Of a stretch of 64,000 nt of DNA, positions 1-64,000 are shown one piece after another. The DNA comes from an uncultured Candidatus Saccharibacteria bacterium. Its GTDB lineage: Bacteria > Patescibacteriota > Minisyncoccia > Phycocordibacterales > JACOZG01. Below the pieces are notes generated by a model. The model ran no database searches. It saw only the letters and a program-made list of their open reading frames with translations, and had not been told where the DNA came from. The stretch is from positions 20,418 to 84,417 of the forward strand of contig CAYNPK010000002.1 in assembly GCA_964399075.1 (NCBI GenBank). The letters run 5' to 3'. Made by a program: the position numbers and the translations under genes. Positions within the stretch are counted from its first letter, which is position 1. Each line of letters begins with the position of its first letter.

Positions 1-1233
1 CAGCTTGACCGCCAGACCCTTGCCCTCGGCTTGCGGTTTCCATTTCTCAAATTCCAGCTTGACCAATTCTTGCAGATTAAAATCTTTTTTATTGTAAATC
101 ATCGTGCCCTTGCGGAGGTCGGAAGCCTTCAAGATATCCTGGACCGTTGCCACCGCGCGAGTGTCAGAAGCGAAGCCCTCCTCAATGAGAGGCCTGGCGG
201 TCGCGGGCATCTCGCCGTAACTGCCATCGCGGAGCATGTCGAAGATGTTACGCGACTTGGTGAAGAAGCCCTTAACCTGGTGGGTGATGAAGTGGATTAA
301 TTCCGTCTGATTCTTATTCGCCACTTCCAACTCCTTGGCCAGTTTCTCGATTTTGATTTTGGATTCCAGTTCTCGTTTGGAGTTTTGCAGTAAGAGCAGG
401 CCGAAGACGATAGTGATTGTTAAGGTGATGACGTTGAGGGCCATATCAGCGGTGCTTTGCAGGAAGAGGAATTGCGAAGCGACCATGATAATGAGAACGT
501 ACACCAAGAGTTGAGTCCCAAGGAAGCGGATGTTGAAGACTTGGAGATTAGTAATCGCGTATACCATGGCGATTAAGAAGAGTGGCAAAACAAAGAGGCC
601 GTATAGGTTGACCTCGTAGATAAAGGTGGTTGCGGCAATGTATTCAGTAATGCTAAAGGTTGAAAGAAAGAGGATTAAAGATAGAAAAATGACTCCTGAT
701 TGTATTTTTTTAGTCCTATTAGATTTTTTCCACGCGATAATTAGAGATAGGAAAATTAAGGCGGTTGATACCCATTCAACAAAAACTTTATAGAGCACTG
801 CCTTGTCGTTGTTAAGAGCTTCACACCACGTTTGATCAAAGTTGGTAATTGCGTTGCCAGTTAATGTGAAAATGAATGCCGGTACACACAAAGCAAGCAG
901 GGTTATTTTTTCCGCCTTTGTAATTTCTCCCCTCGTTAGAGTTCCAAAGAAATAGACTGCTAAAACAAAAAATATTACATTAATATAATCAATCCATGAC
1001 CAGAAGAACACGACGTAAAAGTAATTTGGCACTGTCCAAATAATAACGTCATTTAAAAGCCATAATGAAACAGCTGAGACAAAGAACAGAAAGATGATCG
1101 CTATTGTTGCAAATTTAGTTTTTATAAGAGCATAAATTGCTAGAAAAAAGGCGATCGCTACAGGAATAAGATGAGAATAATACGCAATTGTGTGATAATA
1201 GCTAGTTGTTTCAAAACAAGTATTTATATCCAT
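1..1233 (-). CDS. membrane sensor histidine kinase-like protein, N-terminal part (gene runs off window start)
   Basis: Minus-strand ORF from ATG at 1233 (MDINTCFETTSYYHTIAYYSHLIPVAIAFF...) stays open to position 1. About 8 hydrophobic helices are followed by an H-box-like segment (ELIHFITHQVKGFF...DLRKGTMIYNKKDFNLQELV). It is absent from the ORF track because no stop falls inside the window. Confidence 0.45.
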   Translation of the reverse strand, partial: MDINTCFETTSYYHTIAYYSHLIPVAIAFFLAIYALIKTKFATIAIIFLFFVSAVSLWLLNDVIIWTVPNYFYVVFFWSWIDYINVIFFVLAVYFFGTLTRGEITKAEKITLLALCVPAFIFTLTGNAITNFDQTWCEALNNDKAVLYKVFVEWVSTALIFLSLIIAWKKSNRTKKIQSGVIFLSLILFLSTFSITEYIAATTFIYEVNLYGLFVLPLFLIAMVYAITNLQVFNIRFLGTQLLVYVLIIMVASQFLFLQSTADMALNVITLTITIVFGLLLLQNSKRELESKIKIEKLAKELEVANKNQTELIHFITHQVKGFFTKSRNIFDMLRDGSYGEMPATARPLIEEGFASDTRAVATVQDILKASDLRKGTMIYNKKDFNLQELVKLEFEKWKPQAEGKGLAVKL

Positions 1234-1275
1234 ATAAGTTATTGTACCACTATTTCATAAAAAATATACGCAAGA

Positions 1276-1848
1276 TTATTCCGCTTTTATTCCCTCAAGG
1301 CCCTCTAGAAGTAACAATTCGTATTTTGGCATTTCGTAATGGCCTGTTTCTTCGATCTTTTTTAATAATAATTTCATGTAACTTTGCATGGCGTTCGCTT
1401 TTTTATAGTAATTGAGTTGTTTTTTGGGAATACTTAAAACATCGCCCAGAACCCCTCGACAGTTCTCTGATCCGCATACGCATTTCATGTTCCATTTGGT
1501 TGGAGCAATGGTTAGAGAGTAGTCATAGGTGATTTCTTCTCCTTTGTTGATATCTCTAATTGCAAAGAGTTCACTTGCTTTTCTTAAAGATGAATTTGGA
1601 TTACAGCTGTGATTAAATGTTCGAGACAAACTATCCAAATCTAAATAGGTTCTTTTGCCAATCTGGAGAGGGTCATCAATGTATTCTTTGCCAGATTTAA
1701 TTTTTGCTACGAAATCTTTCGCGGTAAATCTCTCGCCACTAAGCAAATATATTACCTCACCCCTTTTTATAAATCTCCCAGCAAAAACTCCCTTACCATA
1801 CTTCTTGGTATTCTTAACAATTAATTTTTTGTCTGAAAATAAGGTCAT
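1276..1848 (-). CDS. SET-domain protein (putative protein-lysine methyltransferase) with post-SET Cys cluster
   Basis: NHSCNPNS motif, EITYDY, and C-x-C-x4-C post-SET (KCVCGSENC). True start is ATG at 1848 (MTLFSDKKLIVKNT), chosen by comparison with the paralog at 12205..12779. The upstream part of track ORF 1276..2133 is an over-extension. Confidence 0.7.
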   Translation of the reverse strand: MTLFSDKKLIVKNTKKYGKGVFAGRFIKRGEVIYLLSGERFTAKDFVAKIKSGKEYIDDPLQIGKRTYLDLDSLSRTFNHSCNPNSSLRKASELFAIRDINKGEEITYDYSLTIAPTKWNMKCVCGSENCRGVLGDVLSIPKKQLNYYKKANAMQSYMKLLLKKIEETGHYEMPKYELLLLEGLEGIKAE

Positions 1849-1986
1849 GGTGGGGGTTATTGAATTATATAATAATTGGGTGGTTGGGAAAAGCCAGTAT
1901 CGTGTGCTAGCTTGCCTTATTCTGTTATTTAGATTAGTATATGAATGGAGTTTGAGGTCTTTTGTTCGCGAAGGGAGGTGATATAC

Positions 1987-2130
1987 ATGAGTGAGTCGGA
2001 GATCCTTATTGTTCCCGATTCGAAGACGCACGCGAAGGTCGTCGAAAACATCGACTTGAAGGATGCCGTCGATGCACGACCATGCGATTGCGCCGCCTGC
2101 AGCTCCTGCAGGTGTACGCCGTGCAAGTAG
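1987..2130 (+). CDS. 47-aa Cys-rich peptide, candidate RiPP precursor (SCIFF/ranthipeptide-like: six Cys in C-terminal 14 residues)
   Basis: Internal ATG of track ORF 1945..2130, preceded by SD GGGAGGTG 6 nt upstream. Sequence MSESEILIVPDSKTHAKVVENIDLKDAVDARPCDCAACSSCRCTPCK. GC-rich relative to flanks. Sits immediately upstream of an HExxH gene and a radical SAM/SPASM gene. Confidence 0.5.
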   Translation: MSESEILIVPDSKTHAKVVENIDLKDAVDARPCDCAACSSCRCTPCK

Positions 2131-2216
2131 CATGGCTACACCAAAGAAAAGACCCGAGCATGTCTATAAACTGCTCTTTTTTATTTCTATTTTATTTAAA
2201 TTCAAGATTATTATCC

Positions 2217-2945
2217 ATGAACAAACTTCGTTTTTGCTTAAACAAAAAGCTTGATGAGTGCTTGGCCGGAGAATTTCTTAATGTGTCTGGAGGGGGGATA
2301 GATTTCGGCAAGGGGATTATTAAAATACATCCGCAACTGAAACCAGTTAAATCTCTACAAGATGCTATTCAGAAAGAAAAAGCTATTAGGATTTATTTTA
2401 ATCACTACTATCAAATTCATCGAGAAGAGATGGTTCGTAAGTTAAAGCTTGTGCGAAACTCTTGGAGTAAGAAAGAGCAGAAATATGTTGCGATAACTGA
2501 AGATTTTTTCGGCGGTTTTCGATTTTCAAAAGGAAAATATATTGCCTATGCCTCTATTATTGACTGCAATCCTCGGTTTTTAGACTCAAAAACATTTCAG
2601 TTTTTTTATAAAAAATCACTCGCTGACGCTATTCAGACTATTGCCCACGAACTTCTTCATTTTATTTTCTTTGATTTTGTTGAAAAGAGATTAAAAAAGG
2701 AAACGAAACATTTATCAGAGAATCAATTGTGGGACCTGTCAGAAATATTTAATGTGATCGTGCTTAAATCTCTGTCATACAAAAATATTATTAATCAACA
2801 ATTAGTAACTCCTTATCCTGATCACCAGCCTTATCTTCCTCAATTTGAAAAAGCGTATAAAAATTCTAAAAACGCCGAAGAATTTATTAGACGGGGTATA
2901 AGTATTATAAACACAAAAAATAGCGAGACGAGGCTGATAAACTAA
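2217..2945 (+). CDS. HExxH metallopeptidase-like protein, family A (ImmA/IrrE-like motif IAHELLHFIFFDF)
   Basis: Clear paralog of 5388..6038 (CNPRFLDSKTFQFFYKKS / IAHELLHF / LWDLSEIFNVI). Likely start is ATG 2217 (MNKLRF), not 2082. Confidence 0.6.
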   Translation: MNKLRFCLNKKLDECLAGEFLNVSGGGIDFGKGIIKIHPQLKPVKSLQDAIQKEKAIRIYFNHYYQIHREEMVRKLKLVRNSWSKKEQKYVAITEDFFGGFRFSKGKYIAYASIIDCNPRFLDSKTFQFFYKKSLADAIQTIAHELLHFIFFDFVEKRLKKETKHLSENQLWDLSEIFNVIVLKSLSYKNIINQQLVTPYPDHQPYLPQFEKAYKNSKNAEEFIRRGISIINTKNSETRLIN

Positions 2946-2969
2946 AAGAGGATTGTAATGGTATTTGAT

Positions 2970-2997
2970 TTGACAGGTGGGGTAAATTATTTATACT
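2970..2997 (+). promoter_or_regulatory. sigma70-like promoter TTGACA-16-TATACT upstream of rSAM gene
   Basis: TTGACA at 2970..2975 and TATACT at 2992..2997. Followed by SD GGGGTGA 5 nt before ATG 3061. Confidence 0.35.
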
Positions 2998-3060
2998 GTT
3001 TTTAGACTGCCGAAACTACGTTGTTTTGGCTTTGGTCTCTGACAACTAACGGGGTGACAT

Positions 3061-4122
3061 ATGGAAGATTCAATCAGTACGGCGATAGTGAAACCAACAG
3101 ATGGTTTTTGTAACTTGGCTTGTTCCTATTGCTACATGCAGAAGGTCTGTACTCGGGGAAAAATTCGGGTCATGAGTGCGCACGTTCTTGAAAACCTAAC
3201 TGATTTCTTCTGTTCCGAATTGGAAGAAATTGAGTTCATCTGGCATGGCGGTGAACCTCTTTTGGCCGGAGTGGATTTCTATCAAAAGGTAGTTCAGTGT
3301 CAGGAAAGCTGGATCGCCTCTGGTAAGAAAATCGCGAACTTCGTTCAAACCAATGGGGTTTTGTTAAATGGCAGGTGGGCGGATTTCTTTTCCCAGAACG
3401 GCTTTGTGGTTGGGGTGAGTCTCGATGGTCCGGCCCGCGTTCACGATGCGACCAGACGTTTCAAGAGTGGCGGTAGTTCCTTGGTGGCAACTATCAATGG
3501 AATAGAGGTGGCCCGAAAAGCGGGCATCTTTAATGGGGTGATTTGTTGCGTAAGTTCTCACAATTGCGAATTAGCGGAAGAGACCTTTGATTTTCTCTGT
3601 TCCCTGGGGATTAAGAGTATAAAATTTCTCAGGGTCAAGGGGGAATTTGAGGACAGCGTCAACCAAGGTCAATATGTTCGTTTTCTTACGGCCGTCTTAA
3701 GAAGGTGGCTGGAGGTCGATGATCCGGAGATTGAAATTAGAGACATCAAAAGTCTGATAGACATAGCCTTGGGGGGCAATTTCAGAGAATGTGTCTACAT
3801 GGGAAGGTGTGATAAATTCGTTACCGTTTACGGAGACGGATCTATTTACGCCTGTGATAATTTGCCCAAGGTTGATCGATTCTGCTTCGGCAATGTGGTC
3901 CAGACGAGAAAGGAGGTGTTGCTTGGACCAAAACTCCAAAACTTTCTTGCGATGATTGATGAACGTAAGAAGAGTTGCTCGTCTTGTTTTTGGTTTGAGA
4001 CCTGTCGCGGCGGTTGCGCCTATCGGTACCTACAAGAAGAAAAGGAGGAAAATCAATGTGAAGACTTGAAAGATTTGTTTGGCACTGTTCGTGATGTACT
4101 TAAAAGGCACCAGATGGTCTAG
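3061..4122 (+). CDS. radical SAM / SPASM-domain peptide maturase (rSAM no.1; AnSME/ranthipeptide-maturase-like)
   Basis: CNLACSYC (C-x3-C-x2-C) and GGEPLL. C-terminal auxiliary-cluster Cys motif CSSCFWFETCRGGCAYRY. Confidence 0.85.
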   Translation: MEDSISTAIVKPTDGFCNLACSYCYMQKVCTRGKIRVMSAHVLENLTDFFCSELEEIEFIWHGGEPLLAGVDFYQKVVQCQESWIASGKKIANFVQTNGVLLNGRWADFFSQNGFVVGVSLDGPARVHDATRRFKSGGSSLVATINGIEVARKAGIFNGVICCVSSHNCELAEETFDFLCSLGIKSIKFLRVKGEFEDSVNQGQYVRFLTAVLRRWLEVDDPEIEIRDIKSLIDIALGGNFRECVYMGRCDKFVTVYGDGSIYACDNLPKVDRFCFGNVVQTRKEVLLGPKLQNFLAMIDERKKSCSSCFWFETCRGGCAYRYLQEEKEENQCEDLKDLFGTVRDVLKRHQMV

Positions 4123-4157
4123 GTGCCAACTACTCTCTTTCGAGAAGGATTGGTGCT

Positions 4158-4298
4158 ATGAAAAAACGTGAATCTAAACTGAAAGTCCCCCGTGTCTTGC
4201 AGAAGGCTCGGCAAGTTGCCAAGTCTTTTGCGTCGAATTCGAGTTCGGGTTATACCAAGGGGCCTTGGGATCAGGGTCACTGGGCAAACCGAAAGTAA
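4158..4298 (+). CDS. 46-aa basic peptide (K/R-rich leader-like N-terminus, C-terminal GYTKGPWDQGHW); candidate rSAM substrate
   Basis: ATG 35 nt after the rSAM stop, with GAGAAGGA RBS 9 nt upstream. Sequence MKKRESKLKVPRVLQKARQVAKSFASNSSSGYTKGPWDQGHWANRK. An intrinsic terminator follows. Not in ORF track (<60 aa). Confidence 0.4.
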   Translation: MKKRESKLKVPRVLQKARQVAKSFASNSSSGYTKGPWDQGHWANRK

Positions 4299-4336
4299 GA
4301 GCGCGTATGATTATCGCGCAGGAAACTCAAACCAAA

Positions 4337-4370
4337 CGAGTAGTCTATCGGACTACTCGTTTTTATTTTT
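4337..4370 (+). terminator. rho-independent terminator (CGAGTAGTC-loop-GACTACTCG + T-run)
   Basis: Perfect 9-bp stem followed by TTTTTATTTTT. Closes the rSAM no.1 peptide operon and is convergent with the 4363..5247 gene. Confidence 0.5.
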
Positions 4371-5247
4371 GAATGTGTCCTTTTAGAACTTCGATTAGCG
4401 ATTCGAGGTAGGCATTATCAAGAGGAATTTTACCTTCCGTATACTTCTTAGACCAACCATACATGTGATAAGCACATATTTTTCTTGTTTGTGAAAAATC
4501 TAAAATGTTTTCAGTTTTTGCCAATCGTTCGTTTGTAATTTTTACCACCTCTATGCCAAGATATTTCTCTGCTAAATATCCTTCTGGTATAAATGAACTG
4601 ATTATTAGTTCTTCTAAAACAAGATAAGTGTTTTTTGTGCCATAGTTAACTAGATTAATTATCTCTGAATTTTTTTCTGTTACTTTTTTTATTTTTTCCC
4701 AAAGTTGATGATTTTTCTTCAATATCAAATGGAAAAATTCATGAGCCAATATCCCAATAGAAAATTTATCAGGAATAATGTTGTCAACTGGGCACTCCAA
4801 AACTATACTACTTCTATCCGGAGACCAAGAAAACCAAGCCGACAAATTATCATAAGGACTAATCACCAGATTAATTTGAATATCTTCGATCGAGAGATTA
4901 TCCATGCCCGCAAGCGAAAGAGCATCAGCAATCACCAGGTCCAATGTCTGTAAATTATCTTGATAGTATTTGGAAAGTAGTTCGAGTTTTTTTAGAGCAG
5001 TAAGCCAAAATTTATCAAACTCTTGCTCAAAAGGAGCGATGGCTTTTCTAAATTCGGATAACTTATCTTGCCCAACCATCTCTTCAAGGCTAGACCAAAA
5101 AGTCTCGTCATTTTCGGTAGCCAGAAAGAGTTCAATATTTTGAACATCCTCTGTTTTTAATAGATCTTTGATTGTTTGTTCCTTTTTAATATCAACCAAA
5201 AAGTGCAAAAAGTTGACATTTTTTGAAATACTAAAATTTAATGACAT
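4363..5247 (-). CDS. HExxH metallopeptidase-like protein, family B (ILAHEFFHLILKKNH)
   Basis: 294-aa ORF with a single HEXXH. The 5' UTR contains GGAGGA and derives from the N-terminal coding sequence of the 8545..9363-type gene. Confidence 0.55.
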   Translation of the reverse strand: MSLNFSISKNVNFLHFLVDIKKEQTIKDLLKTEDVQNIELFLATENDETFWSSLEEMVGQDKLSEFRKAIAPFEQEFDKFWLTALKKLELLSKYYQDNLQTLDLVIADALSLAGMDNLSIEDIQINLVISPYDNLSAWFSWSPDRSSIVLECPVDNIIPDKFSIGILAHEFFHLILKKNHQLWEKIKKVTEKNSEIINLVNYGTKNTYLVLEELIISSFIPEGYLAEKYLGIEVVKITNERLAKTENILDFSQTRKICAYHMYGWSKKYTEGKIPLDNAYLESLIEVLKGHIQK

Positions 5248-5266
5248 TTTTTATTCAGAATATCCT

Positions 5267-5340
5267 CCAGTCTGGGAACTGTCTTAGGATTTTACCATAG
5301 AATGGCTAAAATTAGAAGGGGTGGTTATTGAATTATATAA
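5267..5340 (-). promoter_or_regulatory. repeated promoter/5'-leader module (copy 2) with extended -10 TATGGTAAAAT
   Basis: Core ATGGCTAAAATTAGAAGGGGTGGTTATTGAATTATATAA at 5302..5340. On the minus strand it reads CCCCTTCTAATTTTAGCCATTCTATGGTAAAAT, then a 45-nt leader with GGAGGA before ATG 5247. Confidence 0.4.
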
Positions 5341-5387
5341 CACATGATAGTTTACACAACTTCTCACGCTTTTTTATTTTTGCCACA

Positions 5388-6038
5388 CTAGTTATTAATA
5401 TATCTAAGGTATTCCAAGCTTGTTTTTACAAAATTTACAACATTTGGTTCTTTTGTCCAAATCCTTTTTATTTCTTCCAACTTATTTTTCAGATCAGGGT
5501 AAAATAGAAGTTCTTCTGCTCCGATAGATTTTTTAATTGATGGAAGATTAAGAAAAATCACATTAAATATTTCGGATAATTCCCACAAATTATTGTCATT
5601 CTCAATTTTTAAATCACCACAAAAATCATAAAAGGCAAAGTGGGTCAGTTCGTGGGCGATAACTTCTTTTCTCATGTCATGCGAACGTTTGTAATAAACT
5701 TGGAAACTTTTATTCTCTAGATAGCGTGGATTGCAATTAAAGATAGACAAGTAACAAGTATAATTTTTTTTGCTGTAATCTTGGCCGAAATATTTCTGTA
5801 ATTCTAAAAATAAAGATTCTTTTATTTCTCTAAAACATAGCTCGGTATCCTCAAGAGTATTTTTCAAACTATCTTGATTCGCAGTATAAAAATTATCTAT
5901 ATATTCAATATAGTTTTCTTTAGTTATGTCCGGATGATCATCACGTATCTTCTTACCAAAATCAGCGCCACCAACAATAGCATCACAAAAAGCCAAATAT
6001 ACTTCTTTATCTAATTGTTTATTGAGCAGGGTGTTCAT
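5388..6038 (-). CDS. HExxH metallopeptidase-like protein, family A paralog (IAHELTHFAFYDF)
   Basis: Homologous to 2217..2945. Its 3' end (5388..5485) is duplicated at 12788..12950. Confidence 0.6.
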   Translation of the reverse strand: MNTLLNKQLDKEVYLAFCDAIVGGADFGKKIRDDHPDITKENYIEYIDNFYTANQDSLKNTLEDTELCFREIKESLFLELQKYFGQDYSKKNYTCYLSIFNCNPRYLENKSFQVYYKRSHDMRKEVIAHELTHFAFYDFCGDLKIENDNNLWELSEIFNVIFLNLPSIKKSIGAEELLFYPDLKNKLEEIKRIWTKEPNVVNFVKTSLEYLRYINN

Positions 6039-6792
6039 TGCTCAAGTATCTTTTCCATGCTTTTTCCGCTTCGGTCGGGCTTATGCCGTATATTTCTTGA
6101 AAAATATCACTATTCTCATTTTTTGTTTTGAATCTATTGGTATTCTGATAAAGAGTTTTAAATTTTTCTTTACCATATTGTTCAATCAAGAATTTTGTAA
6201 ACGACCCAACAAAACAGTAGTAATAAAGAGCGTGATCGTCATCCAGCTCTTTCCATTTTGCGTGATCCATCATTGAATCTACTGGGGGCAGGAGCCCTTT
6301 ATTTGAAGCCTCATAAGCGAGTTTGTCGTGGTCTTCTCCATGCCAGCCGTGGCCAACCATATATTCTGCCAATCCTTCTTGAAAAAAAGCAATTGAAAGT
6401 CCCCACGGTAAGGATAATAAATGTGTATCTTCATGTTCTCCAATTGGTTTAATGTCTTTTGTATACAAAACATGCACAATAAAATCTTTCCAAATGGCTT
6501 GAGCATACCAATCATCACCCATTAATTTTTTCTTTGTTTTCAGATCAGGATAAAAATAATAAGTGATTTTTCTTTCTGGAGATAGAATTTCTAAAAATTC
6601 AATGATTTTTTTGAAAGCTCTTCCCTGTGTTTCTGAAATTTTTGTAATTTCTTTTTCCGCGATTGTTTTAGGTAAATAGTAAAAAATATAGTGTTCAGTT
6701 TCATGTTTGAGCCAAGAGATGTCATTTTTGAAATCCTCTTTGTACGTTGGGAGATTTTGGGTAATTTCAGGTGTGCTCATAATATTAAACAT
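6019..6792 (-). CDS. HEDTH-motif metallopeptidase-like protein (family H)
   Basis: 257-aa ORF with GEHEDTHLLSL followed by EGLAEYMVGHGWHGEDHD. Overlaps 5388..6038 by 20 nt, so probably operonic. Confidence 0.5.
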   Translation of the reverse strand: MFNIMSTPEITQNLPTYKEDFKNDISWLKHETEHYIFYYLPKTIAEKEITKISETQGRAFKKIIEFLEILSPERKITYYFYPDLKTKKKLMGDDWYAQAIWKDFIVHVLYTKDIKPIGEHEDTHLLSLPWGLSIAFFQEGLAEYMVGHGWHGEDHDKLAYEASNKGLLPPVDSMMDHAKWKELDDDHALYYYCFVGSFTKFLIEQYGKEKFKTLYQNTNRFKTKNENSDIFQEIYGISPTEAEKAWKRYLSNEHPAQ

Positions 6793-6795
6793 TAT

Positions 6796-6829
6796 AACAA
6801 AAAATAGGCTGCTTTTCCAGGCAGCCTAT
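6796..6829 (-). terminator. rho-independent terminator after rSAM no.2
   Basis: ATAGGCTGC-loop-GCAGCCTAT hairpin followed by TTTTTTG on the minus strand. Confidence 0.45.
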
Positions 6830-6832
6830 TGG

Positions 6833-8143
6833 TTAGGAGTTGTACTCAAGAAACAACAAACCTTCGTTTAGAGTGGCGATTAGCTTGCGTTGACAGAACC
6901 TCTTTTCGAATCCTTTCTCTCCGTTTTCCACGATCGAGTCATGAATGCACCCACCGCCACATATTGGCAAATAGGGACATTTCTCTTCTACACACTTGTC
7001 TGTTCGAGAAAAATTCTCAAAACGAACATCTTGTGTATATGAGGTGGGAAAATCGGAAACGTGACCGAAATCGAAAGCGGGCCGTCCAACCGTACAGAAG
7101 CATTTTTGAAGTGCTCCATTCGGCTGAAGTACTGCCGAATGCTTTGCGATTGCCACGCACCATGGCCCCACAAGAAACTCGTCAGGTACAGCAAACCCAC
7201 ATTCTTTAGCGACACGCCAAGCAGCTACAGCTTTTTCGGCGGTCATTACTTCGGCCAAGGCTTTCGTGGTAGTGCCAAGAGATGGAACAACAAGACCTAG
7301 ACTTAAATGAATCTTGTTACCATAGCCAAGCTTTGCCAAGAAGCGTATAAGATCTGGCAACGATTCAGCGGTTTCTGTATCGAGAGAGAGTCTCAAGTTG
7401 ATCTTTGGCACGTATCCACCATCGAGCAACATTCTCACATTCGTGATAATCCTATCGAAAGTGGGTTGTTTGTCGTGGCCAACTCTACGGGTGTCATGCA
7501 ATTCTCTCGGACCGTCCAGGGTAATTTGCACTCGCCGTAAATCGTATCGTTTGAGTGCGATTGCCGTATTAGCGTCGAGAAGCAAGCCGTTAGTAGTGAT
7601 CTCGGTCCAATATTCTATTCCTTTCTTTTCAGTAAGCAACTTGATTCTTGTTAGGGCTTCTTTCGCCAAGTGTTTCACCAGAAGAGGTTCTCCTCCAAAT
7701 AAAACGCACTTCAGGGAAGCAACCTCTGGATTGGCTTCAAGGTATTGGTCAAGCCAGTGAACAGACTGACAAAGAACCGCCTCCGTCATCAATCCCAGTC
7801 GTCTTACTCCACGCTCGAAGCAATAGTGACAGTTAAGTTGACACTTCATGGTTGGCAGGAGATGCAATGTGAAGAGTTTTGCCTGTTCATTCCTTGTGTG
7901 GCGAAAGAAGTTACGATACTCGCGGAACTCGTCTTTGTCTTCTGGAACAACAAATCCATTATTGCCAGAAAGAGTTTCGATGGAATCATGGCTAGGCAAT
8001 GTTTGATCATGAAGCCACTTATCCAAAGATTCAATTGTTTTGCCATCAAGCATCGCGACTGCCCCAGTGAGATAATTCTTCACCAGAACATTCCCATCGG
8101 CAAAAGGGTAACGAACCGTAAATGCACTCCATTTGTACCTCAT
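6833..8143 (-). CDS. radical SAM / SPASM-domain peptide maturase (rSAM no.2)
   Basis: CQLNCHYC, FGGEPLL, and C-terminal CVEEKCPYLPICGGGCIHDS. Start is probably ATG 8143 (MRYKWSAF); the track uses GTG 8206. Confidence 0.85.
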   Translation of the reverse strand: MRYKWSAFTVRYPFADGNVLVKNYLTGAVAMLDGKTIESLDKWLHDQTLPSHDSIETLSGNNGFVVPEDKDEFREYRNFFRHTRNEQAKLFTLHLLPTMKCQLNCHYCFERGVRRLGLMTEAVLCQSVHWLDQYLEANPEVASLKCVLFGGEPLLVKHLAKEALTRIKLLTEKKGIEYWTEITTNGLLLDANTAIALKRYDLRRVQITLDGPRELHDTRRVGHDKQPTFDRIITNVRMLLDGGYVPKINLRLSLDTETAESLPDLIRFLAKLGYGNKIHLSLGLVVPSLGTTTKALAEVMTAEKAVAAWRVAKECGFAVPDEFLVGPWCVAIAKHSAVLQPNGALQKCFCTVGRPAFDFGHVSDFPTSYTQDVRFENFSRTDKCVEEKCPYLPICGGGCIHDSIVENGEKGFEKRFCQRKLIATLNEGLLFLEYNS

Positions 8144-8215
8144 GGTAGGACACATCCTTTCTAAAAAAATGTCCCGCAAGCTACACGCCTGCAGGACATC
8201 ATGCACTGCGACTCA

Positions 8216-8356
8216 CTAGTAGCCACAAGTGTCTTTGCCCAACCTGACCGGAGTGCGAAGGTCTTGGTTACCTGCTTTGAGCAGGATAACACCAGAGCTT
8301 TTCACACTAGCCGATCTTACAGGCCGAGTTGCCGGTTTGTCGTTCTTGGTAACCAT
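8216..8356 (-). CDS. 46-aa basic peptide upstream of rSAM no.2; candidate precursor
   Basis: ATG at 8356 with AGGAGG 8 nt upstream. Sequence MVTKNDKPATRPVRSASVKSSGVILLKAGNQDLRTPVRLGKDTCGY. Stop lies about 10 nt before the rSAM ORF. Same length and character as 4158..4298. Confidence 0.4.
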   Translation of the reverse strand: MVTKNDKPATRPVRSASVKSSGVILLKAGNQDLRTPVRLGKDTCGY

Positions 8357-8544
8357 ATGGCTTTCCTCCTTTCTTGCCTATTACCCTCGACTGCTCTTTG
8401 GGTTGAGAATCCAACACGGATTCTCATTTAACCTCATTGACCAAAAGAGTAATGTAAGGAAATAGGACTTGGGGTTTGATGTCGAAGATCTAAAATAGCC
8501 AACAACATCTTATCACTATTTTCCCTATTTTGTCAATAAAACAC

Positions 8545-9363
8545 TCACCCCATCTTTTCTTCCAGCAGCTTCTTTGTTTCATTGGGGTGACACATCCAGA
8601 AGTCTTCTCCCTCTATGTCGGTTGGCTCGAAGGCGATGATAAGCGGTTTGTGACCCAGTGTTTTATAGGCCTCAATAAAAGCTGGAAGAAACACTTCTCT
8701 GGTGAAGGAGATTTCTTTGTGATCAAGCATAAAGTTTTCAAACAAGACGCCGTTTCTAATGAATAATGATAGGAAGGGAGTATAGTATTCATTGGCGGTC
8801 ACGCCATGATTTTTAAACCACTTAGACGCATCGTAAAAAGAATCTCTGCGAAGTAATTTGTAAGTTTTTCTAAAAAGTCCGTGATGGAATCCTACCAGAG
8901 ATTGGTTCCATAAAGTTTTAACTTTTGAAATCTTTTTTCCTACAAATTCATTAAATTCAATGGCGTTTATTCTTTCTATTTTCATCCCCCCCTTCTTCCC
9001 TCTGCCTTGGAAAAAACTCAACTTGCCCAGGGAGTGTTTCCAGTCGTTGTTAGAAGTAAATTTATCATGCCGATATTCCCAAAACAGGAGCTTAGTATCT
9101 TCCAACGCATCAGCAATGCTGACAAATCTTCGGATTTCGTAATTGGGAGTAATCACCTGACGGAAAATTACCGCCCGCGGGTCTTTCTTGAAGGGCTCGG
9201 GGATGTCGTTCTTGAGAATTTTCAGCACTTTTTTCTCAAGTTCTTTGTCTTTTCTCCGCTCTTTTAACTCCCCAAGAGCCACCGACAGGGGAGTATAAAT
9301 AGTTTCTTCAAACAACTTCCTATTCGAGATGATTTTCGGAATATCCTCCAGTCTGGGAACCAT
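8545..9363 (-). CDS. hypothetical protein, family C (no recognisable motif)
   Basis: 272-aa ORF. Its 3'-terminal sequence recurs as truncated remnants at 15030..15112 and 16628..16660. Confidence 0.5.
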   Translation of the reverse strand: MVPRLEDIPKIISNRKLFEETIYTPLSVALGELKERRKDKELEKKVLKILKNDIPEPFKKDPRAVIFRQVITPNYEIRRFVSIADALEDTKLLFWEYRHDKFTSNNDWKHSLGKLSFFQGRGKKGGMKIERINAIEFNEFVGKKISKVKTLWNQSLVGFHHGLFRKTYKLLRRDSFYDASKWFKNHGVTANEYYTPFLSLFIRNGVLFENFMLDHKEISFTREVFLPAFIEAYKTLGHKPLIIAFEPTDIEGEDFWMCHPNETKKLLEEKMG

Positions 9364-9404
9364 CTCAAGATTCTACCACAGAATGGCTAAAATTAGAAGG
9401 GGTG
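9364..9404 (-). promoter_or_regulatory. repeated promoter module (copy 3), extended -10 TGGTAGAAT only 6 nt from ATG (leaderless arrangement)
   Basis: Minus strand reads CCCCTTCTAATTTTAGCCATTCTGTGGTAGAAT cttgag ATG(9363). Confidence 0.4.
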
Positions 9405-9441
9405 TTGCGTGCTCTGGTAGATTATTGCTATTCTTTGAATA

Positions 9442-10056
9442 ATGAATAAAAATATTGAAATAGAAGTACGTGGCCTGTTGACGAAAGAAAAATTCGATAA
9501 TTTAGTATGTTTATTTGAGGCGAAAGCAAAAAAGACGGCAGAGAAAAATAGAGTTTTGATTGATTACTCCACTTTTTTGGAAGGCGGAGTAAAAAATAGA
9601 AATAAGGATATACGATTGCGAGTAACTAATGGGACTCCAGAAATTATCGTCAAGATTGGTGAATGGGGAGGATCTGAACGACGGAAAGAGCTCTCAGCTT
9701 TTACTAGCCCTGGCGAGTTTGACACCTTAGTTGAGATTTTTGGTGAACTCGGATTTTGTAAAGGAATGTTGTGTGTAAGAAAAAGCAAAGTGTACGAATA
9801 CAGAGATATCGAGTTTGCATTAGTAGAAGTACCAGGACATAGTTATTATTATGAGGCAGAAAAAATGGTGCACGAAGAAGAAGACGCTGAAAAAATAATT
9901 GAAGAAATTAAAAATGTTTGCAAAGAGCTTAATCTTGAAGTTCTTGATAAAAAACATTTTTTTGAGTACATAGAAAAATTAAATAAAGAATCCAATGAGG
10001 TTTTTGAGTACAAAAACCATACTTCAAATTATTTTAAAAATAGATTTAATCTATAA
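9442..10056 (+). CDS. CYTH-domain protein (triphosphate tunnel metalloenzyme family)
   Basis: N-terminal IEIEVRGLL (ExExK-type motif). Paralog of 20073..20681. Confidence 0.6.
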   Translation: MNKNIEIEVRGLLTKEKFDNLVCLFEAKAKKTAEKNRVLIDYSTFLEGGVKNRNKDIRLRVTNGTPEIIVKIGEWGGSERRKELSAFTSPGEFDTLVEIFGELGFCKGMLCVRKSKVYEYRDIEFALVEVPGHSYYYEAEKMVHEEEDAEKIIEEIKNVCKELNLEVLDKKHFFEYIEKLNKESNEVFEYKNHTSNYFKNRFNL

Positions 10057-10126
10057 AGAAATACGAAAATAAAAACGAGCGACGGGTTTTGAACCTGCCG
10101 CTCGTTGGGAGTGAACCATTAGGATG

Positions 10127-10372
10127 TCATCCATGATGACCTCTCACAAAAATTTTCCCTCGGATAATTTTGTGTGCGGGTCTGTTATGGATAACGGCGT
10201 GACGGGCAAACTCTTGACCGCAAAAAGGGCACTTCAGATCGCCGTTGGTGTTATCCAGTATTATCATATCGGAATAACACTTAATGAGTGTTCCTCCACC
10301 CTCTTTTTTGTAGCGGTAAAGCAGAGTCATGCACTTAGCGCAATGTATTGCGATTGTGTATGTTTTTCTCAT
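10127..10372 (-). CDS. small zinc-ribbon protein
   Basis: 81-aa ORF with CAKC...CPFC pairs. Lies 10 nt downstream of the PreA-like gene. Confidence 0.4.
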   Translation of the reverse strand: MRKTYTIAIHCAKCMTLLYRYKKEGGGTLIKCYSDMIILDNTNGDLKCPFCGQEFARHAVIHNRPAHKIIRGKIFVRGHHG

Positions 10373-10381
10373 GTAAATCTC

Positions 10382-11530
10382 CTAGAATGACACCTTGATA
10401 GCGCCAAATTTTGGAGGGCATACTCCAACGCAGGCGTTGCACGAAATGCAATTGTCGGCGATAACCGCCAACGGATTTTCGTCTGCACGACGAACTATTG
10501 AGAGGGCATCAAAGGCGCAGGCACGGACGCAGATTCCGCAACCCGTACACTTCTCTTCGATCACAACAGGACGAGGTGACGAAAACTGGTGTTCACTCGT
10601 CTTGTTGAGTGTAAGTCCGACTAGCTCTTCGACCGAGGCATACTTTGGGTTCTCTGCGAGAAACCTCCGCAAGTCAGCCGTAACCCGCCTGAAGACCGTA
10701 GGACCCTTCAGTGCTGGTGCGGTGTAAAGTTGCACTGCATTTGCACCTGCCATGAGCATCTGAATCACATCGTCTGCGGTGAAGATTCCACCGCAACCGA
10801 CGACTGGGATCTCGAGTTTTTCTGAAAGTTGACGTACACACCATAGAGCAATGGGGAAAATTGCTTTTCCCGTTACTCCACCACCTCCGCCTTTGATTCC
10901 AAGTTTTGGTTTGGCGGTTTTGGTGTCAATCAACATTCCAGGGCCTATGCTGTTTGTGCAAACGATAGCATCAGCTCCCAGTTCTTCAGCTCGTTGCGCC
11001 ATCGGGATCAGCAGGTTCGAGTACGACAGCTTGATCCAGATCGGTGTCGTCGTAACATCACGCACTTTTTTCATCAGTTGTTCTAGATGTAGTGCGTCGA
11101 CATTCAGATTCCCGTGTAGTGCTCCGGAATGTGAACAGGAGATGTTGATCTCGTAAGCATCAACATCTATCTCGTCGAATGTCTGGATCAGATAGCAACA
11201 GCTATCCATGTCGCGCCCAGAAAGCGAGATGATGATCGGGCAACCAGTTTCCTTGACTTGGCGTACTCCATGTTCCTGCCAATCCGTCCACGGCTTTTCG
11301 TTTCCCCACTCGCAGTTAAGCATGTTGTCTTGACCGAAAACTGCGTAGCGTGGAGCTGTGATTCTTGAACGTTCCGCTGGAACATGTTGCTTGAGCGATC
11401 GGGTCACCACGCCAGCACATCCGTATGGTTGAGCCTTCAGGAAAAACTTCGATGTTTCGGTGATGTACCCTGAGGCCAGCAACAACGGAGTCCGTAATTT
11501 CACTTTGCCGACTTGTGCATTGAGAGACAT
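10382..11530 (-). CDS. PreA-like dihydroorotate/dihydropyrimidine dehydrogenase-family flavoprotein with C-terminal 2x[4Fe-4S] ferredoxin domain
   Basis: DHOD-like core (GGGGGVTGKAIFPIALWCV) plus CTGCGICVRACAF and CISCNACVGVCPP. Best start is ATG 11530, 6 nt after GGAGG. Confidence 0.7.
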   Translation of the reverse strand: MSLNAQVGKVKLRTPLLLASGYITETSKFFLKAQPYGCAGVVTRSLKQHVPAERSRITAPRYAVFGQDNMLNCEWGNEKPWTDWQEHGVRQVKETGCPIIISLSGRDMDSCCYLIQTFDEIDVDAYEINISCSHSGALHGNLNVDALHLEQLMKKVRDVTTTPIWIKLSYSNLLIPMAQRAEELGADAIVCTNSIGPGMLIDTKTAKPKLGIKGGGGGVTGKAIFPIALWCVRQLSEKLEIPVVGCGGIFTADDVIQMLMAGANAVQLYTAPALKGPTVFRRVTADLRRFLAENPKYASVEELVGLTLNKTSEHQFSSPRPVVIEEKCTGCGICVRACAFDALSIVRRADENPLAVIADNCISCNACVGVCPPKFGAIKVSF

Positions 11531-12102
11531 GGCCATCCTCCTTTCTTTGTTAAGTGTGATGCCAAAACTTCGAGCACCGCATCCAGAACTCGAGATTCTC
11601 CAGCTTCAGTAACTTCAATTACTGAAGTAAATAGCGAACTTCGCAGCAGGATTGTGTTGATTTCGCTTTCGGCTGTTGTAACTCTTTTTTCTATCTCTGC
11701 CAAACTTTCGGTCTTTCGTACGACAGAAAGTCTTTTGTGGAGCAGTGAGAGGTCAAAAGTCACAAGACCGATAGTGAAAATCTCGGGGTTAATTCTGAGC
11801 GCTTCCAACATGTTGTCTGGATGCACCTCAGTCAGTTTGATGTCTGAACTTGGGAGCAGGTCTTCTTTTCTCAGGCCATAACGATGGCCAAAGAGGTCTT
11901 GGACCAAGACAAGCTCGCTAGAGTCAGTCATGCGATTGAATTCAAGAACTGGAACATGGATTCTGTTTCCGCCCTGCTCGTTTGGACGCAGAGGACGGGT
12001 TGTAAACCATGCCAATTCCTGGATGTGCGGATGAAGTTGTAGCAGTCGTTCCTTAATGAAGCCCTTGCCAATTCCAGAGGGACCGCTAAGAGAGATAATC
12101 AT
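11500..12102 (-). CDS. guanylate kinase-like P-loop protein
   Basis: ISLSGPSGIGKG Walker A and WFTTRPLRPNE guanylate-kinase signature. 3' end overlaps the PreA-like gene start. Confidence 0.6.
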   Translation of the reverse strand: MIISLSGPSGIGKGFIKERLLQLHPHIQELAWFTTRPLRPNEQGGNRIHVPVLEFNRMTDSSELVLVQDLFGHRYGLRKEDLLPSSDIKLTEVHPDNMLEALRINPEIFTIGLVTFDLSLLHKRLSVVRKTESLAEIEKRVTTAESEINTILLRSSLFTSVIEVTEAGESRVLDAVLEVLASHLTKKGGWPCLSMHKSAK

Positions 12103-12204
12103 TACGCCTTCCTTTTCAGTTTGTGAATGTACTATGAAGAGGAAAACTTCCTCTTTCTATTAAAGAAGATAACATAAATAAGTTTTTAAGTAAATAGTAC
12201 GCGT

Positions 12205-12779
12205 CTAGAAATTACTAGCTTTTTCGCCCAGCCTCTCTAAGGCTAAGACTTCATATCTCGGAATTTTGTAACCGCCTCTCTTTTTAATTTCTGCTAGTAA
12301 CAGCTTCATGTAATGCTGAATCGCTCCGAATTTTTCGTATTTTTTATCTGTTTCTGAGGAACACTAAGAATATCTCCCAGAACCTTTCGGCAGTTCTCTG
12401 ATCCACATTCACATTTCATTTTCCATTCTGTTGGAGCCATTGTCATGGAGTAGTCGTAGGTTATTTCTTCTCCCGTATCTATATCCCTAAGCGCAAAAAG
12501 TTCACTCTTTTTTCTTATACCTCCGCTCGGGTCACAGCTGTGATTAAAAGTGCGAGACAGTTCATCAAGATCAATATAGGTTTGTCTGCCAATCTGAAAT
12601 GGGTCATCGATATTTTCTTTGCCGGAAATGACACTGTCTACAAGATTTTTTAGAGTCAATTTTTTCCCATCAAGAACGTGGATAATTTCACCCTTCTTTA
12701 TGTCCTGACCAGCAAAAACTCCCTTACCATACTTGTCGGTATTCTTAACAATTAATTTTTTGTCTGAAAATGAAGTCAT
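12205..12779 (-). pseudogene. SET-domain protein paralog carrying a -1/+1 frameshift in an A6 run (pseudogene or sequencing error)
   Basis: Residues 1-157 (MTSFSDKKLIVKNTDKYGKGVFAG...NHSCDPSG...KCECGSENC) are in one frame to 12306. The C-terminal MKLLLAEIKKRGGYKIPRYEVLALERLGEKASNF continues in another frame to stop at 12205. The switch is at the homopolymer near 12343..12349. Confidence 0.5.
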
Positions 12780-12787
12780 GGTGGGGG

Positions 12788-12950
12788 GGTTATTGAATTA
12801 TATAACACATGATAGTTTACACAACTTCTCACGCTTTTTTATTTTTGCCACACTAGTTATTAATAGATCTAAGGTACTCCAAGCTTGTTTTTACAAAATT
12901 TACAACATTTGGTTCTTTTGTCCAAATCTTTTTTATTTCTTCCACAAACT
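12788..12950. repeat. near-identical copy (~165 nt) of 5321..5485: promoter-module core plus the 3' coding end of a family-A HExxH gene (gene remnant)
   Basis: ggttattgaattatataacacatgatagtttacacaacttctcacgc...ttggttcttttgtccaaatc is shared with few mismatches. No intact ORF here. Confidence 0.6.
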
Positions 12951-12995
12951 TTTTTAAATACGGGTTCATGTTTCTATTATATGATATGTGTAGCC

Positions 12996-13622
12996 CTAGC
13001 TATTTCTTATTATCTTTTCTAAGTTAGGGTAATGATCCTCAAATGCCTTTTTGATTTTCTCTGTCTCATCTATCCCAATAGGTATCTTTTGCCACCTATG
13101 AAGTTCTGGAAAAGCTTTATCAAACAATAATTCAACTAAAGTCTCCTTCTGCCATTGTCCTACTTTGTATTTATCTATCAAAGGTTGGATGTGGAGATGG
13201 ATAGTTTCGTGCAAGAGGGTGTTGATAATGCCCCCCGTGTTTTTCTTAGAAATATTTATGATTACTCCATTCGGCGGTGAATAACTGCCACCGATGCCAT
13301 ATTTTGTTAAAACTATTTCTATTTCAGGGATCGGTTCTAATTTCAATTCTTCAATTAGTTTTAATAATCTGCTTTTTTGAGATTCTATCCCTGCTCTTGC
13401 TTCTTGCTCTATGTTTAAAAAAGTTCCCGCCGAATATTCATTATCTATCCTTTTTTCTAAAGCCTCTTCGGTATCGTTTTCTAAATTTTCCATATCCATT
13501 CCTGTCGGGAAAGTTAGATTATCCAATTTGTAGCCATTAGCTTTAAACCAGTCCAACCTCTTGATTGTCTGGAGGATTCTCGTTTTCTCTAATTTTGGTG
13601 AATATTTAAAGCTGAAGTTCAT
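12996..13622 (-). CDS. HExxH metallopeptidase-like protein, family D (LLHETIHLHIQP)
   Basis: 208-aa ORF with a single HEXXH. Confidence 0.55.
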   Translation of the reverse strand: MNFSFKYSPKLEKTRILQTIKRLDWFKANGYKLDNLTFPTGMDMENLENDTEEALEKRIDNEYSAGTFLNIEQEARAGIESQKSRLLKLIEELKLEPIPEIEIVLTKYGIGGSYSPPNGVIINISKKNTGGIINTLLHETIHLHIQPLIDKYKVGQWQKETLVELLFDKAFPELHRWQKIPIGIDETEKIKKAFEDHYPNLEKIIRNS

Positions 13623-13654
13623 GGTTATGTATTAATAATAGACAAAAAAATGGC

Positions 13655-13690
13655 TCCGGACAAATAATGTTCGGAGCCATCAGGTTATTA
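13655..13690 (-). terminator. rho-independent terminator closing rSAM no.3 - peptide operon
   Basis: ATGGCTCCG-loop-CGGAGCCAT perfect 9-bp stem with TTTTTTT on the minus strand. Confidence 0.5.
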
Positions 13691-13700
13691 CCGCTGTGCC

Positions 13701-13859
13701 TCATAGGCAATCAGGGCAATCGCAATCGGGAGGATTGGGACAATCGTCCGGGTCCGGTTGGCAGTACCCATCGCTCGACAAAGACCGAGCGCGTAGGTTT
13801 TGCACGGGTAAATCTCTTGAGATACCCGGCGTCGTCATCATTTCCGCTAGTGCTTCCAT
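13701..13859 (-). CDS. 52-aa Asp/Pro/Cys-rich peptide, candidate ranthipeptide-like RiPP precursor
   Basis: ATG 13859 preceded by GGAGAAAGGAGAG, 27 nt after the rSAM no.3 stop. Sequence MEALAEMMTTPGISRDLPVQNLRARSLSSDGYCQPDPDDCPNPPDCDCPDCL. GC-rich. Below the ORF-track size cutoff. Confidence 0.5.
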   Translation of the reverse strand: MEALAEMMTTPGISRDLPVQNLRARSLSSDGYCQPDPDDCPNPPDCDCPDCL

Positions 13860-13886
13860 GATGCCAACTCTCCTTTCTCCTGGAAC

Positions 13887-14915
13887 TTACCGTCCAGGTA
13901 CTAGGGTTTGAGCGTCGAAGACTGTCCACATCAGAGGACATCCTCCTCCGCAGTAATCCTTATGCTCACAATCGATGCACCTGTTGGATGGGTATGAGTT
14001 GATCCGGTCGTGATTGGTCGACACCTCCTCACTGTTCAATAGCCTTAGGAGTGAGTTTGCGTCATGAAAATCTTGATCGATTTCTCCTGTTGGAAATTCT
14101 GACATTCCATTACACGCAAGGAGGTTGCCAGCTGGGTCGAATATTACTCCCGTTCTGTTTTGGAATTGACATCCCGTGCAGAGTTGTCGCCTCTCCATGA
14201 GTAGACTAATAAAATCCCTTGGCCACACACAAAGTGGTGTTTTGAGAGAGAGGACCATCCTCCCATCCATCAGTTCGTGAAGCTTCTGGTATTGCGACAC
14301 GATATCTGTGACCAAATCAGCTATTGGGATCATTCCAGTTGTGCTAGGCCCCCGTTTGCCGACTGAAGGAGTGCAAGGACTAATGCTCACGCTATTTGCT
14401 CCACACTCTCGCGCAAAGGTCACAAGTTGGAGAAGTTTACCTCGAACGAAAGAGTTGTAGACCAGGCTAGCCCCGCATCCAAATTCTGAGGCTAATCGAG
14501 ATAGTCCAAGTCTCAATTGTTGCCAGTTGGATATGTGTGCCAGACTTTTACCTGACTCCTCATCGAAAGCTTTGATGGAGGGACTTACCCGATCATTTGG
14601 TGATTTTAGATATCCTGACCAGAAAAGATCGTCAGAAAATCTCTCTCCGTTTGTGACGATTGTGGTCTTGATTCCACAAGCTCTTGACTCCCTGTTGAAT
14701 CTTAAAAGAGGTTCCCAGAGCGTGGGTTCCCCCCCGATCAGGTCAATCTGCTTTATCTCCAAGTCTTTAATTATTGACAGAAGCCTTAGAGATAGTGGTA
14801 GGCTCATTGTTTTGCCACCGTCAAAACCTTGGTTTCTTGCATAACACCATTTACAACGGAAGTTGCACGACAAGTTTGTTGTAATCCAGGCAACCTTTGG
14901 TTTGGCTGTAAGCAT
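13887..14915 (-). CDS. radical SAM / SPASM-domain peptide maturase (rSAM no.3)
   Basis: CNFRCKWC, IGGEPTL, and C-terminal CIDCEHKDYCGGGCPLMW. RBS GGGAGGA 8 nt before ATG 14915. Confidence 0.85.
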   Translation of the reverse strand: MLTAKPKVAWITTNLSCNFRCKWCYARNQGFDGGKTMSLPLSLRLLSIIKDLEIKQIDLIGGEPTLWEPLLRFNRESRACGIKTTIVTNGERFSDDLFWSGYLKSPNDRVSPSIKAFDEESGKSLAHISNWQQLRLGLSRLASEFGCGASLVYNSFVRGKLLQLVTFARECGANSVSISPCTPSVGKRGPSTTGMIPIADLVTDIVSQYQKLHELMDGRMVLSLKTPLCVWPRDFISLLMERRQLCTGCQFQNRTGVIFDPAGNLLACNGMSEFPTGEIDQDFHDANSLLRLLNSEEVSTNHDRINSYPSNRCIDCEHKDYCGGGCPLMWTVFDAQTLVPGR

Positions 14916-15029
14916 TTGAGTTTCCTCCCAATATCAAAGAACAAAATGAGATCGGGACCATCCTGAATCTCGTCTAAGATTAAGACTACGTCTGCTATTT
15001 TATTTTGTCAAGATTATGTATCCGTCTAC

Positions 15030-15112
15030 CCCATCTTTTCTTCCAACAGCTTCTTAGTTTCATTGGGATGGAACATCCAGAAGCCCTCTCCCTCTATGTC
15101 GGTTGGGTAGAA
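15030..15112. repeat. truncated remnant of the 3' end of a family-C gene (cf. 8548..8640)
   Basis: ccccatcttttcttccaacagcttcttagtttcattggg...ccagaagccctctccctctatgtcggttgg is about 90% identical to the 8545..9363 C-terminal coding sequence. Confidence 0.5.
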
Positions 15113-15169
15113 TTAGTGTAATATAAAGATATAGACAACTGTATTTTTTGCAAAATCACTCGAAAAGAA

Positions 15170-15460
15170 TTGCCAAGTGAGATTGTCTTTGAGGACGATG
15201 ATTTTCTCGCTTTTTTGGATATTGAACCGAAAACTCTTGGTCATACTATTTTAATACCCAAACAACATTGTACCCAATTAGAGAGTCTTTCTCGGCCACT
15301 GCAAGAAAAATTGATCAATTTGATCAGTAGACGTTCGGCTGAATTGAAAGAGAAATACAAATACACTAGTACTGTAATTCTAATCAATAACGGCGAAGCG
15401 GTTGAAGACATTAAACATTTCCATGTTCATATCTACGGTTGGCCAGCTACAGAGCTTTAA
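15170..15460 (+). CDS. HIT-family (histidine triad) nucleotide hydrolase; N-terminus disrupted, non-ATG start
   Basis: HFHVHIYG HIT motif. The ORF is open back to 15122 (IKDIDNCIFCKITRKELPSEIVFEDDDFLAFLDIEP) with no ATG/GTG; the first start-like codon is TTG 15170. The upstream sequence is the family-C remnant. Confidence 0.55.
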   Translation: MPSEIVFEDDDFLAFLDIEPKTLGHTILIPKQHCTQLESLSRPLQEKLINLISRRSAELKEKYKYTSTVILINNGEAVEDIKHFHVHIYGWPATEL

Positions 15461-15591
15461 TTTGTCATTTTCCACCAAACAAATCAATTAGATTGACTAG
15501 TGAAAGCCAGATTGTATAAAAAACAAAGAAATGTTAGTCTGTAATTGGTCAGATTGGCTCATTGTGAAGTACCATTGAACCCAGAAAGGGG

Positions 15592-15975
15592 GTGATAAAA
15601 TGCTATAATTTATTTATGGATAACGATGTTGGTCAATTCAAAAAGGAATTGAAACTTGTCAACGATGCTTTGGGATCAGAAGTAATGGAAGAAAAAATAA
15701 TTAAATATCTTACTCCTCTTGTGAAGCGTGTCGCTCAAGAGTTCATCGATGATTACCAACGCCAGAAAAACCTTAAACTAACTGGACAAGAGAAAGCTTT
15801 GGCAACAAAAGCTGGATGGGCGCATCTCCATTTGGCTTTACGCAAATACGCCGAGACGGCAATAGACATGGCAGAGGGGAGGAAGAAGCCATACACTTTC
15901 AGTGCTTATTTTACTTGGTTTGTAAAACAAGGAGTATCTGAATATTTGCAGTTTCAATATTTATCAAAAACTTAA
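15592..15975 (+). CDS. hypothetical protein
   Basis: 127-aa ORF with no motif recognised. Confidence 0.35.
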   Translation: MIKCYNLFMDNDVGQFKKELKLVNDALGSEVMEEKIIKYLTPLVKRVAQEFIDDYQRQKNLKLTGQEKALATKAGWAHLHLALRKYAETAIDMAEGRKKPYTFSAYFTWFVKQGVSEYLQFQYLSKT

Positions 15976-15984
15976 GATCATTCT

Positions 15985-16254
15985 CTAGGCTTTTATTGTC
16001 TCAAAATGTAGAACGACTTCTTTTGGTATGGTCATTGCACCGCGAAGGTCGTCATTTTGATTAGTTACTATCTCTCTAGCCAAAACATAATTATCAGGAT
16101 TATCTTCAATCAAAAAACCGACTACGTGGAAAATATGCAATGGGAAATTCTTATTTGGCGTACTTGGTTTCTCCATCTGTTGATCCCAGAGTACGATATC
16201 TTTGTAAACCAAGAAAACTATTGGGTATTTAGCTGTGTGTTTGTTTGTGGGCAT
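15985..16254 (-). CDS. hypothetical small protein (no Cys; MPTNKHTAKYPIVFLVYKD...)
   Basis: ATG 16254 lies downstream of the intrinsic terminator at 16283..16320. The ORF is in frame with the GC-rich segment upstream but is probably a separate unit. Confidence 0.3.
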   Translation of the reverse strand: MPTNKHTAKYPIVFLVYKDIVLWDQQMEKPSTPNKNFPLHIFHVVGFLIEDNPDNYVLAREIVTNQNDDLRGAMTIPKEVVLHFETIKA

Positions 16255-16282
16255 AATATAACTTAAAATTAATAAAAAAAGG

Positions 16283-16320
16283 TGGCTCTGCATGGTGTAT
16301 GCTCGGCCACCTTTTTGTTG
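16283..16320. terminator. bidirectional intrinsic terminator (A-run, GGTGGC..GCAT-ACACC-ATGC..GCCACC, T-run)
   Basis: Two-tier hairpin flanked by AAAAAAA and TTTTTGTT. Confidence 0.55.
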
Positions 16321-16497
16321 AAAGGGGTCATTCATTTGCCCCTCGTCGAACCACGGCTTCCGCCGCCGGAACCGGCATTGCCGGTGCATGCCGCCTTTTC
16401 CACCCTTGGAATTGCGCACCACGGGGAACGGCGTAGCCTTGTCGCTACCTGGATAGCCCATGCTGTCCGGGCGCCGCGCACAATCGTAGTTGGCCAT
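16320..16497 (-). other. GC-rich (~60% vs ~38% background) segment with strong SD + ATG but no stop before an intrinsic terminator: candidate structured leader/ncRNA or horizontally acquired small ORF
   Basis: AGGAGGTGATAAGC ATG at 16497; putative translation MANYDCARRPDSMGYPGSDKATPFPVVRNSKGGKGGMHRQCRFRRRKPWFDEG... The terminator 16283..16320 lies inside the open frame. Confidence 0.3.
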
Positions 16498-16627
16498 GCT
16501 TATCACCTCCTTTCACTGACCTAAAAAAGTACTACCTTGCCTAGGCACTGTGTCTAGGCAACTGGAAGTTAGTATAGCATGAGGATTGTAATTGTAAAGA
16601 ACTTGTGTTTATAACCAAAACTAATCT

Positions 16628-16715
16628 CACCTCATCTTTTCTTCCACAAACTTCTTAGTTTCATTCTCAAGATTCTACCACAGAATAGCTAAAATTAGAA
16701 GGGGGAGTGCAAAGA
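16628..16715 (-). promoter_or_regulatory. promoter module copy 5 (TGTGGTAGAAT) fused directly to a 3'-terminal remnant of a family-C gene
   Basis: ctcaagattctaccacagaatagctaaaattagaaggggg next to catcttttcttccacaaacttcttagtttcatt. Confidence 0.4.
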
Positions 16716-16888
16716 TTTGGTGAGATGACAGCCTTGTTATTTTTTGAATCGGCGTGAGGGGCTGTTGAATAATCAAGAATAAAGTACTAAGTAAACTGCA
16801 AAGGATGTCCTTGATATTTTGCTACCCAGATGTTAATTTGTAAATAGTGTATGGTTGATTCAATTGGTCTTTAAAAAAGGAAGAAGTT

Positions 16889-18199
16889 ATGAAATTATCG
16901 CGTTTTAATGTTTGGTCGCTTTGTGACCATGGTCTCATTATCTTTAACACTCTTACTTGCGCCTTGTCAGTTTTCGAAGGGGATTACATTGAAAAGGTGT
17001 TCCGGGCTCTCAAGAATGAGGACATTGACAGTATTCCAGGAGAATTTTTGCTGGCAATGTCTGAGGATGGTTATTTAGTTGAGGACGAACTCGATGAACT
17101 TGGATTTATCAGAGATGCTTGCTGTGAAAGACGGTCTAAAACGGACGAGTACTCCCTGTGTGTGATTCTTACAATGGATTGCAACTTGGATTGCGCCTAT
17201 TGCTTCCAGAAGCATTCCAAAGAAAATCTATCACAGGTTGAAGTTGCCAAGGTTTTGAACATGTTTCGAGGGATAGCAACCAAGGCAAAGAGGATTGAAG
17301 TTGACTGGTTTGGTGGCGAGCCACTTCGCTCGTTCAGTGTTCTGAAATCCATGAATGATCAGCTTATGGCTATTGCTCAAGCTTCGGGTGTAGATTATCA
17401 GCATTCAATTACTACTAATGGTTACTACCTAAGCCATAAAGTAATCACCTATCTAGCCAAAACTCCTCTCTCGATTCTCACGATCACTCTGGATGGTCCC
17501 GCAGAAACTCACGATCGTAGTCGGCCAACAAAAAGTGGTCAGCCAACATTCCTTAAGATTCTCGAGAATGTTCAGATGGCGATTAAGGCTGGTCTGAATA
17601 TTTCTATTCGGGTTAACATTACTACTCTGAATGTTGATCGGGTTCATGAGTTGTATGATGTCTTGGAGTCGCGTGGTCTCAAGAACAAAGTTGAGGTTAA
17701 TCTCCAGGCAGTGGTTTCTTCTGACGTTAGATCGTGTGAGGAATACTGTCTTTCTGGACACGACTTCGCTTGTCGATCAATGAGGATATACAAGTGGGCA
17801 GCACAAAAAGGATGGGTGGTTTTTCCTCCCACGGAAAAATTGAGGGCTTTGGGATTTTGTGTTGGAGAGTACCCGAATCGCTTCATCACTGATCTCCATG
17901 GGAACTTGTATCGATGTAGTCAAATGACGGACGACGAGATGGTCGGCGCCCTAGATGACGATGGCTCAATCATTCTTCGGGAGACGGAGAATGAACTTTG
18001 GATTAACAAAGATCCTCTCAAGTTTCCTGAATGTCAAGGATGCTCAATCTTACCCATTTGCATGGGCGGTTGTAATCTTAAGCGGCGCGCCGGCAAAAAG
18101 TCAGTAGACTACTGTCTCGACTGGAAACATGATTTACCCGGCTTGCTTGAGGTCTTAGTGCTGAATGAGAGAAATATCGCCCTCTCCCAGCTGGATTGA
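16889..18199 (+). CDS. radical SAM / SPASM-domain peptide maturase (rSAM no.4)
   Basis: CNLDCAYC, FGGEPL, and C-terminal CQGCSILPICMGGCNLKR. RBS AAGGAAGAAG before ATG. Confidence 0.85.
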   Translation: MKLSRFNVWSLCDHGLIIFNTLTCALSVFEGDYIEKVFRALKNEDIDSIPGEFLLAMSEDGYLVEDELDELGFIRDACCERRSKTDEYSLCVILTMDCNLDCAYCFQKHSKENLSQVEVAKVLNMFRGIATKAKRIEVDWFGGEPLRSFSVLKSMNDQLMAIAQASGVDYQHSITTNGYYLSHKVITYLAKTPLSILTITLDGPAETHDRSRPTKSGQPTFLKILENVQMAIKAGLNISIRVNITTLNVDRVHELYDVLESRGLKNKVEVNLQAVVSSDVRSCEEYCLSGHDFACRSMRIYKWAAQKGWVVFPPTEKLRALGFCVGEYPNRFITDLHGNLYRCSQMTDDEMVGALDDDGSIILRETENELWINKDPLKFPECQGCSILPICMGGCNLKRRAGKKSVDYCLDWKHDLPGLLEVLVLNERNIALSQLD

Positions 18200-18250
18200 A
18201 GAATGGTTGCTTTGTTGGTACTCTTAAGTGTTGGAAAGGAGGTGATGAAC

Positions 18251-18331
18251 ATGAAGCGCGTTAAAAAAGCACGGGCGACAAAAGTAGTTACGCCACGTGC
18301 GACGTTCTCATCCTGCTGCAGAAACAAGTGA
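18251..18331 (+). CDS. 26-aa basic peptide with C-terminal SSCC; candidate precursor
   Basis: GGAAAGGAGGTG 8 nt before ATG 18251. Sequence MKRVKKARATKVVTPRATFSSCCRNK. A strong terminator follows. Confidence 0.4.
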   Translation: MKRVKKARATKVVTPRATFSSCCRNK

Positions 18332-18347
18332 TTTTGCAGCGCAGCCA

Positions 18348-18382
18348 AGAGGCACAAGCTAGAAAGCTTGTGCCTCTTTTTC
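18348..18382. terminator. rho-independent terminator (13-bp perfect stem AGAGGCACAAGCT/AGCTTGTGCCTCT, loop AGAA, TTTTTC)
   Basis: Closes rSAM no.4 and the peptide gene. Also sits at the 3' end of the convergent gene 18359..18808. Confidence 0.6.
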
Positions 18383-18808
18383 ATGTTTCTCGTCTCTTCT
18401 TCCCAAGAACGCCGCTACGACATTGTCGACAAATTCTTCAAGTTTGTTTAAGTAAAGTTCGTGATTTTGTCCGAATTTTTTATGATTTTCCAATATTAAA
18501 TCCTCACTGAATTTGTCGTAGTCATTTATTAAAACATGGACTAATTCGTGAACTAAGGTATGTTCTTCGTCACACCAAGGATTCCACGTTAATTGTATGG
18601 TGGCGATTTTCTTTTGAGAATTAGCTTCGAAGCCGCCACTTTGTCGCCATCCATTTTCACGCCAAAAATCCACAATCTTGAGATCTAATTTCCAATCGGC
18701 CATGCCCATTTTCTCCTGCCACTTCCTGAGCAATTTTTCCAGTTCGGGCACAGCTAAACCCCTTTTCTTGTTTTCAAATCCGTAAAATATTTTACGATCT
18801 CCTTCCAT
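18359..18808 (-). CDS. HExxH metallopeptidase-like protein, family E (HTLVHELVHVLIND; SprT/DUF45-like)
   Basis: 149-aa ORF. Confidence 0.55.
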   Translation of the reverse strand: MEGDRKIFYGFENKKRGLAVPELEKLLRKWQEKMGMADWKLDLKIVDFWRENGWRQSGGFEANSQKKIATIQLTWNPWCDEEHTLVHELVHVLINDYDKFSEDLILENHKKFGQNHELYLNKLEEFVDNVVAAFLGRRDEKHEKEAQAF

Positions 18809-18870
18809 AAATTTAAGTATAACAACTAAGCAAATAATTATGCAACAATTATTCTCGAACTATCTTCCAG

Positions 18871-18909
18871 ATGGCTAAAATTAGAAGAGGGGGTTATTGA
18901 ATTATATAA
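18871..18909 (-). promoter_or_regulatory. promoter module copy 6
   Basis: atggctaaaattagaagagggggttattgaattatataa lies upstream of minus-strand ATG 18808. Confidence 0.35.
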
Positions 18910-19471
18910 TATTTCCGTTTCGTTGATAAAAAAAGCGATGTAGGTGCCAATATTTTAAATTGCCAGATTTGGTTTGACCGTAACCCTCTTCAGTGGATTT
19001 AAAATACAACTTTAATTTTATTTGACTTAACAAATCCTGAATTTCTTGGTAGTCAAAATTTATTAGAGCTCGCTCATCCTTAGTCCATTCATCATTAGGA
19101 CCAAGGAGGGAGAAAGCGAAAATTCCTTTGTCGATTAGGCCATCTGTTGCTTTCTGAATAATCTCAAGAATCTGTTCTCGCGTGCTTAAAAAAAATAGGG
19201 AGTTGTTGGTGATAATTACTTGATAGGTCCTAGGGTTGATAATGAAGTTTGTCATATCGTCCTCTTGAATTCTAATTGTTGGATTTGTTTTCGTCGCTCT
19301 TAGATTTGCCAAGGTGGCTGGATTTTTATCCACGGCGTCAACTTGGTAACCCAATTGTGCCAGTTGAAGCGAGTCTTCTCCATTACCACAACCTAAGTCA
19401 AGTATCTTGCCAGGCTCTCGATGGGGAATAATTTTGTCACTTATTAATTTGTGCAAAATAAAGCTGGGCAT
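18902..19471 (-). CDS. class I SAM-dependent methyltransferase
   Basis: ILDLGCGNGEDS motif I and AVD motif II. Confidence 0.65.
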   Translation of the reverse strand: MPSFILHKLISDKIIPHREPGKILDLGCGNGEDSLQLAQLGYQVDAVDKNPATLANLRATKTNPTIRIQEDDMTNFIINPRTYQVIITNNSLFFLSTREQILEIIQKATDGLIDKGIFAFSLLGPNDEWTKDERALINFDYQEIQDLLSQIKLKLYFKSTEEGYGQTKSGNLKYWHLHRFFYQRNGNII

Positions 19472-19494
19472 TTAATAATTTATTTTAACATATT

Positions 19495-20076
19495 CTATAA
19501 ATCGCTGAACCATTTAGCAAACTGAATCTCGGCATCACCCCAAATATCCAGAAATTTTTGATAATCCTCGTTTCTGATTTCACCCATAGATTTACCCCCT
19601 GGGTTGTGTGGATGATCTGGAATGAACAATCTGTCAATAAAACTGCCCTCATCAAGAGAAAGTGTTTCTGTGATATGGCCACCGCACTCACTCTCAAAGA
19701 TTTTTGGTTCACCTCCGGGCTCACAATATGCTAAAGAATTTTTTATCTTCGCTTTACGGTTTTTCAGTTTTTTTAATACGTTAAAAAACAGATCGGCTCC
19801 TACTTGTTTATCTACATAAAATACAAAAGGTCCTGGAAAACCTCCTAGTTCTTCTATGAAAAAGCCGGAATCCATTTTTATAACTGGCTGGTTCAATAAG
19901 TTGGCGCCATATTTTGCGGAATACGCAGCAACCTCGCTATTGTCCTCAGATTGTATCTCGGGAATCCATGGTTTTTGTATTTCTACATCAATATCATAAC
20001 CAGTTATGGCTTGTTCGAAGCTCTTCTTTTTCTTCTCATTTCCCGTTAGTAGAATTATTTTTTTTGTCATAATCAA
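19495..20076 (-). CDS. Ham1/ITPase-family non-canonical purine NTP pyrophosphatase
   Basis: IILLTGNEKKKKSFE N-terminal motif and FIPDHPHNPGGKSMGEI. Confidence 0.55.
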   Translation of the reverse strand: MIMTKKIILLTGNEKKKKSFEQAITGYDIDVEIQKPWIPEIQSEDNSEVAAYSAKYGANLLNQPVIKMDSGFFIEELGGFPGPFVFYVDKQVGADLFFNVLKKLKNRKAKIKNSLAYCEPGGEPKIFESECGGHITETLSLDEGSFIDRLFIPDHPHNPGGKSMGEIRNEDYQKFLDIWGDAEIQFAKWFSDL

Positions 20077-20681
20077 TAGGCGTTTAACATCGAGCTTAAT
20101 TTTTTTAAATGACCCGCTGAGCCATTAAATATCCAATCCGAATGTTTTGTGAGTCGATTGCATAGCTGATTAAATTTCTTAGCGTCTCCTATTAGCTTTA
20201 AATTATAATTTTTAATTACATCCAACAATTCAGCTTTATTTTTTTCTAAATTTTTTGCGTTAGACATTTTTTCTACCTCTACATAAGCGATTGACCCAGC
20301 TTTGACTAGTGTCAATGTGATATTATTTCCCAAATCAAAATTAAAATTTTCACGTTCGGTAACTTTTGAAGCAAGTCCAAGTAGCGAAAACGTTTTCGCT
20401 AGATCAACGAATCGCTCCTTTGTAATTTTTCGAGAATCTTCGACCCGATCGTGAGTGTGGAAATCTCCTCTTTTTATAACAATTTCGGCTTCATTGTTTG
20501 AGTTTATGCGAACTCTAATATCAACATTTACTTTGTTTATTTCTCCCAAAAACATAACCGACAATCTTTTTGTCTTGGATATTTGTTTATTTGTTTTATT
20601 TAAACCACTAAGTAGTTTTCTAAATTGAGTAGGAGTGACTTCTGCCCTCAATTCAAGTTCTATGTTGTTATTATTTGACAT
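20073..20681 (-). CDS. CYTH-domain protein (paralog)
   Basis: MSNNNNIELELRAEV start. Homologous to 9442..10056. Confidence 0.6.
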   Translation of the reverse strand: MSNNNNIELELRAEVTPTQFRKLLSGLNKTNKQISKTKRLSVMFLGEINKVNVDIRVRINSNNEAEIVIKRGDFHTHDRVEDSRKITKERFVDLAKTFSLLGLASKVTERENFNFDLGNNITLTLVKAGSIAYVEVEKMSNAKNLEKNKAELLDVIKNYNLKLIGDAKKFNQLCNRLTKHSDWIFNGSAGHLKKLSSMLNAY

Positions 20682-20682
20682 G

Positions 20683-21618
20683 TTATAAATTTGAGAAAAA
20701 TAGATATTTGTTATACATATGCGAATAACTAATCGTTCTTTTTTGCTCCGGATTTTCTAATCGGTCGCAAAAGAAAGTGGCCGTATCCGATAGTGTAGCA
20801 AACTTGATCCATGAATATAAATTATCATCTTTGAAAATTTTATTTTTAGCAACAGAATTATAACCTTCAAGAAAGACATCAAACAGCTTAGTGTCTGGCT
20901 CTCTTGAGCCATCTGGGAATGACCACTCAACAACGCCAAGTGCCAAATCTTTAATGCTTGGACCGACGCAACTCCAATCAAAATCGATAACTCCACTTAT
21001 AATCAAGTCTGTTTGGAAAAAGACGTTACCAACTCGGTAATCATTATGAATCAGGCCACTGGGAACATTTTGACTTTTAGCAAAGGTTATACTTTCTTTA
21101 ACCTGATCGACAAACATTTTACCACCATTGAAATTCTCCACAAACAAATTCTCGTTCTTTAGCACGCGCTCCAACTCAACAAAAATATTTCTACTTCTAA
21201 CAGAAGAAGATTTAAATGCTTGTCCGATATTTGCAATATTTCCCAACGTAGCGCCCGCTGTATTTGCTTGTTCTATTGTTGGCAGATGATCTTTGTCTAT
21301 TTTGGCGTGATAACCATCTATATAATCAAACATAACCGCAACTTCGACATCTTCGCTAGATGCGTAAAAATTATCTTTTTTTGTTTTTATCCATTTTGGA
21401 ACAGGAAAACCGTTATCAGACAAATGTTGTATGGCCTCATATTCAAACCGAACATCTTGTATTTGCAACTTCTTGCTAAGACGCAAAATTTTCTTATCTT
21501 TAGCGCCGATAATATATACTTGGTTGTCTCCCGATTCGCGACCCAGTTCTCTTGGCTCGGTTTCCGCAATATCATACTGGGCTAGTATTTTTGTAAGCGT
21601 ATCCATTTTATTCAACAA
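20683..21618 (-). CDS. aminoglycoside/choline/homoserine-kinase-type phosphotransferase (APH fold)
   Basis: HNDYRVGN catalytic loop and IDFDW. Confidence 0.65.
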   Translation of the reverse strand: MLNKMDTLTKILAQYDIAETEPRELGRESGDNQVYIIGAKDKKILRLSKKLQIQDVRFEYEAIQHLSDNGFPVPKWIKTKKDNFYASSEDVEVAVMFDYIDGYHAKIDKDHLPTIEQANTAGATLGNIANIGQAFKSSSVRSRNIFVELERVLKNENLFVENFNGGKMFVDQVKESITFAKSQNVPSGLIHNDYRVGNVFFQTDLIISGVIDFDWSCVGPSIKDLALGVVEWSFPDGSREPDTKLFDVFLEGYNSVAKNKIFKDDNLYSWIKFATLSDTATFFCDRLENPEQKRTISYSHMYNKYLFFSNL

Positions 21619-21713
21619 AAGAGGCCTTGAGTTTTGATTCTTTTTTATTCATATATATTCTGTTGTTTGCCTCATTATAACCCATAAAAAGGGGATGGTG
21701 TATAATTAAAGAT

Positions 21714-22148
21714 ATGAATGATTCTGCTGAAAATAAAACTCATTTAGTCCTAGTTAACGGAATAGTTTTTAATGGAGATAAAGTTTTACTATCTCAACGT
21801 AGTTGGGATGAGCCACATGAGCCGGGAAAGTGGACTATCCCCGGAGGGAAAGTCGAGAGAACGAAAGATGAAGAGTTTGATATTATTGAAAAAACGCTGA
21901 AAAGTGAGATTTTGGAAGAAACTGGCATAGAGATAGATGGTGAGATAAAACTAATTGCTAATAATACTTTTCTTAGATCCACTGGTCAGCATGTAATCGC
22001 TCTCGTGTTCAAATGTAGATACAAAAATGGCGAAGCAACGCCTCTGGAGGATACCATTGATTGCAAGTGGGCAACTTTAGAAGAAGTTAAAGAGATGGAG
22101 TTTTCTCCCAATGTTAAAGAATATATTTTGAGAGCTTATTCGGATTAA
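21714..22148 (+). CDS. NUDIX hydrolase
   Basis: GGKVERTKDEEFDIIEKTLKSEILEETGI, Nudix-box-like. Confidence 0.6.
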   Translation: MNDSAENKTHLVLVNGIVFNGDKVLLSQRSWDEPHEPGKWTIPGGKVERTKDEEFDIIEKTLKSEILEETGIEIDGEIKLIANNTFLRSTGQHVIALVFKCRYKNGEATPLEDTIDCKWATLEEVKEMEFSPNVKEYILRAYSD

Positions 22149-22164
22149 CTTTTTAATTTTAGCA

Positions 22165-22782
22165 ATGAGACCCAAAGTAAACATCAAATATAATCGATTT
22201 TTAGATCCGATTTTTATTTTTTATTGCCAAAATTCACCAGAAACCAAGAATCGTGGTTGGCACGAATGGAGCCCACCGTCTAAAGAAGTGCTAGAAAAAA
22301 GAATTGAAAATTATAGGAGTGAGTGGCAAAAAAATGAGACAAAAATTCTAAATGCCATGTGTAAGTCTCTTGGTTTAAATTTCAAGCGAAACATTATTGA
22401 CGTTCACATCGTAAGCGGAAACCAAAGGCAATTTAGCCATCCTTTAGTAATAAAAAGTGGCTTTTCACCAAGTGACTTTGTTGATGTTTTAACCCACGAA
22501 TTGATCCACATCCTGCTAACAGATAATACTGATAATATACCAACCCTAAAAAATTTATTTCCCACTTACTTCGCCGAAAGTTATCTAACCCTCAATCATA
22601 TTCTTGTTCAGGCGGTGTTAAAATATATTTATTTAGATATCTTAAACGAACCCAAAAAACTTAAGGCAAATATTGCCTCGTCAAAAAAACATAGCACACC
22701 TGATTATTCTAGAGCTTGGGAAATTGTGGAAAAAGAGGGATACCTAAATATAATCCATCAATTCAAAATTTCCTTGAAATAA
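22165..22782 (+). CDS. HExxH metallopeptidase-like protein, family F (LTHELIHILLTD)
   Basis: 205-aa ORF. Confidence 0.5.
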   Translation: MRPKVNIKYNRFLDPIFIFYCQNSPETKNRGWHEWSPPSKEVLEKRIENYRSEWQKNETKILNAMCKSLGLNFKRNIIDVHIVSGNQRQFSHPLVIKSGFSPSDFVDVLTHELIHILLTDNTDNIPTLKNLFPTYFAESYLTLNHILVQAVLKYIYLDILNEPKKLKANIASSKKHSTPDYSRAWEIVEKEGYLNIIHQFKISLK

Positions 22783-23363
22783 TTTCTGTAGGGGAAATTG
22801 CCTTCACTATACTGTCCGAAATTATGCCCAGAATCTATCTTGCTTGTGTAGGACATTAATTCATCATCAGACATTAATTTTATATTTAAATCATTTGATA
22901 CCTCTAGGATCTTTTTTTCGGCCACGTTTTTATTTTTAATAGAATTTAACATGATTTCTAGCTCCACGTGGAATCCCCAGGATTCAGTATATTTTAGGGC
23001 AATTTCTACTTCGTGGTATAAATAATTAGTTCTAAACTGGTATACGCGATGGATATCATTTGGTTTAAGTCGCTTAAAAAAATCTATGACCTTAGTTGTT
23101 TCATTAGGTAAAATGGTAAACTCTATTTCCTCGAAATGGCTCTGTACTCCAATTCTGCCTGGTTTTAATGAAACCTTTGCTTTGTTTGTATTTTGATTAT
23201 GGACAACCTTGATTACTTTATCGCTCCAGATAAAAAGGAAGTGTCTTTGCTGTCATCTCCAAGCAATTTAGCCTCATTCGATAGATATTTCTTTAATTCC
23301 AGAAATTTGTCCTCGGATATGCATGCCCTAAATTCAAGTTCAATGTTGTTATTATTTGACATA
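22758..23363 (-). pseudogene. degraded CYTH-domain paralog (frameshifted)
   Basis: N-terminus MSNNNNIELEFRACISEDKFLELKKY... (ATG 23363) stops early. The C-terminal piece KNKNVAEKKILEVSNDLNIKL in ORF 22758..22967 matches the CYTH C-terminus of 20073..20681. Confidence 0.45.
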
Positions 23364-23368
23364 TTATT

Positions 23369-23983
23369 TTACCCCTGTTTTTCTTTAATCAAACTCAACA
23401 CATCTTTGAATTTACCACCTTTTTGATAAATATCCCAAATAATTTTTCTCCATTCTTGCTCTTTTTCGGAATCATGACCTTTGTCAAAGCTAAACATGCG
23501 AAAACTTTTATGATCGTTTAGAATCACGGGAATTGCTTCTTTGATGTCTCTGTCGAGTTCAACTGGTTGGAAATAGTGGCAAAGTTCGTGCATGATGACT
23601 CTCTGTCGTTCGACCGGATTTTTGAAAAACGGAGCTGTAAACCATTTCTCCGTTGTTCCTTCTGAAAAGTCATAAGGAAAAATATCAAGACGTGTTAGAA
23701 AGCAGGTTAAATCCGGTGTAGAGATTTCCATTTCATAAAATGATCCCAGATGTTGATAAAAGTTTTGTTCGGTCTTTTCCCAAGTCTTTTGAATGTGAGA
23801 AATGAGTTGTTTGGCCAAGCCATCTTGTTCTGGAAGAATTTGGATATTTCGAATTTCATCCGCAATCATTTTCACCACTTCAGGAGACTTCTTACCCTCG
23901 ACGTATTTATGAAAAATTGTTTCTTCAATTGTCTTGTCGTACTTGAATAGAATCATTGTGTTTGTTGTGGATATTATAGACAA
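23369..23983 (-). CDS. HExxH metallopeptidase-like protein, family G (IMHELCHYFQP)
   Basis: 204-aa ORF. Confidence 0.5.
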   Translation of the reverse strand: MSIISTTNTMILFKYDKTIEETIFHKYVEGKKSPEVVKMIADEIRNIQILPEQDGLAKQLISHIQKTWEKTEQNFYQHLGSFYEMEISTPDLTCFLTRLDIFPYDFSEGTTEKWFTAPFFKNPVERQRVIMHELCHYFQPVELDRDIKEAIPVILNDHKSFRMFSFDKGHDSEKEQEWRKIIWDIYQKGGKFKDVLSLIKEKQG

Positions 23984-24013
23984 AAATATTGATTAGATTA
24001 CGGTTTGATTCTG

Positions 24014-24529
24014 CTACCCTTCATTTTGGTGTATTTTTTTGATCGTTTCGAAACTATTCAAGCCGAGATCCCAAGCATCTCGACCCTTGCGCCAGAGTTG
24101 CCAATCTTTGTAGGGGGTTTCGTCAGTAATTTCTCCTTTTATTGGAGCGGTTGATTTGCCGGAAACATCAAAAACATACCAGCCGTCACTAAGTTTTATT
24201 TCTGCCACCGAATGGACCATTTCCCCCTTTTTGATTTTAACAAAGCGAGTTTCTAGTTCCAGCGCCTGGCAAAAGGCTAAAAACAAAACCACTTGATCAG
24301 TACAAGCTTTCCCTTCATAAACAAAGCCATCTTGGAGAATTTGGGATGCGGTTCGTCTCCAGCGAATGGCCTTTTCATGCTCGCGGGTCGATTCGTTGTA
24401 GGGGCGGAGTTCAATTTTAAGATCTAGCCGTTCTTTGATTTGTTTAAGTTTATCTGGAGTGATCGGCTTTTTTATGTCCGCGATCAACTCCCTTATTTTA
24501 GCTGATGGCTCAAGTTGACTTTTATCCAT
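24014..24529 (-). CDS. transglutaminase-like (Cys-His-Asp) domain protein
   Basis: GKACTDQVVLFLAFCQAL ... HSVAEI ... DVSGK spacing typical of the TGase-like fold. Confidence 0.4.
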   Translation of the reverse strand: MDKSQLEPSAKIRELIADIKKPITPDKLKQIKERLDLKIELRPYNESTREHEKAIRWRRTASQILQDGFVYEGKACTDQVVLFLAFCQALELETRFVKIKKGEMVHSVAEIKLSDGWYVFDVSGKSTAPIKGEITDETPYKDWQLWRKGRDAWDLGLNSFETIKKIHQNEG

Positions 24530-24583
24530 AAATTTATTACGGAGTTTATTAAAAATAAGAGAAGGGGGAAGTTTTTACCCAAA

Positions 24584-24925
24584 CTAATTCACCCCAGGAC
24601 CAACACAATCTTCTTCTGCTTCGTCGCAGATGATCTCCTCGCAAGAGATGACGCCGGTGGTGCACTCGGTTAGGCAGGAGTTATCTGAACATTGAGAGAA
24701 ATCTGATGCCGGCACTAAGAAGGTCTTGTAATGTTCCAATTCGTTGGGTGGACAGTCGCCACCGCTACAGTCTCGATAGAAGCAAGTTTCTGTTGCTGGA
24801 TTGCAAGGGGCTTCAACGAGGAAGTCGTAATCTTTGAGCCAGAGGAATTTATAAGCTGTCGCGATAATCACCAGAATGACTGATAGGGAAATAATCCACA
24901 GTAATATTTTGTCTATTTTATTCAC
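24584..24925 (-). CDS. small membrane-anchored Cys-rich protein
   Basis: N-terminal TM helix, 9 Cys in the ectodomain. Confidence 0.35.
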   Translation of the reverse strand: MNKIDKILLWIISLSVILVIIATAYKFLWLKDYDFLVEAPCNPATETCFYRDCSGGDCPPNELEHYKTFLVPASDFSQCSDNSCLTECTTGVISCEEIICDEAEEDCVGPGVN

Positions 24926-24962
24926 GTTTTAATTATACTATTTCTTGAGCTGAAGACAACCG

Positions 24963-25460
24963 TTAGCCGATAAGCCACTTGACGCCCTCAATCACTACCG
25001 CCCAGCCAGCAATCCAATACAGGTTGGAGACGACGGTGGCGGCAAAGAAGATGCGCCAATCTCGCCGGGACATGCCGTTATATTGATGAGCGCCATGCCG
25101 TAAGTATAGAGTGACGGTGATCGGGTCATCAATACAGAGGATAAAGAACGCTAAGATATCGCTCTTGCGGAGGACGTAGCCTAGGAGACGCTTCCACTTT
25201 CCCGCTTTTGGATCCTCGCGGAAACCTTTGAGAGTTTCGATTAGGAGCCAATCGGTCTTTGACCAGTCGTAGGCTCTGATAATTAAGACATTGAGGAATA
25301 CCGACAGGATAGTCATTGCCAGACCGCCCCAGATATTTCCTAGCCAAATCAGGACTGCTGGATAGAGCAAGAAGTCGAAGGGGTAGTTGATGAGATATCT
25401 CATGGCTAAACCGGTTCCGAAGATTACTCCGCCCTTAACTAATTTGTCAGCTTTATTCAC
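24963..25460 (-). CDS. integral membrane protein
   Basis: 165 aa with 4 predicted TM helices. Confidence 0.4.
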   Translation of the reverse strand: MNKADKLVKGGVIFGTGLAMRYLINYPFDFLLYPAVLIWLGNIWGGLAMTILSVFLNVLIIRAYDWSKTDWLLIETLKGFREDPKAGKWKRLLGYVLRKSDILAFFILCIDDPITVTLYLRHGAHQYNGMSRRDWRIFFAATVVSNLYWIAGWAVVIEGVKWLIG

Positions 25461-25584
25461 TTTAATATTTTACTATAGTTTCATTTATTTGACTAAATCA
25501 GTCTGATAGCGTATTGTCTTTAAGGCGTTACTGTAGTTCTTCGTCAGTTCTTAAGTTCTTACCACAGAAAGGAGGTAGGCGCTG

Positions 25585-26136
25585 ATGTCTACTAGTAGAT
25601 CACTTAAGCCTGGTCGGGCCTTCGAGGATGAGGTGCTTGGCCCTTGGTCGCGACCACCAGAGCCACCGGCTCGGAGAAAGCCAAGGGGGAGGCGTCAAAA
25701 AGGCGGACTCTTTCGTTCCGATAACACCTCGCGATTGCCAGTTGGTTACTTGTCTTATGAAAAAGCTCTGATAGACGCAATGTCTCACGGTCAACTCTTG
25801 GGCACCAAGAAAGAGTGGCCCAAGGCTCCGATTGCTAAACAGATGTTCTGGTACGTTATTCGTTGTCTTCCTAGAGAAGATCAGGAGAAACTCCAGCTTT
25901 ATCGAACCATCGGAACTCCTCTTGATTTCTTTCACCGAACTGATGCCTTGTTCAGTCTCGAGGGTGCCGTGGCTAGGATAGACTTGTCTTTATGCCCGGA
26001 ACGCAAGACTGATCCAGAAGTCATTGTCATCTCTCCAGAGACAATTGCCGATCCTCGAGAACTGGCGCGCGCCATGGAGCGTGTAGCCAAGATCTTGAAG
26101 CCTCGGTTGCGAATCGTCAGGCGTCAGCGAAAGTGA
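25585..26136 (+). CDS. hypothetical protein (Arg/Pro-rich N-terminus, GC-elevated)
   Basis: 183-aa ORF. Confidence 0.35.
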   Translation: MSTSRSLKPGRAFEDEVLGPWSRPPEPPARRKPRGRRQKGGLFRSDNTSRLPVGYLSYEKALIDAMSHGQLLGTKKEWPKAPIAKQMFWYVIRCLPREDQEKLQLYRTIGTPLDFFHRTDALFSLEGAVARIDLSLCPERKTDPEVIVISPETIADPRELARAMERVAKILKPRLRIVRRQRK

Positions 26137-26218
26137 ATAGGAGAGTGAAGAGTGGATGTGATAGAAAGCCCCATCAAGACGGATCTGATGGGGCTTTAAT
26201 TTATTTTAGTATTTGCCT

Positions 26219-26425
26219 TTATTTAGTTTTAGAAAAATCCAAATGCTTATTGGCCTTAAGACACTTGGCGCAGATCTTAATTCGTCCACCGGTTGGCAGT
26301 GTCGCCCATTGGAGATTAGGACGCTTGGTGGTTTTGCCAATCGGGTTAAATTTGGTCGCGCGGATGCGATTGGAGTAACCGCCACCGACGCTGGATTTCT
26401 TTTCGCAAATTAGACAAGCTTTCAT
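26219..26425 (-). CDS. rpmB: 50S ribosomal protein L28
   Basis: MKACLICEKK...YSNRIRATKFNPIGKTTKRPNLQWATL...ICAKCLK matches the L28 pattern. Confidence 0.8.
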   Translation of the reverse strand: MKACLICEKKSSVGGGYSNRIRATKFNPIGKTTKRPNLQWATLPTGGRIKICAKCLKANKHLDFSKTK

Positions 26426-26434
26426 GTTTGATGG

Positions 26435-27079
26435 TTGAGATGGTATCATATTCTGGTAAATATGCAACCGGATTTATTATTTTTAATCCCGATTCTAATT
26501 ATGTCCGTGGTGATCCACGAGGTCTCTCATGGTTACGCGGCTAACTTCTTGGGTGATCCAACGGCCAAGTTGGCTGGTCGTCTAACTCTTAATCCACTCA
26601 AACATCTTGATCTGGTTGGCTCATTTCTGGTGCCTGTTTTCTTGGCGATTGTTGGCGGATTTATTATTGGTTGGGCTAAGCCGGTCCCGTTCAATCCTTA
26701 CAATCTCCGATCTGGTCGCTGGGGGCCAGCCTTGGTGGCCGGCGCTGGACCCTTATCAAATATTATTCTGGCTGTCTTTTTCGGTTTATTGTTGCGATTT
26801 GGTTTGGTGGGTAGTTTATTTTCTCCAGCTACTGCTAATTTGGTTCTGACTATTGTTACTATTAATATTATTTTGGCTTTATTTAACCTCCTGCCAGTTC
26901 CGCCACTTGATGGTTCTAAAATTTTATTTGCCCTCTTACCTCTTAAATTTAGAGAGGTTGAAGAGTGGATGAATCGTTATCAGCTTTTTCTGATTATTAT
27001 TGTCTTGTTTGTTGTACTCAACACTTCTATCTTGCTTCAGCTTGTCTCCGGGTTGACTCGCTTGTTGATTGGAATCTAG
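26435..27079 (+). CDS. M50-family site-2 metalloprotease-like membrane protein
   Basis: VIHEVSHGYAA HEXXH inside a TM helix and FNLLPVPPLDGSKI LDG motif. Confidence 0.7.
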   Translation: MRWYHILVNMQPDLLFLIPILIMSVVIHEVSHGYAANFLGDPTAKLAGRLTLNPLKHLDLVGSFLVPVFLAIVGGFIIGWAKPVPFNPYNLRSGRWGPALVAGAGPLSNIILAVFFGLLLRFGLVGSLFSPATANLVLTIVTINIILALFNLLPVPPLDGSKILFALLPLKFREVEEWMNRYQLFLIIIVLFVVLNTSILLQLVSGLTRLLIGI

Positions 27080-27137
27080 GTTGATCTTGCATTATTTCTC
27101 TACTCATAGTAAAGTAACGCTACTATAAATTTATTTT

Positions 27138-27548
27138 ATGGCGACTATCAATCAATTGGTAAAACGAGGGCGAAAACGAATTTATCGCAAACCCGAGGCG
27201 GTGGCTTTGGCCATGGGCTTTAACTCTATCCAAAATCGCCCTATCCATTATTCTTCGCCATTTAAGCGCGGTGTTTGTGTTCAAGTTAAGACCACAACGC
27301 CCAAGAAACCAAACTCAGCAGTGCGAAAAATTGCTCGAGTTCGATTAACTAACGGCCAAGAGGTGACAGCGTATATCCCGGGTATTGGCCATAAGTTGCA
27401 GGAACACTCGGTGGTGATGATCCGTGGCGGTCGGGTTAAGGACTTGCCTGGTGTCCGTTATCACATTGTGCGAGGTCGGTTAGATGCTGAAGGGGTCGAG
27501 AATCGTAAGCAAGCTCGTTCTAAGTATGGCGCCAAGAGGCCTAAATAA
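27138..27548 (+). CDS. rpsL: 30S ribosomal protein S12
   Basis: Conserved S12 sequence ([19 protein letters not shown]). Confidence 0.95.
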
Positions 27549-27581
27549 AAAGTAAGTAAAAAGTAAAATATAATATAAAAA

Positions 27582-28067
27582 ATGAGACGAAAATTAAAAA
27601 ATAAACGAGCGCTCTTGCCTGATGATGTTTATCAGTCGGTTAAGGTGTCAAAGTTAATTAATTACGTGATGGAAAAAGGGCATAAAAATATTGCTCGCTC
27701 TATTGTTTATGGCGCTTTTGAAGATATTAAAAAAGAAGCAAAGAAGGAGCCCTTAGAAGTTTTTGAACAAGCGCTTCAGAATGTTGGTCCCCAGATGGAA
27801 ATTAAAACGAAACGAGTTGGTGGCGCTAACTATCAAATTCCTCACGAAGTTAGTCCCGAGCGACGCTTAACGCTATCTTTGCGTTGGTTAATTGAATTTA
27901 CTCGCGCGAAAAAGGGCAAACAAGCTAGCCAGCGTCTAGCTGATGAAATTTTGGCCGCTAGCAAGAACGAAGGCGAGGCGGTTAAGCGTCGCGAGAACGT
28001 TCATAAGATGGCGGAGGCTAACCGCGCTTTTGCTCACTTCGCTCGGACGGCCTCTCGGTCTAAATAA
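27582..28067 (+). CDS. rpsG: 30S ribosomal protein S7
   Basis: S7 pattern. Confidence 0.9.
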   Translation: MRRKLKNKRALLPDDVYQSVKVSKLINYVMEKGHKNIARSIVYGAFEDIKKEAKKEPLEVFEQALQNVGPQMEIKTKRVGGANYQIPHEVSPERRLTLSLRWLIEFTRAKKGKQASQRLADEILAASKNEGEAVKRRENVHKMAEANRAFAHFARTASRSK

Positions 28068-28073
28068 ATTTCT

Positions 28074-30212
28074 ATGGCTGATTATCCCCTGGAAAAAATC
28101 CGCAACTTTGGCGTTATCGCGCATATTGATGCTGGTAAAACAACCACTTCGGAGCGAATTCTTTTTTATACCGGTTTAAGTCACAAAATTAGCGAGGTTC
28201 ACGAGGGCGCGGCGGTAATGGACTGGATGGAGCAGGAGCGAGAGCGGGGAATTACTATCACCGCCGCTGCTACGACTGCTTTCTGGGTACCACTTGATGC
28301 TAAAGATAGAGAAGCGGAAAAAGTTAAATTAAATATTATTGATACGCCGGGGCACATCGATTTTACGATTGAAGTTAAGAGAAGTCTGCGTGTCCTTGAC
28401 GGAGCCGTTGTTGTCTTTGATGGCGTAGCTGGCGTGGAACCCCAATCAGAAACTAATTGGCGTTACGCTGATGATTATAAGGTGCCGAGAGTTTGCTTTA
28501 TCAATAAACTTGATCGCATTGGCGCCTCATTTGATAAATCCTATCAATCTATTATTGATCGACTATCGCCGAAGGCAGTTAAATTGCAAATTCCCGATGG
28601 TCACGAGGGTCAATTTAAGGGAATTGTTGATTTGTTGACGATGGAGTATGTCACTTTTGAAGGCGGCAAGGGAGAGAAAATAGTTAAGAATATTATTCCC
28701 GAAGGGCTTAAAGAAGTTGCCGAGAAGGCGCGCGCCGAGATGGTTGAGAAGATTGTTGAGCATGACGATGAGGCCATGGCTGATTATTTGGATGGCAAGG
28801 AGATTGGGATTCCTAAACTTCGTCAGATTATCCGTCAGGCAACGATTGCTAATAAAATTTTCCCGGTCTTGTGTGGCTCGGCCTTGAAGAATAAGGGCGC
28901 GCAATTGATGTTAGACGCTGTCGCTTATTATTTGCCCTCACCAGTTGATGTGCCAGCGCCTCTGGCAACTATCCAGAAAACTGGCGAACAAGTGGCGGTT
29001 GAGTCTAAAGATGAGGCTCCATTTGTGGCTCTGGCTTTTAAGACGGCCACTGATCCCTTTGTTGGCTCTCTGACCTTCTTCCGAGTGTATTCTGGCAAAT
29101 TAACTTCCGGATCTTACGTTCTTAATACTCGCAGTGGCAACCAAGAGAGAATCAGTCGGATTGTCCGTCTACACGCTAACGAGCGTCAGGAAATTAAAGA
29201 AATTTTTGCCGGCAACATTGCGGCTACCGTGGGTTTAAAGGACACTAAAACCGGTGACACTCTCTGTGACCCTGATCATCCAATGTTTCTGGAGGGGATT
29301 GATATTCCTGAACCGGTTATTTCTCTAAGAATTGAACCTAAGACTAAGGCTGATCAGGAGAAAATGGGTATGGCTCTTAAGAAGCTTTCTGACGAAGATC
29401 CAACCTTTTGTATCAAGAGTGACAATGAGACTGGAGAAACTATTATTTCCGGTATGGGAGAATTGCATCTGGAAGTCTTAGTTGATCGCATGAAGCGCGA
29501 ATTTAATGTTGAGGCTAATGTGGGTACTCCGCAAGTTGCCTATCGCGAGACCATTACTAAAGAAACTGAAATTGAAGGCAAGTATATTAAGCAATCTGGC
29601 GGTCGTGGTCAGTACGGTCATGTTCGTTTGCGCCTCAAGCCTTTAGAAGCTGTTGATCCGGAGGCCAAAGTACCAAAGAATGTGGTTCGAGAGTCTCATT
29701 TTGAATTTATCAATTCAATTAAGGGTGGAGTCGTTCCGCAAGAATATATTACGCCAATAGAGAAGGGGGTTAGAGAGGGAATGGAGCGCGGTGTCGTTGC
29801 CGGTTATCCGCTCGTTGATGTCTCTTGTGAACTCTATGATGGTTCTTATCACGAGGTTGACTCATCTGAGATGGCCTTTAAGATCGCTGGCTCTATGGCC
29901 TTGCAAGATGGCGCTAAGCGCGCTGGCCCGGTCATATTGGAGCCGATCATGAATGTGGAAGTGGTCGTGCCGGAGCAGTTTATGGGCGACGTTACTGGAT
30001 CTCTGTCTGGTAAGCGTGGTCAGATTGAGGCAATGGAAGATAGAGGTTTAGCTAAGGCGGTTCGCGCGCGAGTTCCCTTGTCTGAAATGTTTGGTTACAT
30101 GACCGCTTTGCGATCGATGACCGAGGGTCGAGGTACTTTCACCATGGAGTTTGATAAATACGAAATTGTGCCTCAAAATATCGCCCAAAAGATTGTTGAA
30201 GCTCGCAAGTAG
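28074..30212 (+). CDS. fusA: elongation factor G
   Basis: AHIDAGKTTTSERIL, DTPGHIDF. Confidence 0.95.
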   Translation: MADYPLEKIRNFGVIAHIDAGKTTTSERILFYTGLSHKISEVHEGAAVMDWMEQERERGITITAAATTAFWVPLDAKDREAEKVKLNIIDTPGHIDFTIEVKRSLRVLDGAVVVFDGVAGVEPQSETNWRYADDYKVPRVCFINKLDRIGASFDKSYQSIIDRLSPKAVKLQIPDGHEGQFKGIVDLLTMEYVTFEGGKGEKIVKNIIPEGLKEVAEKARAEMVEKIVEHDDEAMADYLDGKEIGIPKLRQIIRQATIANKIFPVLCGSALKNKGAQLMLDAVAYYLPSPVDVPAPLATIQKTGEQVAVESKDEAPFVALAFKTATDPFVGSLTFFRVYSGKLTSGSYVLNTRSGNQERISRIVRLHANERQEIKEIFAGNIAATVGLKDTKTGDTLCDPDHPMFLEGIDIPEPVISLRIEPKTKADQEKMGMALKKLSDEDPTFCIKSDNETGETIISGMGELHLEVLVDRMKREFNVEANVGTPQVAYRETITKETEIEGKYIKQSGGRGQYGHVRLRLKPLEAVDPEAKVPKNVVRESHFEFINSIKGGVVPQEYITPIEKGVREGMERGVVAGYPLVDVSCELYDGSYHEVDSSEMAFKIAGSMALQDGAKRAGPVILEPIMNVEVVVPEQFMGDVTGSLSGKRGQIEAMEDRGLAKAVRARVPLSEMFGYMTALRSMTEGRGTFTMEFDKYEIVPQNIAQKIVEARK

Positions 30213-30338
30213 TCTGACTGTCCGGCCAACTTGACTTCTTGTTAGCCTCTGCTAGGATAAGGTGACGCCAGAAAGCGCTGTTTTATTATTGCGAATGGTT
30301 TATTATAAAAAGTAGTTATTAATAATTAAATAATTATC

Positions 30339-31541
30339 ATGGCAGATAAATTTGATCGTACCAAGCCACACGTTAACGTTGGAACTATTGGCCACGTTGA
30401 CCACGGCAAAACCACTTTGACCGCCGCTATTCTTCATGTTCTTGATTTGAACAAGGACAAGGGTTATGGCGCCCGGGTGGAAAGTTTAGATAACATTGAC
30501 AATGCTCCAGAAGAGAGAGCTCGTGGTGTTACTATTGCCTTACACCACTCTGAATATTGGACTCCTAGTCGTCACTATGCCCACATCGACGCTCCGGGTC
30601 ACGCTGACTACATTAAGAACATGATTACTGGTGCGGCTCAAATGGACGGAGCGGTAATCGTAGTAGCCGCCACCGATGGGGTGATGCCCCAGACTCGTGA
30701 GCACATCCTCTTGGCTCGTCAAGTTGGTGTACCTAAGATTGTGGTGTTTATCAACAAGGTTGACATGGTTGACGAACCGGAGTTGGTGGAATTGGTTGAA
30801 GCCGAGGTTCGTGAGCTCTTAACTGCTCAGAAGTACGATGGTGAGAACGCTCCGGTTATTCGTGGCTCCGGCCTGAAGGCCTTGGAGGCTAAGAGTGCTG
30901 ATGATGAATGGGCGATGAAGGTGCTGGAATTAATTACCGCCCTGGATAATTATATTACCGAACCATCTCGTGAAGTTGATAAGCCATTTCTCATGCCAGT
31001 AGAAGATATTTTCACTATTGAAGGTCGTGGCACAGTGGTAACTGGTAGAATTGAACGTGGAAAGGTTAAGGTTGGTGAAGAAGTGGAGATCGTGGGGATT
31101 AATCCAACTACTAAGACAACAGTCACCGGAATTGAGATGTTCAACAAATCTCTTGATGAGGGTTTGGCTGGTGATAACGCCGGTATTCTCTTGCGAGGAA
31201 CCAAAAAGGAAGACATTACTCGTGGTCAAGTGATTGCTAAAACAACTTCGGTTACTCCTCACACAGACTTTGAGTCAGAGGTTTATATCTTGAAGAAGGA
31301 GGAGGGCGGTCGACATACTCCTTTCCTCTCCGGTTACAAACCACAGTTCTATATTCGCACTACTGATGTTACCGGTGAAGTTACTTTGCCAGATGCTTCG
31401 AAAATGGTAATGCCTGGCGATACGGTTACCTTCAAGGTTAAGTTAGTGGCACCGGTAGCCTTGGAAGAAAAACAGCGTTTCGCCATTCGTGAAGGTGGCA
31501 AAACTGTTGGCGCCGGTGTGGTCACTAAGATTATTGCTTAA
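30339..31541 (+). CDS. tuf: elongation factor Tu
   Basis: [22 protein letters not shown]. Confidence 0.95.
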
Positions 31542-31559
31542 AAATTTCCCTGTTGTTTT

Positions 31560-31940
31560 ATGGCCACTACTGAAGCTAAAACCAAAAAGACTAGCGCCAA
31601 ATCGATGAAAGATTCTACGGTTGTTAGTGGCGATATTCAGAAGGTGCGTATCCATGTCTCGGCTTACGAGAACAAAATTTTAGACGCTAGCGTCAAACAA
31701 ATTGTGGATACGGCGCTTCGATACGAAGCCAAGGTTCAGGGGCCGGTGCCACTGCCAACGGAGATAAAAAAATATACTGTCAATCGTGGCGCCTTCGTGC
31801 ATAAGAATGCCCGGGAGCAGTTCGAGATGCGAGTACACAAGCGCTTGGTCGATATTCTAAATCCTAGCCCTAAGCTAATTGAAAATTTAACTAACTTAAC
31901 TTTGCCTTCTGGCGTCAACGTTGACGTCAAAATGCTCTAA
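31560..31940 (+). CDS. rpsJ: 30S ribosomal protein S10 (N-terminal extension, or start at 31605)
   Basis: QKVRIHVSAYENKILDAS S10 core. Confidence 0.85.
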   Translation: MATTEAKTKKTSAKSMKDSTVVSGDIQKVRIHVSAYENKILDASVKQIVDTALRYEAKVQGPVPLPTEIKKYTVNRGAFVHKNAREQFEMRVHKRLVDILNPSPKLIENLTNLTLPSGVNVDVKML

Positions 31941-31973
31941 GTTTTAAGTTTAGTTTGTTGTCAGTCTTATATT

Positions 31974-32522
31974 ATGAAATTCTTACTTGGCACTAAAGAA
32001 GCCATGACTCAAGTTTTTGATGATCGCGGAACCGTTCAAGCGGTGACGGTTATTAAGGCTGGCCCGATTAATGTAACTCAACAAAAAACTATTGAGCGTG
32101 ATGGCTATCAAGCGACCCAAGTTGGCTACGGCCGAATTCATAAGGAATTCCCGATGGCTGAACATCAAATTAGTGATGAGATAAAAGTTGGAGTCTTCAG
32201 TGAGGGCGAAGTGGTAACAGTTAGCGGGATATCCAAGGGTAAGGGTTTTCAGGGTGTGGTTAAGCGTCACCGTTTTGCTGGTGGTCCTAGGACTCACGGA
32301 CAAAAGCATTCTGAACGTGAGCCCGGTTCGATCGGTGGCGGTTTACGCAATCGCGTTCCTAAAGGTATGCGCATGGCCGGGCGGATGGGCAATGATAGAG
32401 TTACTGTCAAAAATTTACGCGTGGTTAAAATTGATGAGGAGAATAATCGCTTGTATATCCAAGGCGCCGTGCCGGGGAGACGAGGAACTCTTCTGGAGAT
32501 AAAAAGTCAAGATGAAAGCTAA
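31974..32522 (+). CDS. rplC: 50S ribosomal protein L3
   Basis: L3 pattern. Confidence 0.9.
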   Translation: MKFLLGTKEAMTQVFDDRGTVQAVTVIKAGPINVTQQKTIERDGYQATQVGYGRIHKEFPMAEHQISDEIKVGVFSEGEVVTVSGISKGKGFQGVVKRHRFAGGPRTHGQKHSEREPGSIGGGLRNRVPKGMRMAGRMGNDRVTVKNLRVVKIDEENNRLYIQGAVPGRRGTLLEIKSQDES

Positions 32523-33174
32523 AACTTACAATCAAGAAGGGAAAGAGGTTGGGACTATTAATTTGCCTAAAGAAATTTTTGGCCTGCCTTGGAATGCCGA
32601 TTTGGTTCATCAGGTTATTGTCTCCATGCGCTCCAACCAACGTCACAACACCGCTCACGCTAAGGGTCGTGGCGTCGTTAGTGGTGGTGGCCGGAAGCCG
32701 TGGAAGCAGAAAGGTACCGGACGATCTCGTCATGGTTCCTCCCGGTCGCCAATCTGGTCGGGTGGTGGTGTAACTCATGGTCCGACTGTTGAACGCGTGT
32801 ATGATAAGAAGATTAATAAGAAAATGAAGACTAAAGCCCTCTTGACTATTTTGTCGCAGAAATATCGTGATAATGAATTAGTTTTACTTGATGGTCTTAA
32901 GTTTCCGGCGATTAAGACTAAAGAAGCTCAAGCAATGATTAAGCATCTGTCTAAGGTTGAAGGTTTGAGTAAAATTAATTATAAAAAGGGCCGACGAGCA
33001 CTCATTGCTTTCCCGACTCGCGACGACAATGCTCTAAAGAGTTTCCGCAATTTATCAAGTGTGTCTTTGATTGATACCCAAGATTTAGATCCGGTAAGCG
33101 CTCTAACTTATCAGTATTTGTTAATTACTAATCCGGAAAAAAGTCTCGCGCTTTTGACGAGTCGGTTAAAATAA
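32512..33174 (+). CDS. rplD: 50S ribosomal protein L4
   Basis: L4 pattern. Confidence 0.9.
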   Translation: MKAKTYNQEGKEVGTINLPKEIFGLPWNADLVHQVIVSMRSNQRHNTAHAKGRGVVSGGGRKPWKQKGTGRSRHGSSRSPIWSGGGVTHGPTVERVYDKKINKKMKTKALLTILSQKYRDNELVLLDGLKFPAIKTKEAQAMIKHLSKVEGLSKINYKKGRRALIAFPTRDDNALKSFRNLSSVSLIDTQDLDPVSALTYQYLLITNPEKSLALLTSRLK

Positions 33175-33189
33175 TATAACAATACAACA

Positions 33190-33489
33190 ATGGCTACAAC
33201 TACTGCCCAAACTACTAATAGCGTTATCAAACAACCTCACGTTACTGAGCGAACCACGGCGTTTTCTATGGACAATGATCATCCAGTTTACACTTTCGTG
33301 ATTGATAAACGAGTCAACCGACTAGCAGTTAAATCTGCAGTCAAAGAGCTTTATGGGGTTACACCGATTCGCGTTAACATCGTTAATAGCCCAATTAAAC
33401 CAATGTTTCGCAAGGGTATTCTCGGTCATAAGGCCGGTTTTAAAAAAGCGATGGTTTATTTAAAGAAGGGCGACAAAATTAATTTATGA
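33190..33489 (+). CDS. rplW: 50S ribosomal protein L23
   Basis: L23 pattern. Confidence 0.85.
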   Translation: MATTTAQTTNSVIKQPHVTERTTAFSMDNDHPVYTFVIDKRVNRLAVKSAVKELYGVTPIRVNIVNSPIKPMFRKGILGHKAGFKKAMVYLKKGDKINL

Positions 33490-34331
33490 AAAGTCATCGA
33501 CCAACTAGTCCGGGCCGTCGTCAAACCGTTACGATTAATTATCGGAAAGTGTTAACAGCGACTAAGCCGGCCAAAGCTTTAACTCAAGGTTTCCGACGCG
33601 CTGTCGGCCACAATAATGTTGGTCGGATAACTGTTCGCCATAAGGGTGGTGGTCATAAGCGTCTCTATCGTGAGATTGATTTTCTTTATGATAAAAAAGA
33701 TATTTCCGCGCGCGTGGAAACGATTGAATACGATCCTAATCGAAGCGGTTTTATCGGTTTGGTTTGTTATCAGGATGGAGATCGTCGCTACACTCTTTTG
33801 CCGGCCGGCTTGAAGGTTGGCGACTCTCTTATTGTTTCCGCTCAAGCTGAATTAAAAACCGGTAATCGCTTGCCTCTTAATAAGATTCCCGTTGGTACTT
33901 TTGTTTATAATATTGAAAATCAGCCAAATGGTGGCGCCAAGCTTGTCCGTTCGGCTGGCAGTTTCGCTCAAGTTTTGTCCCACGATGCCGGTTACGCTAA
34001 TTTGAAATTGCCCTCAACGGAAGTTCGTCGAATTAGTGATCAAGCTTGGGCCTCTATTGGCGCCGTTTCTAACGATGAACGTAAGTTGGTAAGTTTAGGC
34101 AAGGCCGGCCGATCGCGTTGGTTGGGCACTCGGCCGACTGTTCGTGGTACTGCTAAAAATCCAGTTGACCACCCTCATGGCGGTGGCGAGGGTTGTCAGG
34201 GCATAGGTTTGCGCCGTGGTCCTAAGACCTCTTGGGGTAAATTAGCTTACGGAGTTAAAACCAGGCGCAAAAAGAAATATTCGCGTAATTTAATTGTTAG
34301 TCGTCGACAGAAACGCTTAAGAAAGAAATAA
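33486..34331 (+). CDS. rplB: 50S ribosomal protein L2
   Basis: GGGHKRLYR and HPHGGGEG. Confidence 0.95.
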   Translation: MKSHRPTSPGRRQTVTINYRKVLTATKPAKALTQGFRRAVGHNNVGRITVRHKGGGHKRLYREIDFLYDKKDISARVETIEYDPNRSGFIGLVCYQDGDRRYTLLPAGLKVGDSLIVSAQAELKTGNRLPLNKIPVGTFVYNIENQPNGGAKLVRSAGSFAQVLSHDAGYANLKLPSTEVRRISDQAWASIGAVSNDERKLVSLGKAGRSRWLGTRPTVRGTAKNPVDHPHGGGEGCQGIGLRRGPKTSWGKLAYGVKTRRKKKYSRNLIVSRRQKRLRKK

Positions 34332-34336
34332 ATTTT

Positions 34337-35014
34337 ATGAAATCAGGTCTACTTTTGAGTTTAATTTGTGGATTGTTGTTTGCTCAAATGGCAATAGCGA
34401 CAGTTGTTCCATTGCCTATTGAAATCGAAATCAATGAGACTAATGAAGAGATCGTCAGTAGTGATAATTACCAATTACCTAGAAGTTGGTTCTTGCTTAA
34501 AAAACATCAGGGGGTTGGTGATTTGGCAATTATTTCAGACGGTTCTGATTCTATTGTTGAACCACGTGCTGGTGGTTTAGCTAGAATCATTACTACCCCT
34601 TTTGATGAATCTTGGGTTGCTGAAGGAGCGTCTATTGTGGCGGTTTCTTCCCTAGATGCCGGAGTTACCACAGCCGTTGTTACTCCCGATCCCAAAGACA
34701 ATAGTTTGGAACTCAATTTTGAACCACCGCTCGCTAGTGGGGCTTGTTACAGTCTTAATTTAGTGATTAATAATCCCGATAATACTATTGACTCAGTTTC
34801 TACTCCCTTGGCGCCAATTAAAGTCTTGTCTGGTGATGTGGATAGTAACGGAGTTGTTGATAATCAAGACATTCGATTGATCAGAGAACACCTCGATCAA
34901 TTTGTTGATTCGGCTACCGCCAAATATGATCTCACTGGTAATGGCAAAATTAATTTTGCTGACCGCTGGTTTGCCCTTTTCCGAGTAGGGGATAAAGTTA
35001 GTGCTTGCAATTGA
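34337..35014 (+). CDS. secreted protein with C-terminal dockerin-type Ca-binding repeats, inserted between rplB and rpsS
   Basis: Signal peptide MKSGLLLSLICGLLFAQMAIA. Dockerin-like repeats GDVDSNGVVDNQDIRLIREHL and YDLTGNGKINFAD. Starts 5 nt after the rplB stop. Confidence 0.55.
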   Translation: MKSGLLLSLICGLLFAQMAIATVVPLPIEIEINETNEEIVSSDNYQLPRSWFLLKKHQGVGDLAIISDGSDSIVEPRAGGLARIITTPFDESWVAEGASIVAVSSLDAGVTTAVVTPDPKDNSLELNFEPPLASGACYSLNLVINNPDNTIDSVSTPLAPIKVLSGDVDSNGVVDNQDIRLIREHLDQFVDSATAKYDLTGNGKINFADRWFALFRVGDKVSACN

Positions 35015-35079
35015 CATCTTTGTTGGTTTTGTTAATATGAGTAACAATCTGCTTAGGTTGGGTAGATTGGGTTTTATTT

Positions 35080-35442
35080 ATGTCTCGCTCACTTACTAAG
35101 GGGCTTTACGTTGACCCCAAATTATTGAAGAAGATCGCTGGGAAGAAACCCGGCGGTGTTGAGGTGATTAAAACTTGGTCTAGGGCTTCAACTATCAGTC
35201 CAGAAATGGTTGGTTTTCGTTTCGGTGTTCACAATGGTCGTAGTCATGTCGAAGTTTTAGCCACAGAAGACATGGTCGGTCATAAGTTGGGAGAATTCTC
35301 TCCAACTCGTAAATTTATCAGACACGGAGGCAAGGTTCAGAAAGAACTTGAACAAAAGCGCAAAGAGGCCGAAATTACCGCCGCCAAGGCCGCTTCTTCT
35401 CAGGGAACTACCGCCGGAGCCAAGACTGTTGGTAAAAAATAA
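35080..35442 (+). CDS. rpsS: 30S ribosomal protein S19 with Lys/Ala-rich C-terminal extension
   Basis: S19 core plus a ~30-aa tail [22 protein letters not shown]... Confidence 0.9.
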
Positions 35443-35450
35443 ATAAAACC

Positions 35451-35810
35451 ATGCAAGCCTCTCTTTCTAATCTTCGAATTTCACCTCGCAAAGTGCGTCT
35501 GGTTGCCAATTTAGTCAAAGGCCGAACAGTTAAAGAAGCCTTGTCTAATCTTAATTGTTTAGTCAAACGATCTAGTCAGCCAATTGCTAAGTTGATTAAT
35601 TCAGCTGTGGCTAATGCTCTTACTAATGCTAATAGCAATAATAGTCGAACTAAAATCGATAAAGACAGTTTGGTTATTAAGGAATTGCGCGTTGATAAGG
35701 GCCAGGTTCTTAAGCGTCAAATGCCTCGAGCCTTCGGTCGAGCTTCGCGAATTAATAAGCGTGGTAGTCGGGTAGAAGTTGTGTTAGAAAACAAAACCCA
35801 TGAGTCATAA
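35451..35810 (+). CDS. rplV: 50S ribosomal protein L22
   Basis: L22 pattern. Confidence 0.85.
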   Translation: MQASLSNLRISPRKVRLVANLVKGRTVKEALSNLNCLVKRSSQPIAKLINSAVANALTNANSNNSRTKIDKDSLVIKELRVDKGQVLKRQMPRAFGRASRINKRGSRVEVVLENKTHES

Positions 35811-36450
35811 AGTCCACCCCTATTCTCATCGTCTCGGCATTATTCGCGATTGGCAATCGCGCTGGTTTGGTCGTCGAGGGCATTATCAGAAATTTTTGAA
35901 GGCGGATGTTCTGGTTCGTGAATATTTAGAGAAACGCTTGCGAGGCTTTTATGTTGACGCTATTGACATCGAGCGTGGAGAGAATAGTTTGAGAGTAATT
36001 ATTAAATCTTCTCGTCCCGGGATGGTCATTGGTCGAAGTGGCGAGGGTTCTAATCGTCTAAAGCAAGATATCCTTAAGCTTTTGTCTAAAATTGATGCCG
36101 ATGTCCCCAAGGAATTCCGGCTTGATATTGAGGAGGTTAAGAATCCGGAGTCTCATGCCAAAATTGTTGCCCAGATGATTGCGGAGAGTTTAGAGCGACG
36201 TCTAGCTTTTAAGCGAGTGGTGAAGCAGGCCATGGATAAAGTTATGGCAGTGCGCGGTGTCTTGGGAGTTAAGGTGGCTTTGGGTGGACGCTTAGGTGGC
36301 GCTGATATGGGTCGAGCGGAGAGTTACAAACGTGGTCGTTTGCCACTTCAGACACTACGCGCTGACGTTGACTTTGCTAGAGAGAAAGCCTATCTTTCTT
36401 ACGGAGTCATTGGTATTAAGGTCTGGATTTATCGAGGCGATATTTTTTAA
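35800..36450 (+). CDS. rpsC: 30S ribosomal protein S3
   Basis: KVHPYSHRLGIIRDW. Confidence 0.9.
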   Translation: MSHKVHPYSHRLGIIRDWQSRWFGRRGHYQKFLKADVLVREYLEKRLRGFYVDAIDIERGENSLRVIIKSSRPGMVIGRSGEGSNRLKQDILKLLSKIDADVPKEFRLDIEEVKNPESHAKIVAQMIAESLERRLAFKRVVKQAMDKVMAVRGVLGVKVALGGRLGGADMGRAESYKRGRLPLQTLRADVDFAREKAYLSYGVIGIKVWIYRGDIF

Positions 36451-36462
36451 ATTTATTTCACC

Positions 36463-36882
36463 ATGCTTTTCCCTAAAAAAGTTAAATATCGCAAATGGCA
36501 CACTTTTCGCCATAATCCTAATCGGCCCAAGGTGGCGACTCGGGGAATAACCGTGGCCTTTGGTTCTCATGGTTTAAAGGCGGTAACCGCTGGTCGAATT
36601 CGTTCAAATCAAATTGAGGCGGCGCGTAAGACGATCATGCATGAGATTAAGAAGACTGGTAAAATGTGGATTAGAGTTTTTCCCGATAAGCCTTACACGG
36701 CTAAGCCGGCGGAAGTCGGAATGGGTAAGGGCAAGGGAGATCCCCAGGGTTATGAGGTTATTATCTGGCCCGGACGAGTTTTGTTTGAGCTTGATGGCGT
36801 TGATGAATTAATTGCCAGAAACGCTTTGCGTAAAGCCGGCGCCAAGTTACCGCTTAAAACTAAGGTGATTGCTCGAGTATAA
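36463..36882 (+). CDS. rplP: 50S ribosomal protein L16
   Basis: L16 pattern. Confidence 0.9.
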   Translation: MLFPKKVKYRKWHTFRHNPNRPKVATRGITVAFGSHGLKAVTAGRIRSNQIEAARKTIMHEIKKTGKMWIRVFPDKPYTAKPAEVGMGKGKGDPQGYEVIIWPGRVLFELDGVDELIARNALRKAGAKLPLKTKVIARV

Positions 36883-36887
36883 TAATT

Positions 36888-37133
36888 ATGATTACTTCTT
36901 CTAATAAAACTAAAAAGCGAATCCTAAGTGGCCTGGTGGTTTCTAATAAAACACCCAAAACTATTGTCGTGGAAGTTCAGCGTTTTGTTAAACACCCTAA
37001 GTATGGTAAATATATTAAGCGCTCCAAGCGTTACCAGGCGCATGACGAGTCTAACCGACATCAAGTTGGTGATCAGGTTCAAATTCAGGAATCTCGGCCA
37101 ATGTCTCGTTGTAAACATTTTATAGTCTTATGA
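36888..37133 (+). CDS. rpsQ: 30S ribosomal protein S17 (no L29 gene between L16 and S17)
   Basis: GLVVSNKTPKTIVVEVQRFVKHPKYGK. Confidence 0.85.
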   Translation: MITSSNKTKKRILSGLVVSNKTPKTIVVEVQRFVKHPKYGKYIKRSKRYQAHDESNRHQVGDQVQIQESRPMSRCKHFIVL

Positions 37134-37501
37134 TTCAACCACAATCCATTGTTAAAATAGCTGATAATACCGGAGCCAAAATAGGCCGAGTGTTCAAAGT
37201 TATCGGCGGATCCAAACGACGTTATGCCGAAATCGGCGATGTGGTCATTTTGTCTGTGCAAGTTGCCGAACCTAAGAAGGCTCTTAAAAAGAAAGATGTC
37301 TCTCGCGCCGTGGTTGTCCGACAGAAGAAGCCTTATCGTCGCTTGGATGGTTCGTATATTCGTTTTGACGAGAATGCTGTAGTGATTTTAGAATCAGACA
37401 AGAGTGAACCGCGCGGTGGTCGTATTTTCGGTCCCATTCCTCGAGAATTGGCCGAACGAGGTTATCAGAAAATTGCTTCTTTAGCTCCAGAAATAGTATG
37501 A
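37130..37501 (+). CDS. rplN: 50S ribosomal protein L14
   Basis: L14 pattern. Confidence 0.9.
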   Translation: MIQPQSIVKIADNTGAKIGRVFKVIGGSKRRYAEIGDVVILSVQVAEPKKALKKKDVSRAVVVRQKKPYRRLDGSYIRFDENAVVILESDKSEPRGGRIFGPIPRELAERGYQKIASLAPEIV

Positions 37502-37803
37502 AAATCAAGAAGAATGATAATGTCATAGTGATTGCCGGCAAAGATCGGGGTAAAAAGGGAAAGGTCTCTCGATCTTTGCCGTCTTTGGAACGAGTGGTGG
37601 TGGAGGGGGTAAATATTGTTAAGCGACGCCAACGATCCAAACAGGCGAACAAAAAAGGCCAAGTTCTTGAGTCGGCATCTCCTGTTCATGTTTCTAATGT
37701 TCAGATCTGGTGTGCGAAATGCCAAAAGGGTGTTCGTTCGGGTAATCAGAAGTCTGGAACTAAAAAAGTGAGAATTTGTAAGAGTTGTGGTGAGGTCTTG
37801 TAA
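37498..37803 (+). CDS. rplX: 50S ribosomal protein L24 with C-terminal C4 zinc-ribbon extension
   Basis: KOW core plus CAKCQKG...CKSCGEV. Confidence 0.85.
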   Translation: MKIKKNDNVIVIAGKDRGKKGKVSRSLPSLERVVVEGVNIVKRRQRSKQANKKGQVLESASPVHVSNVQIWCAKCQKGVRSGNQKSGTKKVRICKSCGEVL

Positions 37804-37810
37804 TTTTTTT

Positions 37811-38335
37811 ATGACTAAAGTAATTAAACAAATTAAACAATCGACCAAGAGCAAGAGCGCTGTCAATCCGATGTCTTTGCCCCGATTGCAAAAGATTATT
37901 ATTTCTACCGGTGTTGGCAAGATTAATAAAGATAAAAAGCGCTTAGAGCTAATTGCCGATCGTTTGGCAAAAATCACTGGTCAGAAGCCAGCTCCCCGTG
38001 GCGCTAAGAAGTCGATTGCTGCTTTCAAATCTCGCCAGGGTGATGTTGTTGGCATGGTCGTAACTCTTCGCGGTAAGCAAATGCGAGGATTCTTGGCTAA
38101 ATTATTAAACGTGGCAATTCCCCGAACCCGAGACTTTAGAGGTTTTGATCCCAAACAAATTGACGAAATGGGCAATCTAACTTTTGCTATTAAAGAGCAC
38201 ACTATCTTTCCCGAGACTTCTGATGAAGATATCAAAGATGTTTTCAGTTTGGCGATTACCATGACAACCACGGCGAAGAATTATGAACAGGCTCTAAAGT
38301 TCTTTAATTCTATTAATTTTCCGTTTAAGAAATGA
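37811..38335 (+). CDS. rplE: 50S ribosomal protein L5
   Basis: L5 pattern. Start MTKVIKQ. Confidence 0.9.
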   Translation: MTKVIKQIKQSTKSKSAVNPMSLPRLQKIIISTGVGKINKDKKRLELIADRLAKITGQKPAPRGAKKSIAAFKSRQGDVVGMVVTLRGKQMRGFLAKLLNVAIPRTRDFRGFDPKQIDEMGNLTFAIKEHTIFPETSDEDIKDVFSLAITMTTTAKNYEQALKFFNSINFPFKK

Positions 38336-38390
38336 AGTTGACTTTAGAGAGTTAGCTTGTTAGGATAAGCATTGCCCTAAGGGGCGTTTT

Positions 38391-38576
38391 ATGGCTAAAA
38401 CATCAGTTATTGCCCGAGCTCAAAAAAAGCCGAAATGGAGCACCAGAGTAGTGCGACGGTGTTTTCGTTGTGGTCGTCGGCGGGGTTACATGCGAGACTT
38501 CGATCTTTGTCGAATTTGTTTTCGCGAGCTTGCTAATGAGGGGAAAATTCCCGGAATCAAAAAATCTTCATGGTAA
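38391..38576 (+). CDS. rpsZ: 30S ribosomal protein S14, type Z (zinc-binding)
   Basis: 61 aa with [10 protein letters not shown]...CRIC. Confidence 0.9.
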
Positions 38577-38962
38577 CTGATCCTGTCGCTGATATGATTA
38601 CTCGTTTGAAGAATGCCCAAATGGCAGGTTTGCCGAAGGTGCAAATGCCTTTGTCGTCTCTAAAATATCAAATTGCTGAAGTCTTGAAGCAAGATGGTTA
38701 TGTTAAATCGGTTACCAAACGAGGAAAAAAGATTAAGAAAACTTTGGAGATCGAGTTAATTTACACTGACGGTCGTCCTCGAATCAACGAAGTTTATCGA
38801 ATTTCCAAGCCGTCCCGTCGAGTTTATTCTCGAGCTAAGGAGGTTAGATCAGTTAGGCAAGGAAGTGGTCGCGCTATTTATTCCACAACCAAGGGTATCT
38901 TAACTGACAAGGCGACTCGCGAGGCTAAGCTTGGCGGTGAGTTATTATTTAAAATTTGGTAA
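38570..38962 (+). CDS. rpsH: 30S ribosomal protein S8
   Basis: S8 pattern. Confidence 0.9.
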
Positions 38963-38964
38963 TT

Positions 38965-39504
38965 ATGTCAAGAATTGGTAAACAAATAATCAAACTGCCC
39001 GAAAAAGTTTCCGCCGAAATCACCGACGGCTTGATTGTGATCAATGGACCATTGGGAATTCTTAAGCGACCATTTAATCCAATCATTGAGATTATTTGTT
39101 CTGATAATCAGGAAATCACCTTCAAACCTCGTCGTGAGACGGTTGAATCTCGTGCCCTGTGGGGAACTTACGCCGCTCATGTTAAGAATATGGTTTCTGG
39201 CGTTGTTACTGGTTATCAGAAGAAACTGATCATCGAAGGTGTTGGCTATCGCGCCAATCTCTCTGGTGATAAATTAACCCTTAGTCTTGGCTTGTCACAC
39301 CCCATTGAGCTGATTGTCCCATCTGGTCTCAAAGTCTTAGTGGAGAAAAATATAATCACTATTTCTGGAGTTGATAAAGAATTGGTCGGTCAATTTTCCG
39401 CAGACATTAGAGCTTTGAAGAAGCCGGAGCCTTACAAAGGCAAGGGAATTCGTTATGAGACAGAGATTGTTCGTCGCAAGGAGGGTAAGCGAGCCACAAC
39501 TTAA
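38965..39504 (+). CDS. rplF: 50S ribosomal protein L6
   Basis: L6 pattern. Start MSRIGKQ. Confidence 0.9.
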   Translation: MSRIGKQIIKLPEKVSAEITDGLIVINGPLGILKRPFNPIIEIICSDNQEITFKPRRETVESRALWGTYAAHVKNMVSGVVTGYQKKLIIEGVGYRANLSGDKLTLSLGLSHPIELIVPSGLKVLVEKNIITISGVDKELVGQFSADIRALKKPEPYKGKGIRYETEIVRRKEGKRATT

Positions 39505-39525
39505 AATTAGTAATTTATTCTGTTT

Positions 39526-39912
39526 ATGATTAATACCAAAATAGACAAACAAAAACGTCGTCACGCTCGAGTCAGGGCCAAAGTTAGTGGCACCGCTTCT
39601 CGACCGCGTTTAACCGTCTTTCGTTCCAACAAATTTATTTACGCTCAATTGATTGACGATGTTTCTGGACGAACTCTAGTTTCTATTACTGACAAGGCTT
39701 TGCTTAACGACAAGGGTATTGCGACGGGGAAACGACCAGTTGATGCCGGTTTTACCAAGGTGCCAAAGGCTTATCGCGCTGGTCAAGAATTAGCCAAGCT
39801 GGCTCTAGCTACTAAAATTGATCAAGTCGTTTTTGATCGAGGTGGTTATCGTTATGCTGGTAGAGTTAAGGCGATTGCCGAAGGCGCTCGCACTGGTGGT
39901 TTAAAATTTTAA
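39526..39912 (+). CDS. rplR: 50S ribosomal protein L18
   Basis: L18 pattern. Confidence 0.85.
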
Positions 39913-39917
39913 TAATC

Positions 39918-40421
39918 ATGGAATCAACTCAACAAAAATCAAGACCAAGCAATCGCCGTTCCGGCCAGAGACCCGAGCGAGCCAAGCCGGAATTTGAACA
40001 AAAGATTTTGGATATTCGGCGAGTCACTCGAGTCGTTAGAGGCGGTCGTCGCTTTAGCTTCTCTTTAGTCGTCGCTATCGGCGATCGTCGCGGTCAGATT
40101 GGCTTGGGGGTTGGCAAGGGTAGTGACATCGCTGCGGCGATGGGCAAAGCCTACCGCGAGGCTAAGAAGGAAATGTTCCGTCTTCCTCTGACCAAGAATT
40201 CGTCTTTACCCCACGAGGTTGAGGCCAAGTCTTGCGGTTCGCGAGTAATAATTCGCCCCGCTAAAGGTCGAGGCTTAGTTGCTGGTAGTTCGGTGAGAAC
40301 CATTTTGGCTCTTGGCGGAGTCCGTGATGTGAGTGCCAAGATTAATTCAAAGAGTAAAAATAAACTCAATAACGCTAGAGTTACTATTAAAGCCCTTCGT
40401 CAACTGCAGTCAGTAATATAA
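39918..40421 (+). CDS. rpsE: 30S ribosomal protein S5
   Basis: S5 pattern. Followed after 10 nt by L15 with no L30 gene. Confidence 0.9.
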   Translation: MESTQQKSRPSNRRSGQRPERAKPEFEQKILDIRRVTRVVRGGRRFSFSLVVAIGDRRGQIGLGVGKGSDIAAAMGKAYREAKKEMFRLPLTKNSSLPHEVEAKSCGSRVIIRPAKGRGLVAGSSVRTILALGGVRDVSAKINSKSKNKLNNARVTIKALRQLQSVI

Positions 40422-40430
40422 AATCTAAAC

Positions 40431-40871
40431 ATGCAAATACATCAACTTATTCCTAATACTCCTAATAAAAAGTCCAAATCCATCGGTCGTGGTGGTAAAC
40501 GTGGCAAGACTTCTGGTCGAGGGACTAAGGGGCAACGCGCTCGCGCTGGACACCGTATTCGTCCAGAATTACGAGATTTAATTAAAAAGATCCCCAAACA
40601 ACGCGGTTATCGTTTCCATTCCATTGAACAAAAAATGGTTGTAATCAACTTAAGCTCATTAGAGAAAAACTTTGAGGCCAATGCCAAAATTACCCCAACT
40701 CTCTTGGTTGAGAAGAAATTAATTTCCGCTAGACTGTCTCCCTCACTCTCTTTGTTGATTAAAGTCTTGGGTACCGGTAATCTTAGCAAGCCTTTGATCA
40801 TTTCCGGTTGCGCCGTTTCCGCCCCGGCGCGTGTTAAAATAGAGGCTGTCGGTGGCCAGGTGTTGAAATAA
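40431..40871 (+). CDS. rplO: 50S ribosomal protein L15
   Basis: L15 pattern. Confidence 0.9.
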   Translation: MQIHQLIPNTPNKKSKSIGRGGKRGKTSGRGTKGQRARAGHRIRPELRDLIKKIPKQRGYRFHSIEQKMVVINLSSLEKNFEANAKITPTLLVEKKLISARLSPSLSLLIKVLGTGNLSKPLIISGCAVSAPARVKIEAVGGQVLK

Positions 40872-40874
40872 AAC

Positions 40875-42149
40875 ATGTTGTCTAACCTTATTCATAAATT
40901 TCGCTTGATTCTTCAAGATGTATCCTTGCGCAATCGCATTTTATTTGTCTTGTTGGTGCTAGTTTTGTTCCGCTTAGGAGCGGCAATACCTATTCCGGGT
41001 GTTGATCTTCTAGCCTTACAGAACTTCTTTTCTGATAATCAATTTTTTGGCTTACTAAACGTTTTTTCTGGTGGCGGTTTAGCTAACTTGTCCATCTTCA
41101 TGTTAGGTGTTGGTCCTTACATTACTGCTTCAATCATTATGCAATTATTAACGATCATGGTTCCAGCTATCAAGGAGATGTATCACGAGGCCGGTGAGGC
41201 TGGTAAACGTAAATTTATCCAGTATTCTCGTTTATTGACTGTTCCTCTCGCCGCGCTCCAAGGTTGGGGTCTCTTGGCTCTATTAGAGCGACAAGGAGTA
41301 ATTGCTCACGCTGGTGTGCTTGAATTAGCCCTCAATATTATTACTATCGTGGCCGGTTCACTGCTTCTCATGTGGTTGGGCGAGCTTGTCGGTGAGTATG
41401 GCATTGGCAATGGCATCTCTCTCTTAATCTTTGCCGGTATTGTGGCGAGTATCCCTCAATCCTTGGGGCAAATTTTCGTCAATTACGAAGTAGCGCAAGT
41501 TCCTCTTTACTTAGTCTTTATTGTCGCTTCTGTAGCAATTATCGCTGGTGTGGTGATGGTTACCGAGGCGGAGAGACCTATTCCAATTACTTATGCCAAG
41601 CGGATTAGGGGAACGCGAGTGTATGGTGGTGTTTCAACTTATTTGCCAATTAGACTTAATCAAGCCGGAGTGATGCCAATTATCTTTGCTCTCTCTATTT
41701 TGCTATTTCCTCAAATGGTTGTTAATTTTTTGAGTCGAGTGAGTAATCCTTTGATTCAGAATGTTTCCGAAACTTTATTAACTCTCATTAATAATCCTTG
41801 GCTTTATTCTATTGCTTACTTTGTTTTAGTCTTCGTTTTCACTTATTTTTACTCGGCTATCACTTTTGATCCAGATTCTGTTGCTACTAATTTACAAAAG
41901 AGTGGCGCCTTCGTTCCTGGTATTCGCCCTGGTGCGCCCACAGCGGAATACGTTGGCTCGGTCTTGTATCGCTTAACGCTCATTGGCGCCCTTTTCTTGG
42001 GTATCGTCGCCATGTTGCCACTATTGATGAGGGCTATTACCGGTATTTCCGCTCTGGCTATTGGTGGCACGGCACTCTTGATTGTGGTGTCTGTGGCCCT
42101 AGAATTTATGAAGCAGATCAACGCTCAACTCTCTATGCGGGAGTACTAA
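40875..42149 (+). CDS. secY: preprotein translocase SecY
   Basis: 10-TM SecY pattern. Confidence 0.95.
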   Translation: MLSNLIHKFRLILQDVSLRNRILFVLLVLVLFRLGAAIPIPGVDLLALQNFFSDNQFFGLLNVFSGGGLANLSIFMLGVGPYITASIIMQLLTIMVPAIKEMYHEAGEAGKRKFIQYSRLLTVPLAALQGWGLLALLERQGVIAHAGVLELALNIITIVAGSLLLMWLGELVGEYGIGNGISLLIFAGIVASIPQSLGQIFVNYEVAQVPLYLVFIVASVAIIAGVVMVTEAERPIPITYAKRIRGTRVYGGVSTYLPIRLNQAGVMPIIFALSILLFPQMVVNFLSRVSNPLIQNVSETLLTLINNPWLYSIAYFVLVFVFTYFYSAITFDPDSVATNLQKSGAFVPGIRPGAPTAEYVGSVLYRLTLIGALFLGIVAMLPLLMRAITGISALAIGGTALLIVVSVALEFMKQINAQLSMREY

Positions 42150-42210
42150 GATCTAGTCTGAGTTTGGTGACGAGGTTCTCTTTTATTGTGATCATTGGTA
42201 TAATTAACTT

Positions 42211-42405
42211 ATGTCTGAAATTATTTTTAACCCCGACGAGGCCGATTTGTCGCGTGATAATTATCGTTCCACTCGGGGTGGATTGCTAGGTTTGTTTATG
42301 CGCTTAACCGGCATTGAAGATGAGCTGGCGGCTAATAAAATCATGTTGGCTATCGCCATTATTTTCTTCGTTGCCTCGGTGATAATCCTGTGGACCTACC
42401 TGTAG
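42211..42405 (+). CDS. small hypothetical membrane protein (C-terminal TM)
   Basis: 64-aa ORF with no RBS; overlaps the adk start. Confidence 0.25.
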   Translation: MSEIIFNPDEADLSRDNYRSTRGGLLGLFMRLTGIEDELAANKIMLAIAIIFFVASVIILWTYL

Positions 42406-42971
42406 TCATTTTTATTGGATATTCGGGTTGTGGCAAGGGGACACAGTCGGCTTTGTTGATGGATCATTCAACCCTCTATCTCCAGACTGGTAAACTCTTT
42501 AGAGATTTATCAGAGCAAAACAGTTTAACTGGCAACTTGGTTAAACAGTATTTATCTACTGGTCGTCGATTGCCGGACTTTCTGGCGGTTTGGAATTGGG
42601 GGCGAGTGTTGGTAGAACAAATCGCCAATTATCAGCGGATTTTGCTTGATGGTGCTCCTAGATCTTTAACTGAAGCGCAAGCGCTTGATTCAGCTTTTGA
42701 TTTTTATCAACTTCAGCCTCGGACCATCTTTTTCCTCAAGGTTAGTCGTGAGTGGGCCACTGACCGTTTACGGGAGCGCGGACGTGATGACGATCTTAAT
42801 CTCGCTGACATCGCTAGACGCCTTGATTGGTTTGAAGAATCAGTGGCTCCGGCGCTCGATTTCTTCCGTGACCATCCTGCTTATCGGTTTGTGGAATTAG
42901 ACGGGGAGCGGCCTATTGAAGTTATTCATGAGGAGATCCTCCAATTTTTAAATGATCACCATCAAAACTGA
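42390..42971 (+). CDS. adk: adenylate kinase (short form, no Zn lid)
   Basis: GYSGCGKGTQ P-loop. GTG start. Confidence 0.8.
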   Translation: MDLPVVIFIGYSGCGKGTQSALLMDHSTLYLQTGKLFRDLSEQNSLTGNLVKQYLSTGRRLPDFLAVWNWGRVLVEQIANYQRILLDGAPRSLTEAQALDSAFDFYQLQPRTIFFLKVSREWATDRLRERGRDDDLNLADIARRLDWFEESVAPALDFFRDHPAYRFVELDGERPIEVIHEEILQFLNDHHQN

Positions 42972-43716
42972 AGCAGATATCGCAATCTTACGCCAAGGGG
43001 GGAAACGCTTAGCTAGACTCCTTCAAGCTTTGAGTAAAAAAGTGGCGCCTGGGGTTACCCCTAAAGATTTAGATCTCTTGGCGAGGCAAATAATTAAAGA
43101 GGGTGGTGATTTGCCCGCCTTCCTAAACTATCAACCGGCGGGAGCCTCACAACCCTTTCCAGCCGCTTTGTGTGTGTCCGTAAATGACGAGGTTGTTCAC
43201 GGAATTCCTTCTGATAAGCCTCTGCAAGATGGTGATATTGTTAGTTTAGACTGTGGTTTGAACCATCGTGATCGTTTTACTGATATGGCTATCACCGTGC
43301 CGGTTAACCAGGTCTCTCCTCAATTGCAGACTCTAATTAAAATAACCGAAGAAGCTTTACTGGCGGGAATTAAAGTTGCTCGCGCTGGACATACCACTGG
43401 CGATATTGGTGTGGCTATTGCCACTATCGCTCGTCGGCATAATTATGGTTTGGTAAGAGAATTAGGTGGTCATGGGGTTGGCTTTGAGGTTCACGAAGAT
43501 CCAGAAATTCCTAATTATGGTCGACGCGGTCGAGGCGTGGTTCTCAAGTCGGGTATGGTCATTGCGATTGAGCCGATGTTTAACTTGGGTCAAGGGGCGG
43601 TCAAATTTCTGGACGATGGTTATACTGTTAAGACTATTGATGGCTTACCGTCGGCTCATTTTGAACACACAGTCTTGATTACTGACGCCGAGCCGGAGAT
43701 CCTGACTTCTCTATGA
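42952..43716 (+). CDS. map: methionine aminopeptidase type I
   Basis: MetAP pita-bread pattern (HGIPSDKPLQDGDIVSLD, FEVHEDPEIPNYG). Confidence 0.9.
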   Translation: MITIKTEADIAILRQGGKRLARLLQALSKKVAPGVTPKDLDLLARQIIKEGGDLPAFLNYQPAGASQPFPAALCVSVNDEVVHGIPSDKPLQDGDIVSLDCGLNHRDRFTDMAITVPVNQVSPQLQTLIKITEEALLAGIKVARAGHTTGDIGVAIATIARRHNYGLVRELGGHGVGFEVHEDPEIPNYGRRGRGVVLKSGMVIAIEPMFNLGQGAVKFLDDGYTVKTIDGLPSAHFEHTVLITDAEPEILTSL

Positions 43717-43744
43717 TGCATCATTTAGGTTATAATCTGTAGTA

Positions 43745-46513
43745 ATGGAATTATCTAAACTTTCGCCTGAAACTAAAGTTTTTACCAATCCGGAAGAGGA
43801 ATTGAAATATTTACGTGCAGAAATTAGCAAACGAGAGCGCGAATTAGAAGAGCGTGGTCAACTAACACCTAAAGCTGAAGTAGCGAAGTCAGTTCTTGAT
43901 GATTATCAAGAACAGCCAAGTTCGGAAGTGTTGCATCCCCATTTTACTTTGCCAGCGCAAGAAGTTGAAGAAATCGTTCTTAATTTAAAACCAGAACTTC
44001 ACGATGACAAAATGTCAGAATTGTTGGGCTTGATTCAAACTAAAGGGGTTAAAAATACTCTAGTCATGGTGGATAAATTAGCTAATCCTCATCTGACTGA
44101 TGATTTCCATCGATTTCTAGTTGCTTATTTGGTTAGCGGTTATCCAGTCTTGGGACTTAAGCAAAAGTCAGCCCTCTGGAAGACTTTCCAGATGACTCTT
44201 TATGAGATTACTTTACCTTTGGCCGATAAACAAGAACCGGCTAAGCCCTTGAGAGAATTACTTTCTAGCATGGAGCAATTTTACGCCGGCATGCTGTCGA
44301 TTAAAGATCTTGATGATCTTGGACCTAATCATTTTACTCTGGAAATTGCCGTTGCTAATCAGAGTGATGAGTTTATTTTTTATGCCGCTGTGCCAACAGC
44401 ACGAAAGAATTTATTCGAGAAGCAGTTGTTGGCGATTTTTCCCTTAGCTCAGCTTGTTCCGGCGCCAGACGATTATAATATTTTTAATGCCGATGGTGTT
44501 TCTGTTGGTGCTTATGCCAAGCTTGATCGTTCGGCTATTTATCCGCTCAAGACTTATGATAATTTCGACTACGATCCGCTTAATATTCTGTTAAATAGTT
44601 TTTCTAAAACCAATAGACAGGGCGAGGGGGCGGCAATTCAATTAGTGTTTAAGCCTACTGGTGATCATTATGCCAAGCAGTATCGCCACACTCTTGATCA
44701 ATTGAATCGCGGTGTTGGTCTTAAAGAAGCTTTACCGGCCGAGACTTTGTGGTCAGAGTTTTCCCGATCGGGACTGGTTAAAGATGTTCAGGAGTTCTTT
44801 TTTCCTGAAAAATCGAGTAAGACATCAGAGCCAAAAGAGTCGAAATCTAAACCAGTTGATCAATCGGTAGTTAAGCTGTTTGAGGAGAAAGTTGCCTCGC
44901 CGATAGCGACAGTCAATTTGCGTTTAATCGCTTCTGGTCCAAGTCGCGGTAGTACTGAAGCGATCTTAGCTGATATGGAAGCATCTTTTAATCAATTTAG
45001 TAATTCTGGTGGTAACAAGTTAGCTTTTGTTCGTCCGACTGGTTCAAAATTAGATGCTTTGCTAAAAAGTTATTCTTTTCGAGATTTTGATTTTCACCAC
45101 TCTCTGCCTTTAAATCTTAAAGAGGTCGTTAGTGTGGCTCATTTGCCGACTACTGGTCGTGTGCCGACTTCTCAACTTAAGCAAAGTAAAGCTGGTCAAT
45201 CGGCTCCACCAACTGGCTTGCTTGATAGCGGTTTGTTGTTGGGAGTTAATCGTTATCAGCAGAAAGAGACAAAGATTTTCATGTCAGCTGAAGATCGCCT
45301 TCGTCACTTCTATGTCATTGGTCAGACTGGTACTGGTAAAACAACCTTGTTAAAAAATATGATCGCCCAAGATATTGCGACTGGTGAAGGGGTTTGCTTC
45401 ATTGATCCTCACGGTAACGATGTGGAAGAAATTCTTAGTTATATTCCCCAGAATCGTTATGAAGATTTAACTTATTTTGACCCAAGTCACACGGCTCGCC
45501 CCATTGGTCTTAACATGCTGGAATTTGATCCGGATTATCCTGAACAAAAAACCTTTGTGGTTAACGAGATGATTTCTATTTTTAATAAACTTTTTGACAT
45601 GAAGACGGTTGGTGGACCGATGTTCGAACAGTATTTCCGAAACGCGGTTTTGTTGATCATGGAAGATCCAGCTTCCGGCAACACTTTATTGGATGTCTCG
45701 CGAGTCTTAGCTGACAAGCGTTTTCGTGAACTTAAATTAAGTCGTTGTCGTAACCCAATTGTTTTGCAATTTTGGCGCGAGGTGGCCGAGAAGGCTGGCG
45801 GCGAAGCCGCCTTGTCCAATATCGTTCCTTACATCACCAGTAAGTTTGATATTTTCTTAAGTAATGACATTATGCGACCGATTGTCGTGCAGGAGAAATC
45901 AAGTCTCAATTTCCGTCAGATTATGGATGAAAAAAAGATTCTTCTCGTTAATTTATCTAAGGGTCGCTTGGGAGATATTAATGCCCATCTCATCGGCTTG
46001 ATTATTGTTGGTAAAATATTGATGGCGGCCCTCTCGCGAATTGGCAGTCAGTCCAGCGCTGTTCCGGCCTTCTACCTCTATATTGATGAATTCCAGAATG
46101 TAACCACTGACTCGATTGCTACCATTTTGTCCGAGGCGCGAAAATATAAATTAGGCTTAACGGTTGCCCATCAATTTATCGCCCAATTGGAGGAAAATAT
46201 TCGTGACGCTGTTTTTGGCAACGTCGGGTCTATGGCGGCCTTTAGAGTTGGGGCTACTGACGCGGAACATTTGGTTAAACAATTTGAGCCGATATTCTCC
46301 ACGACAGATTTAATGAACTTAGACAATAGGCATGCTTATCTTAGGTTACTGGTGAATGGCCGTCCGGTAAAGCCTTTCGACATTGAGACTTTAGCGCCAC
46401 CGCCTGGTATCTCTGTCGAAGCTCTAGCTAGCCTAAAGCAATTATCTTATGCTAAACATGGTAGTGATAGAGCTGTTGTGGAAGAGGCGATTATGCTAAA
46501 ATACAAAAATTAA
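43745..46513 (+). CDS. 922-aa P-loop ATPase of the VirD4/TraG/TraD (HerA-FtsK-like) family with ~480-aa N-terminal domain of unknown function
   Basis: Walker A GQTGTGKTT, ...FIDPHG..., and Walker B LYIDEFQNV. Confidence 0.6.
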   Translation: MELSKLSPETKVFTNPEEELKYLRAEISKRERELEERGQLTPKAEVAKSVLDDYQEQPSSEVLHPHFTLPAQEVEEIVLNLKPELHDDKMSELLGLIQTKGVKNTLVMVDKLANPHLTDDFHRFLVAYLVSGYPVLGLKQKSALWKTFQMTLYEITLPLADKQEPAKPLRELLSSMEQFYAGMLSIKDLDDLGPNHFTLEIAVANQSDEFIFYAAVPTARKNLFEKQLLAIFPLAQLVPAPDDYNIFNADGVSVGAYAKLDRSAIYPLKTYDNFDYDPLNILLNSFSKTNRQGEGAAIQLVFKPTGDHYAKQYRHTLDQLNRGVGLKEALPAETLWSEFSRSGLVKDVQEFFFPEKSSKTSEPKESKSKPVDQSVVKLFEEKVASPIATVNLRLIASGPSRGSTEAILADMEASFNQFSNSGGNKLAFVRPTGSKLDALLKSYSFRDFDFHHSLPLNLKEVVSVAHLPTTGRVPTSQLKQSKAGQSAPPTGLLDSGLLLGVNRYQQKETKIFMSAEDRLRHFYVIGQTGTGKTTLLKNMIAQDIATGEGVCFIDPHGNDVEEILSYIPQNRYEDLTYFDPSHTARPIGLNMLEFDPDYPEQKTFVVNEMISIFNKLFDMKTVGGPMFEQYFRNAVLLIMEDPASGNTLLDVSRVLADKRFRELKLSRCRNPIVLQFWREVAEKAGGEAALSNIVPYITSKFDIFLSNDIMRPIVVQEKSSLNFRQIMDEKKILLVNLSKGRLGDINAHLIGLIIVGKILMAALSRIGSQSSAVPAFYLYIDEFQNVTTDSIATILSEARKYKLGLTVAHQFIAQLEENIRDAVFGNVGSMAAFRVGATDAEHLVKQFEPIFSTTDLMNLDNRHAYLRLLVNGRPVKPFDIETLAPPPGISVEALASLKQLSYAKHGSDRAVVEEAIMLKYKN

Positions 46514-46514
46514 G

Positions 46515-47132
46515 ATGACTAATAAATTACCCCATCCACGGTTAGAGCGTACTTTGGTTTTACTCAAGCCGGACGCTATCCAAAGAGCTTTAATGGGGGA
46601 AATTATCAGTCGTTATGAGCGGATTGGCCTTAAATTGGCTGGCTTAAAGATGCTTGTCCCGACTGCGAAGCAGATTGAGAAACATTACGTTCTTGACCCA
46701 AATTGGCGACGGATAACTGGCGAAAAAGTCATTCAGGCTTATATCGATAAAGGTCTTAAGCCACCAGTTGAGGATCCTTATCAAGCTACAGAGATAATTC
46801 TTAGAAATTTAAAGAAATATATGACTAGTGGACCTCTAGTGGCAATGGTTTGGCAGGGGGCTAATGCGGTGGCGATTGTTAGAAAGATCACTGGAGGCAC
46901 AGAACCCTTAACTTCTAGTGTGGGAACTATCCGCGGTGATTTTGTTTTAGATTCTTACGCCATGTCTGACACGGATGGTCGATCTATTCGTAATTTGGTT
47001 CATGCTTCCGGCTCGGTTAAAGAAGCGATTAATGAAATTCGCCTCTGGTTTACTCCCAAAGAATTGATTGATTATCGCTTAGTTCAGGAGCAAATTCTCT
47101 ATGATGTTAATCTAGATGGAATTCTAGAGTAG
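46515..47132 (+). CDS. ndk: nucleoside diphosphate kinase (with insertions)
   Basis: ERTLVLLKPDAIQR, SGPLVAMVWQGANAV, GTIRGDF. Confidence 0.8.
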   Translation: MTNKLPHPRLERTLVLLKPDAIQRALMGEIISRYERIGLKLAGLKMLVPTAKQIEKHYVLDPNWRRITGEKVIQAYIDKGLKPPVEDPYQATEIILRNLKKYMTSGPLVAMVWQGANAVAIVRKITGGTEPLTSSVGTIRGDFVLDSYAMSDTDGRSIRNLVHASGSVKEAINEIRLWFTPKELIDYRLVQEQILYDVNLDGILE

Positions 47133-47353
47133 CAGTGGATAATTTAGGCGATCCGAGGCTAATTAAGGTGCTTGCTGTTTAGGTTTGCGTTTCTTTAGTT
47201 TAGCTTTATACTAAGTGAGAGGTTGCTTGGGGTATTATCTAGATCAAAATATTTTAAGGGATTCCCAAACAGTCGGTGCCTTGGTACCAACTTGCGGAAA
47301 CCCACCTAGAACCTAGATTCTAGGGTAATAGTTTCCAAGTGACCTCGCTAAAG

Positions 47354-47395
47354 CCCACCAATTTTACAAAAATGTGGTGGGTTTCAGCGTTTTTA
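47354..47395 (+). terminator. candidate intrinsic terminator downstream of ndk
   Basis: CCCACCA-14 nt loop-TGGTGGG followed by TTTCAGCGTTTTT. Confidence 0.3.
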
Positions 47396-47412
47396 GGTTA
47401 TACTTAAGCAAG

Positions 47413-48801
47413 ATGACTAATAACAGTAATTTGAGAGTTACTTTCTGTGGCGGTGCCGGTATGGTAACGGGCGCTAATTTCTTATTGACTGACGGTGGCT
47501 TGTCTGGCAATAAGGTCTTAGTTGATTGCGGATTAATTCAAGGGTCAAGAATTGCTGAAGAACAGAATTATGCTCCTTTTTCTTACCGTCCAGAAGAAAT
47601 TTCAGTTCTGCTTGTTACTCACGCTCATCTTGATCACATTGGTCGAATTCCTAAATTAATTAAAGACGGTTTTCGGGGGAAAATTTATTCGACAGCGCCA
47701 ACCAAAGAAATTTCGGAGTTAAGTTTGATTGATAGTCTTGGAGTTTTGAGTAAAGAAATTAGGGGTAGTGGTAAGCCTTTACTCTATGAACAAAAAGACG
47801 TCGCTCTAGCGATGGATTTATGGCAGACTCTAGATTATGGAGAATCAATAGAGCTGGGGGAATTTCTGGTTACTCCCAGAAACGCCGGGCACATTCTCGG
47901 CTCGGCGATGTTTGAGTTCAAGCACCAACCTAGTAATACAAACATTGTCTTTACTGGTGACTTGGGAAATTCTCCGGCTCCTTTACTGCCAGACACGGAA
48001 TTAATTAAACAGGCTCATTATTTAATCATGGAAAGCGTCTATGGTGATCGCAATCATGAAGACAGGTCTAATCGTCGAGATTTATTGGAAGACGCGATAG
48101 AAAACACCATGCACCGTGGTGGCACTCTGGTTATTCCGGCCTTTTCTATCGAGCGAACGCAGGAGATGCTCTATGAGATTGAGCACATGATGGAGTCCTC
48201 ACGGATACCTCTAGTGCCGGTTTTCATTGACTCACCCCTAGCGATTAATGTCACAAAAATTTACAAAAAGTATGATCATTATCTCAGTCATCGCGTTGAG
48301 CCAATCATCCAGGGTCATGATGGCATTTTCAGTTTTCCCCAGTTGCGTCCAACTCTAAGTACAGAAGCTTCTCGAGATATCGCCTCTTTACCCCAACGCA
48401 AAATAATTATTGCCGGCTCGGGAATGTCCAATGGTGGACGAGTTATTCACCATGAGAAGCAATATTTACCTGATCCAAAGAACGCCTTATTGCTGGTGGG
48501 CTATCAAGTTGCTGGTAGTTTAGGTCGCCAAATTCTCGACGGAGCTAAGTTTGTTAAAATTTTGGGCGAACAGGTTCCGGTTAGAGCCGAGATTATTAAT
48601 ATTAGTGGTTATTCGGCCCACAAAGATTATCAGGGTCTGATGGAATTTGTCCGTCAAACCGGTGATTCTCTCGAGAAAGTTTTCGTCGTGATTGGTGAGC
48701 CAAAATCTTCTTTATATTTAGCCCAAAGTTTGCGAGATTATCTTGGTGTTGATGCTGTTGTGCCTAAGGCTGGTGATGTGGTGGAAATTCCATTAAACTA
48801 A
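47413..48801 (+). CDS. metallo-beta-lactamase fold beta-CASP ribonuclease (RNase J/CPSF-like)
   Basis: HAHLDHIG motif. ATG 47413 preferred over GTG 47374. Confidence 0.7.
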   Translation: MTNNSNLRVTFCGGAGMVTGANFLLTDGGLSGNKVLVDCGLIQGSRIAEEQNYAPFSYRPEEISVLLVTHAHLDHIGRIPKLIKDGFRGKIYSTAPTKEISELSLIDSLGVLSKEIRGSGKPLLYEQKDVALAMDLWQTLDYGESIELGEFLVTPRNAGHILGSAMFEFKHQPSNTNIVFTGDLGNSPAPLLPDTELIKQAHYLIMESVYGDRNHEDRSNRRDLLEDAIENTMHRGGTLVIPAFSIERTQEMLYEIEHMMESSRIPLVPVFIDSPLAINVTKIYKKYDHYLSHRVEPIIQGHDGIFSFPQLRPTLSTEASRDIASLPQRKIIIAGSGMSNGGRVIHHEKQYLPDPKNALLLVGYQVAGSLGRQILDGAKFVKILGEQVPVRAEIINISGYSAHKDYQGLMEFVRQTGDSLEKVFVVIGEPKSSLYLAQSLRDYLGVDAVVPKAGDVVEIPLN

Positions 48802-48832
48802 TAAATGTTAATATTGATATCAAATTAAAATC

Positions 48833-49498
48833 ATGACTTCGCTAATTTTTAAAAACAAAAACAAGCACAAACATCAGCACATGCAGTTTAAGTTCTGTGT
48901 TTCTGGAGCGGCGCAAACTGGTCATTGTGGTCCTGGTGCTCTAGAACAAGCCAAGCAACTTGGCCGATCAATTGTGGAAATTGGCGGGGTTCTAGTTACT
49001 GGCGCCACGACTGGTTTTCCACTTTGGTCGGCTGTTGGCGCCAAGGAGGCTGGTGGAGTTTCTATCGGCCTCTCACCAGCTTCTACTGAACGCGAACATG
49101 TTGAGGTTTACGGCTTGCCACTTGATTATATGGATTTGATTATTTATACCGGTTTTGGCTATTCGGGTCGTAATTTGCTCCTGACACGCTCTTCTGACGC
49201 GGTTATTGTCGGTTGTGGTCGGGTGGGGACAATTAATGAATTTACCGTCGCCTTTGAGGACGGGCGTTTGCTGGGTGTCTTGGAAGGACCTTGGCTGACG
49301 GATGAAGTAATTAAAGATATTATGATTAAGGGTCACAGACATAGCGATAGGGTCATCTTTGATGACGACCCGGCGCGCTTGGTTAAGCGTCTCGCTGAGA
49401 TTTTAGAAAAAGAAAAGGCGATGGAGAAAAAGTTTTATCGAAATCCGGATCACTCTGTCATTAATCCAGGCAGTGATCACAAGGGCGCTATTTTATAA
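48833..49498 (+). CDS. LOG/TIGR00725-family Rossmann-fold protein
   Basis: GGVLVTGATTG...GFGYSGRN...VIVGCGRVGTINEF pattern. Confidence 0.45.
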   Translation: MTSLIFKNKNKHKHQHMQFKFCVSGAAQTGHCGPGALEQAKQLGRSIVEIGGVLVTGATTGFPLWSAVGAKEAGGVSIGLSPASTEREHVEVYGLPLDYMDLIIYTGFGYSGRNLLLTRSSDAVIVGCGRVGTINEFTVAFEDGRLLGVLEGPWLTDEVIKDIMIKGHRHSDRVIFDDDPARLVKRLAEILEKEKAMEKKFYRNPDHSVINPGSDHKGAIL

Positions 49499-49832
49499 AC
49501 TCAATTAAGCGTTCGAAAGTTTTTGGTTCGTTTTCCGCCAAGTCAGCTAGGATTTTGCGATCAACAATAACTTCTTTTTTCTTAAGTAGATTGATAAAAC
49601 GACTATAAGACAACTCAAAAGGTTTAAGCGCCGCGCCAATTTTAATATTCCACAAGCGACGAAAGTCGTTCTTCTTTGCGCGTCGATGAGCCCAGGCGTG
49701 TTTGCCAGCATGCAGGATGGCAACTTTCGCTTCGCGCTCCTTAGTCGAGCGGCCAAAGCGGTAGCCCTTAACTTGCTTTAAGACTTTACGGCGATGCTTT
49801 AATGAAATGGTTCCTCGTTTGACTCTTGGCAT
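49488..49832 (-). CDS. rplT: 50S ribosomal protein L20
   Basis: MPRVKRGTISLKHRRKVLK. Confidence 0.9.
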   Translation of the reverse strand: MPRVKRGTISLKHRRKVLKQVKGYRFGRSTKEREAKVAILHAGKHAWAHRRAKKNDFRRLWNIKIGAALKPFELSYSRFINLLKKKEVIVDRKILADLAENEPKTFERLIEFIK

Positions 49833-49843
49833 GGTTGTGATTA

Positions 49844-50032
49844 TTAATTTGTACCTGGTAAGTATCTGGCCAAATCCTTATTTTTAAACTTCAGAGATAC
49901 TGGTTTCTTCCCATTCAATTGAGAAGATCGACTGGCTTTGGCATTAAAGTGGTTTTGCCCACTCTTACGCGCCAAAACTTTGCCCTTGCGGGTAATTCTA
50001 ACTCTCTTTGCTAATGATTTATTTGTTTTCAT
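49844..50032 (-). CDS. rpmI: 50S ribosomal protein L35
   Basis: MKTNKSLAKRVRITRKGKV. Confidence 0.85.
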   Translation of the reverse strand: MKTNKSLAKRVRITRKGKVLARKSGQNHFNAKASRSSQLNGKKPVSLKFKNKDLARYLPGTN

Positions 50033-50047
50033 GTAATGTTTTATAAA

Positions 50048-50560
50048 CTATTTGGCGCGTTCGATGATTACGCTGATACCCTTATGGCTTTTCTTAACAC
50101 TCTCGGCGATGCGATATTCCTCGGCGATAAATTTAAGTAGACGTTCTAATCTTTCAGTTAAGAATTTCTGATCGAAATATTTCGCTCTACCTCGGAGGAA
50201 TAGCTCAATTTTTACTCGATGCCCGTCGTGTAAAAAGTCAGAAGCTTTACCGGCTTTGATTTGCAAATCATGATCACCGGTACCGATCTTTACCTGAATA
50301 TTTTTTGTTTCGGTTACTTGGGCTTTGGTTCTTGTTGCCTTCAGTTTCTTGTTTTCCAGGTACTGATATTTGCCAAAATCCATTATTTTTGCCACTGGCG
50401 GTTGAGCTGTCGGTGAGATCTCGATTAGATCTAAACCCTCCATTTGAGCCCTCTTTAGGGCTTCGCTCAAGCTAATTACCCCCAGATTTTCTCCCGTTGA
50501 GCCAATAACCCGAAGTTCGGGCGCTTTTATTTGATGATTAAATCTGGTTGCTCGTGACAA
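50048..50560 (-). CDS. infC: translation initiation factor IF-3
   Basis: NHQIKAPELRVIGSTGENLGV... IF3 pattern. Start codon uncertain. Confidence 0.85.
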   Translation of the reverse strand: MSRATRFNHQIKAPELRVIGSTGENLGVISLSEALKRAQMEGLDLIEISPTAQPPVAKIMDFGKYQYLENKKLKATRTKAQVTETKNIQVKIGTGDHDLQIKAGKASDFLHDGHRVKIELFLRGRAKYFDQKFLTERLERLLKFIAEEYRIAESVKKSHKGISVIIERAK

Positions 50561-50721
50561 TGATGTTTTGGTTAAACATTAATGAACTCTAAAATCCTAA
50601 TCTATTTCAATCTCTAAGTCAACACAAACCCCCGAGGCGATAATTTGCCACCGGGGGATTGAACTTACTTAACTTACTTAAATAGTAATAAGTAGTATAA
50701 GTAATAGAAGTATCAATTAAT

Positions 50722-50970
50722 TTAGCTAGCGGTTTCAGGAACAGGAAGTTCGTCGCTGATTGATTCATCTTCCATTTCTGGTACCTCTGGCAGTTCAGGA
50801 AGTTCAGTCGTCTCTTCTGGTGGTAACACCTCTTCTGGCAATGGCGGATAGACATCCTCTGGATTCTCGTTGTCTCGATTGCCGTAGTACATATAGCCAC
50901 CAATAATTAGGATCAGGGCAATAATGACAATAATTACTCCGGTGCCGAAACCTTGTTTTGTGTTTGTCAT
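50722..50970 (-). CDS. small membrane protein with acidic Pro/Glu-rich tail
   Basis: One TM followed by PPLPEEVLPPEETTELPELPEVPEMEDE. Confidence 0.4.
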   Translation of the reverse strand: MTNTKQGFGTGVIIVIIALILIIGGYMYYGNRDNENPEDVYPPLPEEVLPPEETTELPELPEVPEMEDESISDELPVPETAS

Positions 50971-51093
50971 AATGACGAAAATAAATAAACTAAAACTGTT
51001 AATAATTCGACCCTAACTACTCCAGTGCCATTATAACTTATTAGTTTCAAAATACCAAGAAAATTATCCACCATGCTATAATAGGCCAAAATC

Positions 51094-51537
51094 ATGATAG
51101 AAAATAAGCGGGCGTACTTTGATTATGAGATTATAGAAAAACTCGAAGCGGGGCTAGAACTCCGCGGTTTTGAGGTTAAGGCTATCAGGGCCGGCAAGGC
51201 TTCTATTGTCGGCTCGCGGGTGATTATTCGTGGTGGCGAGGCTTTCTTGGTTGGAACGATAATTCAGCCTTATCAAGCTAATAATCTGCCCAATAACGCT
51301 GATTCTTCTGATAAACCTCATCGTTTATTATTAAATACTAGAGAGATTAATCACTTAGATGAAAAGAGTCGGCAGGGTCGCTTGACAATCGTACCTCTTA
51401 AGGTTTATAATAGTCATGGTCGTCTAAAAATAGAAATTGCCCTAGTGCGAGGCAAGAAGCGCTTCGACAAGCGCGAGAGCATCAAGAAGCGTGACACCAA
51501 GCGACAAATAGACCGGACCTTGAAAAATAGGGACTAG
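51094..51537 (+). CDS. smpB: SsrA-binding protein SmpB
   Basis: KRAYFDYEIIEKLEAGLELRGFEVKAIRAGKASI. Confidence 0.9.
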   Translation: MIENKRAYFDYEIIEKLEAGLELRGFEVKAIRAGKASIVGSRVIIRGGEAFLVGTIIQPYQANNLPNNADSSDKPHRLLLNTREINHLDEKSRQGRLTIVPLKVYNSHGRLKIEIALVRGKKRFDKRESIKKRDTKRQIDRTLKNRD

Positions 51538-51618
51538 TAATCAGGGATTAGGTGATAAGGGTCAGGTGTTAGTGGGATACTAATCCCTAAAACCTAATTT
51601 CTAATCCCTAATCCAATT

Positions 51619-52008
51619 GGGGATGATCGGCTTCGACGTGTGAAGGGATCTCTCGAAGCAAGCCGAGGTAACTCCAACCTCGTTAAACTCGGAGTATTCA
51701 GGTAAGTGCAAACTCATCTGACGACAGCGTTGTATCACCATACTTCGCTCCTTCTTACGCTTTAGCCTAAGGAGGCATTTATTCATCAGGAGGCTGGCTA
51801 GTGATGAATAGGTGAAATATTTTGCCAGCTAGAGTTGCCAATTGTCTCATTGGCAACTTGAATTCCGTCAATGGCGGAACATCGAGGCTCGACCACGCGA
51901 TCTTTTGTTGGCTTATTGTTGCGCTGGTTTAACATCTTAAACCGACTAAGCTTGTAGAGTTCTTTAGATTTTTTTACTCGGACGCGGGTTCGATTCCCGC
52001 CATCTCCA
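51619..52008 (+). ncRNA. ssrA: tmRNA (ssrA); tag reading frame 51708..51770 encodes ANSSDDSVVSPYFAPSYALA
   Basis: 5' GGGGATGATCGGCTTCGACG and 3' GGACGCGGGTTCGATTCCCGCCATCTCCA with a G3:U70 acceptor pair. Resume codon GCA, tag ends YALA-stop. Immediately downstream of smpB. Confidence 0.8.
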
Positions 52009-52021
52009 CTAGACCAAAAAT

Positions 52022-52047
52022 GGCCACCTTTACGGTGGCTGTTTTTG
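52022..52047 (+). terminator. intrinsic terminator after ssrA
   Basis: GGCCACC-TTTAC-GGTGGC + GTTTTTG. Confidence 0.5.
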
Positions 52048-52146
52048 TGTCTTGCTGGAGCGGGTTGGGGGAATCGAAAGCCGGAACCGCCGAAGAGGCG
52101 GTGAGGCGGGGTCGCGCAAATTTTCAGCAGAAAATTATGTGTGACC

Positions 52147-52164
52147 GATTCCCGCCATCTCCAC
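52147..52164 (+). repeat. 18-bp direct repeat of the tmRNA 3' end (GATTCCCGCCATCTCCAC; first copy 51992..52009) - att-site-like scar
   Basis: Exact 18-nt duplication 155 nt downstream of the intact copy, followed by ACCA. Confidence 0.55.
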
Positions 52165-52287
52165 CACTTCGCTCCTCGGATACTCGGAGCTACGCGGTGC
52201 AAGCACCACAAGAATACCTGCCACAAGCGGGTGTTTTTGACTTTCTGTTTTTGGATGTTTACGTTGGTAAATTAATAAGTTAAAATA

Positions 52288-52917
52288 ATGACCATGGACG
52301 ACCTATTTTTAATTTTATTTTTTGTTTCGTTTGTTTCCTTGGTTGTCGGTTTGATAAGGCCAACCGCTTTTTCTCGTTTTATTAAAGGTGAAATAACGCG
52401 AAAAAAAATAATTACAATTTTTGGAATTGCAATAGTCGCTTCTTTTGTTTTGTTTGGTATTGCTAATGATAACTCAAAAAATAACAACGAAGTCTCCACG
52501 CAACCTGTTATAGAAAAGACCAGCATCCCACCTGCATCAGTAAAAACAGAAACAACCCCCACAACAACACAAGCACCAACCCCAATTACCGTTAAAATCG
52601 AGGATAAACCTGAACCAATATCAAGCGAGACAACTAGTCAAAAAAACGCTGTTAAAAAAGCAAAATCTTACTTGGGTTACTCAGCTTTTTCTCACAATGG
52701 GCTGGTCGCTCAATTGGAGTACGAACAATTTTCACACGCTGACGCGATTTATGGTGCAGATAATTCTGGTGCTAATTGGAATGAACAAGCAGTCAAAAAG
52801 GCCAAATCGTACATGGAATATTCAGCTTTTTCACGCGGTAGTTTAATTGAACAGCTAAAATATGAGGGATTCACGCAAGCACAAGCAGAGCATGGGGCTA
52901 ACGCGGTTGGTTTATAG
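52288..52917 (+). CDS. Ltp-family lipoprotein-like protein (two Ltp repeats; prophage superinfection-exclusion type) with N-terminal TM
   Basis: Tandem KAKSYLGYSAFSHNGLVAQLEYEQFSHADAIYGA and KAKSYMEYSAFSRGSLIEQLKYEGFTQAQAEHGA. Confidence 0.55.
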   Translation: MTMDDLFLILFFVSFVSLVVGLIRPTAFSRFIKGEITRKKIITIFGIAIVASFVLFGIANDNSKNNNEVSTQPVIEKTSIPPASVKTETTPTTTQAPTPITVKIEDKPEPISSETTSQKNAVKKAKSYLGYSAFSHNGLVAQLEYEQFSHADAIYGADNSGANWNEQAVKKAKSYMEYSAFSRGSLIEQLKYEGFTQAQAEHGANAVGL

Positions 52918-53179
52918 TGATACAAATAAGGACAAGGTAAAAAGTGTAAATCCTAGATCTTTTTCGCTCATAATCCAAAATTACAAATCGACAACACGAG
53001 CAAAAAGACGAACGAAAGGCCGAGATAGCTAATTTTATGCACACAATCCATAACGTCAAATATGTAACCGAGGAATCATTTGAAGTAGTGAAAAACATAC
53101 TAGGATTCAAGAAAATTAATGATTATTACAAACTTGGTTGGAAAGCTTTTCTCAATAGTCAGAAAATAAAATCGCAAGA

Positions 53180-53824
53180 ATGAAAACATTTTTTATTGAT
53201 GAATCAGGAAATTTGGGAAGCAAGGGTAGGTATTTTGTTATTACTTTGCTTGCTCCACAAAAAAGTAAACGCATAAATAATTTTATGCGTAAATTTTGTG
53301 CCAAGAATTTTCTCAAAGAAGTAAAAGCAAGTCAGCTTTCTTTTTCGCAAAAGCAGTTTATTTTTAATAAGCTATGCAGTGCTAATGACTATAATATTTT
53401 CTATATTGTTGCCGATAAATTAAACATTGATAACAAAAAAATACTTGAGGATAAAAACTTGTGCTATAACTACCTTTTTTCTTTTTTAGTGAAGAAAACC
53501 ATCAAAAGCACTCAAGAGGACATCACTCTGTTACTTGATAATCACTCCACAAAAGTAAAATCCATAAACTCATTGGCTGATTACATCAAAATCAAAGCTT
53601 TTACACAATGGGGTTTTACACACGATCTGAATATTTTCTATGTCGATTCAAAAAATTCAAAAATTGTACAAGCCGCTGACATTGTTTCAAATGCAATTTA
53701 TGCGAAATACACTTACGGAAAGGATCATTTTTATAGAAAACTTACCATTAGCGAATCTATTAAGTTTCCATATAGTAAATTTGCCCCAAAACCACCTGTG
53801 GATAACAGCTTATTGACTCCGTAA
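53180..53824 (+). CDS. DUF3800-family protein
   Basis: N-terminal FFIDESGNLG. Very AT-rich. Confidence 0.5.
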   Translation: MKTFFIDESGNLGSKGRYFVITLLAPQKSKRINNFMRKFCAKNFLKEVKASQLSFSQKQFIFNKLCSANDYNIFYIVADKLNIDNKKILEDKNLCYNYLFSFLVKKTIKSTQEDITLLLDNHSTKVKSINSLADYIKIKAFTQWGFTHDLNIFYVDSKNSKIVQAADIVSNAIYAKYTYGKDHFYRKLTISESIKFPYSKFAPKPPVDNSLLTP

Positions 53825-53918
53825 TACACTTCGCATATACTTAAATTGATGTAAATCTTGTGCGGAGCTTAATGTAAGTAAGTGACGTATTCCGTCACCG
53901 AAGCACAAGTTGTCTTGA

Positions 53919-53948
53919 GAAGCCCTGCGGGGCTTTTCTTTTTTTTAT
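53919..53948 (+). terminator. intrinsic terminator closing the AT-rich islet
   Basis: AAGCCC-TGCG-GGGCTT + TTCTTTTTTTT. Confidence 0.5.
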
Positions 53949-54018
53949 TAAATTTAATTTGCTAATATGCTTATGCTATACTTATCTATTATTGGTTTAG
54001 TATAAAATTATAATTATT

Positions 54019-54375
54019 ATGAATCCAGACGAAGTTAATCAAAATGTTCCTAGTACTCCCGTGGTTGAGCCGAGTGTTGATAATCACACCCTGCTTGGTA
54101 TCTTGTCGTACATTGGTCCTTTGGTGATTGTTTCTTTCATGATGGGGAAAGAGATTCCGTTTGTGAAGTTCCACGTCAAGCAGGGCGCGGTGTTGTTTGC
54201 CATTGAGGTTGTGTTGTGGTTGATTGGCTCTTTCTTGTGGCAATTCTGGATGTTGATGAACATTCTTAATTTAGCAGTCATCATTCTCGCTATTATTGGT
54301 ATCGTTAATGTTGTCCAGCGTCAAGAGAAACCGCTTCCGATCATCGGTCACTTGTCTAAGTATTTCAAGTTCTAG
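54019..54375 (+). CDS. small integral membrane protein (DUF4870-like)
   Basis: 118 aa, 3 TM. Confidence 0.45.
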   Translation: MNPDEVNQNVPSTPVVEPSVDNHTLLGILSYIGPLVIVSFMMGKEIPFVKFHVKQGAVLFAIEVVLWLIGSFLWQFWMLMNILNLAVIILAIIGIVNVVQRQEKPLPIIGHLSKYFKF

Positions 54376-54393
54376 TTTTTTAATTCTAAAATC

Positions 54394-55377
54394 CTAAGTT
54401 GTTTTGTTTTGCCTGACGCGGATGACTAGCGCGGTGATGTCGTCTTCTAATTTGCCTTTGCTGGCTTGTTGTTCGGCAATAGCGAATAGTTCTGTTTGGA
54501 AATCCTCGGAAGATAGATTGCGATGTTGTTCGCAAAATTCTGGAAATAAGTCTTGGAAAAATTCTCCGTCAACCAGCGATTCGAATAAGCCATCAGACAT
54601 TAAATAAATATCAGCATTAGGTGGCAAGTTAACAATTGGCACTGCGAAGGGTTGATTCTCTAATAATCCATAACCAAGAACAGGTCGGCGTTCTATGGCG
54701 AGCGGTGAGAGAATTTCATTTTTATCTTGATATCTTTCCGCTGTTTCTGGCACGACGCCATATTCTACGCGTCCCGAACCATCTTGGTGGCGGATGAAGA
54801 ATTCCAAATTGCCAGACATCTCAATTTTTAATTTGGGTTCTTCTCCCTTTTCGGTTAAGACTTCGGCTCTCATTAAATCAAGTTGCGAGGCCAGAGGCAG
54901 GCCGTTTAAGAAATTATCCAACTCGACAAACAAATTATCTGTTGAGAGGGGGGTCTCGCGACGCAATTCCAACCAGCGAGTAATTAGTTCTTTGTGATAG
55001 AGCGCGGTGGCACCGTGTCCCATGGCATCAACTATTTCTACCTCACCGACCTCGCCACTAATTTCTGACTTGGTCCAGAAGTCACCCCCGCCGACTTGAT
55101 CAAGAGGTAAGTACAAGCCTTCTGTTGCTGATAGGTTGCGTAATTCGTCTTCTTTCTTTTCGGTATATTCGTCGCCCACAATTTCTCGGATTAATCGTGG
55201 CGAGAGGTCACGTTTGTATTTCTCCGCCAGAGCTAACAAGGCCGGTTTAAGCTCTAGAAATTTAGTAAAAGTTTCGGCTCCGAAACACCTTTGAGCTTGG
55301 TTTATTAATTCTTGATTTGCTTCAATAAATTGACGAGTGGGATCTGGCTCGTTCTCATTAATTGGCGGCTTTTCCAT
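54394..55377 (-). CDS. PP2C-type (SpoIIE/RsbU-like) serine phosphatase
   Basis: DAMGHGATALYH and YLMSDGLFE. Confidence 0.65.
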   Translation of the reverse strand: MEKPPINENEPDPTRQFIEANQELINQAQRCFGAETFTKFLELKPALLALAEKYKRDLSPRLIREIVGDEYTEKKEDELRNLSATEGLYLPLDQVGGGDFWTKSEISGEVGEVEIVDAMGHGATALYHKELITRWLELRRETPLSTDNLFVELDNFLNGLPLASQLDLMRAEVLTEKGEEPKLKIEMSGNLEFFIRHQDGSGRVEYGVVPETAERYQDKNEILSPLAIERRPVLGYGLLENQPFAVPIVNLPPNADIYLMSDGLFESLVDGEFFQDLFPEFCEQHRNLSSEDFQTELFAIAEQQASKGKLEDDITALVIRVRQNKTT

Positions 55378-55427
55378 TAGTTTATCTTAGCATTGAAGCG
55401 GAAAAATTTAAATGATAAAATATCGAC

Positions 55428-56615
55428 ATGAAAAAAAATAAAGCACTTCTTGGTGTTGCCATTTTTATACTTAGTTGTTTTATTATTGTCTTGATTTTCA
55501 TACTTGGATTTAATTTTAAAAAAGTTGAAGAAAATCAGGTTAATTCCGTTGACAGTAGAGATGGGCAAATTGAGTCAAGTGTTTTTTCTCATGAAGCAAT
55601 GGTTATTGAGGCGATAGATGAGGCCAATCAGGCGGTAGTTTCTATTGTGGTGACTAAGGATGTACCGACTATTGAGCGATATCTTGATCCTTTTGGTGGT
55701 GGCGGTTTTAACTTTCTGATTCCGCGGGTGCGTGAAGGGGAGACCGAACGAAGAGAGATTGGTGGCGGTTCTGGCTTCTTTGTTTCTGACGATGGTCTGG
55801 TAGTAACCAATAAGCATGTTGTCGCTGATTCGGAGGCGGAATATACAGTTTTCACTAACGACGGTAAGAAGTACGAGGCGGAAGTCTTGGCTGTTGATCC
55901 GCTTCTTGACATTGCTGTTCTTAAGACTAAAGCTCGTAACACTTCCTTTTTACAATTTAGCGACTCGGATAAAATTAAATTAGGCCAAACGGTAATTGCC
56001 ATCGGTAACGCTCTTGGGGAATTTAGAAACTCGGTTTCGGTCGGTGTAATTTCCGGCCTTTCTCGTTCTATTGTAGCTGGTGATCAGCTAGGCCGGTCGG
56101 AAGTTCTGGAAGAGGTGATTCAGACTGACGCGGCTATTAACCCCGGTAATTCTGGAGGTCCGCTTCTTGATCTGCGTGGACAGGTGGTTGGCGTTAATGT
56201 TGCCACCTCGCGCGGTGCGGAAAATATCGGCTTCGCCCTACCGGCAAATATTGTTAGCGGCGTTGTTTCTTCTGTTGTTGAATATGGAGAAATTGTTCGT
56301 CCTTATCTTGGTATTCGTTATGTTCAAATTACCGAATCTCTTAAAGAAAAAAATAATTTAACAGTTGATTATGGGGTCTTAGTCGCTCGTGGAGAAACTC
56401 GCGAAGATTTAGCCGTCATTCCCGGCTCGCCGGCAGACAAGGCGGGGATTGTGGAGAATGATATTATTTTAGAGGTAGACGGTGTTAAGTTGGAAGAGGG
56501 CAAATCACTTGGTTTATTGATTCGCCAGAAGAGAATTGGCGATATTGTTAATCTTAAGATCTTGAGTAAGGGTCGGGAAAAAAATATTGTTATCAAATTA
56601 GAGCGCGCTTCTTAA
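55428..56615 (+). CDS. htrA: HtrA/DegP-family serine protease with PDZ domain
   Basis: Trypsin-like catalytic triad (TNKHV, D-I-A-V-L, GNSGGPLLD) plus PDZ. Confidence 0.85.
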   Translation: MKKNKALLGVAIFILSCFIIVLIFILGFNFKKVEENQVNSVDSRDGQIESSVFSHEAMVIEAIDEANQAVVSIVVTKDVPTIERYLDPFGGGGFNFLIPRVREGETERREIGGGSGFFVSDDGLVVTNKHVVADSEAEYTVFTNDGKKYEAEVLAVDPLLDIAVLKTKARNTSFLQFSDSDKIKLGQTVIAIGNALGEFRNSVSVGVISGLSRSIVAGDQLGRSEVLEEVIQTDAAINPGNSGGPLLDLRGQVVGVNVATSRGAENIGFALPANIVSGVVSSVVEYGEIVRPYLGIRYVQITESLKEKNNLTVDYGVLVARGETREDLAVIPGSPADKAGIVENDIILEVDGVKLEEGKSLGLLIRQKRIGDIVNLKILSKGREKNIVIKLERAS

Positions 56616-56649
56616 GATGTCAGTAGTTGATTTCTTGGCCTCTTAATGC

Positions 56650-57108
56650 TTGAATACCTATTGGCGTCGTTCATTTTTTCTTGACCTTTGTTACGGAGGA
56701 AGACTAGTGAGAGCAAGCAAGACTGAAAGGTTGCTCTGCGGTTGTCAGGATCCCGATTGTTTTGATCCAGTATTTGTCCCTAAAGGATTGAGACTCCGAC
56801 TCTCGCGGGTTACCGAGGCCTGTGTCTGTGTTCGTGGCCACAAGCCACCACCCGACATGGTGCGGGTGACTGACGAAGATGAGGAATTTCCTGTGGGTCC
56901 CTACGACATCTATTGTCTCCCGGGCCAGCACTTACCACCCTCACGCAGACTACAGCCAAAGTCTCAGTCTTATTTACCACCTAAGTCTCCACCCAAGCCT
57001 AACCACGCTCGCGGTTTTTGTCATCCGGTCGAGGTTGTTGATCCCAGGCCTGACGAGCCACCGAATAATGATAGGCGAGTACCTCGACATCCAGAGAAAA
57101 GAGATTAG
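56650..57108 (+). CDS. Cys/Pro/Asp-rich GC-rich protein of unknown function (start TTG 56650 or GTG 56707 after GGAGGA)
   Basis: LLCGCQDPDCFDP...CVCVRGH...PPKSPPKPNHARGFCHP. Composition atypical for this genome. Confidence 0.35.
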   Translation: MNTYWRRSFFLDLCYGGRLVRASKTERLLCGCQDPDCFDPVFVPKGLRLRLSRVTEACVCVRGHKPPPDMVRVTDEDEEFPVGPYDIYCLPGQHLPPSRRLQPKSQSYLPPKSPPKPNHARGFCHPVEVVDPRPDEPPNNDRRVPRHPEKRD

Positions 57109-57137
57109 TCCTGGGTGGACTAGAGGAGGATTCACCA

Positions 57138-57173
57138 AACACCGTCGGCTTTACTGTTGGCGGTGTTTTCTTT
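57138..57173 (+). terminator. intrinsic terminator before ftsH
   Basis: AACACCGTC-loop-GGCGGTGTT + TTTTCTTT. Confidence 0.5.
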
Positions 57174-57185
57174 ATAATAGCGAGA

Positions 57186-59141
57186 ATGCCTATTACTAAA
57201 TCAAACAAGAATAAACACAATAATAACCGCAAGCGTCAGCAAATTATTAATCAATTTGGCGGTCGGATATTATCTACTATTTTGATTTTATTGATCATTG
57301 TTAGTTTGTATTCGCTCTTCACTTCTGACGACAAGTCTAAGACAGAAGAGATTCCATTGTCAGAAGTTTCTAGTTTAATTACTTCGGGGGAAATCGAGCG
57401 CATTGAGGTCCGTGGTGATAATCTGGAGTTGACTTTAATTGACGGTGAAAAACGTTTTTCTAAAAAAGAAGTTGAATCTTCACTTTCTCAATCTCTCGCT
57501 AACTACGGTGTCAGTCCGGAAGTTCTGGCGCTGATTGTGATTGATATCAAAAGTCCGACTGGTGTTAGTTTCTGGTTATTAAATTTGTTGCCTTTCCTAT
57601 TGCCGGTGGCTTTTATTTTATTTTTGTTTTGGCTAATTTCCAAACAAGTCAAAGGGGCGACCATGCAGGCTTTCACCTTCGGTCAATCAAAGGCTAAAAT
57701 TATTGACCCCAATGACACTAATCAGAAAATTACTTTCAAAGATGTTGCTGGAGTGAAAGAGGCTAAAGAAGAATTATTAGAAATTGTGGATTTTCTTAAA
57801 AGTCCCAAGAAGTTTCTTGATATCGGCGCGCGTATTCCTAAGGGAGTGATTCTGATGGGCGCTCCTGGTACAGGGAAAACTTTATTGGCTAGAGCCGTGG
57901 CAGGTGAGGCGCATGTGCCCTTTATGTATCTCTCTGGTTCGGATTTCGTGGAGATGTTCGTCGGAGTTGGCGCTAGTCGAGTGCGTGATCTCTTCCGCCT
58001 GGCTAAGAAGTTAGCGCCGTCGATTATTTTTATTGACGAGATTGACGCTATTGGTCGTCATCGTGGTTCCGGTCTTGGTGGCGGTAATGACGAACGCGAG
58101 CAGACTCTCAATCAGATTTTAGTCGAAATGGATGGTTTTGAGCCGAACGAAAAATTGATTGTGATGGCGGCGACTAATAGACCTGATGTTCTTGATCCGG
58201 CGCTTTTGCGTCCAGGCCGTTTCGATAGGCGAGTGATCTTGGAGAATCCTGATGTTAAAGATCGAGAAGAAATTTTGCAAATCTACGCCAGACAGAAGCC
58301 TCTTGGTGAGGATATTGATCTGAAGGTTATTGCCCAACGCACTCCTGGTTTCTCCGGCGCGGATTTGGCCAACTTGATGAACGAGGGGGCAATTCTAGCG
58401 GCGCGAGAAAATCGTAAAACTATCACTCAATATGATTTGATTCGTTCAGTCGAGAAGGTGATGCTTGGTCCAGAGCGCAAGAGTCATATTTTGTCAGAAA
58501 AAGAAAAGCGCATTACTGCCTATCACGAGATCGGGCATGCTCTCTTGGCTAGTGTGCTGGAGTACGCTGATCCGGTGCACAAAGTTTCTATTATTTCTCG
58601 CGGTCACGCTGTCGGTTATACTCTTAAATTGCCGGACGAGGAGCGCAAATTACAAGCCAAGCGCGAATTTCTTGATGATATTGTGGTGTCGCTTGGTGGC
58701 TATGCGGCCGAGAAAATGATTTTCAATGATATTACCACCGGCGCTTCTAATGACATTGCTGTCTCGACTGCTCTGGCGCGAGATATGGTTACAAAATATG
58801 GCATGAGTGAGAAGCTCGGCCCCATCGCTTTTGAAGGCGGTTCGGCGAAATTATATTTTGGCCAAAGTCTTGGCCAAGAGCGCTACTCTTCTGAGGCAAT
58901 CGCGGCAATGATCGATGAGGAAGTCTCGCAAATAATGGGTGGGGCTCTGAAGCGGGCTGAAGCGCTACTTTCCGAACATCGTCCAGCGCTTGATGATCTA
59001 TCTCTAGAATTAATTAAACGAGAAACCATTGATCGCGATGAATTTGAGCAACTTCTAATTGTTAACGGCATTAAACCCAAAACTCCAGAGCGAATTAGTG
59101 TTGAAGCAATTACTTCGACGTTACCTAAAATAGAGAATTAA
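57186..59141 (+). CDS. ftsH: ATP-dependent zinc metalloprotease FtsH
   Basis: [15 protein letters not shown], and HEIGHAL. Confidence 0.95.
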
Positions 59142-59159
59142 AAAATATAAATTTCTCAA

Positions 59160-59233
59160 TGCGCGTGCTTGGATTCGAACCAAGGGCCGCCGAGGTATAA
59201 GCTCGGTGCTCTAACCAGCTGAGCTACACGCGC
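59160..59233 (-). tRNA. tRNA-Ile, anticodon UAU (74 nt, no encoded CCA)
   Basis: GCGCGTG acceptor, GTAGCTCAGCTGGTTAGAGC D-arm, anticodon loop CTTATAC, TTCGAAT T-loop. All stems pair. Confidence 0.7.
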
Positions 59234-59259
59234 GCTGTATCTCAACTATAGCTCAATCG

Positions 59260-59784
59260 GTGGGGGAATTCCACTGGTCAGTTGTTTACTGGTTTGTTAC
59301 ACTTAGACTTATGGATAGAACAAAAAAAGTTTGGTTTTGGTTGCGAGTCTTGATGGGCTGGTTATTCCTCTGGGGCTTTCTTGATAAATTATTTGGTTTA
59401 GGCTTCGCCACTTGTCGTGATCGGGCGACGGGCGTAGTTAATTACCTGTGTGATAATGCTTGGCTTAATGGTGGTTCGCCAACCTCTGGCTTTTTGACCA
59501 ATTCTACTAAAGGCCCTTTTGTTGATTTTTTCCAAAACTTAGCTGGTAATCCTATTACTGATTGGTTGTTTATGATTGGTTTAGCAGCCGTTGGTCTCTC
59601 ACTAATCTTTGGCGTGTTGGTTAAACTTGGCGGTTATGCCGGAGCGCTGATGATGATCCTGATGTACTTGGCAGGTTCTATCTGGCCGGCCAACAATCCT
59701 TTTCTTGATCAACATTTGATCTACGCCCTGCTTCTAGTTGGCTTTGCCCAAAAGTATCCCGGCTGGCTAAGGTGGCGGAATTGA
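59260..59784 (+). CDS. DoxX-like membrane protein
   Basis: 4 TM, DoxX-like topology. Confidence 0.4.
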   Translation: MGEFHWSVVYWFVTLRLMDRTKKVWFWLRVLMGWLFLWGFLDKLFGLGFATCRDRATGVVNYLCDNAWLNGGSPTSGFLTNSTKGPFVDFFQNLAGNPITDWLFMIGLAAVGLSLIFGVLVKLGGYAGALMMILMYLAGSIWPANNPFLDQHLIYALLLVGFAQKYPGWLRWRN

Positions 59785-59788
59785 TTAT

Positions 59789-61939
59789 TTACTCAAAGTG
59801 AATATCTTTTTTTGAGCGACTTAGTTTGTCGTGGAGGAGGGGATGAGATTGTAATTCCGGATCAGCTTTAATAATTGCTTGGGCCTCCAGTCTAGCTGCT
59901 TCCACCATTTTAATATTTTTTATTGCCTCCATGCCAATGTCAGAGATTCCCCACTGCGCTTGACCGGAGAGAGTTCCGGCGCCTCGCAGATTAAGATCTA
60001 GCTCGGCTAGTTCGAAGCCATTCTTTGCAGTTTTCAGAGCCTTGAGTCTGTCGCGAGTCTTGGCTCCTCGACTGCCACTGAAGAGGTAGCAGTACGCTTG
60101 ATGATTAGAACGCAAAACTCTTCCACGGAGTTGATGTAGTTGAGCCAAGCCAAACCGTTCGGCGCCTTCGATAATAATAATAGTAGCGTTAGGTACGTTG
60201 ACGCCGACTTCCACTACCGAGGTGGCAACCAAAATATTTATTTCCCCACTGCTGAAGTCGGCCATCACTTGTTCTTTGGTTGCCGGTTTTAATTTGCTGT
60301 GGACTAGGCCAACGTTAAATTCAGGAAAGACTTTTTCTTGCAATCTCTTCTGTTCAGTCTTGGCCGACTTGGCCTGGAGAGCTAGCTCTTTCGTCGGGTC
60401 GGGCTCCTCGATCCGCGGACAAATCACATAGGCTTGCCGGCCGGCGAGTAGCTCTTGGCGGATTTTCTCGTAAGCCGCTTCGCGGTTGGCCTCGTCAATT
60501 ATTTGCGTAATTATTTGTCGCCGGCCGGCCGGCATCTCATCAAGCAAGGTGAGATCGAGATCGCCGTACAGAGTCAGAGCCAGAGTTCTGGGGATAGGCG
60601 TGGCCGTCATGCTCAAGAGGTGGGGGGCGCGCTCGGTTTTTCGTGCCAAAGTAGCTCGTTGTTGGACGCCGAAGCGGTGTTGTTCGTCGATAATGATGTA
60701 AGCTAAATTTTTGAAGATCACGGTTTTTTGAATGAGGGCGTGAGTACCGATCAGAATGGGAATTTCGCCATTGGCTACCCACTTGAGAAGTTGCGAACGA
60801 GAAATTTTGGTGTGATTGTCTCGATCTAATTTAGAAGGAAACTTACGACATTCTTTGCCAGTGATTAGTCCGATTTGAATTGTTGGCAGATATTTGAAGT
60901 AGTTAATAAAAGATTCAAAGTGTTGGCGGGCTAGAATCTCGGTTGGCGCCATGTAGGCCACTTCCAGTCCAGCTTGGACCGTGGCCAGAGCCGTAACGGC
61001 GGCGACAGCAGTTTTGCCGGAGCCGACGTCGCCTTCCAATAATCTGGTCATTGGTTTGCCGGTGCCAAAATCCTTCAGAATTTGCTTAATTGCCGTATCT
61101 TGAGCGTTTGTTAATTTGAAAGGGAAGCGATTGATGAAGGTCTCTACTTCTTGAGTTGAGTTGGCGATCTTGAATGAATTAAGTTGTTCGTACTTAGCTT
61201 TAGTTTGTAATCGCGCCAATTGAATGAGGAAAATTTCTTGGAAGGCGAAGCGCTTACGAGCGGCGAGAGCGTCTTCTGGACTCTTGGGCGCGTGGATCCA
61301 AATCAAGGCCGTGGCCAGAGACGGTAGGTGATATTTCTTGAGAATTTCTGGAGGGATCGGATCAAGGAGATTTTTTTCTAAATCTGGTTTGAGAAGCTTT
61401 TGGATATTGTGTTGGAACCAGCTCGAAGATAGCCCCCTAGTCTCTGGATAAATTGGCAGAAGAGTGTCGAGTTCTCCACTGCTGTTATCAGGGTCGCTAG
61501 TATTAAATAGAGGACCACTAGCGCTAATAGTATTTTCCGCTCGGTCTATTTCCGGATTGGCCAGATACAGAGTGCCTTGTCGCACGGCCACCTTGCCGGA
61601 CAGACAAGCTGACATACCTTTAGGCACTTTCTTGGCCAAGAAGGCTTGGTGGAACCAAATCGCCTTCAAGCGTCCAGTGTGATCTTCGATGGTTATTTCA
61701 CCTAAGGGAATTTTCTTTTTCCAAGCTTTGCTGATTTTACTGGCGATCACTTGGCCGTAGATTTTTACTTGATCACCGGCTTGTAACTCGGCGATAGTTT
61801 TGGTCGCTAATTGTTGTCCGTGACGGGTGGGGAAATAAAAAATTAAATCAGCGACTGTTTCTAGCCCCAATCTTTCCAGCGCTCGTTTCTGGATTAAGTT
61901 GGGACGGAGATACTTGGTGATAGGGTCGGCAGGGTTCAT
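59789..61939 (-). CDS. recG: ATP-dependent DNA helicase RecG
   Basis: DVGSGKTAVAA, DEQHRFGV, and N-terminal wedge domain. Confidence 0.85.
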   Translation of the reverse strand: MNPADPITKYLRPNLIQKRALERLGLETVADLIFYFPTRHGQQLATKTIAELQAGDQVKIYGQVIASKISKAWKKKIPLGEITIEDHTGRLKAIWFHQAFLAKKVPKGMSACLSGKVAVRQGTLYLANPEIDRAENTISASGPLFNTSDPDNSSGELDTLLPIYPETRGLSSSWFQHNIQKLLKPDLEKNLLDPIPPEILKKYHLPSLATALIWIHAPKSPEDALAARKRFAFQEIFLIQLARLQTKAKYEQLNSFKIANSTQEVETFINRFPFKLTNAQDTAIKQILKDFGTGKPMTRLLEGDVGSGKTAVAAVTALATVQAGLEVAYMAPTEILARQHFESFINYFKYLPTIQIGLITGKECRKFPSKLDRDNHTKISRSQLLKWVANGEIPILIGTHALIQKTVIFKNLAYIIIDEQHRFGVQQRATLARKTERAPHLLSMTATPIPRTLALTLYGDLDLTLLDEMPAGRRQIITQIIDEANREAAYEKIRQELLAGRQAYVICPRIEEPDPTKELALQAKSAKTEQKRLQEKVFPEFNVGLVHSKLKPATKEQVMADFSSGEINILVATSVVEVGVNVPNATIIIIEGAERFGLAQLHQLRGRVLRSNHQAYCYLFSGSRGAKTRDRLKALKTAKNGFELAELDLNLRGAGTLSGQAQWGISDIGMEAIKNIKMVEAARLEAQAIIKADPELQSHPLLHDKLSRSKKDIHFE

Positions 61940-61944
61940 GCCGT

Positions 61945-62655
61945 TTATTGATGTTGCGAGAGTTCGTGTTCGGCGGCCAGAATTTTGGTTTCCGTTGTCA
62001 CGGCATCTTTAACAATCTGTCGTTTGGCGGCGATGTCCATCAGGGAGAACACCAGCATGCTGGCCAACACTACGCCAACGGCGTTGATGATGAAGAGCAT
62101 TAGAGCGCCGGAGGCGATAGTCCAACTGAAGCTAGCTAAACCAATCCCCACCACAGCAAGTGGTGGCACTAAAGCAACAGAGATAGCAATGCCGGAGAAA
62201 CTAGCGCTCAAGTTTGGTTTAAGGGCGGCGAAGGAGGCGGCGAGTCCGGAGATGATGGCGATCACTGCATAAGTTAGAGAGGGTTCGATCCGGCCGAGAA
62301 TTTCTGGATTAAGATGTAAATTTTCTGGCAGATAAAATAAAGTTAATACTGTTGAGCCGATAATTCCAATGATGATCGTTTTCAGAATCGTGTTCCCGGC
62401 TTGCTTCATTAAGGAGTAATTATCGCTGGTAATCCCTAGGGCTAAACTCAAGAAGGGATACAAGACTGGCGCGATTAACATACTGCCGATAATCACCGCG
62501 CTACTGGAAATAAGGAGGCCGAGGGTGGCCATTAGTAAGGCTAATACTGTCATCAGGAAGAAGTCTAAACGCGGACTGCCTTGGCTGATCAATTTCTCAA
62601 TCGCTTGATTCTTATCCGTTTCTGATAAATTATGAAAAATGGCGTATAGCATCAT
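61945..62655 (-). CDS. integral membrane protein (DUF389/TIGR00341-like)
   Basis: 236 aa, about 6 TM. Confidence 0.4.
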   Translation of the reverse strand: MMLYAIFHNLSETDKNQAIEKLISQGSPRLDFFLMTVLALLMATLGLLISSSAVIIGSMLIAPVLYPFLSLALGITSDNYSLMKQAGNTILKTIIIGIIGSTVLTLFYLPENLHLNPEILGRIEPSLTYAVIAIISGLAASFAALKPNLSASFSGIAISVALVPPLAVVGIGLASFSWTIASGALMLFIINAVGVVLASMLVFSLMDIAAKRQIVKDAVTTETKILAAEHELSQHQ

Positions 62656-62680
62656 TATATTATAGCGGTATACTTAAAAG

Positions 62681-63811
62681 ATGGAACCCCTAGCGGCGCG
62701 AATTAGGCCCAAAAATCTGCAGGAGTTTATTGGCCAGAGCCATTTAGTTGGCCCTGGCAAGCCTCTGCGGGTGGCGATAGAGACTAAACATCTCTTCTCT
62801 TTCGTCTTGTGGGGACCGCCCGGGGTGGGGAAGACGACCTTGGCTAGAATCTACGCGCGATCTCTGGATGTTGATCTATTTGAGCTTTCTGCTGTCTCGG
62901 CCGGCAAGGACGATATTAGGCGGATTGTGGAATCCGGAGCTTTGCTTAAACCCAAGATGCTCTTCTTGGACGAGATTCATCGCTTCAATAAAAGTCAGCA
63001 AGACTTCCTCTTGCCTTATGTGGAGTCCGGCGTTCTCACTCTAATCGGCGCCACGACGGAGAATCCCAGTTTCGAAGTGATTGCACCTCTGCTTTCTCGC
63101 TGTCGCGTTTTTGTTCTCAACGAACTATCTGAAGAAGAAATGGTCAAAATAATTTCTAGGACGAAAATTAAACTAGACAAGAAATCTCGCGACTGGCTGA
63201 TTGCCATGGCTCAAGGTGACGCGCGCCAGGCGCTCTCGATGCTCCAGGCGACTCAAGAACTTTACGGAAAAGTTAATCTGGAAAATTTGCGAGAGACTCT
63301 CCAGTCTAAGACTTTGCGTTACGACAAGAAGGGCGATGAGCATTACAATACTATCTCGGCTTTTATTAAAAGTTTGCGCGCTGGTCAGCCGGATGCCGCC
63401 ATCTATTATCTCGCGCGAATGATTAAGGCTGGTGAGGATCCCAAATTTATCGCTCGACGGATGGTCATTTTCGCCAGTGAAGATATTGGCCTGGCGCAAC
63501 CGACGGCTCTAGTGGTGGCCAACGCCGTCTTCCGCGCCGTGGAGACTATTGGTTTGCCGGAGGCGGGGATTAATTTGGCTCATGGCGTTGCCTACTTGGC
63601 GGGGTGCAAGAAAGATCGGCGAGCTTATGAGGCTTTGCAGTTAGCTCTTGCTGATGTGGAGAAGTTTGGTAATCTGCCAGTACCGCTTAAGATTAGGAAT
63701 CCGGTGACTAAATTGATGAAAGAATTAAATTATGGTAAAGGTTATGAGCAGTATACTAGAGAGGATCTCCTGCCTGATAAATTGAAGAAAAAGAAGTATC
63801 TCAAGAATTGA
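62681..63811 (+). CDS. rarA: replication-associated recombination protein A (RarA/MgsA) AAA+ ATPase
   Basis: [13 protein letters not shown] and [12 protein letters not shown]. Confidence 0.8.
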
Positions 63812-63857
63812 GAGAATTGATGGCAAGATAAGAGGAAATGTGTTAATTTGTAGCAAT

Positions 63858-63947
63858 GGAGAGTTGGCTGAGTGGTCGAAAGCGCCTCACTGCTAACGAG
63901 GTAGGGTGTTAAAACCCTCGTGGGTTCGAATCCCACACTCTCCGCCA
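63858..63947 (+). tRNA. tRNA-Ser, anticodon GCU (long variable arm, CCA encoded)
   Basis: GGAGAGT acceptor, anticodon loop CTGCTAA, 19-nt variable arm, GTGGG/TTCGAAT/CCCAC T-arm, ends GCCA. Confidence 0.75.
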
Positions 63948-64000
63948 ATTTACAATTTCAGAGTTTTCGGAAGATTTACGCACCTGCGGTGCGGTCGCCT

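Follow-up and report, generated by a model that had tools for sequence, protein, structure and literature searches.

Sactipeptide- and ranthipeptide-type clusters (SCIFF/ScfB, CefB, Clo7bot, TIGR04463) and cyclophane-forming triceptide clusters place one or two radical SAM (rSAM)/SPASM maturases beside short precursor genes, whose products join a conserved leader to a Cys-rich or aromatic C-terminal core. In the mycofactocin (MftA/B/C/E) and PQQ (PqqA/E/F) systems, an rSAM/SPASM enzyme and a short precursor are accompanied by a metal-dependent peptidase that frees the modified C-terminal piece. The αKG-HExxH peptide hydroxylases (TIGR04267/IPR026337; ChlH, BpmH, PflC, PesO) also occur in rSAM RiPP clusters, have a zincin-reminiscent fold and were for long mis-annotated as peptidases (PMC12636437, PMC13060819). 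The known members use Fe, 2-oxoglutarate and O2; their hosts are aerobes, and fusion to the rSAM enzyme is frequent.

A preliminary description of the 64,000 nucleotides of Candidatus Saccharibacteria DNA analysed here (the window) reported eight HExxH ORFs between 2.2 and 24 kb, and all eight are present with the motifs claimed: H1 (2217-2945, + strand, 242 aa, HELLH144), H2 (4363-5247, - strand, 294 aa, HEFFH169), H3 (5388-6038, - strand, 216 aa, HELTH129), H4 (6019-6780, - strand, in an ORF reaching 6792; HEDTH120), H5 (12996-13622, - strand, 208 aa, HETIH138), H6 (18359-18808, - strand, 149 aa, HELVH87), H7 (22165-22782, + strand, 205 aa, HELIH111) and H8 (23369-23956, - strand, in an ORF reaching 23983; HELCH). 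Two starts were corrected: the called H4 gene encodes 253 aa from 6780, and the ATG at 23956 gives H8 the 195 aa of the product on record. H4 also carries a second motif, HETEH30. The density of the motif, described as unusual, is far above chance, with HExxH in 8 of 36 ORF products between 1 and 26.2 kb against about 0.3 expected from composition (mean 0.31, maximum 3, in 5000 residue shuffles of the same products). Across the remaining 38 kb of the window, the motif occurs in 2 of 49 products, both of them ordinary proteases (M50 and FtsH).

The motif is retained in homologs. In family A, to which H1 and H3 belong, HExxH is kept in 121/121 homologs (189 were found for H1), and C117-N-P-R120, H144, E145, H148, S175 and E176 (H1 numbering) are among the invariant residues. 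H3 matches the family A HMM at 8e-64, retains CNPR, HELTH and SEIFN, and forms with H1 the only clear pair of paralogs (33% identity, E 6e-34), as had been proposed. The H5 family, with 144 relatives in metagenomes, keeps the motif in all of 18 homologs, where H138, E139, H142, W157, K159 and E160 are invariant; the large H7 family (602 representative clusters at E<=1e-3) keeps it in 132/136, with P93, H111, E112, H115, H145 and Y181 invariant. The corresponding counts are 6/6 for H2, 6/6 for HEDTH of H4, and 4/4 for H6, as HE[LM]LH, in homologs of 49-56% identity that all adjoin H5/rSAM cassettes. Close homologs of H8 were not recovered, and its one distant homolog (L050, 12361-13071; BLASTP 5.9e-6) keeps HEIFH.

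By profile comparison, families A, H5 and H7 are connected to one another, and the eight proteins are thus not one paralog expansion. The H7 family and family A are homologous (hhalign 95.8%, E 7.7e-9), H2 is related to the H7 family with a probability of 76%, and H8, which hhalign aligns to the H7 family at 61% over 172 columns, is a distant relative of families A and H7. There are at least four families, namely A (H1 and H3, with H8 distant), H5, H7 and H2, in addition to H4 and the small, separate H6. The term "expansion" was thus misleading, in that no single family has been amplified locally; two composite radical SAM clusters have instead brought several families together. These families are essentially confined to Patescibacteria/CPR and have no curated model, which agrees with the CPR-specific family that had been offered as one option.

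None of H1-H8 reached a curated threshold in Pfam, NCBIfam or PHROGs. Their weak profile matches are all to metallopeptidase families (DUF5700, Peptidase_MA_2, DUF3267, DUF6782, M78, proabylysin and Spartan), including DUF5700 for H2 (E 0.007) and PF13485 for the Peptidase_MA_2-like H4 (5.7e-4, under the cutoff). The AlphaFold models of H1 and H5 (AF2 pLDDT 94.2 and 91.6) share a zincin-like order of elements: a backing helix, two to three strands, the HExxH helix, and then a helix on which a Glu or His is conserved. Their best Foldseek matches are almost all zincins (M1 aminopeptidases, LTA4H, M61, ADAM, selecase and YbeY), and no match of either model to a solved structure was significant (best E 0.14). 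E176 of H1, E160 of H5 and H145 of H7 are putative third metal ligands by their position in the secondary structure only. The fold type is established, as are the motif and its conservation, and the description as metallopeptidase-like holds because homologs retain the motif and the models predict zincin-like folds. H1-H8 may well be small cytoplasmic zincin-like metalloenzymes that would bind metal.

More specific membership, of ImmA/IrrE, SprT, DUF45, DUF4157, MtfA or M48, had also been considered, yet none of the eight proteins reaches a curated threshold; the best M78 match is that of H6, at E 0.61. This similarity to M78/IrrE, which is shared by 2/67 H7-family members, and the presence of PprI among the weak Foldseek matches of H1 would suit self-protection or regulatory proteases, either ImmA/IrrE-like anti-repressors or degraders of a mature peptide that protect its producer. 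Such roles are improbable, as the M78 threshold of Pfam is not reached, an Xre/HTH partner adjoins none of the eight genes, and a conserved position directly after a precursor gene is typical of biosynthetic genes, not of regulators.

As the preliminary description correctly placed them, the HExxH genes adjoin rSAM cassettes or nucleotide-enzyme genes. H1-H6, six of the eight, lie inside two radical SAM clusters with four rSAM/SPASM maturases, all of which give full-length alignments with SPASM maturases of the RiPP/anSME type, and with four small precursor ORFs. These precursor ORFs, missed in the first reading, are the key to the region; all four have Shine-Dalgarno (SD) sites, and three are independently called genes.

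Cluster 1 (1.9-8.4 kb) comprises preA, H1, rs3061 and preB on the + strand and, convergent on the - strand, preD, a hairpin, rs6833, H4, H3 and H2. Next to it is a SET-domain methyltransferase gene (1276-1848, - strand, 190 aa; Pfam SET 8e-16), whose mechanical ORF, to 2133, is over-extended, the alignment to the second SET protein of the window (67.5% identity) beginning at M96, coordinate 1848. The 47-aa Cys-rich precursor preA (1987-2130, + strand; MSESEILIVPDSKTHAKVVENIDLKDAVDARPCDCAACSSCRCTPCK) has the SD sequence AAGGGAGGTGA 7 nt upstream and is without annotation in the source record. Its homologs share the near-invariant core CxC[TSA][AS]CxSCRCTPC[KR] and adjoin pairs of an H1 homolog and an rSAM gene in 11 loci (L011, L013, L014, L015, L018, L019, L021, L022, L024, L025 and L117). 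Downstream of H1, rs3061 (3061-4122, + strand, 353 aa) is an anSME/cyclophane-synthase-like radical SAM/SPASM maturase (TIGR03942 3.6e-72, under the cutoff; PDB anSME 4k37 6e-44; ChlB rSAM domain 1.7e-21).

The greatest similarity of rs3061 being to anaerobic sulfatase maturase, and C117-N-P-R120 being invariant, the family A proteins might themselves be substrates of the neighbouring enzyme through this loop, in the manner of the sulfatase C-x-P-x-R formylglycine motif. This is highly improbable. The motif is CxPR rather than CxPxR, and it is invariant in all 121 homologs although most have no rSAM neighbour; those that do usually have another, RRE-type maturase, and bona fide small precursors are present. 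Moreover, the loop is found between two strands and 27 residues ahead of HExxH, the place at which M1 peptidases have their substrate-binding GxMEN motif (by position only).

The tentative precursor preB (4158-4298, + strand, 46 aa; MKKRESKLKVPRVLQKARQVAKSFASNSSSGYTKGPWDQGHWANRK) is a called gene in public records, with a weaker SD. The order of H1, rs3061, small ORF and convergent H2 is kept in a WWE3 genome (L022), where an rs3061-like rSAM gene, a small Trp-rich ORF with WDQ and a convergent H2-family gene are laid out as here; the H2 family further links to L017, L032 and L045. Between preB and H2 lies a bidirectional terminator-like hairpin (4334-4362, both strands; 13-pair stem, T runs on both strands). 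On the - strand, rs6833 (6833-8143, 436 aa in the gene call) is a radical SAM/SPASM maturase with an N-terminal extension as in RiPP maturases, matching TIGR04463 (2.9e-51) and CefB (1.3e-44) over its full length, under the cutoffs. A hairpin with a T tract (8168-8200, - strand; 14-pair stem, 7 GC pairs), which is a possible attenuator, separates it from the 46-aa precursor preD (8216-8356, - strand; MVTKNDKPATRPVRSASVKSSGVILLKAGNQDLRTPVRLGKDTCGY), a called gene with the SD AAAGGAGGAAA. The order preD, rSAM, H4 is kept in a second genome (L053), where the preD homolog, ending in RRMGKDGCGY, holds the same position before the rSAM gene and H4 homolog.

In cluster 2 (12.3-18.8 kb), the - strand carries rs13887, preC, H5 and a SET-domain gene, and rs16889 is convergent with H6. 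The SET gene (12306-12779, - strand, 157 aa; Pfam SET 1.3e-13) lies downstream of H5, and SET genes recur close to H5 homologs. The 52-aa Cys/Asp/Pro-rich precursor preC (13701-13859, - strand; MEALAEMMTTPGISRDLPVQNLRARSLSSDGYCQPDPDDCPNPPDCDCPDCL) has the SD AAAGGAGAG. Small ORFs of its type occur directly upstream of H5 homologs, at 60-130 bp, in at least 18 of 64 loci, independently of the side on which the rSAM gene lies. The radical SAM/SPASM enzyme rs13887 (13887-14915, - strand, 342 aa; Radical_SAM 5.5e-12, SPASM TIGR04085 6.7e-9) is without an N-terminal extension, and its homologs adjoin H5 homologs in about 20 loci. The maturase rs16889 (16889-18199, + strand, 436 aa) matches TIGR04334 (1.5e-67) and TIGR04463 (2.6e-67) under the cutoffs; a terminator-like hairpin (18347-18378, + strand; 14-pair stem) lies between it and H6, and in L104 and L106 a homolog of rs16889 with 52% identity converges on an H6 homolog. 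H7 and H8 are of the same superfamily but are not wired to a cassette here: H7 follows a NUDIX gene, with no rSAM or precursor near it in the window, and H8 follows a transglutaminase-like gene.

Arrangements of precursor, HExxH and rSAM genes are found again in other Patescibacteria genomes and in metagenomes; the precursor ORFs and this recurring adjacency are established. Where loci have enough flank, an rSAM gene lies within 700 bp in 11/27 loci of family A and in 7/25 of H5. Outside the window, neither an rSAM gene nor a recognisable precursor adjoins about 60-70% of the members of these two families, and most homologs are orphans beside housekeeping or unrelated genes (glycosyltransferases/NUDIX, DnaJ, DUF6624, SET, His-kinase). 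These orphans, and the stand-alone H7 and H8, would be expected if the HExxH proteins were general-purpose or unrelated small peptidases that, lacking a dedicated link, had collected in an AT-rich variable island in which rSAM cassettes and nucleotide-hydrolase genes accumulate as well. Composition is also consistent with this, as the H genes and the neighbouring SET, CYTH, NUDIX, APH, Ham1 and HIT genes have 30-39% GC, versus 43.7% for the rest of the window, and further small HExxH genes are still enriched at distances of 3-10 kb around family members. Because their GC lies below that of the rSAM genes (45-47%), the H genes may have had a separate history. Nevertheless, a gathering without such a link is unlikely, since family-specific pairing (preA with family A, preC with H5, preD with H4, H6 with rs16889-type maturases) recurs across many genomes despite differing surroundings and rearranged gene order, and the preC-type ORF, when present, invariably precedes the H5 gene directly.

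With six HExxH genes inside rSAM clusters beside precursor genes, their products are most likely the peptide-cutting enzymes of these clusters. We thus favour, with a probability of roughly 0.5, the reading that the H1-H8 families are new zincin-like peptidases, restricted to CPR bacteria, with a role in the processing of RiPP precursors; its chief competitors are tailoring without hydrolysis, in the manner of the αKG-HExxH enzymes, and the unlinked co-location considered above. Among the roles suggested earlier, that of leader peptidase fits best, because precursor genes directly adjoin here and in many other genomes; ImmA/IrrE or SprT-like membership fell away. The rSAM/SPASM enzymes would cross-link Cys-rich, Asp-rich or aromatic cores, and the HExxH proteins, each family paired to its own precursor family, would next cut the precursor by hydrolysis to take off the leader, perhaps with further trimming, in which H4 may act as an aminopeptidase-like enzyme. 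What we infer here is that zinc is bound and the peptide hydrolysed, as well as where cleavage falls and in which order the steps run.

A zincin-like fold within an rSAM RiPP cluster would not in itself prove hydrolysis, because the αKG-HExxH enzymes with such a fold are oxygenases (PMC12636437). The HExxH proteins could instead be non-hydrolytic tailoring enzymes of the same clusters, either Fe(II)/2-oxoglutarate hydroxylases of this type, whose targets are Asp, His, Pro, Gln or Phe residues in peptides modified by rSAM enzymes, or catalysts of metal-dependent Cys chemistry on Cys-rich cores. Asp and Pro are among the residues hydroxylated by αKG-HExxH enzymes, which occur beside rSAM/SPASM cyclophane synthases or as fusions to them (PMC12636437, PMC13060819). 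Cores of the preC type are rich in Cys, Asp and Pro, rs3061 resembles the ChlB rSAM domain, the HExxH genes of the clusters (six) outnumber the precursors (four), and TIGR04267 is the commonest weak NCBIfam match in the H7 family (5/67, best E 0.051). However, TIGR04267 is matched by no protein of the window, the best being H7 at E 0.2 (29 residues aligned, with 11.6 bits where the cutoff is 40), nor by any of 18 H5 or 40 family A members, and αKG-HExxH structures are absent from the top 50 Foldseek matches of the H1 and H5 models. As most Patescibacteria live by anaerobic fermentation and lack a TCA cycle, an enzyme dependent on O2 and 2-oxoglutarate is less likely. Tailoring is therefore doubtful as the function of these proteins, and precursor processing by peptidases is preferred.

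In comparison with the known systems, the window shares the motif and zincin-like fold of the αKG-HExxH hydroxylases, but not their profile. With mycofactocin and PQQ it has in common an rSAM/SPASM enzyme, a short precursor and a putative metal-dependent peptidase, and the end of preD, GKD(T/G)CGY, resembles the C-terminus of MftA, as a lead only; rs6833 has better matches than the MftC/PqqE models, homologs of MftB/D/F or PqqB/C/D did not turn up, and the peptidases are unrelated (MftE is creatininase-like, PqqF an M16 enzyme). The sactipeptide/ranthipeptide and triceptide clusters resemble the window in their maturases beside short precursor genes and in precursor architecture, the six Cys in 47 residues of preA being SCIFF-like. 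In contrast, the maturases here fall well under every curated cutoff, none of the precursors matches an NCBIfam peptide model, no transporter is present, the hosts are Patescibacteria, and the place of a C39, M16 or S8 protease as constant partner is taken by a small HExxH protein whose family is undescribed. ImmA/IrrE (M78) and SprT/Spartan zincins are likewise small single-domain HExxH proteins, and the invariant third His of H7 is reminiscent of SprT-type sites, but matches stay below the thresholds (E 0.6 and weaker) and neither an HTH partner nor a DNA-repair context is found.

The best fold and profile matches, though weak, are the gluzincins (the minigluzincins selecase and proabylysin, the M1 catalytic domain and Peptidase_MA_2). 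Unlike these, to which neither sequence nor structure matches are significant, the proteins of the window have extra N- and C-terminal helices, an invariant CNPR loop in family A, and a different spacing of the putative third ligand (28 in family A; in H7 it would be a His at +30). As in gluzincins, however, the HExxH helix comes after a small sheet and a backing helix, the helix beyond it bears a conserved residue that is either acidic or a His, E160 of H5 lies 18 residues past the second His, and in H4 HEDTH is followed by FQEGLAEY, which resembles the NEGFA motif of M1.

Proteins carrying an HExxH motif are unusually concentrated in the first part of the window. The eight small ORFs whose products are designated here H1 to H8, located between 2.2 and 24 kb, were all found, with their motifs, exactly as the preliminary description had them, and the starts of two were corrected. 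H4 is called as a gene of 253 aa, in which the motif kept in homologs is HEDTH120 and not the first one, HETEH30, and H8 begins at the ATG at 23956, giving the 195-aa product that is on record. The claim of an unusual density also stands: the motif occurs in 8 of the 36 ORF products within 1-26.2 kb, as against a mean of 0.31 (maximum 3 in 5000 trials) when the residues of the same proteins were shuffled, and in 2 of 49 products from the other 38 kb. Those two are housekeeping proteins, namely a Peptidase_M50 site-2 protease (26435-27079, +; HEVSH) and FtsH/M41 (57186-59141, +; HEIGH).

Scans of H1 to H8 against Pfam, NCBIfam and PHROGs returned nothing above threshold, and the best sub-threshold hints all came from metallopeptidase families. 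The C-terminal part of H4, whose sequence carries an HExxH...EGxAxY motif, matched Peptidase_MA_2 (PF13485) at 20.2 bits (E 5.7e-4; gathering threshold 32.4 bits), H2 matched DUF5700 (PF18958) at 16.2 bits (E 0.007; gathering threshold 25 bits), and H1 gave a sub-threshold match to DUF3267 (E 0.05). Membership of the ImmA/IrrE or SprT families, which had been suggested previously, was not borne out. H6 reached only 10.3 bits (E 0.61) against Peptidase_M78 (PF06114), the ImmA/IrrE family, where 22 bits is the threshold, this profile matched weakly at best in 2 of 67 H7-family members, and no Xre/HTH repressor gene was present among the Pfam-scanned neighbors of H1 to H8; a regulatory role of the ImmA/IrrE type is likewise poorly supported. 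Profiles for SprT, WLM, DUF45, M48, MtfA and DUF4157 gave no match to H1-H8 at E≤1, and stray weak SprT matches were confined to a few family members.

The motif histidines are conserved in the homologs of seven of the eight proteins, so that their loss, which the preliminary description had named as grounds for refutation, is not seen there; for H8 this conservation is only weakly tested, by one distant homolog (25% identity) that keeps the motif as HEIFH. Family A, which comprises H1, H3 and their relatives, has 189 homologs of 55-78% identity, all unnamed, with HExxH in 121 of 121 and with invariant C117-N-P-R120, S175-E176 and Y200-P201. For H5, 18 homologs (41-50% identity; HExxH in 18/18) and 144 metagenome relatives were found, and LTxYGxGGSY, W157, K159 and E160 are invariant, E160 lying 18 residues past the second His of the motif. 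The H7 family extends to 602 clusters (50% identity) at E≤1e-3, retains HExxH in 132 of 136 full-length members, and has P93, H145 and Y181 as invariant residues. Among homologs from the fetched loci, all six of H2, all six of H4 and all four of H6 keep the motif. No relatives of H6 or H8 were recovered in viral contigs, nor any of H6 in the metagenome scan, the H6 homologs coming instead from among the H5 loci. All relatives found belong to Patescibacteria (CPR), in agreement with the earlier suggestion of CPR-specific families.

Profile comparison speaks against the view of the cluster as a local expansion of one gene. H1 and H3 (33% identity) are the sole paralogs recognizable by BLAST. An hhalign match (probability 95.8%, E 7.7e-9) shows family A to be homologous to the H7 family; its 86 columns take in the backing helix, strands and HExxH helix. 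H5 aligns with H7 over 137 columns (79%, E 1.6e-5). As single sequences, H8 (61%, 172 columns) and H2 (76%, 77 columns) also matched the H7 profile; the match of H6 was confined to the surroundings of the motif, and H4 gave none. By these alignments, A, H5 and H7 form a loose superfamily in which H8 and H2 are probably members, whereas H6 is a small separate zincin and H4 a Peptidase_MA_2-like protein outside the superfamily. Since the profile links join some of the families and leave H4 and H6 apart, the eight genes do not represent a local expansion of one gene.

Confident AlphaFold2 models, built from family alignments, were obtained for H1 (pLDDT 94.2, pTM 0.90) and H5 (pLDDT 91.6, pTM 0.88). 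The two share one order of elements: at the N-terminus a strand with short helices, then a long backing helix, two to three strands, the HExxH helix (135-158 in H1, 129-152 in H5), a helix with an invariant Glu, and two C-terminal helices. As modeled, this order is that of a zincin/gluzincin core with additions. Placed by element order, E176 of family A and E160 of H5, in the helix after the HExxH helix, are candidates for the third metal ligand, and in the H7 family the invariant H145 may be its counterpart. Foldseek searches of the PDB with the H1 and H5 models gave no significant match, although nearly all of the first 36 matches of H5 were zincins (M1 aminopeptidases, LTA4H, M61, ADAM/adamalysins, YbeY and an M48-like protein), the best with E 0.14 and probability 0.8, and the top matches of H1 were M1 aminopeptidases and selecase. 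BFVD gave weak matches only, to SprT, M48, IrrE and 'peptidase' entries, and the H7-family profile weakly matched snake-venom metalloproteinase, proabylysin and Spartan among PDB sequences. Together, the conserved motif, the zincin-like predicted fold and the sub-threshold hints uphold the original view of the H proteins as metallopeptidase-like.

The HExxH density is accounted for by two composite radical SAM/SPASM clusters, at 1.9-8.4 kb and 12.3-18.8 kb. Their four radical SAM genes, rs3061, rs6833, rs13887 and rs16889, encode enzymes of the CxxxCxxC plus SPASM peptide/protein-maturase type (Pfam Radical_SAM 1e-12 to 1e-15), with full-length alignments to models of anSME and RiPP maturases. 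The product of rs3061 is like anaerobic sulfatase maturase and cyclophane synthases (TIGR03942, 3.6e-72; PDB anSME, 6e-44; ChlB radical SAM domain, 1.7e-21), those of rs6833 and rs16889 can be aligned from end to end, N-terminal extension included, with RiPP maturases (TIGR04463, CefB, Clo7bot), and that of rs13887 has a SPASM domain (TIGR04085). All four fall below the curated cutoffs and are therefore new subfamilies. The proposal that H1 is itself the substrate of an anSME-type enzyme, via its CNPR sequence, is poorly supported, CNPR being judged unlikely as an anSME-type target site.

The GC-rich intergenic stretches of these clusters, in which Rfam and tRNA scans over 1-26 kb revealed no RNA genes, proved to encode small precursors. 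The first, preA (1987-2130, +), has 47 aa with six Cys in the last 17 residues and a Shine-Dalgarno sequence, AAGGGAGGTGA; it is absent from the annotation of the public record and overlaps an over-extended SET ORF. This 285-aa ORF (1276-2133, -) is 95 codons too long, the SET start being M96 at coordinate 1848 and the extra part being preA antisense. Apparent SET genes beside H1 homologs at three other loci (L011, L013, L019) were rejected, the tblastn matches being preA antisense translation. A tentative precursor, preB (4158-4298, +; 46 aa with YTK, WDQ and HWA motifs), lies 3' of rs3061 and converges on H2, with a bidirectional terminator between the two. Between rs13887 and H5 lies preC (13701-13859, -; 52 aa), with a Cys/Asp/Pro-rich core, and preD (8216-8356, -; 46 aa), which has a perfect Shine-Dalgarno sequence and the C-terminus GKDTCGY, is followed by a 14-bp hairpin, rs6833, H4 and H3. 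In general, Shine-Dalgarno sequences are strong at the precursors and mostly not visible at the H genes. None of preA to preD matched an NCBIfam peptide model at E≤10 or a known peptide family. No dedicated precursor was found near rs16889 and H6, and this cassette may share preC.

The pairings recur in other genomes. Scanning genomes with the family A profile yielded 44 loci, essentially all from Patescibacteria, and a radical SAM gene lies within 700 bp of the family A gene in 16 of these, or in 11 of the 27 whose flanks extend for 1.5 kb or more on each side. Homologs of preA, with the near-invariant core CxC[TSA][AS]CxSCRCTPC[KR], occur at 11 loci (ten with a paired radical SAM gene, and L117) in three gene orders: preA-H1 convergent with the radical SAM gene, H1 convergent with radical SAM-preA, and preA-radical SAM-H1. 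In the metagenome scan with the H5 profile, 80 loci were kept, of which 64 have enough upstream sequence; an rs13887-like gene adjoins the H5 homolog in about 20 of the 80, and a small Cys/Asp-rich ORF whose leader is of the '(V/I)TG(I/V)' type precedes it by 60-130 bp in at least 18 of the 64. This preC-type ORF keeps its position whether the radical SAM gene is upstream or convergent downstream. The preD-radical SAM-H4 cassette recurs in one further genome (L053), with a precursor ending in ...RRMGKDGCGY. For preB, the one analogous locus is in a WWE3 genome (L022), with H1, an rs3061-like gene, a small Trp-rich ORF (WDQ) and a convergent H2-family gene. The convergent rs16889/H6 pair (52% and 56% identity, respectively) is found again in L104 and L106, where a preC-H5-rs13887 unit lies next to it, so that the rs13887/preC/H5 and rs16889/H6 cassettes are probably one cluster.

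HExxH genes also recur together. At 11 of the 44 family A loci and 18 of the 80 H5 loci, a further small HExxH gene is present within 3 kb, and different HExxH families co-occur also without a radical SAM gene. Several metagenomic loci (L057, L058, L060, L065, L090-L093) hold two H5 paralogs flanking a radical SAM gene, or an H5 gene with a family A gene or with an H4 homolog (59% identical). Such loci indicate that multi-HExxH neighborhoods are a recurring CPR feature, of which the window is an extreme case.

However, at loci with adequate flanks, some 60-70% of the members of families A and H5 have neither a radical SAM gene nor a recognizable precursor nearby. The closest homolog of H1 (75% identity) has glycosyltransferases on one side and a NUDIX gene on the other, and orphan H5 homologs adjoin DnaJ, or DUF6624, SET and histidine-kinase genes. 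Within the window, H7 and H8 belong to no cassette, H7 following a NUDIX gene, and on a few short contigs H7 homologs have a GNAT gene and a small acidic ORF as neighbors. Base composition differs as well: GC is 30-39% in H1-H8, 45-47% in the radical SAM genes and 49-56% in the precursors, as against 43.7% in the rest of the window. The many orphans, the uncoupled H7 and H8 and the GC contrast mean that the link between HExxH genes and cassettes is frequent and family-specific, but facultative. The orphans also keep alive the explanation that these genes merely share an AT-rich variable island and have no functional link; yet family-specific pairings persist across rearranged contexts, and we consider this explanation unlikely.

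Several features of the surroundings may be recorded here. Low GC (30-39%) is also seen in the SET, CYTH, APH, NUDIX, Ham1, MTase and HIT genes of positions 1-26000. Two SET paralogs, 67.5% identical (1276-1848, - and 12306-12779, -), flank both clusters, and SET genes occur near H5 homologs (L053, L145, L146, L117, L136), often with a HisKA/HATPase_c kinase, even without a radical SAM gene or precursor; they may methylate lysines of peptides or proteins. Nucleotide house-cleaning and signal enzymes are unusually concentrated between and after the clusters (9442-12102 and 15170-22148): two CYTH proteins, HIT, Ham1/ITPase, NUDIX, an APH-type kinase, a guanylate-kinase-like protein, a TehB-like methyltransferase and a PreA-like DHO_dh+2x[4Fe-4S] protein. 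NUDIX genes also adjoin homologs of H1 (L004-L006) and H7 (L056). The small acidic ORF convergent with H7-family genes (...DHGDHSADSDADSxxTD...) is found on three unrelated short contigs (L137 1660-1845, -; L139 1966-2127, -; L141 1477-1608, -), with a GNAT acetyltransferase on the other side; it is absent from the window and might represent one more family of peptides that has an HExxH partner. Three proteins without a family match (8545-9363, -, 272 aa; 24584-24925, -, 113 aa; 24963-25460, -, 165 aa) have homologs that are contiguous directly downstream of an H5 homolog in L109 (6756-8508), and homologs of the second also lie near H1 homologs in L016 and L117. Elsewhere, the window, which belongs to an NCBI contig of 86,217 bp, holds the bacterial str/S10/spc ribosomal operons (26-43 kb), a tmRNA (51619-52011; tag ANSSDDSVVSPYFAPSYALA) and a tRNA-Ile with the anticodon TAT (UAU) (59160-59233, -), which is uncommon in bacteria.

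Our main reading, to which we give a probability of about 0.5, is that the H proteins act on RiPP precursors as small, zincin-like processing peptidases. It builds on four things that we regard as established: conservation of HExxH and its catalytic-type Glu, the type of fold, the presence of precursor genes, and the pairings that recur. The HExxH proteins would bind zinc and hydrolyze peptides; the radical SAM enzymes would cross-link the precursor first, after which the HExxH protein would remove the leader, and the aminopeptidase-like H4 could have a trimming role. Overall, the preliminary interpretation is retained where it saw metallopeptidase-like, CPR-restricted proteins and abandoned as regards ImmA/IrrE, SprT and a single-family expansion; its proposal of leader peptidases is plausible, given that precursor genes adjoin and pairings recur, but is tempered by the frequent orphans and the facultative link.

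The main rival holds that the H proteins are non-hydrolytic tailoring enzymes of the Fe/2-oxoglutarate type. Recent work has identified as Fe/2-oxoglutarate hydroxylases the HExxH proteins of radical SAM RiPP clusters that had long carried a peptidase annotation; their fold is reminiscent of a zincin, and their targets are Asp, His, Pro and Gln (PMC12636437, PMC13060819). Asp and Pro are indeed abundant in the preC cores, yet H7 scores 11.6 bits (E 0.2) against TIGR04267, where the cutoff is 40 bits, and no protein of the window matches this model. Furthermore, it is found in 0 of 40 family A and 0 of 18 H5 members and only weakly in 5 of 67 H7-family members (best 0.051), and no αKG-HExxH structure ranked among the top 50 Foldseek matches of either model. 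An enzyme dependent on O2 and 2-oxoglutarate would also be a poor fit to typical CPR physiology. Tailoring of this type seems unlikely.

Patescibacteria account for much of bacterial diversity, and what is new here is a set of unannotated zincin-like families and four likewise unannotated precursor families in two composite radical SAM/SPASM clusters of a CPR genome, to which about 17 kb of the window is given over. Although no Pfam or NCBIfam model covers the zincin-like families, they comprise hundreds of sequence clusters (602 in the H7 family by itself). A testable function is offered for a sizeable block of CPR 'hypothetical proteins'. The combination of precursor and HExxH gene is a signature usable in CPR genome mining, and for RiPP enzymology the proteins are candidate leader peptidases of compact size, or else a source of new HExxH chemistry. 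The preA core (CxCxxCxxCxCxxC) hardly varies, and family A proteins are 55-78% identical across CPR lineages; both point to a physiological role that is conserved, and not to a hypervariable bacteriocin.

A more far-reaching proposal, which we rate as improbable, is that A, H5, H7, H2 and H8 make up an unrecognized, Patescibacteria-wide superfamily that partners several new families of RiPP precursors in a class-defining way. The chemistry of these HExxH proteins might then be metal-dependent tailoring, or the release of a small peptide-derived cofactor as in mycofactocin (here the preD-radical SAM-H4 cassette, with its conserved CGY end, would be the case in point), in place of simple leader removal. 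If so, these reduced-genome symbionts would make conserved peptide-derived metabolites with physiological and not antibiotic roles. Among known systems, the models of the SCIFF/ranthipeptide type (TIGR03973, TIGR03974) are not reached: no precursor matched at E≤10, and the maturases of the window score 74-93 bits against the ScfB model TIGR03974, for which the cutoff is 425. The C-terminus GKD(T/G)CGY of preD, directly before the stop codon both in the window and in L053 (17601-17834), recalls the ...CGVY end of the mycofactocin precursor MftA. This CGY end, together with a radical SAM/SPASM gene and a metallopeptidase-like gene, hints that the product may be a peptide-derived small molecule and not a peptide.

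Follow-up and report, generated by a model that had tools for sequence, protein, structure and literature searches.

Four probable RiPP cassettes, each with its own radical-SAM/SPASM enzyme and unrelated small peptide, in a Patescibacteria genome

The window analysed here, 64,000 nucleotides of a Patescibacteria (CPR) genome, carries at about 3-19 kb four genes for radical-SAM enzymes with SPASM-type C-termini (rSAM1 to rSAM4), each with a short open reading frame beside it (p1 to p4). An earlier note had placed three such frames next to radical-SAM enzymes, two of them, 4158-4298 (+) and 8216-8356 (-), being 46 aa long; the positions and the adjacency were confirmed, and p4, absent from that note, is added here. 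Gene callers predicted p1, p2 and p4, and a Shine-Dalgarno sequence precedes each of the four. The first unit begins with a promoter-like site (2970-2997, +; TTGACA-16-TATACT, 11 of 12 matches), a consensus match only, followed by rSAM1 (3061-4122, +), a radical-SAM/SPASM enzyme of 353 aa without an N-terminal RRE. The putative precursor p1 (4158-4298, +; 46 aa, MKKRESKLKVPRVLQKARQVAKSFASNSSSGYTKGPWDQGHWANRK), with the leader motif VPRVLQKAR and the C-terminal core GPWDQGHWANRK, starts 36 nt past the rSAM1 stop. A bidirectional intrinsic-terminator hairpin (4334-4362; 13-bp stem and T-run) ends both this unit and the convergent gene H294 (4363-5247, -), which encodes a putative Zn-peptidase with an HEFFH motif, a conserved downstream Glu and a weak match to DUF5700. 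An H294 homologue adjoins about 58 rSAM1-family loci, and H169, E170, H173 and E212 are invariant.

A p1-type peptide lies 3' of the rSAM1-family enzyme, at a spacing of 0-65 nt, in 50 of 60 loci, and upstream of it in 2 further loci. The family has 48 distinct members (p1 and 47 relatives), about 35-67 aa long in the trimmed alignment, and conforms to the pattern [VI]P[KR]VLLQAK ... PWD[KQ]GHWANRK*, the core PWD[KQ]GHWANRK being almost invariant. Family cores contain aromatic-x-x units (WDK, WEK, WDQ, HWA, WAN, YTK); repeated units are common, and WDKAWEK repeats often stand ahead of the core. Variability at the three codon positions is 0.18/0.13/0.52, with 4839 synonymous versus 2597 nonsynonymous codon differences.

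The second unit, on the opposite strand, has a promoter-like site (8507-8536, -; TTGACA-18-TAAGAT with TG), again a consensus match only, upstream of p2 (8216-8356, -; 46 aa, MVTKNDKPATRPVRSASVKSSGVILLKAGNQDLRTPVRLGKDTCGY), which has an AGGAGG Shine-Dalgarno sequence and the core GKDTCGY. An attenuator-like hairpin (8168-8200, -; 14 pairs and a T-run) separates the p2 stop from the start of rSAM2 (6833-8143, -, taking the gene-caller start, Met22 of a GTG ORF), a CteB-like enzyme of 436 aa with RRE, radical-SAM and SPASM domains. Directly 3' of rSAM2 lies M257 (6019-6792, -), a gluzincin-like protein with an invariant HEDTH ... E139 that occurs in 34 rSAM2-family loci outside the window's own organism; Peptidase_MA_2 matches 8 of 21 members weakly, and the structure prediction (pLDDT 38) was unusable. 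The operon ends with H216 (5388-6038, -), an HELTH protein paralogous to 2082-2945 and present in loci L004, L015 and L016. In 34 of 37 rSAM2-family loci, at enzyme identities down to 35%, p2 lies upstream of the enzyme. Its 33 distinct family members, from about 32 aa upward in an alignment with N-termini capped at 62 residues, have a freely varying N-terminus followed by [VI]xLKxG ... GKDxCGY*, the core GKDxCGY being nearly invariant over that whole range of enzyme identity; two members terminate in CCVYNR and CCGRRT instead of CGY. Codon differences number 1157 synonymous versus 663 nonsynonymous, and in the p1 and p2 cores the third codon position is 3-4 times as variable as positions 1 and 2, which shows that p1 and p2 are under selection at the protein level. 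A scan of one genome per species (185,579 bacterial and archaeal species), restricted to two sequence patterns, gave 47 confirmed loci, so that the p2 system is sporadic, not universal, in Patescibacteria. In their near-invariant cores and in the variable N-terminus of p2, these peptides are unlike most antibiotic RiPPs and more like precursors of peptide-derived cofactors.

The other two units are rarer. The 436-aa rSAM4 (16889-18199, +) is an RRE-rSAM-SPASM enzyme of the Clo7bot/TIGR04463 type; p3 (18251-18331, +; 26 aa, MKRVKKARATKVVTPRATFSSCCRNK) starts 52 nt past it, 8 nt after an AAGGAGG Shine-Dalgarno sequence, and is followed by an intrinsic terminator (18347-18378, +; 14-bp stem and T-run). 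Convergent to this cassette is H149 (18359-18808, -), an HELVH protein; in L139 and L016 a homologue of it adjoins the rSAM4 orthologue. The pattern MKR[IV]K ... TPRA ... CCR[GN][SK]* describes p3, which recurs at four further loci with an rSAM4 homologue, as orthologues in L139, L140 and L141 and as a frameshifted copy in L016; L142 has a 13-aa CCRGR variant. The 342-aa rSAM3 (13887-14915, -) is a radical-SAM/SPASM enzyme only distantly related to named families, scoring 36 bits against the SPASM model TIGR04085 (cut-off 27), with a 44%-identical homologue in L019. The Cys/Asp-rich p4 (13701-13859, -; 52 aa, MEALAEMMTTPGISRDLPVQNLRARSLSSDGYCQPDPDDCPNPPDCDCPDCL) starts 28 nt past the rSAM3 stop, behind the Shine-Dalgarno sequence GAAAGGAG; a hairpin with a T7 run (about 13644-13678) forms a terminator 3' of it. 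The gene of the HETIH protein H208 (12996-13622, -) also lies 3' of p4, with its L019 homologue (10695-11345) in the equivalent position. The p4 orthologue in L019, MELLLEIPVTGIQPGYRPSGLSTASRDGQCDPAPDDCANPDDCDCDCAPPH, stands beside the sole rSAM3 orthologue found. Scored against shuffles, orthologous pairs reach z = 11-15 for p3, which is supported by five loci, and 11.5 for p4, which is supported by one orthologue.

The small ORFs are real, conserved genes that look translated: the earlier note would have taken their absence from orthologous loci as a refutation, and the peptides are present there. The covariation with the enzymes that it suggested testing was also found, peptide identity tracking enzyme identity for p1 and rSAM1 (Mantel r = 0.65) and for p2 and rSAM2 (r = 0.30); none of 2000 permutations gave so high a value in either case. 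Such a correlation is expected also for any co-inherited neighbouring genes. We consider it probable, at about 0.8, that the region comprises four separate RiPP cassettes, in each of which a precursor is joined by a radical-SAM/SPASM maturase of its own and by an HExxH protein. The most likely substrate of each radical-SAM enzyme is the peptide encoded by the small ORF next to it, and the HExxH protein of each cassette is probably its leader peptidase; matches of the HExxH partners to peptidase models are weak (E-values 6.5e-6 to 7e-3), and profile searches returned no PDB match for them. No Pfam or NCBIfam model covers the peptides, and none of them was found in the literature searched.

Among NCBIfam models, rSAM2 and rSAM4 match best with families that mature Cys-rich peptides. 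For rSAM2 these are TIGR04463 (175 bits), CefB (153) and PapB (105), and for rSAM4 models of the Clo7bot/TIGR04463 type (228 and 227 bits), all below cut-off. Both enzymes share the RRE-rSAM-SPASM architecture of the sactipeptide and ranthipeptide maturases (CteB/SCIFF, PapB/freyrasin, Clo7bot, CefB, TIGR04463), and the cores of p2 and p3 have invariant Cys. The predicted structure of rSAM2 (pLDDT 89) matches CteB (5WGG) over its full length, including the N-terminal sheet-plus-helices domain, with a TM-score of 0.74. The 13-aa CCRGR variant of p3 would suit a TIGR04463 enzyme, whose partner is a very short, Cys-rich peptide. However, the scores of the two enzymes come to only about one third of the cut-offs, the K-D-x-C-G-Y end of p2 contains one Cys in place of a multi-Cys core, and the gluzincin-like M257 accompanies rSAM2 as a fixed partner. 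None of the four enzymes of the window reaches the curated cut-off of any named NCBIfam family, and hence no particular reaction is backed by an equivalog. By analogy, a Cys thioether is predicted for p2, most likely joining the invariant Asp to the Cys; because this Asp lies two residues before the Cys, the ring would be smaller than that of PapB, whose substrate spacing is C-x3-D. Cys thioether cross-links are likewise predicted for p3, with its CteB-like rSAM4, and for p4, with its shorter and distant radical-SAM/SPASM enzyme.

An alternative is that excision of the invariant C-terminal core yields small molecules, cofactors or signals in the manner of PQQ or mycofactocin, and not antibiotics or bacteriocins. 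Like MftA and PqqA, p2 is a short precursor with an invariant extreme C-terminus (D-G-C-G-Y), and it is conserved more strongly in the core, held nearly constant down to 35% enzyme identity, than in the leader; its C-G-Y end resembles the C-G-V-Y end of MftA. As with MftC and PqqE, a radical-SAM/SPASM enzyme is followed by a peptidase gene, here always present, and the cassettes showed neither an exporter nor an immunity gene. On the other hand, the top matches of rSAM2 are the RiPP maturases named above, MftC and PqqE not being among the best 25 of 64 NCBIfam matches; genes like those for MftB/D/E/F or PqqB/C are absent nearby; the RRE is fused in rSAM2, not separate; and the system is sporadic among Patescibacteria. 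The Val-Tyr cross-link of MftC is not possible as such in p2, because Gly-Tyr replaces Val-Tyr, and the terminal Tyr is dispensable, given the two family members with other ends. We regard this alternative as unlikely. Far less probable still is that p2 is not a substrate but a regulatory leader ORF controlling the terminator before rSAM2, the other ORFs being likewise regulatory or fortuitous. A short ORF followed by a hairpin and T-run directly 5' of the enzyme gene is indeed seen in 17 of 33 p2-family loci, with hairpins of differing sequence, but none was found in the other 16; moreover, attenuation would need neither the RRE domain on the enzyme nor the conserved amino acids of the last seven residues, where synonymous changes predominate. 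The peptides p1, p3 and p4 could not act in this way, because they lie 3' of their enzymes.

For p1, the closest known systems are the triceptides (XyeB, GrrM/OscB, FxsB, YhhB, HaaB, HtkB, ChlB) and darobactin and dynobactin (DarE, DynA), the maturases being named in brackets. On sequence, the RRE-less radical-SAM/SPASM enzyme rSAM1 shares with these the anSME/DynA/cyclophane-synthase clade: in NCBIfam it is homologous to DynA (1.9e-61), GrrM/OscB, AmcB, YhhB, FxsB and XyeB, and its PDB matches are anSME (4K36, 6e-44) and ChlB (9GM3, 1.7e-21). An aromatic-x-x substrate pattern defines triceptides (PMC11499958), and in the p1 family such units lie in the C-terminal core, with a conserved leader ahead of it. 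We infer, by this analogy, that p1 is a triceptide-like precursor with Trp/His cyclophane motifs, paired with an anSME/DynA/ChlB-like enzyme. It differs from known triceptides in its CPR host, its almost invariant rather than variable core, its fixed partner, an HExxH protein of 290 aa encoded on the other strand, and the lack of a Pfam or NCBIfam peptide model; its cross-links are predicted, and rSAM1 is below the cut-off of every named family (DynA 208 bits, GrrM/OscB 153, AmcB 149, YhhB 137, FxsB 128). The best single match is to anSME (TIGR03942, 243 bits), which agrees with rSAM1 in length and in the full SPASM Cys pattern, and this family also gives the best PDB match. It might be argued that rSAM1 is no more than an anSME (anaerobic sulfatase-maturating enzyme), beside which p1 lies by chance as an unrelated small protein. 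Yet 243 bits does not reach the curated TIGR03942 cut-off (349), no sulfatase turned up in the neighbouring genes of the window, and in 50 of 60 loci the W-rich p1, with its cyclophane-type units, follows the enzyme at 0-65 nt; in the window it also shares the terminator of the enzyme. We find this explanation very improbable.

The earlier note had further seen in the peptides a diverging precursor family travelling with enzyme paralogues. Each peptide is indeed kept beside the orthologues of its own enzyme, but there is no common family. The shuffle test that the note had named as a possible refutation went against the resemblance: compared with 5000 composition-preserving shuffles, BLOSUM62 local and global alignment scores gave z = -0.1 (p1/p2), 1.8 (p1/p3) and -0.7 (p2/p3), with p of 0.07-0.79. 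Comparison of family profiles, built from 48, 33, 3 and 2 sequences, gave hhalign probabilities of 0.0-0.2% (P-values 0.27-0.99), and hmmsearch of each model against the other peptides at most 3.3 bits. The proposed P-R-V/R-P-V parallel dissolves in the alignments, where P-R-V of p1 belongs to the conserved leader [VI]P[KR]VL and R-P-V of p2 falls in a non-conserved region; the matching length of 46 aa is a coincidence, as lengths vary inside both families. Nor are the enzymes close paralogues, rSAM2 and rSAM4 being 26% identical and rSAM1 and rSAM3 belonging to other subfamilies. By these comparisons the peptides are separate families with different leaders and cores and without detectable homology. 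That p1, p2 and p3 go back to a single ancestral precursor gene, duplicated along with the enzymes and since diverged, is hardly credible: all three are short, basic, adjacent to a radical-SAM/SPASM gene and conserved in their C-terminal portion, a weak K-x-[VT]-P-R stretch is common to p1 and p3 (the z = 1.8 above, p = 0.07), and duplicated pieces do exist in the island, but pairwise scores stay at shuffle level, the profiles are unrelated, the enzymes are of different subfamilies with and without RRE, and the peptide lies 3' of rSAM1, rSAM3 and rSAM4 but 5' of rSAM2.

In the four RiPP cassettes that we favour, the N-terminal part of each peptide would act as a leader, docking on the N-terminal RRE domain in rSAM2 and rSAM4 and directly on the enzyme, as in ChlB, in the case of the RRE-less rSAM1. 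In the second cassette, the hairpin and T-run between p2 and rSAM2 may keep the precursor transcript in excess of the enzyme transcript. The 5'-deoxyadenosyl radical of the enzyme would then cross-link the invariant C-terminal core. In p1 this would yield three-residue cyclophanes like those of triceptides, darobactin and dynobactin, in which an aromatic carbon is joined to C-beta of residue 3. In p2 (K-D-x-C-G-Y), p3 (core CCR) and p4 (core motif CxPxPDDCxNPxDCDC) it would form Cys thioethers, after which the HExxH partner of each cassette would cut off the leader.

Between about 3 and 19 kb, the window contains four putative RiPP cassettes, each pairing a radical-SAM/SPASM enzyme (rSAM1 to rSAM4) with a short candidate precursor. 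For the precursors accompanying rSAM1, rSAM2 and rSAM4, designated p1, p2 and p3, sequence comparison provides strong evidence that they are real genes. The p1 ORF (4158-4298, +) begins 36 nt past the stop of rSAM1 (3061-4122, +; 353 aa), whereas p2 (8216-8356, -) lies upstream of rSAM2 (6833-8143, -; 436 aa, its start being Met22 of a GTG ORF in an independent gene call). Both ORFs start with ATG and encode 46 residues, so that their coordinates and lengths hold as first described. The p3 ORF (18251-18331, +) is located just 3' of rSAM4 (16889-18199, +). Homologues of these enzymes are annotated as belonging to Paceibacterota, Parcubacteria, Kaiserbacteria and similar groups, which assigns the window to a Patescibacteria (CPR) genome. 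Each of the peptide genes, including p4, the partner of rSAM3, is preceded by a properly spaced Shine-Dalgarno sequence, and terminator hairpins follow p1, p3 and p4.

The p2 gene is retained beside its enzyme in most loci. ORFs in the p2 position, 5' of rSAM2 orthologues, end in ...LLKAGSQDFRTPVRLGKDTCGY where the enzyme is 75% identical and in ...LLETGDKQFRSPARLGLDGCGY where it is 63% identical. When the rSAM2-family alignment was used to query a single genome for each species, 47 loci were returned; of 37 loci having sufficient flanking sequence, 34 have a p2-type ORF upstream. In Patescibacteria this ORF has a GKD[GTSAQ]CGY end and is positioned 40-100 nt 5' of the enzyme. Across the resulting family of 33 distinct sequences the N-terminus varies; members share a hydrophobic [VI]x[VIL][LV]K.G motif, mostly also an RF, and at the extreme C-terminus K-D-x-C-G-Y, in which Asp and Cys are invariant. 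Two members deviate, ending in CCVYNR and CCGRRT.

For p1 the picture is similar. Peptides of the form ...VPHVLQKARQ...GPWDQGHWANRR and ...IPRVLQKARE...GPWDQGHWANRK follow rSAM1 orthologues at 77% and 71% identity, respectively. A metagenome scan yielded 448 loci encoding rSAM1 relatives, of which 80 were kept; 60 of these had enough downstream sequence, and 50 of the 60 possess a same-strand p1-type ORF starting within 200 nt downstream of the enzyme. Two further loci have it upstream instead. Thus, the idea put forward in the earlier note that precursor-like peptides travel with the radical-SAM enzymes is supported for both families. The p1 family combines a [VI]P[KR]VLLQAKKEA leader with a PWD[KQ]GHWANRK core that ends at the stop codon and in many members comes after one to three repeats of the WDKAWEK type. 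In the window's own peptides the candidate leader motifs read VPRVLQKAR in p1 and ILLKAG in p2. Querying 1.84 billion representative proteins by phmmer, with p1 as the sole query, brought up 18 short peptides of the p1 architecture, 17 of which were inspected as sequences. Variability at codon positions 1, 2 and 3 amounts to 0.18, 0.13 and 0.52 in the p1 core and to 0.20, 0.18 and 0.56 in the p2 core, synonymous differences being in the majority in both. A short gene kept beside a peptide-modifying enzyme and subject to selection at the protein level is what is generally expected of a RiPP precursor, and p1 and p2 conform to this. Moreover, orthologous peptide pairs score 11-15 standard deviations (z) above shuffled sequences.

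The remaining two precursors are represented by fewer loci. ORFs of 26 aa with the pattern M[KR]R[IV]K...TPRA...CCRGS, typical of p3, are found 3' of four rSAM4 orthologues, one of them being frameshifted in the assembly. In the metagenome-assembled locus L016, a frameshift in the p3 orthologue (2861-2979) separates MRRVKKRR, followed by a stop, from KTVVTPRSTLSECCRGS, which points either to an error in the assembly or to a pseudogene. A 13-aa ORF, MPDSSTSKCCRGR, with its own Shine-Dalgarno sequence (positions 4369-4410 of locus L142) follows a more distant relative, 47% identical to rSAM4; it is a much shortened p3 precursor with the leader nearly absent. The fourth peptide, p4 (13701-13859, -; 52 aa), is absent from the earlier note. 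It begins 28 nt past the stop of rSAM3 (13887-14915, -), between this enzyme and the HExxH protein H208, and has a Cys/Asp/Pro-rich C-terminal end, CQPDPDDCPNPPDCDCPDCL. The sole rSAM3 orthologue found (locus L019, 44% identity) is followed by a peptide ending in ...DGQCDPAPDDCANPDDCDCDCAPPH and then by an H208 homologue, the two peptides matching with z = 11.5 relative to shuffles.

That p1, p2 and p3 represent a single diverging precursor family, as had been proposed from their resemblance, is not supported by either sequence or profile similarity. In local and global BLOSUM62 alignments the pairs p1/p2, p1/p3 and p2/p3 scored within the distribution of 5000 composition-preserving shuffles (z = -0.1, 1.8 and -0.7). 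Profiles built from the collected relatives did not match between families (hhalign probabilities 0.0-0.2%, P-values 0.27-0.99), and in hmmsearch family HMMs gave at most 3.3 bits on peptides of other families versus 56-65 bits on their own member. The apparent likeness is one of composition alone. The equal length of 46 residues, once considered meaningful, is accidental, since lengths within each family range widely, and of the supposedly shared P-R-V/R-P-V element, 'PRV' is part of a conserved p1 motif while 'RPV' falls into a non-conserved stretch of p2. Neither are the enzymes close paralogues: rSAM2 and rSAM4 share 26% identity, and the other two fall into other groups. Specifically, rSAM1 is without the N-terminal domain and clusters with anSME, DynA and the cyclophane synthases, and no named family is more than a distant relative of rSAM3.

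What chemistry might these enzymes perform? In NCBIfam, rSAM2 and rSAM4 come closest to maturases that act on Cys-rich peptides (TIGR04463, Clo7bot, CefB, geopeptide and PapB), with every score far under its cut-off. For rSAM2 the bit scores (cut-offs in parentheses) are 175 (525) for TIGR04463, 132 (600) for Clo7bot, 153 (600) for CefB, 105 (340) for PapB and 76 (425) for SCIFF; for rSAM4 they are 227 (525) for TIGR04463 and 228 (600) for Clo7bot. Neither enzyme thus belongs to a curated equivalog among TIGR04463, Clo7bot, CefB, PapB and SCIFF. In the structural model of rSAM2 (pLDDT 89), residues 3-87 form an N-terminal domain of a sheet plus helices, and the full-length model aligns best with CteB (5WGG; TM-score 0.74), followed by TigE, SuiB and anSME. 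CteB matures SCIFF by thioether formation and has its RRE fused, and the same succession of N-terminal RRE, radical-SAM core and full SPASM domain is seen in the rSAM2 model. Eight C-terminal cysteines are conserved. A Cys donor is available in the cores as well: all 33 members of the p2 family share an invariant Cys, and CC is invariant in the p3 family. Given the affinity to Cys-rich-peptide maturases and the similarity to CteB, thioether formation from the invariant Cys is the likeliest reaction on p2, p3 and p4. PapB forms bonds from Cys to the Cβ of Asp. For p2, a predicted Asp-Cys link is favoured because the Asp two positions before the Cys is the only other invariant residue; the terminal Tyr is dispensable in the two deviating members. 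Bacteroidales loci (L043-L053) encoding relatives of rSAM2 and rSAM4 at 24-29% identity were set aside, as they lack a p2-like ORF, have the enzyme directly 3' of an ORF of about 450 aa and appear to represent a different system.

A different reaction is suggested for rSAM1. Among solved structures the enzyme is closest to anSME (6e-44) and ChlB (1.7e-21), a triceptide synthase crystallised with the leader of its substrate; rSAM1 itself has no RRE. Assignment as an anaerobic sulfatase maturase (TIGR03942) is not supported, the score of 243.4 bits being below the cut-off of 349.45 and no sulfatase being found among the neighbouring genes scanned. Its best family matches after anSME are DynA, DarW, GrrM/OscB, AmcB, YhhB, FxsB and DarE. 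The scores, including 208 bits (cut-off 450) for DynA, 153 (310) for GrrM/OscB, 149 (425) for AmcB, 137 (445) for YhhB, 128 (370) for FxsB and 103 (450) for XyeB, are under every NCBIfam cut-off and place rSAM1 in no curated cyclophane-synthase family. The cores of p1-family peptides consist of successive aromatic-x-x units (YTK, WDQ, HWA and WAN in the window; WDK and WEK repeats family-wide), as would be expected of a triceptide or 3-CyFE substrate. The layout W-x-x ... H-x-x ... R is, we speculatively assume, loosely reminiscent of dynobactin. Aromatic-x-x units define the substrates in which three-residue cyclophanes are formed (PMC11499958). The kinship of rSAM1 to ChlB and cyclophane synthases, together with these cores, leads us to predict a p1 product with two or three cyclophane rings, each of which would span three residues and be closed between an aromatic carbon and a Cβ. 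A divergent p1-family precursor at locus L097 (4114-4308) ends in ...GKGKEWNKGKEWTKSWDNKGPWSQQWKNKN rather than GHWANRK and is rich in W-x-K/W-x-Q units; their retention in the absence of GHWANRK supports W-x-[KQ] as the candidate modified unit.

Every precursor-enzyme pair is accompanied by an HExxH protein. H294 (4363-5247), convergent with the p1 cassette, accompanies about 58 rSAM1-family loci, and M257 (6019-6792) stands immediately 3' of rSAM2, as it does in 34 loci outside the organism of the window; H149 and H208 stand beside the p3 and p4 cassettes. The HExxH and third-ligand Glu motifs are invariant in the M257 and H294 families, and the invariant GEHEDTH...EGLAEY of M257 follows a gluzincin-like pattern. 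Pfam matches are weak (Peptidase_MA_2 in 8 of 21 M257 members, DUF5700 in 2 of 23 H294 members), profile searches of both alignments against PDB gave no match, and the single-sequence AlphaFold model of M257 (pLDDT 38) was too low in confidence for a fold search. We infer that these partners are putative leader peptidases. The spacer that separates the stop of p2 from the start of rSAM2 also holds a 14-bp hairpin with a T-run (8200 to 8168). Analogous hairpins with T-runs and unrelated stem sequences occur in the 40-100 nt spacer of 17 of the 33 p2-family loci (L004, L006, L010, L011 and L013-L016 among them). We interpret the hairpin as a probable partial terminator setting a high ratio of precursor to enzyme transcript, an arrangement familiar from other RiPP operons.

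An alternative concerns the role of the products, which may not be antibiotic RiPPs but small molecules derived from peptides and specific to the lineage. We consider this unlikely, but a cofactor- or signal-like role deserves mention because the C-terminal cores, GKDGCGY in p2 and PWDKGHWANRK in p1, are near-invariant across deeply divergent Patescibacteria, while the p2 N-terminal region, far less conserved than the core, is free to vary. PqqA and MftA display the same pattern, in contrast to most antibiotic RiPPs. If true, ultra-small episymbiotic bacteria could be producing new cofactors or signals for interaction with their hosts, through an uncharacterised type of radical-SAM chemistry on the D-x-C-G-Y end. 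A specifically mycofactocin-like reading of C-G-Y is a minority possibility: the mycofactocin precursor ends in Gly-Val-Tyr, whereas the p2 core has no Val, the rSAM2 neighbourhood contains no MftB or MftD/E/F genes, and the 25 best NCBIfam matches of rSAM2 do not include MftC.

The island itself is a mosaic of duplicated pieces. A 70-nt element present in three copies (5254-5323, 9335-9404 and 16637-16706; 90% and 60% identity) sits immediately 5' of H294 and also runs across the start of a 272-aa gene (8545-9363); it looks like a promoter or 5' region copied between cassettes. The 3' end of the 272-aa gene is duplicated upstream of rSAM3 (8547-8631 versus 15028-15112). Two genes encoding SET domains (1276-2133 and 12306-12779) share 68% identity, with 1418-1856 duplicated at 12349-12787, and beside the second one the 3' end of H216, a further HExxH protein at the end of the p2 operon, is copied as a 38-aa remnant (5318-5500 versus 12783-12965). 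The region between the second and third cassettes (9442-12102) encodes a CYTH-domain protein, an 81-aa zinc-ribbon protein, a guanylate-kinase-like protein and a dihydroorotate-dehydrogenase-like flavoprotein fused to a 2x[4Fe-4S] ferredoxin domain; these genes are not conserved beside the other loci examined. Elsewhere in the window, ARAGORN identified a tRNA-Ile with the anticodon TAT (59160-59233, -), which is uncommon, AUA being read in most bacteria by a modified CAU anticodon.

The kind of system described here, a radical-SAM/SPASM-modified RiPP with a leader peptidase, is well known. Curated libraries do not cover the peptide families, the enzyme subfamilies, which score under all cut-offs, or the HExxH partners, which have no clear family. 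The peptides have no Pfam or NCBIfam match at E-values up to 1 to 10. In the literature searched, we found no paper on these peptides or enzymes, motif matches being unrelated; the p1 family may be included in the largest triceptide catalogue. A triceptide-landscape study published in JACS in 2022 reportedly covers roughly 3900 pathways. Genomes of CPR bacteria (Patescibacteria) are about 1 Mb in size, and in the one considered here about 16 kb are taken up by the four cassettes. Two families of the peptides recur across dozens of CPR genomes and metagenome contigs. One survey reported zero biosynthetic clusters in its Patescibacteria genomes. The cassettes would offer ready-made enzyme-substrate pairs for candidate new cyclophane or thioether chemistry, and their products are candidates for molecules that these episymbionts may use on hosts or competitors.

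Follow-up and report, generated by a model that had tools for sequence, protein, structure and literature searches.

A conserved cassette encoding a radical SAM/SPASM enzyme, a cysteine-rich precursor peptide and an HExxH protein in Patescibacteria

Introduction

Does a 52-amino-acid open reading frame (ORF) that has no recognizable relatives constitute the genuine substrate of the radical SAM (rSAM) enzyme encoded next to it, and what does the enzyme make of it? This question is raised by a minus-strand locus in a 64,000-nucleotide (nt) stretch of DNA from an uncultured Candidatus Saccharibacteria bacterium, which is referred to here as the window. The window harbors four rSAM and six HExxH genes, and its four rSAM/SPASM cassettes take up approximately 19 kb. 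A previous sequence-only reading interpreted the locus as a compact bicistron, consisting of an rSAM/SPASM gene and a peptide gene with its own terminator, and assigned it to the ranthipeptides on the basis of the Cys-Asp thioether chemistry of freyrasin. Our analysis revealed that the locus is a real, uncharacterized operon predicted to make a modified peptide and that it comprises the rSAM enzyme, its substrate peptide and an HExxH protein (Table 1).

Table 1. Features of the cassette and its borders, with positions in the window
Feature	Position	Strand	Basis or description
Upstream bracket, remnant	15028..15112		3′ end of gene 8545..9363, copied over 85 bp at 89% identity (self-BLASTN)
Shine-Dalgarno-like GGGAGGA	14923..14929	-	Read from sequence
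rSAM/SPASM peptide maturase, 342 aa	13887..14915	-	Pfam, NCBIfam, alignment, model
Shine-Dalgarno-like GGAGAAAGGAGAG	13868..13880	-	Read from sequence
Precursor peptide gene, 52 aa + stop	13701..13859	-	ORF list, synteny, leader HMM
Leader, roughly residues 1-32	13764..13859	-	MEALAEMMTTPGISRDLPVQNLRARSLSSDGY
Core, residues 33-52	13704..13763	-	CQPDPDDCPNPPDCDCPDCL
Terminator-like hairpin + T7, between precursor and HExxH genes	13644..13680	-	9-bp perfect stem, 13-nt loop
Promoter-like TTGTCC, 17 nt, TATTAT	13635..13663	-	Consensus scan, 9/12 matches
HExxH protein, 208 aa	12996..13622	-	Conserved third cassette member; putative gluzincin-type leader peptidase
Downstream bracket	12783..12944		162-bp copy, 97.5% identical, of 5318..5479 (self-BLASTN)

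Results

The rSAM gene is followed on the minus strand by the peptide gene, the hairpin with its T7 run and the HExxH gene. The translation of the peptide agreed exactly with the earlier one, as did the distance of 27 nt between the rSAM stop codon (TAA) and the peptide ATG at 13859. Both proposed Shine-Dalgarno-like motifs were present as well, but their spacing had to be corrected: GGGAGGA is separated by 7 nt, rather than 8 nt, from the rSAM start at 14915, and GGAGAAAGGAGAG does not abut the peptide ATG but is located 8 nt upstream of it. Contigs identical to this one were present in the sequencing runs SRR11845628 and SRR11845629. The HExxH gene, which had been overlooked, begins just beyond the hairpin. 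No RNA family was detected within the cassette by a search against the Rfam database.

The identity of the first gene product as an rSAM/SPASM enzyme was borne out by both of its cofactor-binding regions. The protein matched Radical_SAM (Pfam PF04055; E value of 5.5 × 10−12), and it scored 36.1 bits against the SPASM model TIGR04085 with a cut-off of 27. The CNFRCKWC motif (CxxxCxxC) occupies residues 17 to 24, and its residues C17, C21 and C24 are invariant in an alignment of 43 homologues, which revealed seven more invariant Cys residues (C229, C249, C268, C313, C316, C322 and C326). With the pattern Cx9-15Gx4C ... CxxCx5Cx3C used as the criterion, these residues form a 7-Cys SPASM arrangement (C229, C249-x13-G263-x4-C268 and C313-x2-C316-x5-C322-x3-C326). 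We recovered 218 homologues of the enzyme, and the family spans about 200 genome-collection stretches.

None of the equivalog NCBIfam models was passed by the enzyme, and no curated maturase family matched. The PapB model NF047865 yielded 32.8 bits versus a cut-off of 340 and covered residues 16 to 72 only, and the SCIFF maturase model TIGR03974 yielded 29.5 bits versus a cut-off of 425. An RRE (PqqD-like) domain is lacking as judged by the absence of a PqqD match in Pfam, and the rSAM motif begins already at residue 17. The rSAM profile aligned to residues 136 to 448 of SuiB and to CteB from residue 94 onward; the N-terminal region of SuiB (residues 1 to about 135), which we take to be the RRE, has no counterpart in the cassette enzyme. 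The AF2 model of the enzyme (pLDDT of 94) was closest to the structures of SuiB (TMq of 0.70, E value of 9 × 10−13) and anSME (TMq of 0.67 to 0.69). SuiB was also the best profile match (1.6 × 10−20), and the enzyme is about equally far from SuiB, anSME, CteB, PqqE and SkfB.

A word-indexed search of 5.8 billion proteins and a full phmmer search against 1.84 billion representatives returned nothing besides the peptide itself and one low-complexity repeat protein. For nine precursors considered together, no NCBIfam precursor family was found. Sequence search is useless for these precursors, and synteny and leader profiles were needed instead. A leader-only HMM derived from 17 other loci recognized the peptide ORF with an E value of 1.1 × 10−4 as the only significant match in the window, the next best of 1803 segments scoring 0.33. 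The alignment of the precursors defined a common leader motif composed of an N-terminal amphipathic helix, (T/S)xG(I/V) and a P-x-G(I/L)-like element. An overlapping 76-aa ORF (13711..13941) was ruled out as the precursor, as it contains neither Cys nor the leader motif. As judged by synteny and leader profile, the 52-aa ORF is a genuine precursor, even though it has no sequence homologue among the 5.8 billion proteins.

Conservation of the peptide beside homologous rSAM genes had been named as one of the observations on which the earlier interpretation would stand or fall, and it was indeed found: a Cys-rich small ORF directly follows the rSAM stop codon in 56 of 80 homologous genome loci, and the pattern is repeated in most metagenome loci. 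Among the controls, at least three Cys residues in the last 30 amino acids were counted in 13 of 79 reverse-complement regions and in 7 of 68 regions far downstream (about 10 to 17%). In five further loci, the precursor lies beyond the HExxH gene, on its other side. The HExxH gene itself accompanies the rSAM gene and the peptide gene in about 50 of the 80 loci, and the trio stays together even where the gene order is permuted. The compact bicistron is hence not the functional unit, given that the third gene is conserved with the pair. The trio recurs in many Patescibacteria, which are ultra-small bacteria. These comparisons show the small ORF to be a gene under conservation, beyond what chance would produce, and that the rSAM/SPASM enzyme and its cognate Cys-rich precursor form a conserved pair with a shared leader. 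By the same comparative evidence, the locus has the makeup of a generic RiPP cassette, namely a precursor that adjoins its enzyme and that, across many genomes, keeps its leader while its core varies. A search of the literature on ranthipeptides and rSAM RiPPs in Patescibacteria, Saccharibacteria, Parcubacteria and CPR found no published description of the trio family, which is weak evidence since subscription journals were mostly uncovered.

The precursor cores are hypervariable and rich in Cys. The core in the window, CQPDPDDCPNPPDCDCPDCL, contains five Cys residues, four of which are followed by Asp after 0 to 4 residues (C-x2-D, C-x4-D, C-D and C-x-D), and it is devoid of a C-X3-D repeat. 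The placement of Asp directly beside nearly every Cys, on which the freyrasin analogy was built, holds for the close clade with its core consensus DDCxxPxDCDC but is not conserved across the family. Constant throughout the family is a C-x-C repeat, with x being K, R, Q, N, A, S, Y or another residue, and the cores of more distant members, CKCRC or CQCDC, contain hardly any acidic residues or none. The core types of the family include D-C, K/R-C and CxYCPC.

The third gene encodes a protein with HETIH at residues 138 to 142 (13197..13211). In an alignment of 40 sequences, no columns other than H138, E139 and H142 are invariant, and all 40 sequences contain (K/Q)E 14 to 28 residues past the HExxH motif, the Glu being E160 in the window protein. 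The predicted model of the protein adopts a zincin fold, and its top Foldseek matches in the PDB were all metallopeptidases, but none was significant. No Pfam or NCBIfam family exceeded the threshold for the HExxH family; sub-threshold SprT-like, M76 and DUF5700 hits occurred in a few members, with three members matching the SprT family at 6.8 × 10−6. The window protein itself had no NCBIfam match at E values of up to 0.01. Based on the motif and fold, we read it as a putative leader peptidase.

The 9-bp perfect hairpin with T7 described earlier is present after the peptide gene. Its arms, ATGGCTCCG (13680..13672) and CGGAGCCAT (13658..13650), precede the T7 run at 13650..13644, and the predicted fold has an energy of −24.3 kcal/mol (z = −4.0), which was not reached by any of 200 shuffled sequences. 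The hairpin escaped a consensus terminator scan only because the scan admits loops of no more than 8 nt. Among 56 related loci, 38 have an equivalent hairpin with a T run after the precursor gene, compared with 7 when the opposite strand is taken as a control. A GC-rich stem-loop with a U run at a conserved position corresponds to a Rho-independent terminator or an intercistronic attenuator, and a terminating role is predicted for it here. The promoter-like site overlaps the terminator tail, approximately 12 nt upstream of the start codon of the HExxH gene, and could provide a separate start for this gene, a weak suggestion in view of promoter-like sites in the region being no more numerous than expected from shuffling. 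No Shine-Dalgarno sequence precedes the HExxH gene.

The cassette had also been described as GC rich against an AT-rich background. This is true locally, the flanking intergenic regions having a GC content of 31 to 37%, but the elevation is modest (54.7% in the peptide ORF and 46.6% in the rSAM gene versus 42.2% in the window) and is due to the codons for Cys, Asp, Pro and Gly. The cassette is bracketed by partial copies of genes located elsewhere in the window. In the upstream bracket, the reading frame of the remnant is still visible. The source of the downstream bracket corresponds to the 3′ end of a paralogous HExxH gene (5388..6038) together with its downstream spacer, and comparison of ORFs placed a remnant ORF at 12853..12969. 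No transporter is conserved in the neighborhood.

Discussion

Taking the observed gene content, trio conservation, leader homology, cofactor motifs, folds and hairpin recurrence together, we consider it probable that the cassette is a three-gene RiPP system of an uncurated family common in Patescibacteria that works as a co-transcribed pair with an attenuating hairpin, leader-guided modification of the Cys core and removal of the leader by a zincin. The rSAM and precursor genes would be co-transcribed, with transcription beginning in the intergenic stretch that precedes 14915. The hairpin and T7 run would stop most transcripts, and the HExxH gene would therefore be made at a lower level, either by transcription that passes the hairpin or from a weak promoter of its own. 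The RRE-less rSAM/SPASM enzyme would recognize the leader directly, and the 5′-deoxyadenosyl radical and two auxiliary Fe-S clusters would serve to modify the five Cys residues of the core or positions adjacent to them. A set of intramolecular thioether bridges would be the most likely product, with the flanking Asp residues as the most plausible carbon acceptors in the close clade. The cytoplasmic HExxH...E zincin would then cut off the leader. The lack of a Shine-Dalgarno sequence before the HExxH gene and of a conserved transporter nearby counts against this explanation.

rSAM/SPASM enzymes that act on Cys-rich cores make thioethers, and by this analogy the cassette would most likely produce thioether crosslinks; bridges of the Cys-Asp type may be among them. 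What counts against thioethers is that no thioether-maturase model came near its cut-off, that Asp beside Cys is not a family-wide feature and that the enzyme is similarly distant from all five characterized enzymes compared. The freyrasin assignment in its strict form, a self-contained two-gene unit whose PapB-type enzyme links Cys-S to Asp-C-beta while the downstream gene is unrelated, appears unlikely to us. The position of Asp relative to four of the five Cys residues would suit it, particularly as PapB, which joins Cys to Asp or Glu, accepts C-Xn-D with n = 0 to 6 (PMC9413430), and the strong hairpin right after the peptide gene would close such a unit. However, the PapB and SCIFF maturase scores are a small fraction of their cut-offs, the RRE and the C-X3-D repeat are missing, the D-C dipeptide of the close clade (DDC, DCDC) reverses the order of the freyrasin motif, the distant cores are poor in acidic residues, and the HExxH gene accompanies the pair even under permuted order. 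The likeness to freyrasin and other ranthipeptides is therefore one of analogy only.

The outcome of the rSAM reaction might instead be no crosslink at all, such as an anSME-like conversion of Cys to formylglycine, an epimerization or another product of H abstraction. The compact, RRE-less enzyme of 342 residues with its structural similarity to anSME, as well as its comparable distance from all characterized SPASM enzymes, would agree with this, but we regard it as quite improbable: the core lacks the sulfatase-type C-x-(A/P)-x-R motif, no anSME model figured among the best 25 NCBIfam matches of the enzyme, and a dedicated leader joined to a hypervariable Cys-repeat core is a hallmark of crosslinked RiPPs. 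The HExxH protein, for its part, might be not a protease but an alpha-KG/Fe(II) oxygenase that acts once the crosslinks are in place and hydroxylates Asp or other residues of the core. RiPP clusters do contain HExxH beta-hydroxylases with a zincin-like fold that work alongside rSAM maturases (ChlH, BpmH and PflC/PosC), and Asp is one of the residues on which they act (PMC12636437); none of the 40 HExxH family members matched the model of these hydroxylases (IPR026337/TIGR04267) at E values of up to 1, and we find the oxygenase role rather doubtful. The idea that the small ORF encodes a metallothionein-like metal-binding peptide, or is spurious and adjoins the rSAM gene by accident, draws on the resemblance of C-x-C repeats to metallothionein motifs and on the fruitless homology searches. 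It is effectively refuted by the comparative data and thus extremely improbable, given the shared leader, a position conserved across phyla-level diversity, the strong Shine-Dalgarno-like sequence with the 27-nt spacing and the linkage that survives gene-order permutation.

With their tiny genomes, Patescibacteria are generally described as poor in biosynthetic gene clusters or devoid of them. A survey found none in the Patescibacteria metagenome-assembled genomes that it covered (PMC11613949). The precursor and partner genes of the present family are invisible to curated models, and the leader motif and partner-gene signature now allow mining for similar systems. The trio, of about 2 kb, is a small and concrete target for heterologous expression, and its third gene may stand for a new family of minimal HExxH enzymes tied to the maturation of RiPPs. 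A new class of crosslink would result if the chemistry proved distinct from the known thioether types. A bolder reading, which we put forward only tentatively and consider unlikely, would see here an undescribed Patescibacteria-wide RiPP class with RRE-less rSAM/SPASM enzymes, C-x-C cores, a chemistry of neither sactipeptides nor ranthipeptides, an obligate mini-gluzincin partner (a peptidase or a metal-dependent tailoring enzyme) and cassettes swapped between conserved flanks in a "RiPP island" of the four rSAM and six HExxH genes. Bridges between vicinal D-C or C-x-C positions, or a non-thioether transformation of Cys, are examples of such chemistry. If true, the swapping of cassettes within the RiPP island of a reduced genome would point to a role at the center of the episymbiotic way of life.

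Returning to the favored three-gene leader-guided system, its closest comparisons lie with several groups of known proteins. Like the ranthipeptide systems (freyrasin PapA/PapB and SCIFF/CteB), the cassette places an rSAM/SPASM gene beside a short peptide in which a leader is joined to a core rich in Cys and acidic residues, and by analogy several intramolecular thioethers would be the outcome. It differs from them in an enzyme that falls far under the family cut-offs and carries no N-terminal RRE, in a core built on D-C/C-x-C repeats and in its dedicated HExxH partner gene. SuiB forms the Lys-Trp C-C bond of streptide, and anSME converts Cys to formylglycine. With SuiB (PDB 5v1q/5v1t), its best match by both profile and structure, the cassette enzyme shares the three-cluster SPASM architecture and a leader-bearing peptide substrate, whereas the identity amounts to only 16 to 17%; the cassette substrate has no Lys/Trp pair, and SuiB-type C-C crosslinking is therefore excluded. 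The anSME structures (PDB 4k36-4k39) resemble the cassette enzyme in compactness, absence of an RRE and similar length, and the cassette enzyme would likewise act on Cys in a peptide; unlike anSME, it has a dedicated leader/core precursor with no sulfatase motif, and the profile match is weak (E value of 5 × 10−12) and confined to the rSAM half. Compared with the zincin metallopeptidases (the M1 gluzincins LTA4H, APN and ERAP1, the minimal zincins Wss1/SprT and RiPP leader peptidases in general), the cassette HExxH protein belongs to no curated peptidase family, and its N-terminal part of approximately 95 residues is specific to the family described here.

A SPASM maturase and its precursor in cassette 3

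The radical SAM (rSAM) gene of cassette 3 carries the motif CNFRCKWC at residues 17-24, a Radical_SAM domain (Pfam, 5.5e-12) and a SPASM domain (TIGR04085, 36.1 bits; cut-off, 27), which bears out its assignment as an rSAM/SPASM enzyme in the sequence-only reading. Alignment of homologues revealed seven further invariant Cys residues arranged in the SPASM pattern. The GGGAGGA reported upstream of the start is present, at a spacing of 7 nt from the ATG rather than 8. With a limit of E 1e-5, a search returned 218 homologues; the top one (57% identical) is labelled Candidatus Vogelbacteria. Among solved structures, the AF2 model (pLDDT 94) came closest to SuiB (E 9e-13, TMq 0.70) and anSME (TMq 0.67-0.69); CteB, SkfB and PqqE ranked next, and identity was 14-18% throughout. 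The family profile covers SuiB residues 136-448 and CteB from residue 94, and therefore the enzyme comprises the catalytic rSAM and SPASM parts without an N-terminal RRE, the PqqD-like leader-binding domain of maturases. Pfam detected no PqqD-like domain in the enzyme, and ORF clustering across 80 homologous loci revealed no conserved stand-alone RRE gene near the rSAM genes. None of the curated NCBIfam maturase models approached its cut-off (StsB, 38.4 bits against 625; PqqE, 33.6 against 381; PapB, 32.8 against 340; SCIFF maturase, 29.5 against 425). The enzyme belongs to an uncurated family of SPASM peptide maturases.

The peptide ORF starts 27 nt past the TAA stop of the rSAM gene, behind a spacer containing GGAGAAAGGAGAG, with spacing and translation exactly as first quoted. 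The GC-rich character of the stretch was also correctly noted: the peptide ORF (54.7%) and the rSAM gene (46.6%) exceed the window (42.2%) and the intergenic flanks (31-37%), which reflects their Cys, Asp and Pro codons. Peptide searches returned the query alone, both in an index of 5.8 billion proteins and by exhaustive phmmer against 1.84 billion representatives, and no NCBIfam precursor family matched it or eight relatives.

Homologous rSAM genes were confirmed in 200 stretches of a genome collection, of which 80 loci were analyzed; these derive mostly from Patescibacteria (Saccharibacteria, Parcubacteria groups, WWE3 and CPR2), with a minority of Firmicutes, Myxococcota and Proteobacteria MAGs. 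Judging solely by the taxonomy of these relatives of the enzyme, the window probably comes from a member of the Patescibacteria. A Cys-rich ORF, defined by at least three Cys in its final 30 residues and a start between -60 and +150 nt from the rSAM stop, was found in 56 of the 80 loci, compared with 13/79 reverse-complement and 7/68 far-downstream controls. The same arrangement recurred in a separate metagenome set (loci L083-L114), where one locus (L106:1887-2203) carries tandem precursor genes with differing cores. The aligned precursors share a leader, M-(D/E/K)-x-L-h-x-x-h followed by (V/S/T)-(T/S)-G-(I/V) and a P-x-G-(I/L) element, after which about 10 variable residues precede the Cys-rich core. 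A profile trained on leader sequences alone, taken from 17 other loci without their cores, picked the peptide ORF among 1803 stop-to-stop segments of the window at an E value of 1.1e-4 (second best, 0.33). Conservation beside homologous rSAM genes, the shared leader and the profile match together mean that the finding survives the objection raised in the sequence-only reading itself, namely that the ORF might lack such conservation. Collectively, cassette 3 is a genuine rSAM/SPASM-plus-precursor system. In the closest genome relative (L001, 5052-5217), the precursor is split between two frames, the leader with ...HCDDCTTPQ and then ...PPNDCDCDCAPPHCGVS; a frameshift or misassembly accounts for this.

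The core of the window peptide is CQPDPDDCPNPPDCDCPDCL, and the pattern C...DDC-x-x-P-x-DCDC(D/N)C is common to its close relatives, whose enzymes are 42-57% identical. More distant cores read CDCxYCPC, CNACSACDCACSDC, CKCRCANCKCNCYC or ICDCGDDGDCC; the placement of Asp beside Cys thus holds for the window core and its close clade and not family-wide. Across these alignments, the C-x-C repeat is the family constant and Asp is clade specific. Thioethers are the typical products of SPASM enzymes acting on Cys-rich cores. PapB bridges Cys with Asp or Glu, and a spacing of n = 0-6 in its C-Xn-D motif is tolerated (PMC9413430). Asp lies 0-4 residues downstream of four of the five Cys in the window core. 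By analogy with this chemistry and the SPASM precedent, Cys-Asp bridges are plausible; we put the chance of thioethers of some kind at a little short of even, and Asp as the acceptor is rather unlikely.

A zincin-like partner behind a conserved hairpin

Clustering of all ORFs in the 80 loci revealed only one other conserved neighbor, a 125-290-aa protein with an HExxH motif encoded directly past the peptide. The order rSAM, peptide, HExxH was found in 38 loci, and in another 8 the HExxH gene accompanies a displaced or Cys-poor peptide; many remaining contigs stop too early to show whether it follows. In five loci beyond the 56 (L007, L057, L010, L012 and L017), the Cys-rich precursor lies beyond the HExxH gene, at about 5780..5990, on the same strand as the other two genes in the first two and convergent in the others, so that the trio is retained though gene order is altered. 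The functional unit is hence three genes and not the bicistron originally described.

The family is highly divergent (mean column identity, 20%), and in 40 sequences only H138, E139 and H142 of the motif are invariant. A (K/Q)E follows 14-28 residues downstream in all 40 (E160 in the window protein), as is the layout in gluzincins. For the family, none of the Pfam or NCBIfam models passed; a few members gave sub-threshold SprT-like, M76 or DUF5700 matches, and Foldseek listed the same classes, none significantly. Neither a signal peptide nor a hydrophobic segment was found in the 208-aa sequence. Because of the gluzincin-type motif, the sub-threshold peptidase-class matches and the lack of export features, we read this protein as a putative cytoplasmic leader peptidase. 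The serious alternative, that it is instead an oxygenase, seems improbable: none of the 40 members matched the TIGR04267/IPR026337 model even at E up to 1, the cassette proteins are far smaller than that family, and the partner is retained in clades whose cores are free of Asp.

The hairpin reported after the peptide stop is present and, as RNA, folds at -24.3 kcal/mol (z = -4.0 against shuffles). Of 56 related loci, 38 have a terminator-like hairpin with a T-run no more than 130 nt downstream of the stop of the precursor gene (opposite strand, 7/56), and it is therefore a conserved architectural part between precursor and HExxH gene. By analogy with other RiPP (ribosomally synthesized, post-translationally modified peptide) operons, it would act as an attenuator, keeping transcripts of the rSAM-precursor pair plentiful and those of the peptidase rare. 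A consensus scan placed a weak promoter-like site over its T-tract, and no SD sequence precedes the HExxH gene, which may be expressed independently or leaderless.

Features of the window
Feature	Coordinates	Strand	Remarks
SET-domain gene	1276..2133	-
HExxH ORF	2082..2945	+	HELLH
rSAM/SPASM gene no. 1	3061..4122		Pfam/NCBIfam
HExxH ORF	4363..5247	-	HEFFH
HExxH ORF	5388..6038	-	HELTH
HExxH ORF	6019..6792	-	HEDTH; weak Peptidase_MA_2 match
rSAM/SPASM gene no. 2	6833..8206		Pfam/NCBIfam
Candidate precursor	8216..8356	-	upstream of rSAM no. 2
CYTH-domain gene	9442..10056	+
Dihydroorotate-dehydrogenase-like gene	10382..11536	-	fused to 2x[4Fe-4S] ferredoxin domain
Guanylate-kinase-like gene	11500..12102	-	overlaps preceding gene
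SET-domain gene	12306..12779	-
Remnant ORF	12853..12969		C-terminus of 5388..6038
HExxH gene, cassette 3	12996..13622	-	208 aa; HETIH; start 22 nt past T-run
Terminator-like hairpin	13680..13672 / 13658..13650	-	9-bp perfect stem, 13-nt loop, T7 run
Precursor peptide gene	13701..13859	-	52 codons + stop
rSAM/SPASM gene no. 3	13887..14915	-	342-aa ORF; Pfam/NCBIfam
rSAM/SPASM gene no. 4	16889..18199		Pfam/NCBIfam
Candidate precursor	18203..18331	+	42 aa, directly past rSAM no. 4
HExxH ORF	18359..18808	-	HELVH
CYTH-domain gene	20073..20681	-
tmRNA	51619..52011		tag ANSSDDSVVSPYFAPSYALA
tRNA-Ile	59160..59233	-	predicted anticodon TAT

A cassette island

The first 19 kb of the window, in which cassette 3 lies, hold four rSAM/SPASM genes, each with one or two of six HExxH ORFs alongside; those at 2082 and 5388 are paralogues (33% identical). 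From its gene content, this stretch resembles a RiPP island where every maturase is paired with a zincin-like protein. No transporter was conserved in the rSAM neighborhoods of the 80 loci by ORF clustering.

Cassette 3 is flanked by truncated genes and remnants duplicating the flanks of cassette 2: 12783..12944 copies 5318..5479 (97.5% over 162 bp) and 15028..15112 copies 8547..8631 (89% over 85 bp). The two SET-domain genes, both adjoining rSAM/HExxH cassettes, are 67% identical paralogues (DNA, 73% over 575 bp), and SET-domain ORFs lie near the rSAM gene in three related loci (L006, L009 and L016). The shared flanks and these paralogues suggest locus duplication followed by replacement of the interior cassette by recombination.

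Intergenic repeats of 40-70 bp (90-97.5% identical; 5254..5323 with 9335..9404, and 9363..9402 with 16665..16704) lie upstream of several island genes, which may have promoters or regulatory segments in common there. The ORF past rSAM no. 4 ends in ...TFSSCCRNK and is a possible precursor of that cassette; the candidate near rSAM no. 2 reached no better than E 1.5 when searched with the leader profile of cassette 3. The CYTH-domain paralogues are 29% identical. A tmRNA and two tRNAs were located elsewhere in the window; the usual counterpart of a tRNA-Ile with TAT is the lysidine-modified CAT type.

Comparison with known systems

Uncharacterized rSAM RiPP families are numerous. The cassette-3 type is notable for its breadth in Patescibacteria, its unrecognized partner family and its setting in a cassette island, and the three-gene unit is small enough for direct testing. 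What is new is that the maturase lacks an RRE, that the precursors form a family with C-x-C repeats and a leader of their own, and that a minimal HExxH protein serves as dedicated partner. The enzyme differs from SuiB and CteB, which possess the N-terminal RRE. The proposed likeness to freyrasin and other ranthipeptides is an analogy; the system falls outside the PapB/freyrasin and SCIFF families, and its conserved dipeptide, D-C, runs in the reverse order of the C-X3-D of freyrasin.
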